NCBI RefSeq assembly: GCF_963921235.1
Contig: NC_086097.1
Coordinates: 108,440,001-108,504,000, forward strand
Reading direction: 5' to 3'
Length of the DNA stretch: 64,000 nt
Source: Mobula hypostoma
Taxonomy: Eukaryota
This document shows, one piece after another, positions 1 to 64,000 of the stretch. The notes beneath the pieces were generated by a model. It was not told the origin of the DNA. It made no database searches and worked only from the letters and a program-made list of their open reading frames with translations. Positions within the stretch are counted from its first letter, which is position 1; each line of letters starts with the position of its first letter. A program made the translations under genes and the position numbers.

Positions 1-559
1 TAGCAGCAGGAAGCTGGCAAAAAGGAAGTACAAGAGCCTTAATTTGCTATGACATGCATTCCGGAAGTCCTTCAATGACTTTGTGATTGCAGTTGCTGTC
101 AGCGTGTGTTTTTGTTTCTAAATTATAACATAGAGAAATTGATGGTTCTTGTTAAAGGGGTAGTGACATAAAATTAAATGGAGCAAGTTGTGATGTGTTA
201 TAAATACCTTTTGGCCACCCTTTAGATCTTATTTGTACTATAGAAATAAAAAACCTTTTAATTTTTGTGGACTAATCATCAGGCAAATGCATCTCTGGCA
301 GAAATTCAGGAAAGGGTGTGATGTCTTGCTTTTAGGAAATAGTGTCAGTGTTCAAAGCTTAAAGTAAATTTATTATCAAAGTACGTATATGTTACTATAT
401 ATATCCAGAGATTCATTTTCAAGGTTCAAGATTTAATGTCATTTTTAATGTCATTTTCAGTACGCAAGTGTAAAGAAATAATTGTTAGCTCCAGATCTGA
501 TGCAGCATAAAAAAAAACACATAAGATAAAGAACACAGTAATAAAAAAACACATTAAAA

Positions 560-1165
560 AGGTGTATCCTCAAGAAGAGTTTCAATGCTCATCCACCTAA
601 CCTGGGTGCGAGGTTGGATTGCTCAAAGCGCCAAGCCTATTTGGGGAGATCGAGAACAGCCTGGGACTGTGTGGTCTGGGTATGTCGCTGTGCCGGGTCC
701 AGGTTCTAGACCAAGGCACTACTCAGTGCTTGGACAATTTAAAAGGCCGTCCCAGATAGATTGGAAAGCCTGTGTGTGGAAGCGCGGGTCGGGCTGACTT
801 TGCTCGTTCTCCCGCAATGTTCATTCTTCACTGTGGTGGCTGTCATCTCTGTGAGGTTTACGGCGTTTTTGCCCACTAATATGATGAACTGAGATTGAGG
901 CTTGGGCCTACTACACCGGCTGCTCCAGAGAGTGGATCCAAGGACTCAATCTGGTTCAGAGTGCTGCCATTTGCTCCCATTGTTGGCATGATGTGTCTTT
1001 TGCTTTTTCCTTTTTCTGCACAGTAATTATGTTCTTTCTTTTTTTTTAATTGGATATTTCAGGTTTCTTTCTTTGTGGCTACCTGTAAGCAAACAAATCT
1101 CAAGGTGTATAATTTATACATTCTTTATAATAAATGTACTTTGAGTTGATTTGATTTGATTTGAA
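560..1165 (+). repeat. Non-autonomous retroposon with a LINE-like 3' tail ending in (tgatt)n, followed by a decayed Penelope terminal-repeat remnant (about 1165-1252)
   Basis: Tail ...aataaatgtactttgagttgatttgatttg resembles tails seen repeatedly in the window. Following sequence resembles the Penelope terminal repeat. Confidence 0.5.
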
Positions 1166-1926
1166 GAAACGTCTCAGCCCAAAAGGTCGATTGTTTATTC
1201 ACATCCATAGATACTGCCTGATCTGCTGAATTCCTTCTGCATTTTGTGTGTTACATTAAAATATAAGTACATAAGATAGCTTATATACCTAGATGGTCTG
1301 GCCACAAAGTGGCGCGAGGTACACGAGTGTCTGCGTGTGAAGTGACTCTGACAGGAAATGACAAAGCAGTGTTAAAATATGATAAACTGGAAACTGTTGT
1401 TTTGCAGGCATTCACAGTGGAACAAAGGCATAGACTAGAATCAATGAAAAACTACACACAGACTGACAAACAACCAATAACCAAAAGGAGACAAACTGTG
1501 CAAATACAAAATAAACAAACAATCATAAATAAATCCATACATAAATACTACTGAGAACATGAGTTGTAGAGTCCATGAAAGTGAGGCCATAGGTTGTGGA
1601 GTCAGTTCAGAGTTGAGGTGAGTGAAGTTATCCACTCTGGTTCAGGAGCCTGATGGTTGAAGTGTAAAGAAAGGGTGTATCTTTGGGTCTCTTTTACTTC
1701 AATTGCAACGACAATTTCATGCATAACTTAGCAAAAGATTGCAGGGTACTTTGCAAGAGTATATCCAACAGAATTTGACACTATATCACATGAAAGCATC
1801 GGGGCAGGTATTTAGAATGTTGTTCGAAGCAGTAGCTTTTAAGAAGTGTCAAAGGAGAAGAGAGAGGAAATGAGGCAAATGAATTTCAGGGCAGAAATCC
1901 AGAACCTTTGCAAAGATTGCAGTGTA

Positions 1927-4900
1927 TAGATGGAGAGTTAATTCAACATTATTAAAACGTCAAGATTTTTGTGATTTTTTGTAAAAACAGATCCAGTTTT
2001 TTTTGGAGACAAACTCTCATTCAGTGGATGATAAATTTATACTATGGGATGCGATGAAAGCATATTTGAGGGGTCAGATAATAAGTTATACATCTAAAAT
2101 TAAGAAAGAATATATGGCAGAACTAGATCAATTGGAAAAAGATTACAAAATTAGAAAAAGAACCTCAAAGACATACGACAAAAGAAAAACGAAGACAACT
2201 TGTCAATAAGAAGTTACAATATAATACGCTTCAGACATATAGAATGGAAAAAGCAATCATGAGAATTAAGCAAAGGTATTATGAGTTAGGTGAGAAAGCA
2301 CACAAAATTCTTGCTTGGTAGTTGAAAACAGAACAGGCTTCCAAAACGATAAATGCAATTAGAACAAGTGCAAATAAAATTACTTATAAACCTTTAGAAA
2401 TTAATGAAACCTTCAAAAGTTTCTATTCTGAATTATATCAGTCGGGATCACAAAATGATGTTAATGAGATAGAAAGGTTTTTATCACAAGTAACTTTCAA
2501 AATTGAATTCGGAAGAACAGAAGGGATTAGATATGCCTTTTACATTAGAAGTGGTTGAAGAAGCTTTAGGATCACTTCAAAGTAATAAATCTCCAGGAGA
2601 GGATGGTTTTCCACCTGAATTTTATAAAAAGTTTAAAGATTTATTATTTCCTCCTTTTATAGAGTTAATACGTCAAGCGGAAAAAATACATAAACTCCCA
2701 GAATCTTTCTCAACAGCGATTCTAATAGTATTGCAAAAAAAGATAGAGATCCTTTAAAACCAGCATCATATAGGCCTATTTCTTTGTTTAACACGGATTA
2801 TAAAATAATAGCAAAAATTTTATTGAATAGATTATCTAAATATTTACCAAAATTAATACATATGGATCAAACAGGATTTATTAAAAATAGACAATTGGCA
2901 GATAATGTAACTCAGCTACTCAGTATAATTCATTTGGCACAAAAAAGAGAGGAGATGAGTATAGTAGTAGCCTTGGATGCAGAAAAAGCATTTGATAGAT
3001 TGGAATGGGATTTTTTATTTAAAGTATTAGAAAAATATGGGTTAGGAACACCTTTTATAAACTGGATTAAAATTTTAAACACTAACCCTAATGTTAAAGT
3101 AGTGACAAATAGTCAAATTTCAACACCATTCCAGTTAAAAAGGTCAACTAGACAAGGTTGCCCATTATCACCTGCTTTATTTGTGTTAGTTTAGAACCAT
3201 TAGCAGAACTAATTAGAATTGATTCAGATATTAAGGGTTTTAGTGTTAATCAGGAAGAATATAAAATTAATCTATTTGCTGATGATGTTTTGATTTACTT
3301 AACAAACCCACAGCATTCGTTACGTAAATTATAGATTGGATGAATATGGCAAAGTATCAGGGTATAAAATAAATTGGGATAAGAGTGAAATTTTACCTCT
3401 TACTAAAGGAGACTATAGCCAATGTCGATTAGTAACCCAGTTTAGATGGCCAGTAAATGGTATGAAATACTTAGGTATAAGACTTGATAATGATGTAAAG
3501 GATTTAGATAAATTTAATTATTTACCACTATTGAAAAAAATTCAAGAAGATCTTGACAAATGGATGATACCACCAATAACATTAGTGGGTAGAGTCAATG
3601 TTGAAAAGATGAATATATTTCCTAGATTACAGTATTTGTTTCAAACATGACCAATACAATTGCCACAGAAAATTTTTCAAGAGTTAAATAAATGTGTGAG
3701 AAAATTTCTTTGGAAAGGTAAGATGTCAAGAATATCATTGGAAAAATTGACATGGAAATTTGAGTTAGGAGGGTTACAACGTCCAAACTTTAAGAATTAT
3801 TATGAAGCAAATCAACTTAGATTTATTGCATCTTTCTTTGACGAACAAAAACCAGCATGGATTAGAATAGAATTAGATAAGGTAGGAGAAAATACACCCG
3901 AAGATTTTATATATAAATGGGAATTTAAATAGATACGGGAAAAGAAAGAATCTCCTATATTAAAACATTTGATTGATCTATGGAATAAGATAAACGTTGA
4001 TAATGAAATAAAGAAATCTTTATTAGCAAGGAAACCTTTGATTTAAAACAGACTTATTCCCTTTACAGTGGATAATCAACTTTTATATAATTGGTGCCAA
4101 AAAGGGATTCGATCTATAGGAGACGGTTATGAACGAGGTATATTGATGTCATTTGAACAATTAATGAATAAATATAAAATATCAAATAACACTTTCTTTT
4201 GTTACCTTCAATTAAGGGCTTATTTAAAAGACAAACTGGGTCAAACAATGTTTTTGCCAAAACCCAATGAAATTGAAATTTTAATTCAAAAAGGAAAATT
4301 TAAAAAATTTATCTCTTGTGTATAATTTGATTCAAAAACAGACAATTAAACAAGGGATCCGCAAGTTAAAACAAAAGTGGGAAACAGATCTGAATATTAA
4401 TATTAATGAAACAAATTGGTCAAGACTATGTCTTGACAGTATGACAAATACAATAAACGTTTGACTTAGATTAGTACAATATAATTTTTCACACCAATTA
4501 TATATTACACCGCAAAAAATAAATAGATTAAATTCAAACTTATCTGATCAATGCCTTCCGTGTAATCAAGAAATTGGTGCTTTCTTACATTCTATTTGGT
4601 CTTGTTCCAAAATTCAACCTTTTTGGTTAAATTTAAGAGTTTTATTGGAACAAATTACTGGAACTCAACTTCCACGTAACCCTATATTATTTCTATTAGG
4701 TGATATTGAAGGGATAAAACCAAAACTTAAACTGAATAATAGCAGTTACTTGGAAATCAGATTCGTATTTAAGTATGGATCGTTGGAATAATGAAATTTC
4801 TAGTTGTATTCCACTCGAAAAAATTACTTATAATTTAAGAGATAAATGTGATACATTTTTGAATATTTGGCACCCATATTTACAAAAGATAGAATGGCAT

Positions 4901-5079
4901 ATTTAGTTGCTCCGATGATAAAGATGTTGGTCCCTTGGGGAAAGTAATAAATAAATATACTAAATTTATTTTGAATCCCATGGAGCATGTGGAAACCTAT
5001 CGGGGGGGGGAGGGGGAGGGTAGATATTATCATTCTATGTAATCATTTAGAAAATTCAATAAAATTATATTTAAAAAAC
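1927..5079 (+). mobile_element. 5'-truncated, decayed L1-clade LINE (ORF2: post-endonuclease region, RT, C-terminal Cys/His motif)
   Basis: Motifs RWRVNSTLL, KSPGEDGFPPEFYK, DAEKAFDR, RQGCPLSP, LFADD, KYLGI, CxxC..HSIWSC across frameshifts and stops. AATAAA at 5058 plus a short A tail. 13-bp TSD agattgcagtgta at 1914-1926 and 5080-5092. Confidence 0.93.
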
Positions 5080-5314
5080 AGATTGCAGTGTAGGAGATGT
5101 TGCTTTGATTGTGTGCTTGGCCATCACTGAGCCTGTGATCAGTAGAAGATGCCGTTTTTGTCCATCAATGTACCAATACTTTTACGCCTCAGCCCATTAG
5201 AGCAGACTACTTCACTCACCATGGCACTGGGCAATCTGGGCCAGTGCTGCACTTAGATGTCTTTCAAGGATGTCCTTCATCTGTTTCACAGCAAGTGCAC
5301 AATTGCCCAGCAGT

Positions 5315-8300
5315 GAGTGGTATGGTAGCATTGCAGTTAGCGCAGTCATTGTACAGCACCGGTGATCACTGATCAGGAAGTGAGAATGTTAGTGGAGAGT
5401 ACCCCTGTGGCCATCCCCCTCATCAATAAGTACTCCATTTTGAGTACTGTTGGGGTGGATGACCTACCTGAAGTAAGCAACAGCAGCCATGCCTCTGGCC
5501 CCTGTGTCTCGGAAGGGTAGAGAACTGAAGAGAATGGCAGCAGTTATAGGGGACACTATAGTTAGGGGGACAGATAGGCAATTCTGTGGACACTAAAAGG
5601 AAACACAGATGGTAGTTTGCTTCCCAGGTGCCAGGGTCCGAGATGTTTCTGGATACGTCCACAATATCCTGAAAAGGGAGGGTGAACAGCAAGAAGTCGT
5701 GGTACATTTTAGTACTAATGACAAAGGAAGAATAAGGGAGGAGGTCCTGAAAAAAAAAATATAGGAAGGAAGCTGAGAAGCAGGACCTCAAAGGTAGTAA
5801 TCTCGGGATTACTGCCTGTGTCATGCGACAGTGAGTATAGGAATAGGATAAGGTGATAGATAAATGTGTGGTTGAAGAATTGGAGCAGGAGGCAGAGAGT
5901 CAGATTTCTGGATAATTAGGACCTCTTCTGGGGCAGGTGGGACCTGTACAAAAGGGTGAGTTGGGAGCGGTTTAAACTAATATGACAGAGGGATGGGAAC
6001 GAAGATGATAGAGCTGAGGATGAGCCAGCAGGTTTACAAGTAGAAGATAGGTGTAACATGAATGTAAGGAAGGACAAGCCAATGATTTGGGTACAAATGC
6101 AGCCAGAGCAAAGTGTTAAATTGTACCACAGAAGCAAAATTCAAAAGGGTGAAAAATGCAGGACTGAAGGTGGTGTATTTAAATGTGTTTAGCATTCAGA
6201 ATGAGGTGGATGAACTTGTGATACGATTAGAGATTGGTCAGTATGACGTTATGGGCATCACTGAGTTGTGGCTGAAAGGTCATAGTTGGGAGTTTAACAT
6301 CAAAGGATATACTATGTATCGAAAGGACAGGCAGGAAGGCATAGGCAGTGGTGTGGCTCTGTTGGTAAGAAATGGAATTACATCTTTTAGAAGGAGGTGA
6401 CGAAGGGTCAGAAATGCTGAATCTTTGTGGGTGGAGTTAAATTGTAAGGGTAAAAAAGCCATTATGGGAATCATATATAGGCCTCCAAATAGTAGCCAAG
6501 ATGTGGGGTTGAGATTGCAAAGGGAGCTGGGAAAGACATGTAATAAGAGTAATGACACAATTGTAATGGGAGACTTCAATATACAAGGGGATTGGGAAAA
6601 TCAGGTTGGTGTTGGATTGCGAGAGATGGAATTTGTTGTATGCCTATGAGGTGGCTTTTTAGAGTAGCTTGTGCTTACTCAGGGAAAAGGCTATTTTAGA
6701 TTGGGTGTTGTATAATAACCTAGATCTTATTAGGGAGCTTAAGGTAAAGGAATCATGAGGAAACAGTGATCATAATATGATTGAATTCATACTGCAATTT
6801 GAGAGGGAGAAGCATAATTCACGTGTATCTGTATCGCCGTGAAATAAAGGGAATTACAGAAGCATGAGAGAGGAGATTGCTCAGGTGGAGGAGGATACTG
6901 GCGGGGATGACAGCTGAAGTTCTGGGAACAGTCCACAAGGCACAGGATAGACATGTCCCACAGAGGAAGAAGTTCTCAAATGGCAGGGGTAGGCAACCAT
7001 GGCTGACAAAGGAAGTTAAGGACTGCATAAAAGCTAAGGGAAGAGCAGACATATAGCAAAAGTGAGTGGGAAGTTGGATGATTGGGAAGCATTGAAAATC
7101 CAACAGAAGGCAACTAAAAAAATGTAAGAAGAGAAAAGATGAAATATGAGGGCAGACTAGCCAATATATAAAGCAGGATACCAAAAGTCTTTTCAGTTAT
7201 ATAAAGAGTAAAAGGGAGGTGAGAGTTGATACTGTACCACTGGGAAATGATGCTGGTGAGGTGGTAATGGGTGACAAGGAACTGGCAGATAAATTTAATT
7301 GGTACTTTGCATCTGTCTTCACTGTGGAAGATACTACACTGTGTGAATCCATGAGTATCAGGGAGCAGGAGTGAGTGCCATTGCTATTACAAAGGAAAAA
7401 GTACTAGGCAAACTCAAAGGTGTTAAGGTGGATGTCACCTGGGCCAGATGGACGACATCCCAGAGTCTTGAGGGAGGTCGCTGAAGAGGTAACGAATGCA
7501 CTGATCATGATATTTCAAGAATCACTTGATTCTGGCATGGTGCCAGAGGACTGGAAGTTTGCAAATGTCACTCCACTCTTTAAGAAGGGAGGAAGACAAA
7601 AGAAAGGAAATTATAGGCCAGTTAGCCTAACTACAGTGGTTGGGAAAGTGTTGGAGTCTATTATTAAGGATGAGGTTTCAAGGTACTTGGAGACTAATGA
7701 TACAATAAGCATGGTTTCTGTAAAGGAAAATCTTGCCTGACAGATCTGTTAGAGTTATTTGAGGAAGTAACAAGCAGGGTGGACAAAAGAGAGGTAGTGG
7801 ATGTCATTTACTTAGATTTTCAGAAGGTATTTGATGCCACACATGCAGTTGCTTAACAAGACGAAATCTAATGGCATTACTGGAAAGATACAGGCATGGA
7901 TAGAAGAGTACCTAACAGGCAGGAGGCAGCAGCGAGTGGGAATAAAAGGGGCCTTTTGTGTTTGGCTGCCGGTGACCAGTGGTATTCCTCAGGGGTCAGT
8001 GTTGGGACCACTGCTTTTCGCATTGCTTATTAATGATTTAGATAATGGAAGTGATTGTTTTGTGGTAAAGAATGCAGATGGTACCAAGATAGGTGGTGGA
8101 GTTGGTAGTGCTGAGGAAGCAATGCGATTGCAGCAGGACTTGGACAAGTTGGAATAATGGGCAAAAAAGTGGCAGATGGAATACAGTGTTGGGAAATGTA
8201 TGATAACGCATTTTGGTAAAAGAAACAATAGTGTGGACTATTATCTGAATGAGGAGAAGGTTCAAATAGGAGGTGCAGAGGTACTTGGGAGTCCTTGTGC

Positions 8301-9275
8301 ACGACTCCAGAAGGTTAATTTGCAGGCTGAGTCTGTGGTAAAGAAGACAAATGCAATGTTGGCATTTATTTGAAGGGGAATAAAATATGAAATCAAGGAG
8401 ATAATGCTGAGCCTTTATAAGACAGTAATCAGGCCACATATAGAGTATTGTCATCAGTTTTTTGCTCCATATCTCAAAAAGGATGTGTTGTCTTTGGAGA
8501 GAGTCTAGAGGAGGTTCATGAGGATGATTCCAGGAATGAAGGGGTTAACGTATAAGTAGCGTTTGGCAGCTTTGGGCTTGACCTCACTCGAATATAGAAG
8601 AATGTGTGGAGATCTCATTGAAACCTACTGAATGTTGAAAGAACTAGATACTGTGGATGTGGAGAGGATGTCCATATGGTGAGGTATCCAGAACTAGAGG
8701 ACACAGCCTCAAAATTGAAGGGCGGCCCTTTAGAACAGAGGTAAGGAGGAATTTTTTTAAATCAGAGAGTAGTAAGACTGTGGAATGCTTTGCCTCAGAC
8801 TGAGGTGGATACCAAGTGTCTGGGTATATTTAAGGCAGAAGTTGATCGTTTCCTGATTGATCAGGGCATCAGAGGATATGGTGAGAAGGCAGGCATATGG
8901 GGTTGGGTGGGATCCAGGATCAGCCATGACAGAATGGTGGAGCAGACTCGATGGACTGAATAGCTTAATTCTGCTCCTATGTCTTATAGTCTTGTGGATT
9001 CCTGGTGCTGCCTCTAAGGAATTTGTACGTCCTCCCCATGACCACATGGGTTTCCTTCGGATGCTCCAGTTTCCACACGCATTCCAAAGACATTTGGTTG
9101 GAGTTGGGTTTAGTGACTTGTGGGCATGTTACATTGGCTGGAAGCATGGCGACACTTGGCGGGCTGTCCTTGGCTCAGTCCTGGCTGATTTGATTTAATG
9201 CAAATGATGCACTTCACTATGTTTCGAAGTTGTGATGCACATGTGACAATTAAAGCTAATCTTTAATCTTTTTAA
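5315..9275 (+). mobile_element. tRNA-derived SINE (HE1/V-SINE-like) split by a CR1 insertion
   Basis: Head tggtagcattgcagttagcgcag at about 5323. Body resumes at about 8998 with tttgtacgtcctcccc..tgggtttcc..gctccagtttcc..ccaaagac. Tail aaagctaatctttaatctt. Confidence 0.6.
5378..8996 (+). mobile_element. Decayed CR1-clade LINE: ORF1 esterase remnant, ORF2 endonuclease and RT, 3' UTR
   Basis: ORF1-like GDTIVRG/CFPGARV. Endonuclease YLNVFSI, GITELW, IYRPP, MGDFN. RT SPGPDG, NYRPVSLT, GIPQGSVLGP. Tail cctatgtcttatagtctt. Confidence 0.92.
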
Positions 9276-9374
9276 CCTTCAGTTTGGAAAAGCCACTGGA
9301 AAAGCTCTGCATAGACTTATTAGGGTAGGCAAAGGTGTGCAGAAGTTGGGTAGTAAACAAAGCAAACAAATTGA

Positions 9375-9990
9375 GTTCAAAGTAAATTTTAGTATCAACG
9401 TACATATATGTCACTGTATACAACCCTGAGATTCATTTTCCTGTGGGCATAGTCAGCAAATCGATAGAATAGTAATTATAACAGGATCAATGAAAAATCA
9501 ACCAGAGTGCAGAAGACAACAAGCTGTGGAAATGCAAATATAAATAAATAGCAATAAATAATAAGAACATGAGATGAAGGGATAAAGAGTCCTTATAGTG
9601 AGATTATTGGTTGTGGGATCATCTCAATGGATGGGCAATTGAGTGTAGTTGTCCCCTTTTGTTCAAGAGCCTGATGGTTGTGGGGTAGTAACTGTTCTTG
9701 AACCTGGTGGTGTGAATCCTAAGGCTCTTGTACCTTTTATCTGATGGCAGCAGTGAGAAGAGAGCATGGCCTGGGTGGTGGGAATCTCTGATGATGGATG
9801 CTGCTTTTCTACGAAAGCGTTTCATGTAAATGTGCTCAGTGGTTAGGAAGGCTTTACTCGTGATTTACTGGGCGGAATCCACTACCTTTTGTAGGATTTT
9901 CCATTCAAAGTTTCCATACCAGGCCATGATGCAGCCAGTCAATACACTGTCCACTAGACATCTACAGAAGTTTATCAAAGTCTTGGTCTG
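9375..9990 (-). mobile_element. Rex1/Babar-type LINE 3' fragment
   Basis: HPGHALFSLLPSDKRYKSLRIHTTRFKNSYYPTTIRLLN and SVLTGCIMAWYGN motifs. Confidence 0.8.
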
Positions 9991-10394
9991 GGTTGGGTGT
10001 ATAGAGTGTTTGGCATGTTGATTTGTTTGATTCTGGCTTTCATCGTTCATGCAGAATGATTGATAGTTTTAGAGAAATGTGTCACCACAGAGATTTGGGT
10101 TTTTCTTTCTGTTATCACTTTTTGCTTGGTGTTTCCGGGAGCTCAGCAACTGTTGCTTATCCCTAATCATCGTTGTGAATGCTGTGTCACCAGCCTGCAG
10201 TGCTTGTAGTCACCATTGTCTGACAGTATTACATGGCAGCTGCAGAATAATGAATGAGTGAGCACACAGGAGAGAGAAATACATTTCTAAGTGATGATGT
10301 TTAGTATTTCTAGCAGACGTGGCTTGTGATGGGGAGGAAGGTTTGATGCTTTGCTGCCATCTATTTGTTGCAAAGTACGCTACAACCTATTTGT

Positions 10395-10852
10395 TACAAA
10401 GATGTGCTGGCGTTGGTTAGGGTCCAGAGAAGGTTCATGAGAATGATCCCAGGAGTGAACGGGTTAACCTATGAGGAGTGTTTGATGGCTCTGGGCCTGT
10501 ATTCACTGGAGTTTAGAAGAATGAGAGGGTTCTCATTAAAACCTATTGGATATTGAAAGGCCTAGATAGAGTGGATGTGGAGAGAATGTTTCCTATAGTG
10601 GGGGAGTCTAGGACCAGAGGGTGATGAATCTGTGGAATTCATTAGCTCAGACAGCTGTGGGAGGCCAAGTTATTGGGTATATTTAAAATGGAGGAGATTG
10701 ATAGGTTCTTGATTAGTTTGGGTGTACAGGATTATGAAGAGAGAGCAGGAGAATGGGGTTGAGGGGGATAATAAATCAACGATGTTGGAATGGCGGAGCT
10801 GACTCGATGGGATGAATGGCCTGATTCTGCTTCTATGTCTTATGGTCTTATA
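10395..10852 (+). mobile_element. CR1 LINE 3' fragment
   Basis: RVQRRFMRMIPG..LGLYSLEFRRMRG; same 3' tail as the 5378-8996 copy. Confidence 0.85.
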
Positions 10853-11989
10853 TTCTGCAGATGTTTTATAATTTATGGACTGTGATTAGGCCCGGTTGAC
10901 TCCTGGAGAGTCAGTGGAAGGGAATGCATTGTTCTGAATAAGGTATAACATTCTTCTGGGCCTTGGAAGCTGCTAAGGATTCCCCTTAGATTGAAGACAT
11001 GCCTTGTCCATAGTAGAATAGCTTCTTGAAATAAGGTCAAATAGGATTTTCAAGATGATACTTTCAGGGAACTGACCAATGAACCATTCAATGTCAGGGG
11101 AACGAAAGAGGTTTCTATCTAGTTCTGTTGATCATTGTTAGGCAGTACTGTAGATCAGTGCCATCCTGCCACTTGTCTTTCCCCTTCTAATATGCAAGGA
11201 TTTGTTTTACTTGGCCGTGTGTATCATGAGCTGGAAGACTAAGAATCTCTCAGCCAGGATAACCTGGGAGCTATGTAGTTCAAAGGGATTATGAAGAAAA
11301 CTAGCAGTCACTAGATGGGAGGGGTACGGAGGGCCATCATCCAGGTGGAGGTCAGTGGGATTAGGAAGAGTAATAGTTTGGCATGGACTAGATGCACCAA
11401 AAGGCCCGTTTTTGCACAGAAACAGGCCTTTCAGCCCATCTAGTCCGTGAGAAACTATGACTGTGTAGGTCAGAGTTCTATGACTCTGTTCATGACTCTT
11501 TGCAGGTCAGAATTCAGCACCAACATGATGTTGTGAAAGGTGAGGATTGTTAGGTTGCAGGATTTAGTCAAGAAGAGAAAGGAACAATATATAAAGTTTA
11601 GGAAGCTGAAATTGGACATGGCCTTTGAGGAAGCAGGAGAGAACTAGAGAACTCTTTACCTGGCGGTTTTTTTTTTGACATCTGTGTTTCCCAGGCTCAT
11701 TCTCTCGATGGGGGGGCCTGCCACCAGTGGATTGGTCAGGGTCTCCCTGACCCATGTGGTCAACTGAAGCCCTACATGGATTTGATAGTAGACAAAGCCC
11801 TGCCCTCAGGCATACTATCTGCTGAAGTATCAGATGGCCACGAGAAGCATCTGCAGAGCTACTGGAAGTGGATTGCATGGGAGTACTTATCTCTCCAGAG
11901 AAGATGGCTTTCTTACTCTGCTGACCTGGCAATCCAGATACTGTGATTCCATGCCGACTGACCACTGTGCCCACCTAGCTGATCTGTTA

Positions 11990-12800
11990 CTTCCATGCGG
12001 TGCTTACCTCTCCAAACCCCTCCCCTCCACGTTCCTATCCAAGAGCTTCTTAAATAATACTATTGTTACCTGTCTCAACCACTTCCTCTGGCAGCTCATT
12101 CTATAAACATACCATCCTCTGTGTGGAAGAAGTTGCCCCTCAAGTCAGTTTTAAATCTTTCCCCTCTCACCTTTCTAGTTTTGGGCTCCCCTAACCTGGG
12201 GAAAAGACTGTTAACATCCATCTGGTATTGTATAATCCTCTCACAATTTTCAACACCTTCACTCTACTCTGTTCTGAAGAATAAAGGCCTAGCTCAGCAA
12301 ATCTCGCACTATAACCCAGGCCCTCTAGTCCTGGCAATATCCCTATGAATCTTTTCGGCACTGTTTCCTGTTTGATCACGCTTTCCTATAACAGGGTGAC
12401 CAAAACTGTACACAGTACTCCAAGTGTGACCTCATCAACCACTTATACACTGCATTATAATATCCCAACTCCTACACCCAGTACTCTGACTGATGAAAAC
12501 CAGTGTTCTAAACCACTCTGTTTATCTGTGACGCTGCTTTCAACAAACTTTGCACTTGTACTCCAAGGTCCTTCTGTTGCATTGCACTCCATTGTTCCCT
12601 ACCATTCATAGTACTTTCCAGAATGCATCACCTCACACTTACTGGTATTGAAATCCACTTCCCTAGTTGATCAAGATCCCCCTGTAATCTGCAATAATCT
12701 TCTTCACTATCAATAACACCTCCTAATTTGCTGTTACCTGCATACTTACCAATCAATCCTTGTTGAAGCCTTATCAAAAGGTAAAGCCAGACCCCATCCA
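11990..12800 (-). mobile_element. Decayed CR1 LINE 3' fragment
   Basis: KRFIGILPGLEGLGYSARFAELGLYS on the minus strand. Confidence 0.75.
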
Positions 12801-14779
12801 CCAGTACTACTCTCCAATAAGTTGAATTTTTTTCTTTAATTTATCATCATTCACTTTGCTTCCTTCGAGTGAATGATAATGATCTGGTTCCTAGCTTGCC
12901 CCTTTTTATCATAGCCTTGTTTGACCACAACTCATGAGTTAACCATCCCCATGAAATACCTGCCTTTCCTTCTCTCCTCATAGCAACTAAATACACAACA
13001 GATCAGATGGATTACCTTTATTTGTCACGTGCATTGAAACATGCAATGAAATGTTTTATTTGCATCAACAACCAACACAGTCTGAGCTTTGACAAGTGTT
13101 ACCGTGCTACCATACCCACAACTCCCCAGCCCTAACTCTAACCAAGGAAACCGTAACACTTAGAGGAAGCCCACGCCATCATGGGAAGAACATACACACT
13201 CCTTACAGACGGGGTGGCAATTGAATGATGATTGGTGACTCCTCCCAGATCCCCCTAGTTTTGGGCTCCCCTAACCTGCAACAGATACTGTTACCATCCA
13301 GCTTTTATAATCCTCTCACAATTTGAAATACTTCTGTAAAGTCTTCCCACACTTACTACACCACCATGTCACTCTATTAATTATAATAGTATTATTTTCT
13401 TGTACTTGATTCAATGGTGCTCACAACCTGTAATGCCGTCTCTTACACTGTGAAGTCCAAAGTTAGATTTGTTGACTGTATAGAAATTTTCATCCAATTA
13501 GTTTCCAAATATAGTCAATTGTCACTCCAATTCTCTGCCCCATTTGCAGACTACTATCACATTTATTGTGCATAAATGAAGCTCAAAGCACGAGGGGTGG
13601 CACACTACCTCTTTGACTTGGTTCCTTATCTGCTTTTGCCTTGCACCATCATTCCAAGTTGTCACTTCATCTCTCCCTATTTTTGCCTCATCACAGACCT
13701 TGTATTTTTCTTCTTTTCTGCACAGTTCTCATGAAAGGAGGCCAACCTGAGTCTTTCAACTGCATCTCCCTCCACAGATGTTGCATGTTTAGATGTTCCC
13801 AGGTTAAAGGCCAGCATTTGTGTTTACATTGATAATTGTGTAAGAAAATGATCTGTTCTTTGATTCTCATAGATGCCCATAAGATAAGCAGATGCTTGTG
13901 ATGTGAATTGACAGTTATTGAGATAGTTGTTACAAATTATATTCTTTAGGATCTTGAACTATTGCTTTCATCCTTTTTTAGAGTCTTAGAACACAACAGC
14001 ACAGAAACATCTTCAGTCATCTAGTCTGTGCCAAACTATTATTCTGCCTAGTTCCATTGGATTGCACCTGGACCATAGGCCTCCATGCCCCTCTATCCAT
14101 GTTTTACCCAAACTACTCTTAAATGTTGAAATTGAACCCTCATCCAGCACCTCCACAGCTCACTCCACATTCCCATTACTCTCCGAGTGAAGAAATTCCC
14201 CCTTGTGTTCCAATTTTACCCTTAACCCATGACCTTTAACTCTAGTATCACTCAACTTTAGTGTAAAAGACCTGCTTGCATTTACTGTACCTATACCCTT
14301 CATAATTTTAGTATAGCTAGACTTGTAAACTTACCTGCAGCATTTCTTGAAGTCAAGCATTCTGAGATCCTCAATTTTCACCCCTCTACCATCCAGATGG
14401 GTGGAGATCTCACTGTTCCATTCTGTTGATAATCTGATGACCCAAATCTCTTTGCCTCGATAGCATGGACACCACACAGCAGTAGTTACTGTTGATGCTC
14501 ATGGTCTTATGATGTAAAATCAGATGCTCATACTCTTGTGATATAAAGATAGATTTCTTATGATATAAAGACAGTTTATATCATAAGAATGCAGTAATAA
14601 AATCTGTGCAATGCAAAAACAGTTTCTAAGTGGAGACGTTGTAGTGCACATTGGTTGTGGTGCAAACTTTGAATGGTCAGCATGCCATTTTAACTAGGAG
14701 AGCAAGTGACATGTTGTTTGTTTTTCAGGCAGCTTGAGCTGACTCACGTCAGTACCATGCTCCAGCAAGCAAACAAATT

Positions 14780-15130
14780 AAAGTCTTCAAAGGCATTACT
14801 CCATATGTCTCCTTAGAAGAGAGACAATGTTCTCTATGTGACTGCTTTGAATCAGATTGGTCTATGTGCATAGCCTCAGCAGCCAGTCTAATGAGTATGT
14901 CACAACCATCAGTTAATGTGTTGCACAGTGTATACCAGTGAGGAAAAGGTGGGCATTCACAAACAGGAAACCATGGATGAACCAGAAGATCATCTTCCCT
15001 GCTGATGTCCAGGTCTGCATCTTTCAAATCAGATGACACTGACCTTCACAGAAAATTGAGATACCTCTTCCATAAAGCAATCAGAGGTGCTGAGGGACAA
15101 TTCCAGACCAAGTTAGCGAACAGTAGCTAG
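14780..15130 (+). mobile_element. Old Rex1/Babar-type LINE internal fragment
   Basis: Remnants DCFESDW and NRKPWMNQ. Confidence 0.55.
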
Positions 15131-16549
15131 TGCCAAATGTTATAGAGTTTAACGGCCTGTTCATGAACAGATAACTCAGAATACGTGAAGATTTCCTTGA
15201 ACTACATGGTAAATTAACATACCATGGAACCATTTATTTAATAAGGCATTAGTGTTCGCAATGGCATATGCATAGACAACATGAGTTGATGCAATGATGA
15301 TCCCAGTTTTAATCTACACTTTTTCTTGAATATGTTCTTGCAAATCCTTCAAGTGTCTGTTAATGTTAACATGGACTATGCTAGACCTTTACATCAGTTC
15401 TGTTTGGCCTTCTTTGTTCCATTTCTACAAATGCTTCATTAAAAAAATCTCTCAATTTTGGGTAATGAGAATTTCCATTGCCTCTACATCCAGTCCGTTG
15501 GCAGCAAAAGAACGTATTCTAGATTTTAACCTTTTTTTTGTGGGGAAAAGATTTCACTTTTGACTAGCTTGGCTTTAATTTTATATTTGTATGTATTATT
15601 ATTCAAGTATATTATTGAAAATTGTATGATTGGTGCTTTGTCCAAATTTTATTTCAAAATGCAACCATGTTGATAGTGTGTTTGTTTTGTGTTCCTGCAT
15701 TTCTTTTTTGGAAAAGGACTGCTCACTGAACATGTGCTCACATGGTGACCTTGTGTTTGGTTGTTTTTCTTTTAAAGTTCAAGTATAAAGAAATTTTTGT
15801 TTTGGGGTAAACTTGAGCATCACGTGACTTCAAATTTGACACCTGATTTAGGTGTATATATTTTTGAGCGTGTTCCCGTTACACTAATCCCAGTATATTC
15901 TCCTGTTCCCTTCAGCTTCGCTCCTGATTTCGTCACGAATCTACACACCAGACACCATTTACAAGACTATTTAACCAACCATCCCCTGTCTTTGTAATAT
16001 GGGAGGAAAGTAGATCTCTGAGGGAACCCTGTGTGCTCACAGAGAGAATGTGCAAACTCCACTCAGTCAGCACAAAGGCCTTAAAGGTCTGAGACAGCTG
16101 TGGCGCTATGTTGCCCAGAAACCTATGCCAAGATTTTCAGATGATTTATTTAGTTGCGACTGTTCCATAAAACATGGGATCTGGAATAGGTCTTTGAGCA
16201 TCAGAGCATGTCTGCCAATCATTCTTTACCTCTCTGAAGAATCTCAGCAATTCTGTTAGATCAATTTGTAGAATAAAACCCAGCCCAACCAAATTGTCGT
16301 CTTAATTTAACCCTGTTGGAGTAGGTATCATATTAGCATAAATATTTCACAGAATGGAAATGGACCAAAGTGCTTTAAATTAGATTTGGTCAGGTCTTTG
16401 TAGATTTAAAATAGCCTACACATACAGTATCTGCTCCAGAACACTTAATGCCATATAATTTAAACAAATCTACAAGATCACAGCAAGAACATCCATTGAG
16501 ACCATGTCTTCTCAAGATAATTGAGAAAACAATTTTTTCCTTTATCTTA

Positions 16550-16770
16550 TAATACAGCATGGAATAGTCCCTTTGAGCCACGCTGCCTAACAATCCTCCC
16601 ATTTTCACCCTAGCCTAATCACAGGACAACTTACAATGACCATTTAACTTACTAACTGGTATGTCTTTGGACTGTGGGAGGAAACCAGAGCACCTAGAGG
16701 AAACCCACGTGGTCACAGGGAGAACGTACAAACTACATATGGGCAGCAGCAGGAATTGAATCTCGGTTGC
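16550..16770 (-). mobile_element. HE1/V-SINE-like SINE; related copies near 13010-13240, 15940-16110, 22440-22640, 54775-55070
   Basis: gtctttggactgtgggaggaaaccagagcacc..gaaacccacg..gggagaacgtacaaact is the reverse complement of the SINE core at about 9020-9090. Confidence 0.7.
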
Positions 16771-18000
16771 TTCAGAAGATGCTCCAAATTATCATTTTAA
16801 ATCTCTCAAGGAATAGGGACTCTAGCAAAAGCACCATTTAATTTTCATCCTTTATCTTGGTAACTAAGAGGGCATTTTTGTGATCGTTACAGTGAAGGAA
16901 TAACAAAATATTTCCATCAGGGAAATGACAATGAAATCCACAGGTTTTCATCTTATTCCTGCTCTTGCCTTTTGATGTGGTGGAACTATTGCGTTTTATA
17001 GAAAGCACACAGTGGTGACGGTGACTTCATTAGAATGTTCAATAATTTGAATGATAATTAATAAAGTGCACAATTTTTCCATGGTAGGATGATACTGTAT
17101 TCAGTTTGATGCATTGTGAAGACGTTGAAGGTTCAGGAGGTGGTGTCTGAGTTCTCTTCTAAGGCAGTCCCTCTGGATTGGGGTTAACTTGCTTATACTT
17201 TAGTTGTGTAGGTTTTCAGATGGCTAATGAGGCCAGTGTGGTAACCTGAGACTCTTCCACAAATGAAATATAGTGAGCAAATGTTTGTCATATGGGTTGG
17301 TTATCAACTAAGAGGGTGTGTTATCCTCTTAGCTAAGTATTTTTGAATTCAAGATTCAAGATTTTTTAATGTCATTTCCAGTACACAAATGTAAAGGAAA
17401 GTGAAATAATTGTTAAGCTGGATCTGATGAAGCACATAAGAGCACACTAAGATAAAGAACACAATAATAAATATAAATACATAAGAGAACTTACATATAT
17501 AGACTGATAATATGTACATAAAGTGACACTAGGCATACGAGTGTCTGTATGCACAGAAGGTGATACTGATAGGAAATTATAAAGTAATGATGGTGGGGTG
17601 AGTTAGTGGGCGGAGTGTCAGTCAGCCTGTTTCTGAAGCTGGTGGTCCTCCCATGGATGCTATGGAAGTGGGACAAACAGTCTGCTCGCAGGGAGAATGG
17701 GATCCTTCATGTTATTGCTGGCAGTTTTATGTATATACAGTATGCCCTTGATTGTGGATAGGCTGGTGCTGGTAATGCGTTAGGAAGTTTTGACTACCCA
17801 TCTGCCTTCCTATCCGCCTCAGTGCGGTTTCTGTACCATGCAGTGTTGCAGCATGTTCGGATTCTCCAGTGTGCATCTGTAGAACGTCGTAATGAAGCAC
17901 AGAGTCCAGCTGTCCTCAACTCCTCAGAAAGTAGAGGCACTGGTAAGCTTTCCCATTTGTGTAGAATGTGTTCTGGGTCCAAGAAAGATTGTGCAAAATA

Positions 18001-18125
18001 CAATCAGTTGGCCCAAAACGTTGACTGTACTTTTTCCACGGATGCTGCCTGGCCTGCTAAGTTCCTCCAGCATTTTGTGTATGTGTTGCTTGGAATTCCG
18101 GCATCTGCAAATTTTCTGTTGTTTG
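18001..18125 (+). mobile_element. Short Penelope terminal-repeat insertion, truncated inside the hammerhead motif
   Basis: ggcccaaaacgttgactgtac..gatgctgcctggcctgct..gcatctgca. 16-bp TSD with one mismatch, aagat(t/a)gtgcaaaata, at 17985-18000 and 18126-18141. Confidence 0.8.
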
Positions 18126-18217
18126 AAGATAGTGCAAAATATGCACTCTCGGGAATTTGAAACTGCTCGCAGTCTCCACTGCTGTGCTACCGAAGTAAAG
18201 AGGGGTGTGAGTTCCCC

Positions 18218-18690
18218 ATAAGACACAGGAGCAGAATTAGGCCATGTGGCCCACTGAGTCTACTCCACTATTCCATCTTGGTTGATTTATTATCCCTCTC
18301 AACCCCATTCTCCTGCCTTCTCCCTGTAACCTTTGACACCTTGACTAATCAAGAAGCTGTCAACCTCTGCTTTAAATATACTCAATGACTTAGCCTCCTC
18401 AGCCTTCTGTGGCAATGAATTCCACATATTCACCACTCTCTGGCGAAAGAAATTCCTTCTCCTCTCTGGTTCTAGACTCACCCACTATAGGAAACTCTCC
18501 ACATCCATTCTATCTAGGCCTTTCAATATTTGATAGGTTTCAATGCGATTCCCCCTCAATCTTCAACATTCAAATGAGTACAGGCCCAGAGCCATCAAAC
18601 GCTCCTCACATGCTAATCTTTTCACTCCCTGGAATCATTCTCATGAACCTCCTCTGGACTCTTTCCAATACCAGCATCTCTTTTTCATAG
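18218..18690 (-). mobile_element. CR1 LINE 3' fragment
   Basis: RRNFFRQRVVNMWNSLP; tail cataagacacaggagcagaa. Confidence 0.85.
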
Positions 18691-20096
18691 ATAAGGTGCC
18701 CATAGCTATCTCCTTTGTCTTGTTGACATTGAGGAAAAGCACCAGGTCTCGAGCTCTTCCAGCTCCGCTCTGTCTGATCATTGTAGTGTCACCAGAAAAC
18801 TTGACAGTGTGATTACTCAGGTATTTGTGCAGTCGTGTGTGAGCAGAGTAGTGGGACAGACTACAGCAATGTTGTTGGAGTTCGCTTAATCAGGCAAATG
18901 AAGATTATTTAACACACCCCCTAACATGCCTTGTAGATGGTGAAAGCCATTGGATGTCAGAACATTCAAAATTCAAAATAAATTTATTATTGAAGTGCGT
19001 ATATGTCACCATATTATTTCCGAGATACCTTAAAAAGGTAGCGTCCAACATTAAGGACCCATGTCATGCCTTGTTCTCATTGCTACCATCAGGAGGTGGT
19101 ACAGGAGCCTGAAGGCGCACACTCAATGATTCAGGAACAGCTTTTTCTCTTCTGCCATCCAATTTCTGAATGAACATTGAACCCATGAACACTACCTCAC
19201 TTTTTTTTTTCCATTTTTGCACTACTTATTTAAACCAATTATTTTAAATATATATCAAGTGCCAGTTTCTGATGCTGATTCATTTTCTTGCAGATATTCA
19301 CAGTAGAACAAAGAAATACAATAGAATCAATGAAAAACTACACATAAAGACTGACAAACAACTGGTGTGCAAAAGAAGACAAACAGCAAATATTTTTAAA
19401 AGGTAGATAAATACATACATACAGGCTGAGAACATGAGTTGTGGAGTCCTTGAAAATGAGTTCATAGGTTGTGGAATCAGTTCAGTGTTGAGCTGACTGA
19501 AGTTATCCATGCTGGGTCATGAGCCTGGTGGTGGTTGTTGAAGGGATGAGAGTCATTTGTCCCAGGATATTAGAGTGATAGAATTATAGAACAGTGCAGT
19601 ATAAAAGCAGGCTCTTCAGCCCATCTAGTCCATGCTGAGCAATTAATCTGCCTAGTTCCATCAACCTGCACCTGGACCAAAAGCTTCTACACCTTTCCCA
19701 TCCATGTACCTGTCAAAATTTCTCCTAAATATTCAAATTGAACCCTCATCCTCTGCTTCTGCTGGCAGCTTGTTGCACGTTCTCACTTCTCTGTCAATTC
19801 CCCTTAAACATCTCACCTTTCAACTTTAACCCATGACCTCTGGTTGTAGTCTCATTCAACCTTAGTGGAAAAAGCCCTCCTTGCATTTACTCTATTTCTA
19901 CCCCTCATCATTTTATATACTCTATCAAATCTCCCGTCATTCTCCTACACTGTAGGGAATAGAGGCCTAACCTACTTGACCTTTCCCTATAACTCAGGCC
20001 CTCAAGCCCTAGCAACATCCTTGTAAATTTTCTCTGCACTCTTTCAGTCTTATTGGTGGCTTTCCTGTAGGCAGGTGACCAGAACTGCACACAATG

Positions 20097-20746
20097 CGGT
20101 GGATTCTGGTTAACTGGGACACATCAGGACCAGTATGTTTTGACCCAATTAAGCAGCTGCCCTAATTAGCCAAAGTTTCATGGAAAAATTAAAAGGTTTA
20201 ACAAACTACTGTTTAACTAACAAATTATGTATTTAAATGCAATACAGAATAAATTAGAACATTGTCAACACTACCACAGTACTATAAAACTATGTATTAA
20301 ATCCTAACAGTTTAACAACGAAGGGTATTCATTTTACATTGCTGTGTTCTTTTGAATGACTGTAAATGAACAAAATCAGTGCAGACATCTAGTGCAGATA
20401 ATGGACTACCTTCATTTTCTTCCTGCATAAAGTCAAAATATTATATAAAATTATCAAAAATCACTGCCTCTTGAATCAGCTTCCATTAGCCCAAATGGAT
20501 AATATAACACAAGCGTACTATTTCAAAACTGTTGTTTTGTTGCTTCTAATGGCCGCACAAATGCACATAACTGACACTAGTTAGAAACTGTTTGGCAACA
20601 GGTCCTATCCCAGTTAAGCGGCATAGTGCCCCATTTAAGCAAAAGGAATCCCAGCTATTTTCTTTATTACTTTTTGTTCATTAAGAGTTGTCGCAAATAA
20701 GTAGCTGCCTTGATTAACCAATGACCCAATTAACCAGAATTCACTG
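20097..20746. mobile_element. Tigger/Tc1-mariner-type non-autonomous DNA transposon
   Basis: TIRs c(g)gtggattctggttaactggg / cccaattaaccagaattcactg at a TA site (left TA mutated to TG). Same family as 51582-52393. Confidence 0.85.
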
Positions 20747-21350
20747 TACTCCAAATTAGGCCTCACCAACATCTTGTGCAACTTCAACATAACATCACAA
20801 CTCCTGTACTCAGTACTTTGATTTATGAAGACCAATGTGCCTAAAGCTCTCCTTAATACCCTATCTACCTGTGACCCCACTGTCAAGGAATTATGTGTCT
20901 GTATTCCCTGATCCCTCTGTTCTACCACGCTCCTCAGTGCCTTAATGCTCACCATGCCAGACCTGCCCTGGTTTGCCCTCCTAAAGAGCAAAACCTCACA
21001 ATTGTATGCATTAAATTCCATCTACCATTTTTTCAGCTAGTCCAGATCCTACTGCCAGATTGTTGGTATAGATGACAAATGGACCCAGCACTGATCCCTG
21101 TGCACTCTACTTGTCACAGGCCTCCAGTCAGAGAGGCAACCATCTACTACCACTCTCTGGCTTCTACTGCCAAGCCAATATCTAATTCCATTTACTAACT
21201 CATTTTGAATGCCAAGCTACTGAATTTTCTTGACCAATCACCCATGCAGGACCTTGTCAAATGCCTTGCGAAAGTCTGTGTAGACAACATCCACTGCCTT
21301 GCCTTCATCAGTTTTTCTGGTAACTTCATTTAGAAACTCCATAACATTGG

Positions 21351-21440
21351 TTAGACACGATTTATTATGCACAAACTCATGTTGACTATCCCTAATTAGA
21401 CACGATTTATTATGCACAAACTCATGTTGACTATCCCTAA
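21351..21440. repeat. Perfect 45-bp tandem duplication inside the CR1 RT
   Basis: ttagacacgatttattatgcacaaactcatgttgactatccctaa x2. Confidence 0.95.
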
Positions 21441-22887
21441 TCATTCTCTGTCTGTCCAAATACTTGTACTGTCTATCTGGTCCCTTTGAGTATCTTACTG
21501 TAACTTTCTCACTATTGATGTCTGGCTCACCAGCCTATCATTGCCCATCTTATTTTTAGGGCCTTTCTTAAACAACAGAACAGCATTGTAATCCTCTAGT
21601 CCTCTCACACCTCTCCTGTAGTTAAGGATGTTTTAAATACCTGTGCTAGGGCCCTTGCAATTTCCATACTAGCTTCCCACAAGGTCTGAGGGAACATCTT
21701 GTTGTCAGGCCCTGGGAATTTATTCACCCTAATTTGCCACAAGACAGCATACACTTTCTCCTCTGTAATCTATATATGGTCCATAACCACACTACCGTTC
21801 TGCCTCACTTCAATGGACTCTGTGTCCATCACCTGAGTAAATACAGATGCAAAGAATCCATTTCAGAAATCCCCCATCTCTTTCCACTCCATGCAGCGAT
21901 AAGCACTCTGATTTTTAAGAAGACCAATTTTGACCCTTGCTAGTCTTTTGCTCTTAATATATCTGAAGAAGCCCTTTGGATTCTCTTTTACCTTGTCCAC
22001 TAGAACAACCTCATGCCTGATTTCCTTCTTAAGTGCTCCCTTACTTGTCAAGTACTTTGTTTGCTTCTTCCTGCCTATACCTGCAATGCGCCGCCGCCTT
22101 CTTAACCAGAGCCTCAATATCTCTTGAAAACCAAGGTTCTCTAAATCTGTTAGCTTTGACTTGGATGTTGCAGCTACAAGATTGACGAGGCTAGTTCAGT
22201 TGTGTTTCCAGTCAGTGGTGACTGCTGGATGCCTGTGGTGGGTCTTTGATAATGTTGTCCAATATCAAGGATTGGCTTTTTTGTTGGAGCTGGTCGTTGC
22301 TTGGCATTTCTGTAGCGCAAGTGCAGTTTTCCAGTTATCATTAGTTGATCATGCAGCCAGACAGCAAATAGGGAAGTTCTTTGATCCAGCAAGGGTGGCC
22401 ATCAAGCACCCATTTATATTTGTCCACTCTTTACTATCCTCCCCATGTTCGCATCAACTACCCTCGGATTTCACCTCTTACTTATATCCTAGGGCTAATT
22501 TACAGTTGCCATTTAACTAACTAATGTGTAGTTCTTCGGCAAGTGGGAGGAAACCCATATAGCCACATGCAAACTCCACATGGCACTGAAGGTCAGGATT
22601 GTACCAGATGGGTTACCAATGATGTGAGGCAGCTCCGTGACTACCCACTTGCACCATGTCCAGGTATGCTGCGTGCAGGAATGCATTGCCTAATTTTTTG
22701 GCAAATTGCAGATTGAACTGTACATTGTTCAGATATCAGCATATCCCCCTTTTCTGACATAATGGAAGAAAGGTCATTGATAAGTAGTTGAAGATGGGAA
22801 CATTGCTCTGGAAACTCCTGCAGTGATACTGTGTGGTTGAGAAGACTGACCTCCAGCAGACAGAAATATCTGACTTTGTGTGAGGTG

Positions 22888-23335
22888 TAGGGTTGCCAAC
22901 TGTCCCTTATTAGCCGGGACATCCCATATATTGGGCTAAATTGGTTTGTCCCATACGGGACCACCCTTGTCCCATATTTCCCCCACTAAGGTAGAGCGTT
23001 CCTATGAAACCATTCATAAGCCAAAATGGCATGAAGCAAAGAAGCAATTACCATTAATTTATATGGGGAAAATTTTTGAACGTTCCCAGACCCAAAAAAT
23101 ACCCTACCAAATCATACCAAATAACACATAAAACCTAAAATAACACTAACATATATTAAAAGCAGAATCGGGAAGATTAAGCCAAAACTGACTTGTAGGA
23201 AAAAAATCGGCACGTACACGCATGCACACACTGTTGCTTGCGCAAGTATTCATGGTCATGGTAGTCTTTCTCGGGGTATACACAAGTGACTGCTACTTTG
23301 TCCCTTATTTGGGAGTGAGAAAGTTGGCAACCCTA
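22888..23335. mobile_element. hAT (Blackjack-like) MITE carrying a Tigger-end fragment
   Basis: TIRs tagggttgccaact / agttggcaacccta. Perfect 8-bp TSD gtgaggtg at 22880-22887 and 23336-23343. Confidence 0.92.
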
Positions 23336-24293
23336 GTGAGGTGTGACTCCAATCACAGGGCTCCCTCCACCCCCCCCCCCCCGAATTGATTCCCGTTATC
23401 CATTTCACCAGGCCTGTTGGATATCACGTTCATTCAGTTGCAGCCTCACTGTCAAAGACTGCCTTCCTCGCCTGATACATAGAATTCAGCTCCTTGGTAC
23501 TTATCTGAAGCAAGGCTCTGAAGTCTGAATCTAAGGGAGCACATTGTGTTTTGGCAGCAGGCCTCAACAGTTTATTGATACGAACTTGGACTGAAGAGCT
23601 GTATTTGAGAGATGAGGTAAGAGTGACAGCCATTGAGGCTACGTTAGTGAGTGAGGTATCTAAGTGCTGCTTTATGCCACGTAGCACAGAAACTCATTCA
23701 TGTTGACCAGCTTGCATACTGAGCTTATCCCACTCGCCTGTATCACTCCAAATCTTTCCTGTCCATGAACCTGTCCAAATATCTTTTTAATGTTGCAATT
23801 GTATCTGCCTCTACCAGTTCCTCTGACAGCTCTTTCCATATACTCTACCATGTGGAAAATCTTGCCCTCTTGTCTCGTTTTAATCTTCCCCCTCTCACCT
23901 TACACTTACCTTACACCAGTGGCCTTCTGTATTGGATTCCTCTTTCGTGAGGTGCCTTTCCACCTTATATATTCTGCTTGTGATTCTATAAACCTGTCGG
24001 GTCACCCCTCAGCCACCCTTGCTCCAGAGAAAGAAGTACCAACTTATCTACTCTCTCCTTAAATCTCGAGCCCTCCATAATCCAACAACATTCTTGTGAA
24101 TATTTTTCTGCATTCCTCCCAGTTTAATAATATTCTTAGTACAGTTAGGCACACAGAACGGCACACAATATGGTGTTGCCAGTGTATTGTACGGCTGTAA
24201 TATGGTGTCCCAGCTGTGAAACTCAGTGCCATTTCTGATGGAGCGTGAAGCCAGCCTGTCAAACTGTATCAGCACTTTTGGGGTACTATATGC

Positions 24294-25051
24294 CAGGGGT
24301 TCCCAACCTTTTTTGCACTGCGGACCAGTTTAATATTGACAATATTCTTGCCGACCGGGGGGGGGGGGGGGGCGGGGTGGATGTTCAAGTAGGGTTAAAC
24401 TCACCTCAACATGTCTTTTACAGTTAGGGTTGCCAACTTTCTCACTCCCAAATAAGGGACAAAAGTAGCAGTCACATCCTGGGACACTTTACCCCTGGAA
24501 AGACCACCATGACCATAAAGCCTTGCACGGGCAACAGTGTGCGATTCCCCCCGCGCCCCCCCCCCCCACAAATCAGTCTTGCCTTCATCTTCTGGACTAT
24601 ACTGTACATACAGTACATTATTTCTACTTTATATAGACTGTGTATTTTTCATATCATTCCTGCTTTTACTGTATGTTAGTGTTATTTATTTTCGGTTTTA
24701 TGTGTTATTTGGTATGATATGTTAGGTTATTTTTTGGGTCTGGGAATGCTCAAAATTTTTTCCCATATAAATTAATGGTAATTGCTTCTTGGCTTCACAC
24801 CATTTCAGCACGAAGGGTTTCACAGGAATGCTGTACATTAGCGGGGGAAATAGGGGACAAGGGTGGTCCCGTATGGGACAAACCAATTTAGTCCAATATA
24901 CGGGATGTCCCAGCTAATATGGGACAGTTGGCAACCCTATGTTCAAGTTCAACAGTGGGTGACAGGGAATGAGGAAAGGTGTAGCTGACTGATAATCGTT
25001 TCCTCATGCCCGGTTGTACATGCTCTGCGGCCCGGTGGCTGGGAACTGCTG
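24294..25051 (-). mobile_element. hAT (Charlie-like) non-autonomous element inserted in an old CR1; contains a Blackjack-like MITE
   Basis: Ends caggggttcccaacc / ggctgggaactgctg. TSD ctatatgc/ctacatgc (7/8). Both ends match the 35590-41134 element in reverse. Confidence 0.88.
24390..24939. mobile_element. Blackjack-like hAT MITE, inverted relative to 22888-23335
   Basis: 8-bp TSD tgttcaag at 24382-24389 and 24940-24947. Full TIR at 24425, preceded by a partial tagggtt at 24390. Right TIR gttggcaacccta. Confidence 0.85.
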
Positions 25052-27219
25052 CTACATGCCAATCATTATGTCTTTCTTCCTGCTGTAGCTTCTCAAAGTG
25101 CATCACTTCACACTTCTCTGAATTCAATGTTCCAAACTTGCCAGAAAAAGAAAACGTAAGTAAAGCTGATAATCGGGAGCGGTTTAGAATCAACCAAGGA
25201 TAAACAATAAATCAATAAAGAAAGGGAAAGTGAATATACGAGCAAAAAACCATTATAAAAAGCAAGCTGCAAGAACTTCTGTAGGAGCCGTTGGGTATCC
25301 CCTCCAGACAGGGAAGGAATGGAAAATGCAGAAAGGCCATGGGAAATAAAGAATTTCACAGAGCAAGGCACAAAAGCAATAGAAATAGAAATACTCAATT
25401 CCAGTAAAAATGAGGAAATATAAGAAAGAAATACGAGCAAAGAAAATGTAAAGTTAATGAGTTACAGGACATGCTGATCTGCATTCTAGAGTTTTGAAAC
25501 AGCATCCACATACCTATGGGCATGGTGATTATCGCTGCTAAAAATCTATAGATTCTGACATGTTTGTCTTAGACTGTAAATAGTTTGAGAAAGCAGGAAG
25601 AAGAAAAACGCAGAACTGCTGACCTGTTCAGTTGTTTATAAAGTGCTGCACGCTATGACAAAGGATATGACATCAAGCCAGTTAGAAAATAAAAGACTGA
25701 ATAGAGTCAACACAGATTTATGAAAGGGAAATCATGGTTCTCCTACCTGGGCAAACTGCCATTCTAAAAGCAGAATAGATAAAACCAACAATTATGCTGC
25801 AGGCATACAACAAGACCCCCTTGAAACCACCCGACAGGCATGTTCTGAAAGCGAGGCCATGGGAATATTCAGGGTTCAAGTTTATTTATCACGTGTACAT
25901 CAAAACATACAGTGAAATACAGCCTTTGTGTTAACAACCAACACACCCAAGGATGTGTTGGGGGCAGCCTGCAAGTGTTACTACGTTTCAGCATCAACGT
26001 GACATGCCCACGGTGTTTGGCTGATCTGTGCGGAACTGAAGAAGCAACAAAACAACAGCAAAAGCAAGCCCTATTCCTCCCTCTCACCCACTCACATATA
26101 CAGTCCTCTAACCCCAAGATATTCTGCATTCTTTGGCCTCCAGCCTCCACCTGACAAAGGTTTGGACTCGGATATGCAGACGTCAGGCCTTCGACTACCC
26201 TAGCAGACTCGCAAAGATTTGCAGACCTGGGGCTCTAGCCCATAGCCCTGACTTGCGAATCGACCCTCGGGCCTCAGTCCTTGGCATCAACCACAGGACT
26301 TGCTGATCACTGAACATTAGGTCTTAAACTCTGGTCTCACCGATTCACAAACCCTGAGGGCCATGGGACCTTGTTCCTCCTGCTCGCACAGAACTCCAAC
26401 TTTGGAACTTGTCGACAATTTGCTAATCCTAGGGAGCTACCAGGCTACGTCCATGCTGGTGCGTCCACCAAACATAATAGAGAGGTCTGTTATAGATTTC
26501 ATTGGAGCATACCTGGCAAATGTCATACTTGTTCCACTAACTATACAATACTGCAGATGGCGCACTAGTTATATTTTCAGGACATTAACTTAGGCTTGAG
26601 CTAAACAATCCTAAGAAATTAGTATAGACCCCACCATGGCAGTTGTGGAGGTTAAATTCAGCTAACAGGAATGTAAGAAATAGGATTAGGTCTCCTGTTG
26701 TATCTCAGATATATGTAGTATTTATTCCCTCAGTCTGGGCTCCTAGATCCAGCAAAAAATATGATTTCAGATCAGTTTTTTCAGATTTATAAAACTGCCA
26801 TTGTCTGCTAACAATCTTATCTCCAATAATTATTCTCTTTGCCCCTGGTTGAAAGTAAAGAACAGGTAGTATTCACCAATTTCATTTCAAGGCATTTCAC
26901 TGAGATCTTGTTGTTTCTCTCCATGTTTTGTGGTGCATCAGGAGGCAACCTTTGCCATTTCCTTATCATTTGTCTGTTTTTCATGGGGGTGAATTGCTAG
27001 CTCAACGTTCAACCCAGCACAAATGGAAAGCGTGCAAAGAGCCGGCTGGATTCCACCACTCAGCTCAAAGTCCGGTGTTGATGCCACTACACCACCGGCC
27101 AGCTTGTAGAGAACTTAATACATTTGAAGTGCAGAACAATTCTTCTTTCTGTACTTCTGACCAGTAAAATATAAGATCTTTGAAAAAGGATTTAGTGTTT
27201 TTCCAGTGTATATGATGCA

Positions 27220-27890
27220 TAAACTTTTCTCAGACTTCCAGCTGAGTCCAGGTATCAATTTTAACCGCAAACACGAGGAAATCTGCAGATGCTGGAAATT
27301 CAAGCAACACACACCAAATGCTGGTGGAACGCAGAAGGCCAGGCAGCATCTATAGGAAGAGGTACAGTTGACGTTTCGGGGTCTTGGCCCAAAACGTCGA
27401 TGGTACCTCTTCCTATAGATGCTGCCTGGCCTGCTGCGTTCACCAGCATTTTGTGTGTGTTGCATCAATTTTAACCGATGTTTTGATAACAAACTTTGCC
27501 ATCTTCATCAGGGATGATGCCTAGGCCTGTCTGGCCCAGTGGTATTTATACCCCTGTCGTCCATCCCTCCTGATTGGTGAGTCTTCAACCAATCAGGTTT
27601 TCCGCTGTCCCACCTTGTTCAAAATCATATTCCAGTTCTTAGTTAGACTGAGACCTTTGTCCTTCTTGAAATTCTTATTCTCTAGTCTTATTTCAATGGC
27701 TTCCTTCAGCAGGTGGTCTCAAAAATCTTGGCACAACACAGTCATTTTGTGCCTTTGAGGTCAATCCTGTGGTCATACTGTATGCATTGTTCTGCTACTG
27801 TCGATTTCTCGGGTGACCCAAACGGATGCACATCCAATGCTCCTTGATGCGGGTTTCCACAGTGCGCCCCATCTGGCCGATATACAAAAT
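27220..27890 (-). mobile_element. Second Penelope family (Penelope/Poseidon-like): GIY-YIG C-terminal remnant plus terminal repeat with a decayed hammerhead
   Basis: Minus-strand remnants YIGQMGRTVETRIKEH, CIRLGHPEKSTVAEQC, KEAIEI. Motif ccCTGATGAagatggcaaagtttgttatcAAAACATCgg at about 27473-27515. Confidence 0.75.
27268..27463. mobile_element. Fold-back (head-to-head) Penelope terminal-repeat mini-insertion
   Basis: Arms of about 75 bp inverted around a hammerhead stem II. Perfect 14-bp TSD atcaattttaaccg at 27254-27267 and 27464-27477. Confidence 0.92.
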
Positions 27891-28449
27891 AAGACTAGAG
27901 TATAAGATCTTTTCCTGAAGCTTCTCTGGGTTATGCAACAGAGGCAGATCATTATAGAATGTAAGTTCTTAGCTGCCTCACTGAAACATGTAACTTGCCT
28001 AGAAATCCAATGTACTGGTCCATCGTGTGTTCCCTTAATCAAATCGCACATCTCTGTGAACATCCACATGTTATCCTACTTGCCGTTGGGATCGGGCTAC
28101 GGAGTTTAGCTTTTGTATATTTGTCAAGCAGAACTTTTGACACCATGTGTCAGTATCTTTCCTCATTCACTCACAAAAACTACTGGAGCTTAAACAAGTT
28201 ATTTGAACTAACAATGAAAGGGCAGCATTTATTTGATTTTAAGCAAATTTTAAATAAATTGAAAGCTCAGGTTAAATGTGTTATGCAATTTTAGTACAGG
28301 ATGTATTCATTGAGTTGGGAGTGGCTAATAATTATGACAGGAAATAGAGCTGTATATCAAAGGTTCATATCCCAATGAGTCGATAGCATTAACAGCAAAT
28401 AAAAGGATAAGCATTGTAGAAAGCAGCATTACTCTCCTATCACATACTT

Positions 28450-29085
28450 AAAAGTTCAAAATAAATTTTATTATCAAAGTACGTATATGCCACCATATAC
28501 AACCCAGAGATTCATTTTCCTCTGGGCATAGTCAGCAAGTCGACAGAATAGTAATTATCAAAGTTGCTGGTGAACGCAGCAGACCTCCTCCTAGAGATGC
28601 TGCCTGGCCTGCTGCGTTCACCAGCAACTTTGATGTGTGTTGCTTGAATTTCCAGCATCTGCAGAATTCCTGTTGTTTGTGAGAATAGTAATTATAGCAG
28701 GATCAATGAAAGATCACTCAGAATGCAGAAGACAACTTGCTGTGCAAATGCAAATGGAAGTAACAGCAAAAAATAACGAGAACATGAGATAATGAGATAA
28801 AAATTCCTTAAAGTGAGATCATTAATTGTGGGAACATCTCAATGGATGAGCAAGTGAGTGTAGTTATCCCCTTTGTTCAAGAGCCTGAACCTGAACCTGG
28901 TGTTGCATGTCCTGAGGCTCTTGTACCTTCTACCTGATGGCAGCAGCGAGAAGAGAGCGTGGCCTGGGTGGTGGGGATCTTTGATGATGGATAAATGCAT
29001 TTCACGTAGATGTGCTAAGGTTGGGAGCGCTTCAGCTGTGATGTGCTGGGTGGAATCCACTGCCTTTTGTCGGGTTTGCAGCTCC
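28450..29085 (-). mobile_element. Rex1/Babar-type LINE 3' fragment
   Basis: HPGHALFSLLPSGRRYKSLRT; same tail as the 9375 copy. Confidence 0.8.
28559..28681. mobile_element. Fold-back Penelope terminal-repeat mini-insertion
   Basis: caaagttgctggtgaacgcagcag inverted against ctgctgcgttcaccagcaactttg. Perfect 14-bp TSD agaatagtaattat at 28545-28558 and 28682-28695. Confidence 0.9.
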
Positions 29086-29350
29086 TTTCCAGATGCAGAT
29101 AGGAAATTCCCGAAATATTCTATGATAAACCTTCATGCAATGCTTACAGAGAACGATTATGCTCTTGGTATAATGCTTAAAATCATACCAATCCAATATG
29201 ACCTGTCAATTATTTGGATGAGACAATTGCCCTATTGAGAGAGGTTAAACTGTTTGGATCTGTATCTTTTGGAATTTAAAAGACGAAGGGGTGATCTTAT
29301 TGAAACATTTAGGATCCAAAGTGGGCAAAACAGGGGAGCTGTCTGTGAAG

Positions 29351-31836
29351 CAACACACATAAAAATTGCTGGTGAACGCAGCAGGCCAGGCAGCATCTAT
29401 AGGAAGAGGTACAGTCGACGTTTCAGGCCGAGCCCCTTCGTCAGGACGAACTGAAAGAAGAGATAGTAAGAGATTTGAAAGGGGGAGGGGGAGATCCGAA
29501 ATGATAGGAGAAGACAGGAGGGGGAGGGATGGAGCTAAGAGCTGGAAAGTTGATTGGCAAAAGGGATATGAGAGGATCATGGGACGGGAGGTCTAGGGAG
29601 AAAGAAAGGGGGAGGGGGAAGCCCAGAGGATGGGCAAGGAGTATAATGAGAGGGACAGAGGGAGAAAAAGGAGAGAGAGTGAAAAAATTAATAATAATTA
29701 ATCAATAAATAACGGATGGGGTACAAAGGGGAGGTGGGGCATTAACGGAAGTTAGAGAAGTCAATGTTCATGCCATCAGGTTGGAGGCTACCCAGACGGA
29801 ATATAAGGTGTTGTTCCTCCAACCTGAGTGTGGCTTCATCTTGACAGTAGAGGAGGCCGTGGATAGACATATCAGAATGGGAGTGGGACGTGGAATTAAA
29901 ATGTATGGCCGCTGGGAGATCCTGCTTTCTCTGGTGGACAGAGCGTAGGTGTTCAGCGAAATGGTCTCCGAGCCTGCGTCAGGTCTACCAATATATAGAA
30001 GGCCACATCGGGAGCACCGGACGCAGTATATCACCCCAGCCGACTCACAGGTGAAGTGTCGCCTCACCTGGAAGGACTTTCTGGGGCCCTGAACGGTAGT
30101 GAGGGAGGAAGTGTAAGGGCATGTGTAGCACTTGTTCCGCTTACAAGAATAAGTGCCGGGAGGGAGATCGGTCAGAAGGGATGGGGGGACGAATGGCCAA
30201 GGGAGTCGCGTAGGGAGCAATCCCTGTGGAAAGCAGAAAGGCGGGGGGAGGGAAAGATGTGCTTAGTGGTGGGATCCTGTTGGAGGTGGTGGAAGTTACG
30301 GAGAATTATATGTTGGACCCGGAGGCTAGTGTGGTGGTAGGTGAAGACAAGGGGAACCCTATTCCTGGTGGGGTGGCGGGAGGATGGGGTGAGAGCAGAT
30401 GTGCATGAAATGGGAGAGATGCGTTTGAGAGCAGAGTTGATGGTGGGAGGAAGGGAAGCCCCTTTCTTTAAAAATGGAGGACATCTCCTTCATACTGGAA
30501 TGAAAAGCCTCATCCTGAGAGCAGATGCGGTGGAGACGGAGGAATTGCAAGAAGGGGATGGCATTTTTGCAAGAGACAGAGTGGGAAGAGGAATAGTCCA
30601 GGTAGCTGTGAGAGTCCGTAGGCTTATGGTAGACATCAGTAGATAAGCTGTCTCCAGAGATAGAAAGATCAAGAAAGGGGAGGGAGGTTTCGGAAATGGA
30701 CCAGGTAAACTTGAGGGCAGGGTGAAAGTTGGAGGCAAAGTTAATGAAGTCAACGAGCTCAGCATGCGTGCAGGAAGCAGTGCCAATGCAGTCGTCAATG
30801 TAGCGAAGGAAAAGTGGGGGACAGATACCAGTATAGGCTTGGAACATGGATTGTTCCACAAAGCCAACAAAAAGGCAGGCATAGCTGGGACCCATACGGG
30901 TGCCCATGGCTGCACCTTTAGTTTGGAGGAAGTAGGAGAAGCCAAAGGAGAAATTATTAAGAGTAAGGACAAATTCCGCTAGACGGAGCAGAGTGGTGGT
31001 AGAGGGGAAATGGTTAGGTCTGGAATCCAAAAAGAAGCGGAGAGGTTTGAGACCTTCCTGGTGGGGGATGGAAGTATATAGGGACTGGACATCCATGGTG
31101 AAAATAAAGTGGTGGGGGGCAGGGAACTTAACATCATCAAAAAATTTCAGAGCGTGAGAAATATCACGAACATAGGTAGGAAGGGATTGAACAAGCGGGG
31201 ATAAAACAGTGTTGAAGTATGCAGAAATGAGTTCGGTGGGGCAGGAGCAAGCTGAGACAATGGGTCTACCAGGACAGACAGTCTTGTGAATCTTGGGTTG
31301 GAGGTAGAAACGGGAAGTGTGGGGTGTGGGAACTATAAGGTTGGTAGTAGTGGATGGGAGATCCCCTGATCGGATAAAGTTGGTGATGGTGTGGGAGACA
31401 ATGGCCTGGTGCTCCCTAGTGGGGTCATGATCAAGGGGTAAATAAGAGGAGGTATCCACGAGTTGACGCTGTGCCTTGGCAAGGTAGAGGTCAGTACGCC
31501 AGACTATAACAGCACCCCCCTTATCGGCGGGTTTAATAGTAAGGTTAGGATTAGTGCGGAGGGAGTGCAGAGCAGAGCGTTCGAAAGGAGTGAGGTTGGA
31601 ATGGGAACAAGGTGCGGTGAAGTCGAGACAGTTGATGTCCTTTCGGCAGTTAGCAATAAAGAGATCCAGAGCAGGCAGAAGACCAGAGCGGGGTGTCCAT
31701 GAAGAGGAGGAGGGTTGAAGACAGGAGAAGCGGTCATCAGTGGGGGTGGGAGAGTCCTTGCCGAAGAAGTAGGCTTGAAGATGGAGCCAGCGGAAGAAGA
31801 GTTTAGCGTCATGGCGAACGTGGAACTCGCTGAGGT
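29351..31836 (-). mobile_element. 5'-truncated Neptune-type Penelope-like element (RT, Cys-rich linker, GIY-YIG endonuclease, terminal repeat with hammerhead), inserted in a CR1 tail
   Basis: ORF 30359-31459: PKIHK..PGRPIVS, MDVQSLYTSIP, GAAMGTRMGPSYA, RYIDD. Downstream CKRNKCYTC..FTCES.GVIYCVRCSRCGLLYIG. Several frameshifts. TSD gctgtctgt(g/c)aag at 29338-29350 and 31837-31849. Confidence 0.93.
29414..29447 (-). ncRNA. Minimal type I hammerhead ribozyme motif, intact core
   Basis: GUC-CUGACGA-AGG(GGCUCGG)CCU-GAAAC-GUC^-GAC, with loopless stem III. Confidence 0.75.
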
Positions 31837-31994
31837 GCTGTCTGTCAAGATTTTTTCACTAGAGGGACAATCTTCAATGGGAGGGCATAGTTTCAAGACA
31901 AAGGGATCAAAGCTTGGGTAAGTAAAAATTTGTTCTAGTGTATTTCTAGAATTCTGTGCCCCATAGAGAGTTGGAGGCTAGCTGAAATGAAGTA

Positions 31995-33348
31995 CAGGTG
32001 GCCCCCGTTTTTCTAATGTTTGCTTTACGACACCTCGCTGTTAAGAAAGACCTACATTACTTACCTGTTTTCGCTAACAGAAGGTGTTTTCACTGTTATG
32101 AAAACAGGCAGCGCGTGCCCGAGCAGCCAAGCTCCTTCCCCGGAACTGCATTCTAGCCGGCATTGCTTAAACAGGTGCTTTATCTTGATTTATTTGGTGC
32201 ATCCGTTAGCAAGATAGTTCTAAGGTATTGGAAAAGCCTAAAAGAGCTCGTAAGGGTGTTACACTTAGCGTAAAACTAGACATAATTAAGCGTTTCGATC
32301 ATGGCGAATGAAGTAAGGATATTGTCCGCGCGTTGAACTTGGCTGCATCCACCATTTGCACTACTTATACGCAGAGAGAAAGAATTTTGAAAGCTGCCGA
32401 TGTTACTGTTGGTTCTGCTCGTAGCAAAGTGGTCTCTCAGTCGGCATCCAATGATGGATAAAATGGAAAGTCTATTGCTTGAGTGGATTGATGGGTGTAC
32501 AAAGCGTGGTGTTCCGTTAAGTTTTTTTATACTTAAGGAGAAATCAGTCAGTTTTTAATAAGCTGAAACAGAAAGCACTGGACGATGGTGATGAAAGTGG
32601 AATTTAAAGGTAGTCATGGGTGGTTTGATCGGTTTCTGAGGCGAGGGCAGCTTCATAGTTTAAGCAGTGGTCTCCAACCTCCGGTCCGCGGACTGATACA
32701 TTACCGCAAAGAATGCAGCGGTAGCCAGGACACACCCAGCACATCTTTAAGAAAAAAGCCGAAATAAACAAGCTAATTAATTAGGTGCCGCCCAGCATGT
32801 AAATATCGGCCCAGATCAGAGGCAATTGCCAATTGCGTCAGGTGGTTATTCGTATAAGCAAGTGTTGAACTGTGACGAAACTGCAATTTATTGGAATCTT
32901 CTCGATTCCAGTAAGTGAACTTACACTGTACAAACGTTATTTCTACTTTATATAGGCTGTCTATTTTTGTGTGTTATTTGATATGATTTGGCATCTTCAT
33001 AGCTTAAAGGTTACTGGAGAGAGTGTTTCTGCCGAGAGCACTTGCGTCGTGTTTTTGCCGAGAGCGCTTCAGCGAGATTTTCGATGCGCTAGACCGTGCT
33101 GCAGAAAAGTATTTCTACTTTATATAGTCTGTGTATTTATCATATCATTCCTGCTTTTACTACATGTTACTGTTATTTCAGGTTTTATATGTTATTTGGC
33201 ATGATTTTGTAGGTTATTTTTTGGGTTTGGGAATGCTCAAAAATTTTTCCCATATTAATAAATGGCAATTGCTTATTCACTTTACAACATTCCGGTTTAA
33301 GAACTGTTTCATAGGAACGCTCTACCTTTGGATAGCGGGGGAAACCTG
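31995..33348 (+). mobile_element. Internally deleted Tigger/pogo transposon with a CENP-B-type HTH transposase remnant
   Basis: TA|caggtggcccccg ... cgggggaaacctg|TA. Remnants KRARKGVTLSVKLDIIKRFD, MESLLLEWID, FKGSHGWFDRFLRR. Confidence 0.9.
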
Positions 33349-33553
33349 TAGTTAAAGTAGAGGAATTTGAAAGATTGGAATATTCAAGTTTATTGGATTT
33401 GAGGGGTTCTTGGTCATGATCTTATTGAATGGTGGGGCAGTTTAAAGGGCCAGATAGTCTCCCTTCTTCAAACTACATGCGTTCTTGTGGTTTGAAATCA
33501 GCTGACTCCAGTCGTGGTCCAGAAGAGAAACTGTTTCGCTTTTCAACAGAATA

Positions 33554-33707
33554 CAGGTCAACCTTCACTAATCCGGCACCATTGGGACCTGAGGAGTACC
33601 AGATTAGTGAAAATGCCCAATTACAGAAAGATCACATTAAGCATAATCAATGCCAGATTATCGAAGGAACCAGATTACAGATAGTTGGATTAGTGAAGGT
33701 CAACCTG
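33554..33707. mobile_element. 154-bp Tigger-like MITE
   Basis: 21-bp TIRs caggtcaaccttcactaatcc / ggattagtgaaggtcaacctg; TA on both sides. Confidence 0.88.
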
Positions 33708-34004
33708 TACTAGATTAAAAAAATGCATTGCACTTTGTAACATGTCTCATGGTAAAATGTTACCTGATGTTTTGAGACACAAATTCTAATAAAGGTGATA
33801 AAAGAGAAGGATTAAATTGTAAAGAGTAATTAGATCAAGGCCTGAAGAGTGAATTAATGGTATTTGAAATGGGCCCTCTGCTGTCGATCTGTCCTAACTG
33901 CATTGATTTATTTGATAAGTTTCTCAATTTGTTTTTGAATCTTGTGACTAAGATAATAAGCAGGAATTTATAGAACAATATATTTCATCAGTAAAAAGGC
34001 CCAC

Positions 34005-34585
34005 TTTTGGTCTGGGTCAACCATGGTTGTTGTGTCCTGACTACGTGTTGATACACAAGCCAGGGCAGTACAATATGGAGAGCAAGCTGTTTCCCATGTG
34101 GCAGGCTCCCCCTCTCCACGCAGATGATAAATCCTAGGAAAGGCAGATACAGATACAGTTTGGCACCGGTGGTGCGCAGGAGTTGCCAGTCAGTGTTGAA
34201 CTTAATGTAGGACTGTCTCTCGGGACTCCAGCTCCAGATTTTTTCTCAGGGTTTACTCCTGAAGCCTTCCCCGTGAGTGGGTGTAGCCCCAAGGCAGCGG
34301 AGGTTTGAGATCAGAGTTTCCTTTCTCCTCGGTGAACTGTCAACCATGGCTGATGATCCCCATCTGCCCAGAGTAATGGGTTTTTAGGCAGCAGTAACCC
34401 ACCTTTGCCCCTTTTGCTGTCAGTAGAAATGGTGCAGCTGGACTTAGTAACTGTGTCACATGTGCAGGCCAGGAGCTGGTCATGATGGTCAGAGGCTCTT
34501 TGAATTTCACCCTATTGAGAGCATTTTATAGATAGTGGGAGTTCATTCCCCGAAGCCCCCAGCTATGACAGCTGTAAGGAAACTT
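34005..34585 (-). mobile_element. Probable RTE-related non-autonomous retroposon
   Basis: Minus strand has aggagaaaggaaactctga and aggagtaaaccc motifs resembling RTE 5' regions; recognised from memory only. Confidence 0.45.
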
Positions 34586-36450
34586 CATTGCGCATTATCA
34601 AAATTTAAAGTAAATTTATTGTCAAAATATATTGTGTCAACAGTACAACCCTGAGATTAATCTTCTTGTGGGCATACTCAAATCCATAATAGAATAATAA
34701 CCATAATAGAATCCATGATAGACCTCACCAGCTTGGGCGTTCAACCAGTGTAGAAAAGACACAAACTGTGCAACTGCAAAAAGAAAGAAATGATAAGCTA
34801 ATAAATACCACAAACATGAGATGAAGTGTACTTGAAAGTGAGTCTATAGGCCCATGGGAACGTTTCAATTATGGAGTGAAATTGAGTGAAGTTATCCCCT
34901 TTGGTTGAGGGGTAATAACTGTTCCTGAACCTGGTGGTTGTGAGTCCTGAAGCTGCTGTACCTTCCGCCTGATGGCAGCTGCGAGAAGAGAGCATGTCCC
35001 TGGTGATGGATGCTGTTTTCCTGCGACAGCATTTCATGTAGATGTGCTTGATGGTGGAGAGGGCTTTACCCAAGATGGACTGGGCCGTGCCCCCCACTAC
35101 TTTTTGTACCTTTTCTGTTCAAGAGTATTGGTGTTTCCATACCAGGCTGTGATGCAGCCAGTCGGTATACATCACACATCGAAGTTTGTCAGAGTTTTAG
35201 ATGTCACGCCGAATCTTCACTAACCCCTAAGGAAGTAAAGGTGCTGCCATATTTTGTTCATAATTGCACTTATGTGTTGGGCAGATACAGATGTATTCCT
35301 TCGAAAGAATAACACTGAACAATTTAAAGTTGCTGACCCTCTCCACCTCTGATCCTCTGATGAGGATTGGCTCATGGCCTCTGGTTTCCCTGAAGTAAAT
35401 AGTCAGCTCCTTGGTCTTGCTGACATTGAGTAAGGTGTTGTTGTTATGGCACCATTTAGCCAGATCTTCAGTCTCCCTCCTATATACTGATTCATTACCA
35501 TCTTTGATTCGGCCTACGATAGTGGTGTCATCAGCAAAATTAAATGTGGCATTGGAGCTGTGCTTACCCTCACAGTCATTAGTTTAAACCAGCGGTCCCC
35601 AACCACCGGGCCGCAAAGCATGCGCTACCAGGCCACGAGGAAGCTATGTGATTTGGCGATATGAGTCAGCTGCACCTTTCCTCATTCCCTGTCACGCCCT
35701 GTTGAGCTTGAACGCATGCGAGGTCATTACTCGTGCGTCATCCGTTTCAGCGTGGGAAGGAGATCAACTCCTCGAGCTTGCAAATGATGGCGGGCTGGAA
35801 AGTATGTTTTACATAACATCTCTGCCGGCATTCTGGATCAAAGTCAAGGCTAAAAATCCTGAGATAGCCATGAAAGCACTGAAAACGTTGTTTCTATTTC
35901 CAACATATCTCTGCAATGAATGCAACGAAAACTAAACTGTGGAATAGGCTGTACATAAGGAACCCCGTTCGAGTATCGCTGTCTCCCATCACCCTTCGGT
36001 AGAACCGTGTTGTTGCATGAAAACAAGCCCAGGGCTCCCAATGATTCAGCGATATTGGTGTGTTGCAATGATTTTATACGTTCATACAGGAAAAACGTGC
36101 TACGTGTTTAATATCCAAACGTTACTTAAAATGTTATGATGCTATTGACTTATATAACCATATTGTGGCGACCCACTTTCTGGCACACACGAACCGGCTC
36201 ACAACAGCGCGCGCAGGCAGAGGGCCGGCCCCAAAAAGGGCGCCAGGCCATCTTCACCAGCAGGGGGAAAATCCCGCGCGCAGAAAGGGTCTGGGAATAT
36301 GCATTCCCCACAGTAGTCCCGCCCAGGGAGGGCGGGAACGGGAAGGCTTTAAAGCGGGCCGCGAAGTTTGAATAAATCTCTTTCATCGCAACTCTAACTC
36401 ACCGACTCCGTGTGGTTATTCTAGCGCTGTGTGTAGCACATTGCTACAAT

Positions 36451-36464
36451 TGGTGACCCCGACG
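36451..36464 (+). promoter_or_regulatory. Primer-binding site for tRNA-Trp
   Basis: TGGTGACCCCGACG, 2 nt after the 5' LTR; complementary to the tRNA-Trp 3' end. Confidence 0.88.
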
Positions 36465-36488
36465 GCCCAAACGATATTTGGACCAGAG

Positions 36489-37193
36489 ATGACCGACGCT
36501 GCATCTGTTCACGCAGTTTCGTTAAAACTGCCAAGCTTCTGGACACTGCGACCCCATTTATGGTTTGAACAAGCAGAAGCACAATTCCACATTCGGCAGA
36601 TAACCTCGGAGTCCACTCGCTACTACTACGTGCTGAGCTCACTCGACCAGGAGACTGCTGCACAAGTTGAGGAGTTTATACAGTCGCCCCCGGAGGACGG
36701 CAAATACACAGCATTCAAAGCCCTGCTCATAAGGACTTTCGGACTCTCACGGCACGAACGAGCACGCCGCTTAATGCACCTGGATGGTTTGGGAGACAGG
36801 CCGCCGTCAGCATTAATGAACGAGATGCTGGCCCTGGCTGAAGGACACAAACCCTGCCTCATGTTTGAGCAGGCGTTCCTAGAGCAACTGCCCGAGGACG
36901 TATGCCTGCTGCTGTCCGACGCAGATTTCAGCAACCTCCGGGAGGTGGCGGCCCGAGCAGATGTGCTGTGGAATGCCAGGAAAGAGAGAGGGGCATCCGT
37001 CGCACAGATCACCAAGCTGCGTGCCCAACAACAGACCAGACCAGGCCCGGCAGCAGAGCCTACAAAACCCGGTGATGGGAGTGAGGAGCCCAACGAACAA
37101 TAGTGTTTCTACCACCAGCGGTGGGGCACAGAGGCCCGCCGCTGCAGACCGCCCTGCAAATTCCCAGGAAACGCCAGGGCCAGCCGCCGCTGA
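36489..37193 (+). pseudogene. gag: gag with a premature TAG (37101-37103) just before the CHCC motif
   Basis: VSLKLPSFW..WFEQAEAQF. Reading through the TAG gives CFYHQRWGTEARRCRPPC (C-x2-H-x9-C-x3-C), then KFPGNARASRR*. Confidence 0.88.
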
Positions 37194-40100
37194 TGGCTAC
37201 GGCGGCTGGCCATCAGGACAGCCTCCTGTACGTCTGTGACAAGCAGTCGGGACGCCGCTTTTTGGTCGACACCGGAGCGGAGATCAGCGTCTTACCTCCA
37301 ACGAGTTACGACACCCGCAACAGAGAACCGGGACCCACCCTGAGGGCCGCTAATGGCAGCACAATACGATCCTACCCGCACGGTGCGGCTACAGTTCAGC
37401 TCCAGCCGGTTCACGTGGGACTTCACACTGGCCGCCGTGGCCCAACCACTGCTGGGGGCAGATTTTCTACGAGCCCACAGCCTGCTGGTCGACTTGCAAG
37501 GGAAGCGATTAGTCCACGCCAAGACTTTTCAAACGTTCTCCCTGGGTGAAGCACAGTTGCCAGCCCCACACCTGGACTCCATCACGCTGTCTGACGATGA
37601 ATTCACCAGGGTCCTGGCGGATTTCCCATCAGTACTGACACCGCAGTTCACGGCAGCCATGCCCAGACACGGAGTACAGCACCACATCCCGACCCAGGGA
37701 CCACCCCTCCACGCCCGTGCTCGAAGGCTTCCCCCGGACAAGCTCCGACTGGCGAAGGAGGAGTTCAAGAAGATGGAGGAATTAGGAATCATACGACGGT
37801 CCGACAGCCCATGGGCCTCCCCCCTTCACATGGTGCCCAAGGCAACGGGGGGCTGGAGACCATGCCATGACTACCGCAGACTGAACGAGGCTACAACGCC
37901 AGACCGCTACCCTGTGCCGCACATTCAAGACTTCGCAGCAAACCTACATGGCGCAAGGATCTTTTCCAAGGTAGACCTCGTCCGGGGATACCATCAAATC
38001 CCTGTACATCCGGACGACATCCCCAAAACAGCACTTATCACCCCGTTCGGACTTTTCGAATTCCTCCGAATGCCGTTTGGTCTAAAGAATGCCGCACAGA
38101 CTTTCCAGGGGCTAATGGACGCGGTGGGACGTGACCTGGACTTTGCATTCATCTACTTGGACGACATCCTCATAGCCAGCAGTAGTCGGCAGGAGCATCT
38201 GTCCCACCTCCACCAGCTCTACTCCCACCTGAGTGAATTCGGCCGTACAATCAATCCAGCCAAATGCCAGTTCGGACTCGACACCATCGACTTCCTGGGC
38301 CACAGGATTACTAAAGACGGGGCAACCCCGCTGCCCGCCAAGGTAGACGCGGTCCGCCACTTCCCTCAACCCAACACAATCAAAGGCTTACAGGAATTCG
38401 TGGGTATGGTGAATTTCTACCAACGTTTCCTCCCCTCAGCAGCCCAAACCATGCGCCCCTTGTTCACTCTAATGTCGGGTAAGGGCAAGGACATTACCTG
38501 GAACGAAGAGGCCGCAACCGCTTTCGTTAAAACCAAAGAAGCCTTGGCAAACGCCGCGATGCTAGTGCACCCCAGAACGGACGTTCCTACTGCCCTCACG
38601 GTGGACGCATCCAACACAGCAGTCGGTGGAGTGCTGGAACAACTCATCGAGGGTCGCTGGCAACCCCTGGCGTTCTTCAGCAAACACCTACAACCACCCG
38701 AACTCAAATACAGTGCTTTCGACCGGGAGCTATTGGCACTATACCTGGCAATCCGGCATTTCAGGTACTTCTTAGAAGGTAGGCCCTTCACCGCGTTCAC
38801 AGACCACAAACCGCTTACCTTTGCGTTCACTAAGGTGTCCGACCCCTGGTCGTCCCGCCAGCAGCGACATCTGTCCTACATCTCCGAGTACACGATGGAC
38901 ATCCGGCATGTCTCGGGAAAGGACAACGTTTTGGCGGACGCACTTTCCAGACCTACCATACAGGCCCTGTCCCAGGGGGTGGACTATGCAGCGCTGGCAG
39001 AGGCACAGCAGGCAGACGCTGAGATCCCCAGTTACAGGACTGCAGTCTCCGGTTTGCAGCTCCAGGACCTCCCCGTAGTCCCAGGTGAGAGGACCCTACT
39101 ATGTGACGTAGCTACTGGCCAACCCCGCCCCGTCGTCCCAGCAGCCTGGCGCCGGCGGGTGTTCGAATCCATTCACAACTTAGCGCACCCCTCCATCAGG
39201 ACAACTGTCCGGCTGGTCTCCAACAGGTTCGTGTGGCATGGACTGCGTAAACAGGTCAATGAATGGGCCAAAACGTGCATGCAGTGCCAAACGGCCAAGG
39301 TGCGGCGGCACACCAAGGCTCCACCGCAGCGGTTCGAACCCACCCGCCGGAGGTTTGACCACATCCATGTGGATATCGTGGGGCCCCTGCCAGTGTCACG
39401 AGGAGCGCGGTACCTCCTAACTATGATAGACCGGTTCACCAGATGGCCAGAGGCAGTCCCGCTCAGCGACACCACCTCCGAATCCTGCGCCCGAGCACTG
39501 ATCGTAACCTGGGTAGCACGCTTTGGGGTACCGGCCCACATTACCTCTGACAGGGGCACCCAGTTCACCTCCAGCCTGTGGTTGGCTATGGCCAGACTTT
39601 TAGGATCACAGCTACACCACACAACTGCCTACCACCCACAGTCGAACGGACTAGTGGAGCGCTTCCACCGTCACCTGAAATCGGCTCTCATGGCCGGCCT
39701 GGAGGGGCCTAACTGGGTGGATGAGCTTCCCTGGGTCCTGCTCGGAATCCGCACGGCGCCCAAGGAGGATCTGCACACCTCGTCGGCCGAGTTGGTGTAC
39801 GGCGCGCCCCTGGTCATCCCAGGAGAGTTCATACCAGCCCCAAGGGGGCAAGAGGAAGAACCCACAGCAGTCCTGGACAGACTACGGGAGAGGCTTGGTA
39901 ACCTGGCCCCCATACCCACTTCACAGCACGGACAGAGCCCGACCTGCGTACCCAAAGACCTGCAGAACTGTAAGTTTCTTTTTGTACGACAGGGCGGACA
40001 CCGGGCACCGCTACAGCGGCCCTACGAGGGGCCGTTTAAGGTGATCAGGAACAACGGGTCCACGTTCGTGCTGGACATTGGGGGGAGAGAGGAGGTTTTC

Positions 40101-40400
40101 ACGGTGGACCGACTCAAACCGGCCCATGTGGACTTGGCGCAACCGGTCCAGGCTCAGGCACCGCGGCGCAGGGGCAGACCTCCCAAACAGACGCCGATCC
40201 AGACTGTGGACATTGGGGGAGGTATCGCCGGTTCTGGGGGGGTGTTATGTGGCGACCCACTTTCTGGCACACACGAACCGGCTCACAACAGCGCGCGCAG
40301 GCAGAGGGCCGGCCCCAAAAAGGGCGCCAGGCCATCTTCACCAGCAGGGGGAAAATCCCGTGCGCAGAAAGGGTCTGGGAATATGCATTCCCCACAGTAG
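37166..40400 (+). pseudogene. pol: pol (protease, RT, RNase H, integrase) in the -1 frame from gag; one frameshift near 37375
   Basis: [67 protein letters not shown]. Open for 1015 codons from 37353. Confidence 0.93.
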
Positions 40401-41439
40401 TCCCGCCCAGGGAGGGCGGGAACGGGAAGGCTTTAAAGCCGGCCGCGAAGTTTGAATAAATATCTTTCATCGCAACTCTAACTCACCGACTCCATGTGGT
40501 TATTCTAGCGCTGTGTGTAGCACATTGCTACAATATAACAATTACAGCACGGAAACAGGCCATCTGTGCCCTTCTAGTCCGTGCTGAACGCTACTCTCAC
40601 CTAGTCCCACCGACCTGCATTCAGCCCATAACCCTCCATTCCTTTCCTGTCCATATATCTGTCCAATTTTTCTCTGAATGATAATATCGAACCTGCCTCT
40701 TCCACTTCTACTGGAAGTTCGTTCAACACTTACTTCAAGCTCCCCTGATAATTGACATCACTATATTCATGCGAGGAAAATATACGCTGTGTGTTTAATA
40801 TTAAATTCGTTAAATAAACCCTTTTAGAAATGAAACTGAGTGTATTAGACACTTATCACCGATATTCCAGTCGTGATTAATACCCTCCCTCCGGAACAGA
40901 ATCACCAAAAACAATTTGTAGGAAGAATCGTACACGCTTGCCAAAGCACGCATGCGCACTGGTGCCCGCGCAAGGCTTCATGGTCATTGTAGTCTTTCTC
41001 GGGGTAAACCCAGCGTATTTGACTGCTACTCTTGTCTGTTGGCAACCCTACCGCCAGCCCCCCAGTCGGCCGGTCCGCAAGAATATTGTCGATATGAAAC
41101 CAGTCTGCAGTGCGAAAAAAGTTGGAGACCCCTGGTGTAAACCAAGTAGACCAGGGGTCTAAACACACAGCCGTGTGGTGCACCTATACTAACGGACACC
41201 GTAGAGGAGATGTTGCCAATCCAAACTGACTGTGGTCTTCAAGTGAGGAAATTAAGGATCCAATTGCAGAAGGAAGTATTGAGGCCAAGGTGTAGAAGCT
41301 TCATTGTATTTATTTGATAATCATGACTTTTGTGTGTGCAGCATAATTTAAAACATTTTATTCAAACATTTTGTACAATGATGTATAATCAAGACACAAA
41401 TACACTTATAGCTTGGGACATAGCATTTAGGGGCAAGGA

Positions 41440-43022
41440 CTATCTGTGAATGCAGAAGGAACATTGTTGTAACATGTTAAAAAAGAGGATGTGCTTGTTA
41501 AGATCAACAGCTTTTGAAGAACATTAGGGTTGATAAGTCCCTTGAGCCAGATAAGGTATAACTCAGGTTACTACGAGAAGTGAGAAAAAAGATTTCTGTG
41601 CCTTTGGTGAAGATCTTTGCATTTTCACCGGTCTCAGGAGTAGTTCCAGAATATTGGACAGTGGGAAATGTTTTTCCTTAGCTGAAGAAAGGTAATGTGG
41701 ATAATCCTGGGGATTTTAAGCAAGTGAGTCTTCCATCAGAGGTGGGCAAACTATAAGGGTGGATTCTTAGAGACAGAACTAAAGAGCATATGGAGAAGGA
41801 CATCAGTATGTCTTTGTAAGGGGCAGGTTGTGATTCATGATACCTGGTTGAATTCTTTGAAGAAGTGACAAAACAAATTGAGGAAGGTTGAGCAATGATG
41901 TGGTGTATCTGGTTAGTAAGGCATTTGATGAGGCTCATACAGAAAGTCAAGAGGCATGGGATCCAGGGAAACTTGGCTGCAAGGATTCTGAATCAGCTTG
42001 CCTGTAGAAGACAGAGGGTCGTGGAAGATGGAGCTATTCTGCCTGGAGGTTGGTGACCAGTGGTGTCCCACAGGGATTCGTTCTGTGACCCTGCTGTTTG
42101 TGATTTTTATAAATGACTTGGATGAGGAAGTGAAAGGTTGGGTTAGTAAGTTTGCAAATGACATGAAGCTTTGAGTTGTGCATGAGGTAGATGGTTGTTA
42201 GATTGATAGGATGCAGAGCTTGGCTGAGAAATGGCTGATAGACTTCAATCTGAAGAAGTGTGAAGCAATTCATTTTGGAAGTTCGAATTTGAAGGCAGAA
42301 TACAGGGCTGATGGAAGGGTTCTAGCAGTGTGGGGATACAGAGAAATTGAGGTCTATGCCCATAGGTTCCCTCAAAGTTGCCACACAAGTTGACAGGCTG
42401 GTTAAGAAGTTGCGTGGTGTGTTGGCCTTCATTACTTGGGGACTGAGTTCCAGAGCTGTGAGGTAATGTTGCAGCTCAGTAAAACACTGGTTAGACCACA
42501 GGGTAAATTCTGTTCTGTTCTGGTCACCTCATTATAGGAAGGATGTCGAAGCTTTAGAGATGGTGGGGTGGAGATTTACCAGCATGCTGCCTGGATTGGA
42601 GAGCAGGTCTCCTAACAAAAATCGAGCAAGCTAGGTTTATTGTCTTTGGAGCAAAGAAGCAGAGTGATGACTTGGTAGAAGTGTATAAGGTGATAAGAGA
42701 CGTTGATAGAGTGGACAGCCAGCTCCTCTTTCTCAGGGTGCAAGTGGCTAATACGTTAGGACATAATTTGAATGTGATTGGAGGGAAGTTTAGGGGGATG
42801 TTAGAGCTAGAGTTTTTATACAAAGAGTGTAGACCATGCTGTAAGAGGTGGTGGTAGTAGAAGCAGGTACATAAGGGACATTTAAAATACTCTTAGACAC
42901 ATGTATGAAAGAAAAATAGAGGGCTATAAGGAAAGGAAGTGTTAGATTGATCTTGGAGTAGGTTAAAAGGTAGATACAACATTGTGGGTTGAGGGTCCAG
43001 GACTGTGATATACTGTTCTCTA
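41440..43022 (+). mobile_element. Decayed CR1 LINE ORF2 3' part
   Basis: SGVPQG, KFANDMK, AEKWLIDFNLKKCE, EVYKVIR; CR1 tail. Confidence 0.85.
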
Positions 43023-43681
43023 CTTATGAGAAACAACTCCCACTTCAGTGCTACAGGAATAGCAAAGTGGCCATTGCACAATATAGGCAACAAACTGGAC
43101 TGGCTAATCAGACCCCAACATGAAGTAGGCAATGACCTTGGTTAGGGGGAGGGATGAGAGGGGTGCTGCAGAGTGGTAGAGTAGTTGAATTCAACAGAAA
43201 CTTCCTCTAGCCAAAGTTACAAATTCCATCCCTCCTGGGTATACTCACAGCTTGGAAATGTATACTGTGAAGTCCATGTGCAAGAATTCAAAACGTCAAC
43301 ATCTGCCTTTGCATCTCTGTGCTGTGGATTGAGATGATATTGAATTGCTATGCTCAGTTGCTTGCTATATATTCTTAGAAATTAGAGTAGCTTAAACTGT
43401 AGCACGACTTTCGTTGTCTTCCATTCCACTCAGACCTGCTCAGAGTCCAAAGAATTATGGTAAGTTAACACAAACACCTCTAGTACAACTTCCACTCTGG
43501 CTTGCATACCATCATACCTGTAGTCCCAGTAGCTGGCTAAGCAGGACCTCTTTAGTGACAGCGATTGTATCGAGGAACTCATCTTCCATATCATCTGTAA
43601 CATCTCTCTTTGGCATGTTAGATGTGCCCTCCTCTATGAAGAGCAAAACAAAATAGTTGGCAAGGCCTTGGCCATTTCCAC

Positions 43682-44475
43682 TGTTATGAACTGTAATGTT
43701 TTAGAAACAAACCAGCAGCAAGAGATTTCACACTGAGTCAGGTTTTAATGTTAAAACCACTATCTTTATTAGTATCTACTTATAAAATAGTAACTCAACC
43801 AAGAGAAATGAAAGTTGACAGTGTTTCATGTATATATGTGTGTAAATATAACTCCCGAACTATTGAGCTTGGGGGAACAAGGCTTAAAGTCTTGAAATTG
43901 TAAAGTAGAAAAGTTCAGTAATCCACGAAATAAATGATGAGAATGATATTTGTAATCCACATTGTAATGGAGAGAGAAGGTAAGTACGAATTATTCCTCA
44001 AGTTCCACATCAAGTAAAACGAGTTAACAGTTGTCATAGATCTTGTCCATCCTGACGTTCCAAATCCACATACGAATTATCACCGAAAGTGACCTGTCAC
44101 AGGAATATTGTCTTCCACTGGTTACCACACAACATACCCAGGCAAGGGCTACACAGGTGGTCCCACAAGATATCCCCAAAATCCACTCTTATGCATTATA
44201 CAAAGTGACAGTCACACATTCATTGTGCACCGTCTGCTGATGTTTAACCCAATCTTTTGGGCTTGAAAGAGTTCCAAACCATCACAGTGACTTGCCGAAG
44301 TCCCGACAGCTGGTCTCTCTCTCTCTCTCTCTACTACGACTGGAAGTGTCTCCCTCTCTGTCTGTGTAAAAATCTGAAGCAAACTCCTTCAGCCTGTGAC
44401 TGACGTCATAGTCCCGCCTCACTCAGGCACTTAAAGCAACAGTCTGCAGTAAACGAAACCTGTGGGTTTGTAACA
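43682..44475 (-). mobile_element. Solo LTR (794 bp) inside an old minus-strand CR1
   Basis: tgtta...taaca termini. TSD ccac at 43678-43681 and 44476-44479. AATAAA on the minus strand near 43765. Confidence 0.88.
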
Positions 44476-45484
44476 CCACGTTGCCCAAAATTAATTCCAC
44501 CTTCCCATATACCAAGGGACCTAGATTCTCTTTAGCCACCTTTTTCCACTTCATATAATTGTAGAAGTTGTTACTATTGGTTTTCATAAGTATTTTATGC
44601 TAGTTTAGATTCATAACCTATCTTCTCTTATTGCTTGCAAAGTGGTTCTTTTTTTTCAAAGTTTTCCAAACCTTTCATTTTCACACTGTGAAGAATCTCT
44701 TTGAAAGTCTTCCACTGTTCCTCAGCTGTTTTATCATATAGCCTATGTTCCCAGTCTATGCTAGTAACTCCTCCTTCATCCCACTATAGTCTCCCTTGTT
44801 TAGGCATAATACACTGGTTTTAGATCAAATTATTGCACTCTCCATTTATATGAGAAATTCAGTCATACTGTGATCACTCTTTTCAAAAGGATCCCCAACT
44901 ACAGGATCATTGATTTTAACTGCTTCTTTGTACAGGGCAAGATTTAAGAAAACATTTTCCTGCGCAGGTTTAGTAACATGCTGTTCAGGAAAGCTACCAT
45001 GGATACCTTATATGAAGTTCTTAAGACTGGCTTAACAGGCTGTGTTTGCTCAATCTCTGCAAACCAAAGTCCCTCAGGATAACTCCTGTTCTGTGCTTAC
45101 ATGCATCGGATATTTCTTAGTTTATTGTCTGTGCCACTATAATGTTACAGGTATGTCCTACTAGTACTTTTTTCCCCTTTAGTATTCCTAATTTCTATCC
45201 AGATGTATTCAGCATTCTGCTCCGTAGATCTTACCTCATTTCTCATGATCGCCTCATTCTCATCCTTAATTAAGAGCACTGCCCCATCTCCCTTACCTTC
45301 AACGTTCAAAATAAATTTATTATCAAAGTATGTATACTTCATACAACCCTGAGATTTATCTCCTTACAGGCAGCCACAAAACAAAGAAACCCAATAGAAC
45401 CCATTAAAAAAAATAACACTGCGCAGAAAGAAAAAAAACAACTCGCGCAAACAATAAAAGTAGGCAAATAACATTCGGAACTGA

Positions 45485-46482
45485 TGTAAGGGGTTTCTTC
45501 CTTTATGTTACTGCTAAGGCTAATAAAAATGGCTTCTTTGTTATGTTAGAATAAAATGGCTTCTTTGTTATGTTAACTGCTGAGAAAGTGCCTCTCTTGC
45601 AGCTTGTTTGGGTTATAATTACTGATAAAGAAAATTATATTCATTTGCTAACCAATTGGGATAGATTTTATTCTCTCTGGTGTGTCTGTAAGCTATTATT
45701 TTCGCGGGCTTTGGGGGAGAAAGCGCGATGGGGACAGAGAGAAGAGACGCGATGCTGTAAGCTGGGTGACGAACGGACCCCGAGCGGGAGTCCGAGGCCC
45801 AGGGTTTTCGGGAGGAGAACCGAAGAGGAAGATGTGCTGGATGCGCTCTGGTTGACCACCGTGGTTGGTCCTAGGTGGCAGGTCGAGGGGGTTGGAGGAG
45901 ATCGCATGGTGGAAAGAAGACCCCGCTCATTGAGCTCCAATGGTTGTGCACAAAGTGGTTGAACTCTGAGATCATGGCGACTGACCCCTGCAGCCATGGA
46001 AGACGTAGGCAGCGTGTGTGTGGATTATAGGACTCTGAACAGACGCACTGACATTGACCAGAATACGGTCCTGAGGGCCGAAGGCGCGATGGTTTGTTTG
46101 AGTGGTGTGATATGGTTTAATGTGCTGGATCTGAGGAGTGGATGTTGCCAGATCCCAATGAGTGAGGCCGGCAAGGAGGAGACCGGCGTTATAGGTCCCC
46201 TAGGATTCTGATTCTAGTGGTTGAACTCTGATAAGTTTGGCGCCTTTTACTTTCCTTTTATATTTTATCTCTATTAATTACATAGTTCCAGTAAGATCTA
46301 TAAATTGTATTCTGTAAATCACATATGCTGTACTGTCTGTCATTTGGCGTGGTGGGGTAAATCACACAGCATCTACACAAACTCGATTACTGAGTTTGGA
46401 GGGGCCGAAGGCTGCTCCCCCTAGACGGAAGCGAGCTGAGCGAGCCTGAGGCTTACCGGGGGCGGGGGGTGGGGAGGCTACA
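45485..46482 (+). mobile_element. Solo LTR (998 bp) containing an embedded Gypsy RT fragment
   Basis: tgta...taca termini. TSD ctga at 45481-45484 and 46483-46486. Internal tandem duplication of about 27 bp near 45522-45575. Confidence 0.85.
45970..46215 (+). pseudogene. Gypsy reverse-transcriptase fragment
   Basis: [34 protein letters not shown]....PLGF; flanked by a 16-bp direct repeat. Confidence 0.85.
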
Positions 46483-47190
46483 CTGAAGTTTGTGGAAGTG
46501 AGTCCACAGTGAGATACAGTGAGCTGAAAGTCCGACATGAAGCCTAGATTCACAGCAGCCGATTCAGGAGTCCATTAGTTACAGGCGGCAGCCGCAGTTC
46601 AGCGCAGAGACGAGTGAACCTCACAGAGCAGCGAGCTGAACCAGCTCATCCCTCATCTCTGGCCCCGACCTGCTTATCCTTGCATATTGTCTCAAATTGG
46701 ATTTTATTTAATCACTTCTGTATTATTCCTGATAACGTGCAATTTTTAGTGTTCTTGAGAAACTGTAAATTGGATTCAGAATTTCAATAATTTAACATTA
46801 ACTCAAGTCATTTAATGAGGCAAAATAATAAATGGCAATTTTGAAAACAAAGCATTTTTTTTAGTTATTTGTTTCATTTCTGTATGCAAGTTGCTTTGAT
46901 ACAGAACTAAAGGATAATCAGTCTTTTTCCTCCTGGTTATGTTGCCTGACACGTTTCAGAAATTTTATTCCATGAATATAATAGGTAAAAATTGCATGTC
47001 ATCTGAAATTTCTGTAAATTTTTCCCAATCCCCCTTTTTTAATTACTGCTCCTTGCCCTCTGCCTCCCACTCTCCCACTTACCCCGTCTCCTGCTCTCCC
47101 TCTTGTCTCTATACTGCCTTCATCTTGCCTGCCTTTGACTCAGTCGTCACCCCTCATTTTCTGTTCTGTCTGTGTTCATTTTTTTACAAG

Positions 47191-47226
47191 CAAGGAGATA
47201 AAGCCAATGTTAGTCATGTTGAGCAA
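47191..47226 (+). CDS. Candidate 36-nt frame-preserving cassette exon (QGDKANVSHVEQ)
   Basis: Long pyrimidine-rich tract (~47020-47185), ttttacaag| acceptor, weak CAA|gtaaaa donor, 12 codons with no stop, phase 0/0 compatible with the downstream exon. No homology support. Confidence 0.35.
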
Positions 47227-47391
47227 GTAAAATAGATATATAATTGAAAAGTTACAGCTTTATAATTAGATACTGTCTATTTAACTTTCCATTTTTGGCT
47301 CTCTGTCTTCATTCTAATTAGTGAAAGTTTGTATTTGTATATTATATCTGTCAGGATTATTCGTTAGTCAATTGAATTTACTTGTTTTCAG

Positions 47392-47544
47392 GATGTGGAA
47401 AATGTTCAACATAAAGATTCAACTGTTTCACCAACTCACAGCGGTATCCGGCCTGCAAGGGTGGTATCCTCCACTTCCGAGGAAGAGGAAGCTTTTACAG
47501 AGAAGTTTCTTAAAATTACATGCAGATACGTAACTTATGACAAG
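47392..47544 (+). CDS. OXR1: Internal coding exon (153 nt, phase 0/0) of an OXR1-family gene (LysM-GRAM-TLDc oxidation resistance protein), entering the GRAM-like region
   Basis: Acceptor cttgttttcag|G and donor AAG|gtaact. Translates DVENVQHKDSTVSPTHSGIRPARVVSSTSEEEEAFTEKFLKITCRYVTYDK. GIRPARVVSSTSEEEEAFTEKFLKI matches vertebrate OXR1 as I recall it, and matches paralog NCOA7 less well. Flanks are unique sequence. Confidence 0.92.
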
Positions 47545-49294
47545 GTAACTATGAACTTTTAACTTCTTTATATTACGCCTTTTCACACTGTCTAAGTCAA
47601 ATAAACTGTGCGTACCAGGTATAATTTTCTTCAGTGTTATTACTGGTGGATTTGGAGGAGAAAAGTGTGACTCCTGACTCTTCCTTCTGTCTGCTCCATT
47701 AATGCTGATTAATATGTAAATATGCGTGAGTACAATTTAGACAAGGCCTAATTGTAATGGAATAACACTGTTGACCATCCTTGCCGTTAAGCAGCTAACA
47801 GTTGGCCCAGCACCTTTTGTCTGGCCTGTGTATTCAGAGATTGCTCGGTTTAGCTGCTCGTTGTTGTATCAGCAGTTAGACGCAATCGATCACTGCCTGC
47901 GTCAGAGAGGCATCGGAGGATTGAGTGGGTGAAGGTGGTATGCAGTCTAACAGTGAGTGATCATCTTAGTTGCTTTGCTTGTGATTGCAAGACTCTGTTG
48001 GATATTGTTGGTGTGAGTCTAATTCCTTGGTTTATTGGGGATGGAGGAACTGCGTGGTATCAGTCGTAGTGAGGACTACGCCTTGAGCTGTGGTGTCGCC
48101 TGTCTGCATCCACCCGGGGAAGGCATCGGAGCCAGGCACTCCATCGAATTGCGGTGTTCAAGTGGGAGCTGGTGCTGCCCTAGTGTTTGCTTAGCAGAAA
48201 TCAAGCTGTATTGTGTTCAACTGCAGACTGCTGCAACATTCATGGACTCAGGGATTTGGACTATATTTTTGTGTGACTGTATTTTACTGCCATCTTGTAT
48301 GCACTATATGTGTCTTGTGCTGTGTGTGACTGTTGGTTCTTTGTTTTGCTCCTTAGCCCCGTAGTAAAGCTATTTGGTTTGGCTGTATTCATGAGTATTC
48401 AGGTATAGTTGAATGACCAGTAAACTTGAACTTGATTCATCTAACTTCCGACTGAAAGGGTGTTGTGTGGAACATAAAGTGCTGGCAGTCACCTGAATTT
48501 ATCCCATCACAGATCCTTTCCAATTCCTCAGAAACTTGAGTCAATCAACATGTAGGTAGACTTCTAAGAAAATTAAAGTCTCTTGAGAGTTCAGCATGAG
48601 CCTTAAGAGCAGCAGAGCCAAAATGCTATTGTAACTTCATCTAGTCAGATATGACATACAGTCAACTGAATAAGGACTTGAAACCACAGTAATTCTCCTT
48701 CCCACAGAACATTTATTCCACTTATGTACATCTATATACACTCGGGGTAGATATGGAGAGCTATTACTGTTTGCAGCAGCTATTACTGGTGGGGTTATAC
48801 ACAACACTAACATCCATACTGAGTTTTACATCAGTGATCAACTTTTGGGGCCTTGTATATTTGTTGGCATTTGCGAACAGTAACCAGCATTTCCACTCCC
48901 CTCACTGGTAAATCCTGTCAGGCTGATTGAGTACAATGTTTGTGCACTGATTATATGAGCAGACATTAGACCCCAAAACACTGGCTAACAATCCAGAGAC
49001 ATGAGATCAGCTACCAATTTATCAGGCCTGGAATTTGAACTTAGTTAATAATCTAGGAAAAGTCATATTGGGATCATTTTTCTTATAAAAACCTTTAATT
49101 ATTAAATAATTAATTAACCTTTCCTCATTGGCATTTAAATGGTTTGACATGGACTAGATGACTCAAAAGGCCTGTTTCTCTCTGTACTTTTCTATGACTC
49201 TATAATCTGTATCCTTATTGATTCACAACATAATGAGCTAAAAAATTCTTATATACTACATTAATTAATCATTGGTAATATTATTGCTGGTCTG

Positions 49295-51209
49295 CAAACA
49301 CAAGGAAATCTGCAGATGCTGGAAATTCAAACAACACACAAAATGCTGGTGGAGCGCAACAGGCCAGGCAGCATTTATAGCAAGAAGTACAGTTGACGTT
49401 CCGGGCCGAGACCCTTCGTCAGGAATAACTAAAAGAAGAGATAGTAAGAGATTTGAAAGTGGGAGGGGGAGGGGGAGATCCGAAATGATAGGAGAAGACA
49501 GGAGGGGGAGAGATAAAGCTAAAAGCTGGAAAGTTGATTGGCAAAAGGGATACAGAGCTGGAGAAGGGAGAGGATCATGGGATGGGAGGCCGAGGGAGAA
49601 AGAAAGGGGGAGGAGAGCACCAGAGGAAGATGGAGAGCAGGCGAGTTATTGTGAGAGGGACAGAGAGGAAAAAAAAAGGGGAAAAATAATAAACAAACAA
49701 ATAAATAAACAAACAAACAAATAAATAAATAAGGGATGGGGTAAGAAGGGGAGGAGGGGCATTAACGGAAGTTAGAGAAATCAATGTTCATGCCATCAGG
49801 TTGGAGGTTACCCGAACGGAATAAGGTCCACACGCAAAATGCTGGTGGAACGCAACAGGCCAGGCAGCATCTATAGGAAGAAGTACAGTCGACGTTTTGG
49901 GCCGAGACCCTTTGTCAGGGCTAACTGAAAGGAGAGATAGTAAGGGATTTGAAAGTGGGAGGGGGAGGGTGAGATCCAAAATGATAGGAGAAGACAGGAG
50001 GGGGAGGGATAAAGCCAAGAGCTGGAAAGTTGATTGGCAAAAGGGATACAGAGCTGGAGAAGGGGGAGGATCATGGGACGGGAGGCCTAGGGAGAAAGAA
50101 AGGGGGAGAGGAGCACCAGAGGAAGATAGAGAGCAGGCAAGGAGTTATTGTGAGAGAGACAGAGAGAGAAAAAAGAGAGAAAAAGAAGAAAAAAAAGGAA
50201 GGGAGTAATAAATAAATAACCAAATAAATCAATCAATCAATAAGGGATGGGGTGAGAACGGGAGGAGGGGATTAACGGAAGTTAGAGAAATCAATGTTCA
50301 TGCCATCAGGTTGGAGGCTACCCAGACGGAATATAAAGTGTTGTTCCTCCAACCTGAGTGTGGCTTCATCTTGACAGTAGAGGAGGCTGTGGATAGACAT
50401 ATCAGAATGGGAATGGGATGTGGAATTAAAATATGTGGCCACTGGGAGATCCTGCTTTCTCTGGTGGACAGAGCGTAGGTGTTCAGCGAAATGGTCTCCC
50501 AGTCTGTGTCCGGTCTCACCAATATATAGAAGGCCACACTAGGAGCACCGGACGCAGTATATCACATCAGCTGACTCACTGGTGAAGTATCACCTCACCT
50601 GGAAGGACTGTCTGGGGCCCTGGATGGTGGTGAGGGAGGAATGTAAGGGCAGGTATAGCATTCCCATTCTGATATGTCAATCCATGGTCTCCTCTACTGT
50701 CAAGATGAAGCCACACTCAGGTTGGAGGAACAACACCTCATATTCCGTCTGGGTAGCCTCCAATCTAATGGCATGAACATTGATATCTCTGGCTTCCGTT
50801 AATGCCCCTCCTCCCCTTCTTACCCCATTCCTTATTTATTTATTATTTCCCCCCCTTTTTCTCTTTTTTTCTCTCCCTGTCCCTCTCACAATAACTCCTT
50901 GCCTGCTCTCCATCTTCCTCTGGTGCTCCCCTCCCCCTTTCTTTCTCCCCAGGCCTCCCATCCTATGATGCTCTCCCTTCTCCAACTCTGTATCCCTTTT
51001 GCCAATCAACTTTCCAACTCTTAGCTTCATCTGTCCCCCTCCTGTCTTCTCCTATCATTTCGGATCTCCCCCTTCCCCTCCCACTTTCAAATCTCTTACT
51101 AACTCTTCTTTCAGTTAGTCCTGACAAAGGGTCTCGGCCCGAAATGTCGACTGTACCTCTTCCTATAGATGCTACCTGGCCTGCTGCATTCCACCTGCAT
51201 TTTGTGTGG
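49295..51209. mobile_element. Complex Neptune-type Penelope insertion: two tandem minus-strand 3' ends plus one inverted plus-strand 3' end
   Basis: Units at about 49295-49825(-), 49828-50658(-), 50659-51209(+). Three decayed hammerhead motifs. Perfect 14-bp TSD ttattgctggtctg at 49281-49294 and 51210-51223. Confidence 0.92.
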
Positions 51210-51581
51210 TTATTGCTGGTCTGGTTTGCCCAATCAATACATACACTTAAATTTCCCTGTGTGGAAAAATGGGGCCATCTGGTTTGGTAGATAAAAATAG
51301 TACTTCTCTTAATAAAAACCAAAAATGCTAGAAAGACTCAGCACGTCAGACATCAATTTATAAATAGTGAGAGGCTGAAATTTGTCAGTGTTCACAGGAA
51401 TCCACTGAAATTTAATATGTAGACGCAGCAAGAAATTATGAAGGCAAATGATGTGTAGGCCTTAATTGGACAGTGGGCATCAGTACTAGTGTGAAGTTAT
51501 CTTACTGTAATTATTTGAGGCCCAGGAAAAACTAACCTGAAACTTTGTGTTTCAGTCTACACATATATAAGGAAGGATATA

Positions 51582-52393
51582 CAGTGGATTCTGGTTAATT
51601 GGGACACATCAAAACCATTTTGTTCCAATTAAGTGGCTGCTCCAATTAGTTGAAGTTTCATGGAAGTAGTTACAAAGATATAAAAAAGACAAACTACCAT
51701 TTAACTGAGTAACAATCATTTATTTAAATTAAATACAGAACAAATTGGAACATCACCAATGCTACTACAGCACTATAAATCTGTGTATTAGTTATCGATG
51801 GAAGAATTCATCCTCTCTTCATTTGATTGACTGTAAATGAACAAAATCAGCGCAGACATCTATGCAGATAATAGACTGTCTTCATACAACGATTTCAACA
51901 ATTACATCCTCCAAATCTTTTTTTTAATTGTAACATTCAAGCTGACTGTCAATACCTTCAAATTCTTTGTGGTGCCTAACTTGTTGAAGTAGTGAAATTG
52001 TGTCATTTTCATTCCCGGATATTTCTAGCATCTCCAAGCCTAAATACTTGAAACTAGAGTGAGCAAAACGATTTTGATTGTCTTTCTGCTTATTACTCGC
52101 CAACAACCAGTGAGAAAAATCACAGCTTTTTATTTTAACCACAAACAGATGCAAATGATGCTATTTAAAATCTATTTGCTCTAAGCATCGTGTGGTGTCT
52201 AATGGCCACATGACATGCCGGTGACTGACACTAGTTAGAAACTGTTCAGCAACGGGCTCTTGCCCCAATTAAGCAGTATAATGTCCCAAATAAACTAAAG
52301 GAATCCTGGCTATTTTCTTGATTTGATTTTGTTCTTTAAGAGTTGTCTCTATATATCTGATTAACCGATGGCCCAATCAACCGGAATCCACTG
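51582..52393. mobile_element. Tigger/Tc1-mariner-type non-autonomous element
   Basis: TA|cagtggattctggttaattggg ... cccaatcaaccggaatccactg|TA. Confidence 0.9.
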
Positions 52394-52902
52394 TATTTTT
52401 AAAAAGTTTCATTAGATTTATCCCTGGAAAGGGAGAGCCTCTCAAGTGAGGAGGGAATAAAAATCAGACCCTGTACCCTTCGAGGGAAAGGTGAAATAAA
52501 AAATAAAATCCTTAAGTGGCTTGACAGGGTGTCCAGGACCAGGGCCCGAATGCCCTGCCTCAGATTCAGCGGTGCCTATTGATGGACATTTTTGTATTCC
52601 CTTGCAAAGTTCAAAAGAGGAATGCACAAGCAGTAACATAATCCACTGATGTTGAAATTGGGACAGCCGTGAATAATTCTATAAAGTGCTGAGTTGAATT
52701 TGCAGATCAACATTAAACAATGTAGAAGTGGTCTTTGATTTCACCTGACTTCCAATGAAGTCAATTTTTAATTGTGCACCAATTTCCAGATCAATGCATA
52801 TGTGGACATATTGGCAGATGAAAGCCGTAGAACTGGAAAATTATGACACAGAATGTCATTGTTGATTAACTGGGCTCTGAAAACTTACAGTAATTCCTCA
52901 GT

Positions 52903-53037
52903 TATGCACAAAGGAAGATCTGCAGATGCTGGAAGTCCAAGCAGCACACACGAAATTCTGGAGGAACTCAGCAGACCAGGCAGCATCTATGGAAAAGAGT
53001 ACAGTTGACGTTTCAGGCCGAGACCCTTCCTCAGACC
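52903..53037 (-). mobile_element. Short Penelope terminal-repeat fragment ending at the hammerhead
   Basis: tctgcagatgctgg..cagttgacgtttcaggccgagacccttcctcag; no clear TSD. Confidence 0.75.
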
Positions 53038-53171
53038 TGCTGAAATAGAAACAGTTGAGTCCCTTCATTATGGTCATGGTTCATAAGTTATCTCAGTTCC
53101 ACCTTGCTATACTAACCCCATAACCCTGGATTCCTTGGATAACCAAAAGTTTAGTAAAGCTGTTTTAACTA

Positions 53172-54198
53172 TATACCGAGTGGCCACTTTATTAGGTACC
53201 TCCTGTACCTGATTAAAGTGGCCACTGAGTGAACATTTGTGGTCTTCTGCTGCTGTAGCCCATCCACCTCAAGGTTTGATTTGTTGTGCAGTCAGAGCTG
53301 TGCTTCTGCACACCGCTGTTGTAATGTGTTCTCTTGCCTTTCTGGTTTTGAGTTCTATCCTCTCCTATCAGCTTGAAAAGAAATAAAAATAATAAATAAG
53401 CAATAAATATCGAGAACATGAAATGAAGAGTCCTTGAAAGTGATTCTGTAGATTTTAGGAACAGTTCAGTGGTGGACCAAGTGGACTTGAGTGAAGTTAT
53501 CCCCACTGGTTCAAGAGCTTGATGACTGAGGGATAATAACTGTTCCTGAATTTGGTGGTGAGAGTCCTGAAACCCCTGTACCACCTTCCTGATGGCAGCA
53601 GAGAAAAGAGAGCATGCTGCTTTCCTGTGACAGCACTCCATATAGATGTGCTCAGTGACGGGGAGGGCTTTGCACATGATCGGCTGGGCCATATCCACTG
53701 CTTTTTATGAGACTTTCCATTCAAGGGCATTGGCATTTCCATACCAGGCTGTGGTGCAACCAGTCTGTAAACTGTAAACTCCACTGTACATGTTTTAGAT
53801 GCCATGCCAAATCTTTGCAAATTTCTAAGGATATAGAGGCGCTGTCATGCTTTCTTTGTAATTGCACTTATATGCTGGGCCCAGCACAGGTCCACCAAAA
53901 TGATAACAACAAGGAATTTAAAGTTGCTGATCCTCTCCACGTCTGAGGACATAGCTCATGGACCTCTGCTTTCCTCCTCCTGAAGTCAGCTCCTTGGTCT
54001 TGCTGACATTAAGTGAGAGGTCATGGTTATGGCACCACTCAGCCAGATTTTCAATCTCCCTCCAATATGCAGGTTCATCACCACCTTTGATTCAGCCAAC
54101 GACAGTGCTGATGGAGATTGTGGAGGATTATGCACTGAGTTGCTACTACATGATTGGCTGATTAGATATTTGCATTAATGAACAGTTGTACTGAGTGT
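53172..54198. mobile_element. Tc1-like non-autonomous element interrupted by a Rex1/Babar fragment (about 53378-54110, minus)
   Basis: gagtggccactttattaggtac end motif. Internal similarity to 55701-55761 and 58570-58768. LLPSGRWYRGFRTLTTKFRNSYYPS. Confidence 0.7.
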
Positions 54199-55463
54199 TC
54201 ATATTATGGATAGAGAATGCAAAGATAACTTCTGTTTGGCTGGAAAAAAATATTTTATCTCTGACCTCATGGCTGAGCCCTCATTATTTTAACTGGGTTA
54301 ATAAGGCTTTACTAGGTGTTGGTAGATAAGTTATTTGTACAGATTTCGTCCTCTTCCCGCCTTCCCCAAGTATATCAGTCCTTTGGTGAGGCCCTCTCTG
54401 ATCTATTCAGTGGCCCAAATGGAGGTCTTGATCTTAGCTATTTTGAGGTTTGAATCTTCAGTATTTCCATCTACTGCCAATCTTTTCACCCTGCCCGACA
54501 TAGCTACTTATTAGACCCCGTCACTGATACTTCCAGGCAACTCCCACCCCATCTAAAATTGATCCACACTGCATCCTGCATTCATAGACCTTTCTTTATA
54601 TCTCCAGCCTACACCTGTACCAGCCCCACGTGGTACAGATATGCAATGTGCAGCTGAGAATTCAGTGCAATGAAAATGTGTAATAGAGGAGGAAAAAGTA
54701 ATACGGTAACTTCCCTCTTACTGGAGTACACTGGAAATTGTAGGTAGTTCTACTCCCAACTCCCGTTTGCCAGTTGAAGTTTATTTATTTAATTTATTTA
54801 GAGGTCTGGTGAGGAACAGCTCCTTCCAGCCCAATCAACCACTCCGCCAAGCCACCCTCAATTTAACCCTCGCCTAATCACGGGATAATTTACAAGGACC
54901 AACTAATCTGCTAACCAGTACGCCTTTGGACTGTAGGAGAAAACTGGAGCACACGAAGGAAGCCCATAGGGAGAACATACCAACTCCTTACAGATGGCGC
55001 CGGAACTGATCTCAGAACTCCGGATTGCCAAGAGCTGCAATAACATTGCACTAACCATTATTCTACCGTGCAGTTGGCCTCACTATCTTCTCTGTAGCCC
55101 AATTTTAGTACTCATTTTGCAAAATGGAAACGTCTCTAGCCCTTTAATTTATGACATTTAGTTCCTTAAAATAGAAACAAGAGGGTGATTTTGAAAGCAT
55201 TTCTGCCATTACTAAAACCTGTTCATGTATTGCCATAACTCTGCTTCTTTAGACATTGCATTTGCAGATTTTGTGTTTAAGGCCTTTGAGTATAATGTTT
55301 TATTCTTTGCTAGCCTGGTCATTCAGGAGAAAATTGAATTCCTTATGCTTTCCCAGTAATTCAGTTGGATGCACCAAGATGTGATTCACAAATGCTCACA
55401 TATATTTAATCTGGCATTTCAGTTTGTTCTAATTTTGTGCAGAAGAAGAACAGAAAAACTGTT

Positions 55464-55669
55464 AACACAAAATAATCTGCAGATGCTGGGGTCAAAGCAG
55501 CACTCACAACACGCTGGAGGAACTCAGCAGGTCGGGCAGCATCCATGGAAAAGATCGGTTGACGTTTCAGCCAGAACCATTCGTCCTGACGAAGGGTTCC
55601 GGCCCGAAACGTTGACCGATCTTTTCCACGGATGCTGCCCGACCTGCTGAGTTCCTCCAGCGTGTTGTG
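55464..55669. mobile_element. Fold-back Penelope terminal-repeat mini-insertion (distinct subfamily)
   Basis: Inverted arms of about 70 bp. 14-bp TSD with one mismatch, acag(a/g)aaaactgtt, at 55450-55463 and 55670-55683. Confidence 0.9.
55583..55616 (+). ncRNA. Minimal hammerhead ribozyme motif, intact core, on the OXR1 sense strand
   Basis: GUC-CUGACGA-AGGG(UUCCGG)CCC-GAAAC-GUU^-GAC. Confidence 0.72.
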
Positions 55670-55949
55670 ACAGGAAAACTGTTGATTTATACTTTCAGGA
55701 TACACATTCTGGCCGCTGAGCCGATGTTCATGGGCTTTCGCTGCTGTAGTCCACCTACTTCATAGAAACCATAGAAACCATAGAAAAACTACAACACAGA
55801 AACAGGCCTTTTGGCCCTTCTTGGCTGTGCCGAACCATTTTTTGCCTGGTCCCACTGACCTGCACACGGACCATATCCTTCCATACACCTCCCATCCATG
55901 TATCTGTCCAATTTATTCTTAAATGTTAAAAAAGAACCTGCATTTACCA

Positions 55950-56071
55950 ACACACATCAAAGTTGCTGGTGAACGCAGCAGGCCAGGCAGCATCTCTAGG
56001 AAGAGGTACAGTCGACGTTTCAGGCCGAGACCCTTCGTCAGGAAGGCGACCTAATTATTTAACATCTCTCA
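55950..56071 (-). mobile_element. Short Penelope terminal-repeat insertion with intact hammerhead core plus about 27 nt of foreign filler
   Basis: 12-bp TSD ctgcatttacca at 55938-55949 and 56072-56083; core at 56011-56044. Confidence 0.88.
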
Positions 56072-57596
56072 CTGCATTTACCACCTTGTCTGGCAGCTCA
56101 TTCCACATTCCCACCACTCTCTGTGTGAAGAAGCCCTCCCTAATGTTCCCTTTAAACTTTTCCCCCTTCACCATTAACCCATGTCCTCTGGTTTTCTTCT
56201 CCCCTTGCCTCAGTGGAAAAAGCCTGCTTGCATTCACTCTATCTATACCCATCATAATTTTATATACCTCTATCAAATCTCCCCTCATTCTTCTACGCTC
56301 CAGGGAATAAAGTCCTAACCTATTCAACCTTTCTCTGTAACTGAGTTTCTCAAGTCCTGGCAACATCCTTGTAAACCTTCTCTGCCCTCTTTCAACCTTA
56401 TTTATATCCTTCCTATAATTTGGTGACCAAAACTGAACACAATACTCCAGATTCGGCCTCACCAATGCCTTATACAACCTCCTCATAACATTCCAGCTCT
56501 TATACTCAATACTTTGATTAATAAAGGCCAATGTACCAAAAGCTCTCTTTACGACCCTATCTACCTGTGACGCCACTTTTAGGGAATTTTGTATCTGTAT
56601 TCCCAGATCCCTCTGTTCTACTGCACTCCTCAGTGCCTTACCATTAACCCTGTATGTTCTACATTGGTTTGTCCTTCCAACGTGCAATACCTCACACTTG
56701 TCTGTATTAAACTCCATCTTCCATTTTTCAGCCCATTTTTCCAGCTGGTCCAAATCCCTCTGCAAGCTTTGAAAACCTTCCTCACTGTCCACTACACCTC
56801 CAATCTTTGTATCATCAGCAAATTTGCTGATCCAATTTACCACATTATCATCCAGATCATTGATATAGATGACAAATAACAATGGACCCAGCACTGATCC
56901 CTGTAGCACACCACTAGTCACAGGCCTCCACTCTGAGAAGCAATCCTCTACTACCACTCTTTGGCTTCTTCCATTGAGCCGATGTCTAATCCAATTTACC
57001 ACCTCTCCATGTATACCTAGCGACTGAATTTTCCTAACTAACCTCCCATGCGGGACCTTGTCAAAGGCCTTACTGAAGTCCATGTAGACAACATCCACTG
57101 CCTTCCCTTCATCCACTTTCCAGGTATCCTCCTCGAAAAACTCCAATGGATTGGTCGAACATGACCTACCACGCACAAAACCATGTTGACTCTTCCCTAA
57201 TAAGTCCCTGACTATCCAAATGCTTGTAGATTCTGTCTCTTAGTACTCCCTCCAATAACTTACCCACTACCGACATCAAAGTTACAGGCCTATAATTTCC
57301 CGGATTACTTTTCGATCCTTTTTTGAACAACGGAACAACATGAGCCATTCTCTAATCCTCCGGCAACTCACCTGTAGACACCGACATTTTAAGTATATCT
57401 GCAAGGGCCCTGCAATTTCAACACTAGTCTCCTTCAAGGTCCGAGGGAATACCCTGTCAGGTCCTGGGGATTTATCCACTTTAATTTGCCTCAAGATAGC
57501 AAGCACCTCCTCCTTTTCAATCCGTACAGTTTCCATGATCTCACTACCTGTTTCCTTTAATTCCACAGACTTCATGCCAGTTTCCTTAGTAAATAC

Positions 57597-58470
57597 TGTG
57601 ACAAGAATACACATAGATTAAGATGTTAGCTGTCCTGTGTGATCAGCAGTTGGTCTGCCACCTGTCTTCAGGAGAGAGAGAGATAAGGAAAACAATGGAG
57701 CAGCATTTGGAGATGTGTAATGAAGGGACAGGAGAGAGAGTAACAGAAGGAGGGAGCTGTCAAGAGCGGCTCCCTCTTTGAACCCTGAACTGTTTGAAGT
57801 GATGGACAGGTGATACCCCAGCAGGGGGATAAAAACAGACAGGTTCGCTAAGGCAGGACACACACGACACCCGAGGTAATGAGACCTTGGAAGCGGTACG
57901 CCTCTCACAAGTCGGTGGGAAGCTTTTGGACGGCTGATCGCGGGATCAAGCCATAGACGCTCAGGGTGGAAAGGCCCGATCAGCGGGAACCTGGTGTGTG
58001 TCCACCCTTGCCTGGGTGCCAGGTTCAGCGCAGGGAAACGATCGTATCTGGAAACGAAGGGGTCACGGGCGGTGACCTCAGATGACATCACTAAGGAGTC
58101 GCCCGACAGCTGACTGCGAAGGTCTGTGTGCGGAAGCTGTGTTGAATATTGATTCGTTTTTGCTCTCTCTCTCCTTCCCCCACACTGTCCATCTCCCACT
58201 GCAGCGATTACTGCGAACTGAACTGAACTTTGCGACACTTTGAAACTGGTCATTTGCCCCTAGACAACGATAGAGCTTGATTGATCCTGTTATCTGAATT
58301 CTGTGTACATGTATGTTTATCATTGCTGAACTGTTGCATTCATTATCCTTTTGATTGGAGTACTGTGTTGCTTGTTTCTTTAATAAAACTTTCTTAGTTC
58401 TAGTAATCCAGACTCCAACTGAGTGATCCATTTCTGCTGGTTTGGCAACCCAGTTACGGGGTACATAACA
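57597..58470 (+). mobile_element. Solo LTR (874 bp) inside the CR1
   Basis: TG..CA termini. TSD atac at 57593-57596 and 58471-58474. AATAAA at 58382. Confidence 0.88.
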
Positions 58471-59822
58471 ATACAGACACAAAAAACCCATTTAAGATCT
58501 CCCCCATTTCTTTTGATTCCGCACATAGCTGACCACTCTGATCTTCAAGGGGACCAATTTTATCCCTTAGGTTCGATAGGTTGTGCGTTTCTTAAAGCCA
58601 CTTAGATCACATTTCTTCCTCAGTCTGATGTTTGGTCTGACCAATAACTGAACTTCCTGACCATGTTTGCATGCTTTTACGTATTGAGTTGCTGCCACGT
58701 GATTGGCTGATTAGATATTTGCATTAGTAAGCGGGTGTACAGATGTACCTAATTAAGTGGCCACTGAGTATGTGTGAGTAGATATCCAAGACTGACTGTA
58801 ACCATAATGTTTGACATTAATACTGTAAGTTTGTTCACATATGTGAGGTGGTCATTCAAGGGAGTTGACTGTAAGGGCGAGCCATTTGATGTGATCTAAA
58901 CAATGAGGAATTATTGTTTTCTAAAATGATTAAGGAATTTGAATTTGACAGAATAAACAGAGAGAAACCAGTTCCCCGGTGAGGAATCCAGAACAGCAAG
59001 GCTGTGTTGAAATTTGAGCAGGGCCTTTAGAAATGAATCTTTTTTGATGGGCAGATAATGGAAATACAGAATTCTGCTGTCAATCATTGATGAAAACATT
59101 ACTCTTTTTGAGGATCAAGTAGTTAAATTCTCAAAAGTATAATACATGATAGATGTTGGAATAGTCCAGTGGCTCTGATCACCCATCTCTTTCTAAAAAT
59201 ACACAGTAAAAATCAAATGTGACTTTCCACAAGGTCACTCAGTGAGGCAATTGATTAGAAAGCAGAATATGCAGTTTTTACCAGCTTTATGTTGAGATTT
59301 ATCTTGTTTTATTACCTCTTTGATACTTCTTGTATGGAGAAAAGATATTTACATACCTGTAGCCTGTGACATTTCTGTTGCCATTATACAGTACTGTCTT
59401 CCACCCTGCCCAGGCTTTGTCAGGCTAAATCTTGCTAATAGAGAATTCCTGAGTGTTGATTAAACATAAGTTCTGTGTGTTTGCTTCATACTTTGTGACC
59501 GTTAGTGTTCCATTGTGACAAAAAAATCTCAAGCATACTTCTGCTTCCCTCTGAGTTAATTTTACAAGCTCTAGGAACTCAATAAAAATATAAAGGCAAC
59601 CTCAGCTTATTACTTTAATACATTATCCCCTACAGAAATAAACGAGATATTGAGGAAATAAAATTTGTTTTCTTTTTTAATTTATTTCCCAGGATAGTTT
59701 TGTACTTCACTTGTAATGCATGGTGACGGAATTTTATAAGTATATGGTTGTGACTTGATTGCTGTTGGCATTTGTGAGTCTCATTTTTGATCAGGCTGAA
59801 GGTGATGAGATAGGACTAAGAG

Positions 59823-59902
59823 AAAGGGTTCCCAACCTTTTTTATGCCATGGACTAAAACTATTAAGCAAGGGGTCTATGGACCCCAGGTTGGGACCCCC
59901 TA
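59823..59902. mobile_element. 80-bp Charlie-like hAT mini-MITE
   Basis: gggttcccaacc / ggttgggacccc; TSD actaagag/acttagag. Confidence 0.75.
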
Positions 59903-60139
59903 ACTTAGAGGTTCATAAGTTACTGATCAACAATGGCATTTGCAGTGTGTGTGGGGGTACGGGGGCGGAATACCTTTGTGGTTATGGGTATAGGTCTTAA
60001 ATTGACTTGCCTGAAGCCTAAACTGAAATTTTAGTTTGGATATGGTATTTCAGTGGTATTTTTAAGATGACTGATTTTATTTGATTCAACCAGAATATCC
60101 CTCTCTTAATTTTTAGGTCTGGGCCAAGCATATCATATT

Positions 60140-60640
60140 TTAGAGTCATTATGTCGTAGAAAAGTACAACAAAGAAACAGACCCTCCTGTCCGTTTAGCC
60201 CTTTTAATCTGCCTAGTCCCATCGACCATAGCCCTCTATACCCCCTGCTATCCAAGTATCTATCCAAACTTTTCTTAAACATTGAAATCGAGCTCACATG
60301 CACCAATTGGGCTGCCAGCTCGTTCCACACTGTCATGACCTACTGAGTGAAGAAGTTTCTCTTCATGTTCCCCTTAAATTTTTCACCTTTCACCCTTAAC
60401 TCATGACCTCTAATTGTAGTCCTATCCAACCTCAATTTACTGTCTCCTCATAATTTTGTATACCTCTATCAAATCTCCCCTCAATCTTCTCTGTTCCATG
60501 GAATAAAGTCCCAACCTATTCACTCTTTCCCTATAACTCAGGTCATCCAGACCTGGCAACATCCTTGTAAAATTTCTCTGAATTCTTTCAACCTTATTTA
60601 CATCTTTCCTGTCGGTAGGTGACCAAAACTGCACACCTTG
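60140..60640 (-). mobile_element. CR1 LINE 3' fragment
   Basis: VQFWSP..ERIQRNFTRMLPGL..RRLRGDLIEVYKI. Confidence 0.88.
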
Positions 60641-61969
60641 TTTTGAGCAGAGATCTGATTTTGCAGGTTCCACTGTTAATCTAATTGTGTGCCTTACATT
60701 CCCTTTTATCAATCACAACCTGGGAAATGAATGCTGGTTAGGTGATCAAGTGGCAGACAGAAAGGCCTTCTAATTTCTGACTTATCTGGGGACCCATCTG
60801 AGATTACCACCTTGTTTTGTGTCTAAATCTTGTTCATTTATCTGCTTAAGCCTCCACCCCACCTCACCACACCACAGTACCAATGCAGACAAATATATTT
60901 GCTTAAAGGTTTTGTTTTGCTTTAGGCTATTAGAAATATTCTTTTCTCCGTGCATGACAGAATTTTAGACATTGTCTCTGAGATAATGTAGCTTGACAAC
61001 AACTTCTGCGACTCTAATGCAGTTACTGTCATGCAAGATGACCTTATTCTGCAGATGTTGCTCCTTTTCTGCAAATAAGGGAGATGTATTCCCAGATGCC
61101 TTCCCTTTCTTCACAAATGCATTCAATTCTCTTATTCAGGTCCTCCCCCTAATTTGCTCTATGGTCAGCTTTGAACTAGGCAGCACATTCTTTGAATGCA
61201 GAAGCGTGCAATAGCGTGTCTCTTGGAGTTGCACACTGATGTGATTACAAATTACCTTGGTATCCCAACTTGAATGTAACTGGAAGTTGCGCACACAGAT
61301 CTTTAATTTTCAGCCTCTATGCCTCCTTAGCAAGTGTTTTTTTTAATGTCCTGGATTTCTAGAAAGATGCATTTGTATATTTGAACCATACACTTTAAAC
61401 TGACCATTATGGGAGATAGTAAGATCATATTAGTTAATCTGTCTATAATAGTTATGGTTTTCCCCCTTTTAATTTCAAAAATTATTAGCAGAATACTGAG
61501 TCACAGATTATAGAGCAGACAATAGGCACTGTCGGTCAAATGTACCTGTGACAGTTTTTTGGAAGCTGTATACGTATTGATATTGCACATTCTTTCTTTA
61601 TAGCAAGGTAAGTGTTTCCAGCTCACTTTTATTCATCAACTCCTTTCTGGTATATTCTATATAAACTTTTCTGATATATTTAAAATCATAATACCTGCTT
61701 CATGGAAAGAAATTCTTCTGGTCTTGCCTCTGCTTTTTCAACTGATTGTCAACAGTCCTTGAAGTGAAAACACCTTCTCCATATTTACTCTTAATTTTTG
61801 CATGATTGTGAACACGAACAAAAGAAGAGATCAGTAGGTCATTGACCCCCTTGACTAATCTGTCATTCAATCTCATGGCTGCACCTCTACCTCTGGACCA
61901 TTGTCCTATTGGTTTCTCATTTCCCTTGGTTCCTCTCCTAAAGTAGAACTTGATGATCTCAGACTGAGG

Positions 61970-63600
61970 TAGAGTCATGGAGGGTACGGAGTTATACAGT
62001 GTGGAAGCAGCCTCTTTAGTCCACCTTGTCCATGTTAACTGAAGTGCTTATCTGAGCTACTCCTGTTTTTGCTTGTGTTTTCCTCGCCCGCACCCACAGC
62101 GATCACTCCCTCTGCGATTCCCTTGTCCATTCGTCCCTCCCCACTAATCTCCCTCCCTGTACTTATCTCTGCAGGAGGTCTAACTGCTACACCTGCCCAT
62201 TCACCTCCTCCCTCTCTTCCATTCAGGGCCCAGGGCCCCAATCAGTCTTTCCAGGAGAAGTAACACCTCGCCAGTGAATCTGCTGAGGTTGTCTACCGTG
62301 TCCCGTGCTTCCGATGTGGCCAGTGAGACCCATCATAAATTAGGGAACCGCTTTGTTGAACACCTCTGCACCATCTGCGGTAAACGGGACTTCCCGGAGA
62401 TCAAACATTTTAATTCCAATTCCCATTCCTGTTCCGATGTGTTCATCTATGGCCCCCTCTTGTCCCAAGATGAGGCCACCCTCAGAGTGGTGGAGCAGCA
62501 CTTTATATTCTGTCTGGGTAGCCTTCAACCTGATGGCATGAACATCGATTTCTTCTGGTAAACAAATTCTACCCCGCTCCTCTATTCCCCACTCTGATCT
62601 GTCAGTTCTCATCTGCCTATTATTTCCCCCTGTGTTCCTTCCTCCTTCCCTTTCTCCTATGGTCCACTTTCCTCTCCTATCAGATTCCTTCTTGTCCAGC
62701 CCTTCACCTTTCTCACCACCTGGCTTCACCGAGCACCTGCCAGCTAGTCTCCTTCCCCTCTCCCCACTTTTTTATTCTGGCATCAACCCCCTTCCTTCTC
62801 AGTCCTGATGAAGGGTCTGGGCCCAAAATGTGTCTATTCATTTCCATAGGTGCTGCCTGACCTGCTGAGTTCCTCCAGCATTTTGTATGTTTTGCTTTGG
62901 ATTTCCAGCATCTGCAGACATACTGGTGTTTCTGATTAGCTAGTCCTGTTTGCCTACATTTGGTCCGTATCCCTCAAAACCCTTCCTATGGATATACCAG
63001 TCCAAATGTGTTTTAAAGTTTGTAATTGTACCAGCCTCTGCCACTTCCTCTGGAAGCTAGTTCCATACAACACCTTTCTGTGTGTGAAAAATCTGCCCCA
63101 CAAGTCCCCTTTAAATTCTTACTCCTGTCACATTAAACCTATACCCCTGGTTTTAGACTCCCCGGCCTTGAGGAAAAGGCTGTGACCTTCCACCTGATAT
63201 ATACCCCTCTTGATTTTATAACCCTCTATCAGGTCGCACGCCCCCCCCCCCCCCGGCAGCTTCCTTGACTCCAGAGAAAACAGTTCCAGTCTATTCAGTT
63301 TTTCTTTATAACTCAAGCCCTGGTGCCAGCAACATCCTTATGAATCTCTTCTGGACCCTCTCTAGCTTTATCACGTCCTTCCTACAGTTTGGTGACCACA
63401 ACGTCATGCAGTACTTAAAGTGTGGTCTCACTAATGTCTTAACGCAGTTGTAATATGCAATATGACAATTCAACCCTTGTATTCAATGCTCCAAGCAATG
63501 AAGGCAGGTACATCATACGCCGTATCACCTTGTCTATCTGTGTTGCCACTTTCAGGGAACTATGTACTTGCACCCCAAGGTGACTTTGTTCCACAGAGCC
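61970..63600 (-). mobile_element. CR1 LINE 3' fragment interrupted by a Penelope element
   Basis: SYKEKLNRLELFSLE..DLIEGYKI; the tail continues across the insertion. Confidence 0.8.
62069..62937 (+). mobile_element. Older Neptune-type Penelope 3' fragment (GIY-YIG plus terminal repeat, decayed hammerhead near 62801)
   Basis: KLGNRFVEHL..HFNS..EQHFIFCLGSLQPDGMNIDF. TSD agcta(c/g)tcctgttt at 62055-62068 and 62938-62951. Confidence 0.85.
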
Positions 63601-64000
63601 ATGCCATTCTCTGTGTATTAACTTCCCTGTGTATCCAACGATATAAAAACCATAATTCTATAGACTAAAAAGACACACCAGATAATTGGAGACGAACAAG
63701 TCATCAGTTGCAGAAATTGAAACTGGAGGAATGGATTCCAGTTCACCCCGTGTTTCTTCCAAATTTGTTGATGTTCTTTGTCACATTCCGAATAAGCCTG
63801 AACTGCTCTCTATACTTATACCCTTTTCCACCACTTGGATTTCACATGCATATATTTTCATAGATATTCTTTTTACACACAAAGTCTAAAAGCATCTTGG
63901 AGACATAGTTCCACAGTTAATGTTGTAAAGCTAACTTCCTTGAGTACATAAAACTCCCAACTATAAACACATCAGTTATTGATATGCTAAGTCATTTGCT

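What the first reader, a model, noticed from the sequence alone, without database searches (positions are those of the whole stretch)
17985..62951. Hammerhead-bearing Penelope terminal repeats spread as tiny insertions with a narrow 12-16 bp TSD range
Seen: eight insertions of one Penelope family group have TSDs of 16 (18001), 14 (27268), 14 (28559), 13 (29351), 14 (49295), 14 (55464), 12 (55950) and 14 bp (62069). Five are only about 120-210 bp of terminal repeat. Known: Penelope elements encode RT plus GIY-YIG, carry minimal hammerheads, and make inverted and tandem ends. Inference: a roughly 14-nt staggered cut and routine production of non-coding ribozyme-repeat mini-elements, either abortive products or a retrozyme-like parasite of the autonomous element.
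Basis: partly seen in the sequence, partly recalled or inferred. Interest (0 to 1): 0.75.

Follow-up and report, generated by a model that had tools for sequence, protein, structure and literature searches.

The report
Penelope stubs record two-strand priming
These tiny insertions are one-off stubs of a very abundant Penelope-type jumping gene, not a separate ribozyme parasite, and their roughly 14-base target duplications and paired ends likely record both cut DNA strands starting to copy the element's RNA at two fixed points.

Summary
All eight TSDs are real, at the stated lengths. The element is a Neptune-type Penelope-like element (PLE). In 1.464 Mb of unselected genome there are 230 insertions. 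TSDs of two-armed copies peak at 14 bp, and 87 of 109 are 12-16 bp (decoys 4 of 858), so the stagger is supported, though L1 has a similar peak. The retrozyme idea fails. Junctions are distinct in 19 of 19 unselected minis, recurrent ones appear in mirror form and in different subfamilies, arm ends avoid the cleavage site, and three of the five minis lack the full ribozyme core. Best reading: a symmetric cut of about 14 nt, with both strands priming, often on a short RNA end. The layout is in print; I did not find this mechanism in print. This scan has noted the same family and similar readings many times, in this genome and others.

The parts
17985..18141 (+). One-armed 125-bp stub of an older subfamily (insert 18001-18125), ending at site A, cut inside the hammerhead; 16-bp TSD
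27254..27477 (.). 196-bp hairpin insert: site-A arm 27268-27380 plus inverted site-B arm to 27463, joined in hammerhead stem II; 14-bp TSD
28545..28695 (+). 123-bp insert: site-A arm 28583-28681 plus a 24-nt inverted arm 28559-28582; 14-bp TSD
29338..31849 (-). 2486-bp 5'-truncated copy starting at site B, with frameshifted RT (30359-31855) and CX4CxxC linker plus GIY-YIG (29768-30262); full hammerhead core near 29413-29450; 13-bp TSD
49281..51223 (.). 1915-bp insert: site-A arm (530 nt), tandem site-B arm 49830-50660, inverted site-B arm 50659-51209; 14-bp TSD
55450..55683 (.). 206-bp hairpin of a second subfamily: site-A arm plus inverted site-B arm joined at the hammerhead 5' edge; 14-bp TSD
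55938..56083 (-). 122-bp insert: site-B arm stopping at position 133 plus 28 nt of unassigned filler, inside a CR1-type LINE; 12-bp TSD, empty site aligns without gap to other LINE copies
62055..62951 (+). 869-bp 5'-truncated copy of a third, older subfamily ending at site A; 14-bp TSD
52908..53034 (-).
1162..1251 (+). Further decayed site-B stub, no clear TSD, outside the finding's range

Best explanation
The insertions are independent, 5'-truncated copies of a Neptune-type Penelope-like retrotransposon, and they likely arise when the element's endonuclease nicks both target strands about 14 bases apart and each freed 3' end primes reverse transcription at one of two internal RNA sites. Shown here: TSD mode 14; two start sites, A and B, about 37 nt apart and internal to the element; one A end and one B end in nearly all two-armed copies; a mirror-image target bias beyond both nicks; a pile-up of arm ends at positions 130-135, the hammerhead's 5' edge; unique junctions. 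Inferred: a two-fold symmetric (dimeric) complex leaving 3' overhangs of about 14 nt; both arms usually copied from one RNA or one source; run-off at an RNA 5' end near 133-137 when priming occurs on the upstream repeat, giving the 120-250-bp stubs; joining of the two same-sense cDNAs through short complementary patches, many of them in the hammerhead's helices. The ribozyme acts here as a landmark and source of microhomology, not as the cutter that sets the ends.
For: TSDs: 36 of 60 unselected and 73 of 84 searched two-armed copies pass score 9, against 4 of 858 decoys; 20 of 21 young unselected A+B copies pass. Rebuilt empty sites align without a net gap to other repeat copies in 31 of the 36 of 132 sites that had a spanning homologue. 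L136 shows the repeat running on past site A into the ORF, matching the two internal RT starts and two-strand cleavage and extension of Anolis PAc (PMC11167929). A+B pairing in 43 of 47, p=1.4e-9. T enriched at +3, +7 and +8 beyond both nicks, n=80, profile r=0.83, permutation p=0.0015, control -0.01. Microhomology with the target exceeds a simulated null at both ends (1.15 and 1.39 vs 0.60). The B arm reaches further than the A arm in 17 of 26 copies, sometimes by 400-1000 nt, which fold-back of the A cDNA cannot give. 17 of 98 arms end at 130-135, hazard 0.40 per 10 nt against 0.033 or less beyond 142; 3 of 98 end at 100-105, around the cleavage site. Arms agree at subfamily sites 340 of 387 times (0.88) against 0.55 across elements; short pairs with short and long with long (14, 2, 2, 8; p=0.001).
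Against: All of it is genomic inference; no cut or cDNA was observed. Correlated arm lengths also fit fold-back with later trimming of the hairpin tip. B longer than A is not significant (17 vs 8, p=0.11). The nick symmetry is not significant in the 25 unselected copies alone (r=0.55, p=0.068) or in one-armed copies (r=0.54, p=0.26). Arm agreement could reflect subfamilies active at different times, and some copies have discordant arms (L189) or one arm past 135 with the other stopping at 133-134, which points to two templates. The cap test was inconclusive. Four of 47 copies are A+A or B+B, and 13 more two-armed copies had an end I could not class. PMC11167929 saw no difference in start site between strands and no homology at initiation in vitro. 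21 of 37 young one-armed copies have no callable TSD.
Confidence: 0.68

Rival explanations
1. Fold-back or self-priming: one target strand primes, the cDNA (or an antisense template, as proposed in PMC3846280) folds back to give the inverted arm, and the hairpin tip is trimmed later. The TSD comes from an L1-like second nick.
For: Arm lengths are correlated (rho 0.64); arms share subfamily variants and a few private ones; junctions use short self-complementary patches.
Against: It does not explain why the second arm stops at site B, which is also the end of 69 one-armed copies and matches an in vitro RT start in PAc (PMC11167929). The B arm exceeds the A arm in 17 of 26 copies, for example 180 vs 616 and 779 vs 1852. 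The second nick has the same target bias as the first.
Confidence: 0.15
2. Twin priming as in the best explanation, but on two separate RNAs, and with the pile-up at 130-135 caused by RT stalling at a paired (dimeric) hammerhead helix I instead of an RNA 5' end.
For: Some discordant arms, and pairs such as (144,134), (149,133) and (157,133). The stop coincides with the 5' strand of helix I. No clear cap-derived base.
Against: Two freely drawn RNAs predict A+A and B+B in about half of cases; 4 of 47 were seen. Short-long mixed pairs are rare, 4 of 26. A monomeric hammerhead would already be unwound when RT reaches position 133 (inference).
Confidence: 0.14
3. The minis are a retrozyme-like or MITE-like non-autonomous family that amplifies as a unit using the PLE protein.
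For: Some junctions recur: (111,123), (126,133) and (133,126), four times each among 43 searched loci, and (97,134) twice. Short copies outnumber long ones.
Against: 19 of 19 unselected junctions are distinct. Recurrent ones come in mirror pairs with different starts and subfamily variants; only two pairs among 43 searched loci share junction and B start, and these differ at the A end or in variants. No head-to-tail arrays of a short monomer were seen, ends miss the cleavage site, and three of five window minis lack the full core. Searches with two window minis found no other locus covering the whole query (only 8 and 40 candidates scored).
Confidence: 0.03

Closest known systems
Endonuclease-positive PLEs of the Neptune/Nematis type (PMC8557442)
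   Same: RT then C-terminal GIY-YIG, CX2-5CxxC linker motif, terminal repeat with hammerhead, adjacent inverted 5'-truncated copy, 30-40-bp tail often at one end only.
   Different: The paper describes the layout qualitatively; the passages I read give no TSD length, no A+B pairing count and no stop site. Neptune versus Nematis was not resolved by a tree here.
Anolis Poseidon PAc in vitro (PMC11167929)
   Same: Two internal RT start sites bounding the tail; both strands cut and extended; predicted dimer; ribozyme cleavage not needed for insertion.
   Different: A different clade. No TSD or nick spacing is reported in the text I read. It reports no strand difference in start site and no homology at initiation, whereas here ends pair A+B and show mild microhomology.
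Adineta vaga Pen2a/Pen2/Pen3a (PMC3846280) and D. virilis Penelope (PMC2377424)
   Same: Inverted pLTR, optional 31-37-bp tail, TSD.
   Different: Adineta TSDs quoted are 8, 9 and 10 bp, against a mode of 14 here. The authors favoured self-priming on an antisense template.
L1 twin priming (PMC2912911)
   Same: Both target ends prime on one RNA; TSD peak 14-16 bp; inverted copies keep long TSDs while 5'-truncated copies more often have short ones.
   Different: In L1 the second primer anneals at variable internal places and, from recall, the inverted piece lies upstream of the first. Here the second start is fixed at site B and both arms copy the same stretch. The endonuclease is GIY-YIG, not APE.
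Metazoan non-LTR retrozymes (PMC7229834)
   Same: Small, non-coding, type I hammerhead, possible reliance on PLE protein.
   Different: Retrozymes are head-to-tail arrays of 150-450-bp monomers with canonical hammerheads, expressed as circles. These are head-to-head or single stubs with minimal, often incomplete hammerheads, collinear with the autonomous element.

Membership tests
EN+ PLE, Neptune/Nematis type | Single ORF with RT followed by C-terminal GIY-YIG | tested here: met
   Pfam RVT_1 and GIY-YIG in that order on L139 and L143, both below gathering cut-offs; window copy RT
EN+ PLE, Neptune/Nematis type | CX2-5CxxC motif in the RT-EN linker and CCHH-type EN | tested here: met
   CX4CxxC linker, then CxxC within GIY-YIG and two conserved His, in the window copy and L132-L150; definition from PMC8557442
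EN+ PLE, Neptune/Nematis type | Terminal repeat also present upstream of the ORF (pLTR), with optional 30-40-bp tail and inverted copies | tested here: met
   L136; starts cluster at about 1 and about 37
EN+ PLE, Neptune/Nematis type | Minimal type I hammerhead with palindromic helix III in the repeat | tested here: met
   Core motifs with a 4-nt palindrome and complementary helix I strands (PMC4209133). No Rfam hammerhead hit; cleavage not tested
EN+ PLE, Neptune/Nematis type | Placement in the Neptune clade on an RT tree | not tested
   No tree with named references was built
Metazoan non-LTR retrozyme | Head-to-tail tandem monomers of 150-450 bp | tested here: not met
   Short copies are single or head-to-head
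Metazoan non-LTR retrozyme | Canonical hammerhead in each unit, units set by the cleavage site | tested here: not met
   3 of 5 minis lack the full core; 3 of 98 arm ends near the cleavage site against 17 at 130-135
Metazoan non-LTR retrozyme | Amplification of a fixed unit at independent loci | tested here: not met
   19 of 19 distinct junctions; recurrent ones mirror-imaged and in different subfamilies
Metazoan non-LTR retrozyme | Abundant linear and circular monomer RNAs | not testable with these tools
   No run on record as RNA; contigs only

The most novel reading that the evidence does not exclude
PLE integration is carried out by a two-fold symmetric RT-endonuclease dimer that reads a T-biased pattern outside each nick, leaves a 14-nt 3' overhang, and copies one RNA twice from two start sites 37 nt apart. 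When it loads on the upstream repeat it runs off the RNA's 5' end at the hammerhead edge, a strong-stop-like product. This one scheme would explain the tail, the inverted pLTR, the TSD and the hundreds of thousands of stubs, and would differ from both L1 twin priming and the published self-priming model.
Probability: 0.4. Interest if true: 0.7.

Novelty: new member of a known kind. Interest (0 to 1): 0.42.

Why it matters
How PLEs cut the second strand and build their inverted repeats and one-sided tails is open; PMC11167929 says the later steps are yet to be validated. This genome holds about 157 such insertions per Mb (roughly half a million if the sample is typical), many young. They give numbers that the existing in vitro assay can test directly: nick spacing 13-15 nt, A+B pairing, T at +3, +7 and +8 beyond each nick, and run-off at 133-137. 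For annotation, the stubs should be filed as truncated PLE copies, not as a MITE, retrozyme or microRNA family (Rfam gives only weak hairpin matches).

Tried and rejected
Rfam scan: no hammerhead family hit, only sub-threshold microRNA hairpins. Single-strand folding of four repeat copies: no more stable than shuffles, z 0.4-1.2. RNA: no RNA holder listed; the four runs laid were contigs and show no starts or ends. Cap-derived extra base after position 135: 4 of 7 in the searched copies of one subfamily, 0 of 1 in its unselected copies and 2 of 7 in the other subfamily, confounded by the partner arm; inconclusive. Two short-query genome searches meant to sample arm ends without bias returned nothing. 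My first microhomology null (0.46-0.51) ignored chance extension of the repeat into the element and was replaced by a simulation. Library hits without a terminal repeat (60 of 239, many of them unrelated repeats) were left out of all counts. No dimer prediction, homologue search or tree was run. Retrozyme or MITE family rejected (see rivals). Ribozyme cleavage as the source of the ends rejected.
Full report
Observation. A direct-repeat search around each stated start recovers all eight TSDs at the lengths given: 16, 14, 14, 13, 14, 14, 12 and 14, four of them with one mismatch. The five short inserts measure 125, 196, 123, 206 and 122 bp. BLAST within the window shows two more ends of the family, at 52908-53034 and 1162-1251, without a clear TSD. 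The copies fall into at least three subfamilies that share only the terminal 135 or so bases well. The window lies in a 3.48-Gb genome.

What the element is. The long copy at 29351-31836 encodes an RT, then a CX4CxxC motif and a GIY-YIG domain. Intact relatives L139 and L143 give RVT_1 and GIY-YIG in that order, both below Pfam's cut-offs. The linker motif marks the Neptune and Nematis clades (PMC8557442, passages and section 10 read); I built no tree. In L136 the terminal repeat lies upstream of the ORF and runs on into it, so the element's apparent 3' ends are internal sites. I number the repeat antisense from its outer end. Arms start at about 1 (site A) or about 37 (site B). This is the known 30-40-bp tail, which PMC11167929 (parts 1-2 of 4 read) traced to two RT start sites in Anolis PAc. 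The hammerhead is the minimal type of PMC4209133 (parts 1-2 of 4 read): by my reading of the motif, cleavage falls between positions 103 and 104 and the 5' strand of helix I at 132-135.

Sample. I fetched seven 200-kb runs chosen without regard to the element, which with the window make 1.464 Mb, and found 230 insertions with a terminal repeat, covering 86,288 bp; 153 span 250 bp or less. The spans of old subfamilies may be short because my library lacks their bodies. A further set of loci came from searches with window copies. These are selected for internal sequence, so I use them for TSDs and target bias but keep them apart for junction and length counts.

TSD length. Among two-armed copies, 36 of 60 unselected and 73 of 84 searched have a repeat scoring 9 or more, against 4 of 858 swapped-flank decoys. 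The lengths of these 109 are 9:3, 10:10, 11:2, 12:8, 13:23, 14:31, 15:18, 16:7, 17:3, 18:2, 19:1, 26:1. The threshold hides TSDs under 9, but 20 of 21 young unselected A+B copies pass it. Some 9-11 calls are clipped by a mutation or followed by a few filler bases. One-armed copies are looser: 30 of 169 unselected pass (decoys 21 of 1181), 16 of 37 among young ones. Of 132 rebuilt empty sites, 36 had a spanning homologous repeat, and 31 of those align without a net gap, so these are true duplications. Microhomology between target and element averages 1.15 nt at A (n=40) and 1.39 at B (n=36) against 0.60 simulated, which blurs each length by about a base. A mode of 14 is longer than the 8-10 bp quoted for Adineta PLEs (PMC3846280, passages), but it matches L1, where the peak is 14-16 and truncated copies more often have short TSDs (PMC2912911, passages). 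The stagger is therefore real but not startling alone.

Are the minis a family? No. In 19 of 19 unselected hairpin minis the junction is distinct. Among 43 searched loci there are 32 distinct junctions. The recurrent ones occur as mirror pairs, (111,123)/(123,111), (126,133)/(133,126) and (97,134)/(134,97), with different B starts and subfamily variants (sequences). A unit that amplified would keep its junction's orientation and ends; sequence-driven joining would not. Retrozymes are head-to-tail monomer arrays with canonical ribozymes (PMC7229834, passages); no such arrays were seen. Three of five window minis lack the full core. Of 98 unselected young arms, 3 end at 100-105 and 17 at 130-135; the hazard there is 0.40 per 10 nt against 0.033 or less beyond 142.

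Mechanism. Among two-armed copies with both ends classed, 43 of 47 are A+B, 2 A+A and 2 B+B; 13 more had an unclassed end. Each arm is antisense on the strand that leaves the TSD, so each target 3' end can have primed its own arm (geometry read from the sequence). The B arm reaches further than the A arm in 17 of 26 copies, A further in 8, one tie. Fold-back of the A cDNA cannot give a longer B arm, and fold-back of the B cDNA cannot give the tail, unless the tip was trimmed later. Beyond each nick, outside the TSD, T is enriched at +3 (43 of 80 at both nicks), +7 (47 and 40) and +8 (43 and 33) over a 29% background. The two profiles correlate at 0.83 (p=0.0015; control -0.01). The correlation is weaker in the 25 unselected copies alone (0.55, p=0.068). 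This points to one enzyme making both nicks with two-fold symmetry, in line with the two-strand cleavage and predicted dimer of PAc. Arms of one insertion agree at variable sites 340 of 387 times against 0.55 between insertions (one of the six sites is CpG-linked and four lie in a repetitive tract), and short arms pair with short arms (p=0.001). That favours one RNA or one source but does not prove it: L189 has arms of two subfamilies, and a few copies pair an arm past 135 with one stopping at 133-134. The stop at 130-135 is most simply an RNA 5' end on the upstream repeat, since Penelope's start site lies in the terminal repeat region (PMC8557442 section 10; PMC2377424, passages). My test for a cap-derived base was inconclusive and no RNA reads were available, so stalling at the ribozyme stays open.

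Novelty. The element type, the inverted arm, the one-sided tail and the hammerhead are in print. I found no paper giving a 14-bp TSD, an A+B rule, symmetric nick bias or twin priming for PLEs. The library lacks most subscription journals and Repbase reports, and I read no supplements, where TSD lengths may be listed. PMC8969392 (passages) restates the layout only. I recorded the twin-priming reading before consulting earlier notes. Those notes show that this scan has reached similar readings at many other loci in this genome and in others; they are not independent evidence. The cap test and the reading of PMC2377424 were prompted by them. Verdict: a real and well-supported observation on a new member of a known kind; the parasite reading is refuted, and the remaining value is a quantitative, testable picture of PLE integration.

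Noticed in passing
L036:363-799 (58 kb right of window 55950): A PLE insertion holds 167 bp that are 98.2% identical to window 55868-56034 (LINE flank, TSD and B arm), placed between an A arm and a resumed arm, with a small inversion at the hammerhead. It may be a template jump onto a nearby locus during integration.
   Followed up: partly
window 36164-40534: Young Ty3/Gypsy LTR element: 287-bp LTRs 98.6% alike, a DUF7041 frame at 36372-37103 and a 1018-aa RT/RNase H/integrase frame at 37344-40400.
   Followed up: partly
window 56044-56071: 28 nt of unassigned filler between the PLE arm and the right TSD; similar fillers of 5-12 nt occur in other one-armed copies.
   Followed up: no
window 28559-28582 and the C2 run (L256-L275, position 181954): Inverted second arms of only 23-24 nt are missed by profile search, so the share of two-armed insertions is underestimated.
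   Followed up: partly
L182, L184, L185, L186, L188, L189 and window 28583: A sequence variant at positions 91-99 goes with junctions at (97,134) and its mirror, as if it creates a joining patch for the 134 end; the loci were selected with a query carrying this variant.
   Followed up: partly
window 56055-57239 and 2694-3194: LINE RT remnants (CR1-type and L1/Tx1-like; the labels are recalled, Pfam gives RVT_1 only). The first is the target of the 55950 stub.
   Followed up: no
window 53169-53236: A short inverted-repeat hairpin unrelated to the PLE, a weak Rfam microRNA match; possibly a MITE.
   Followed up: no
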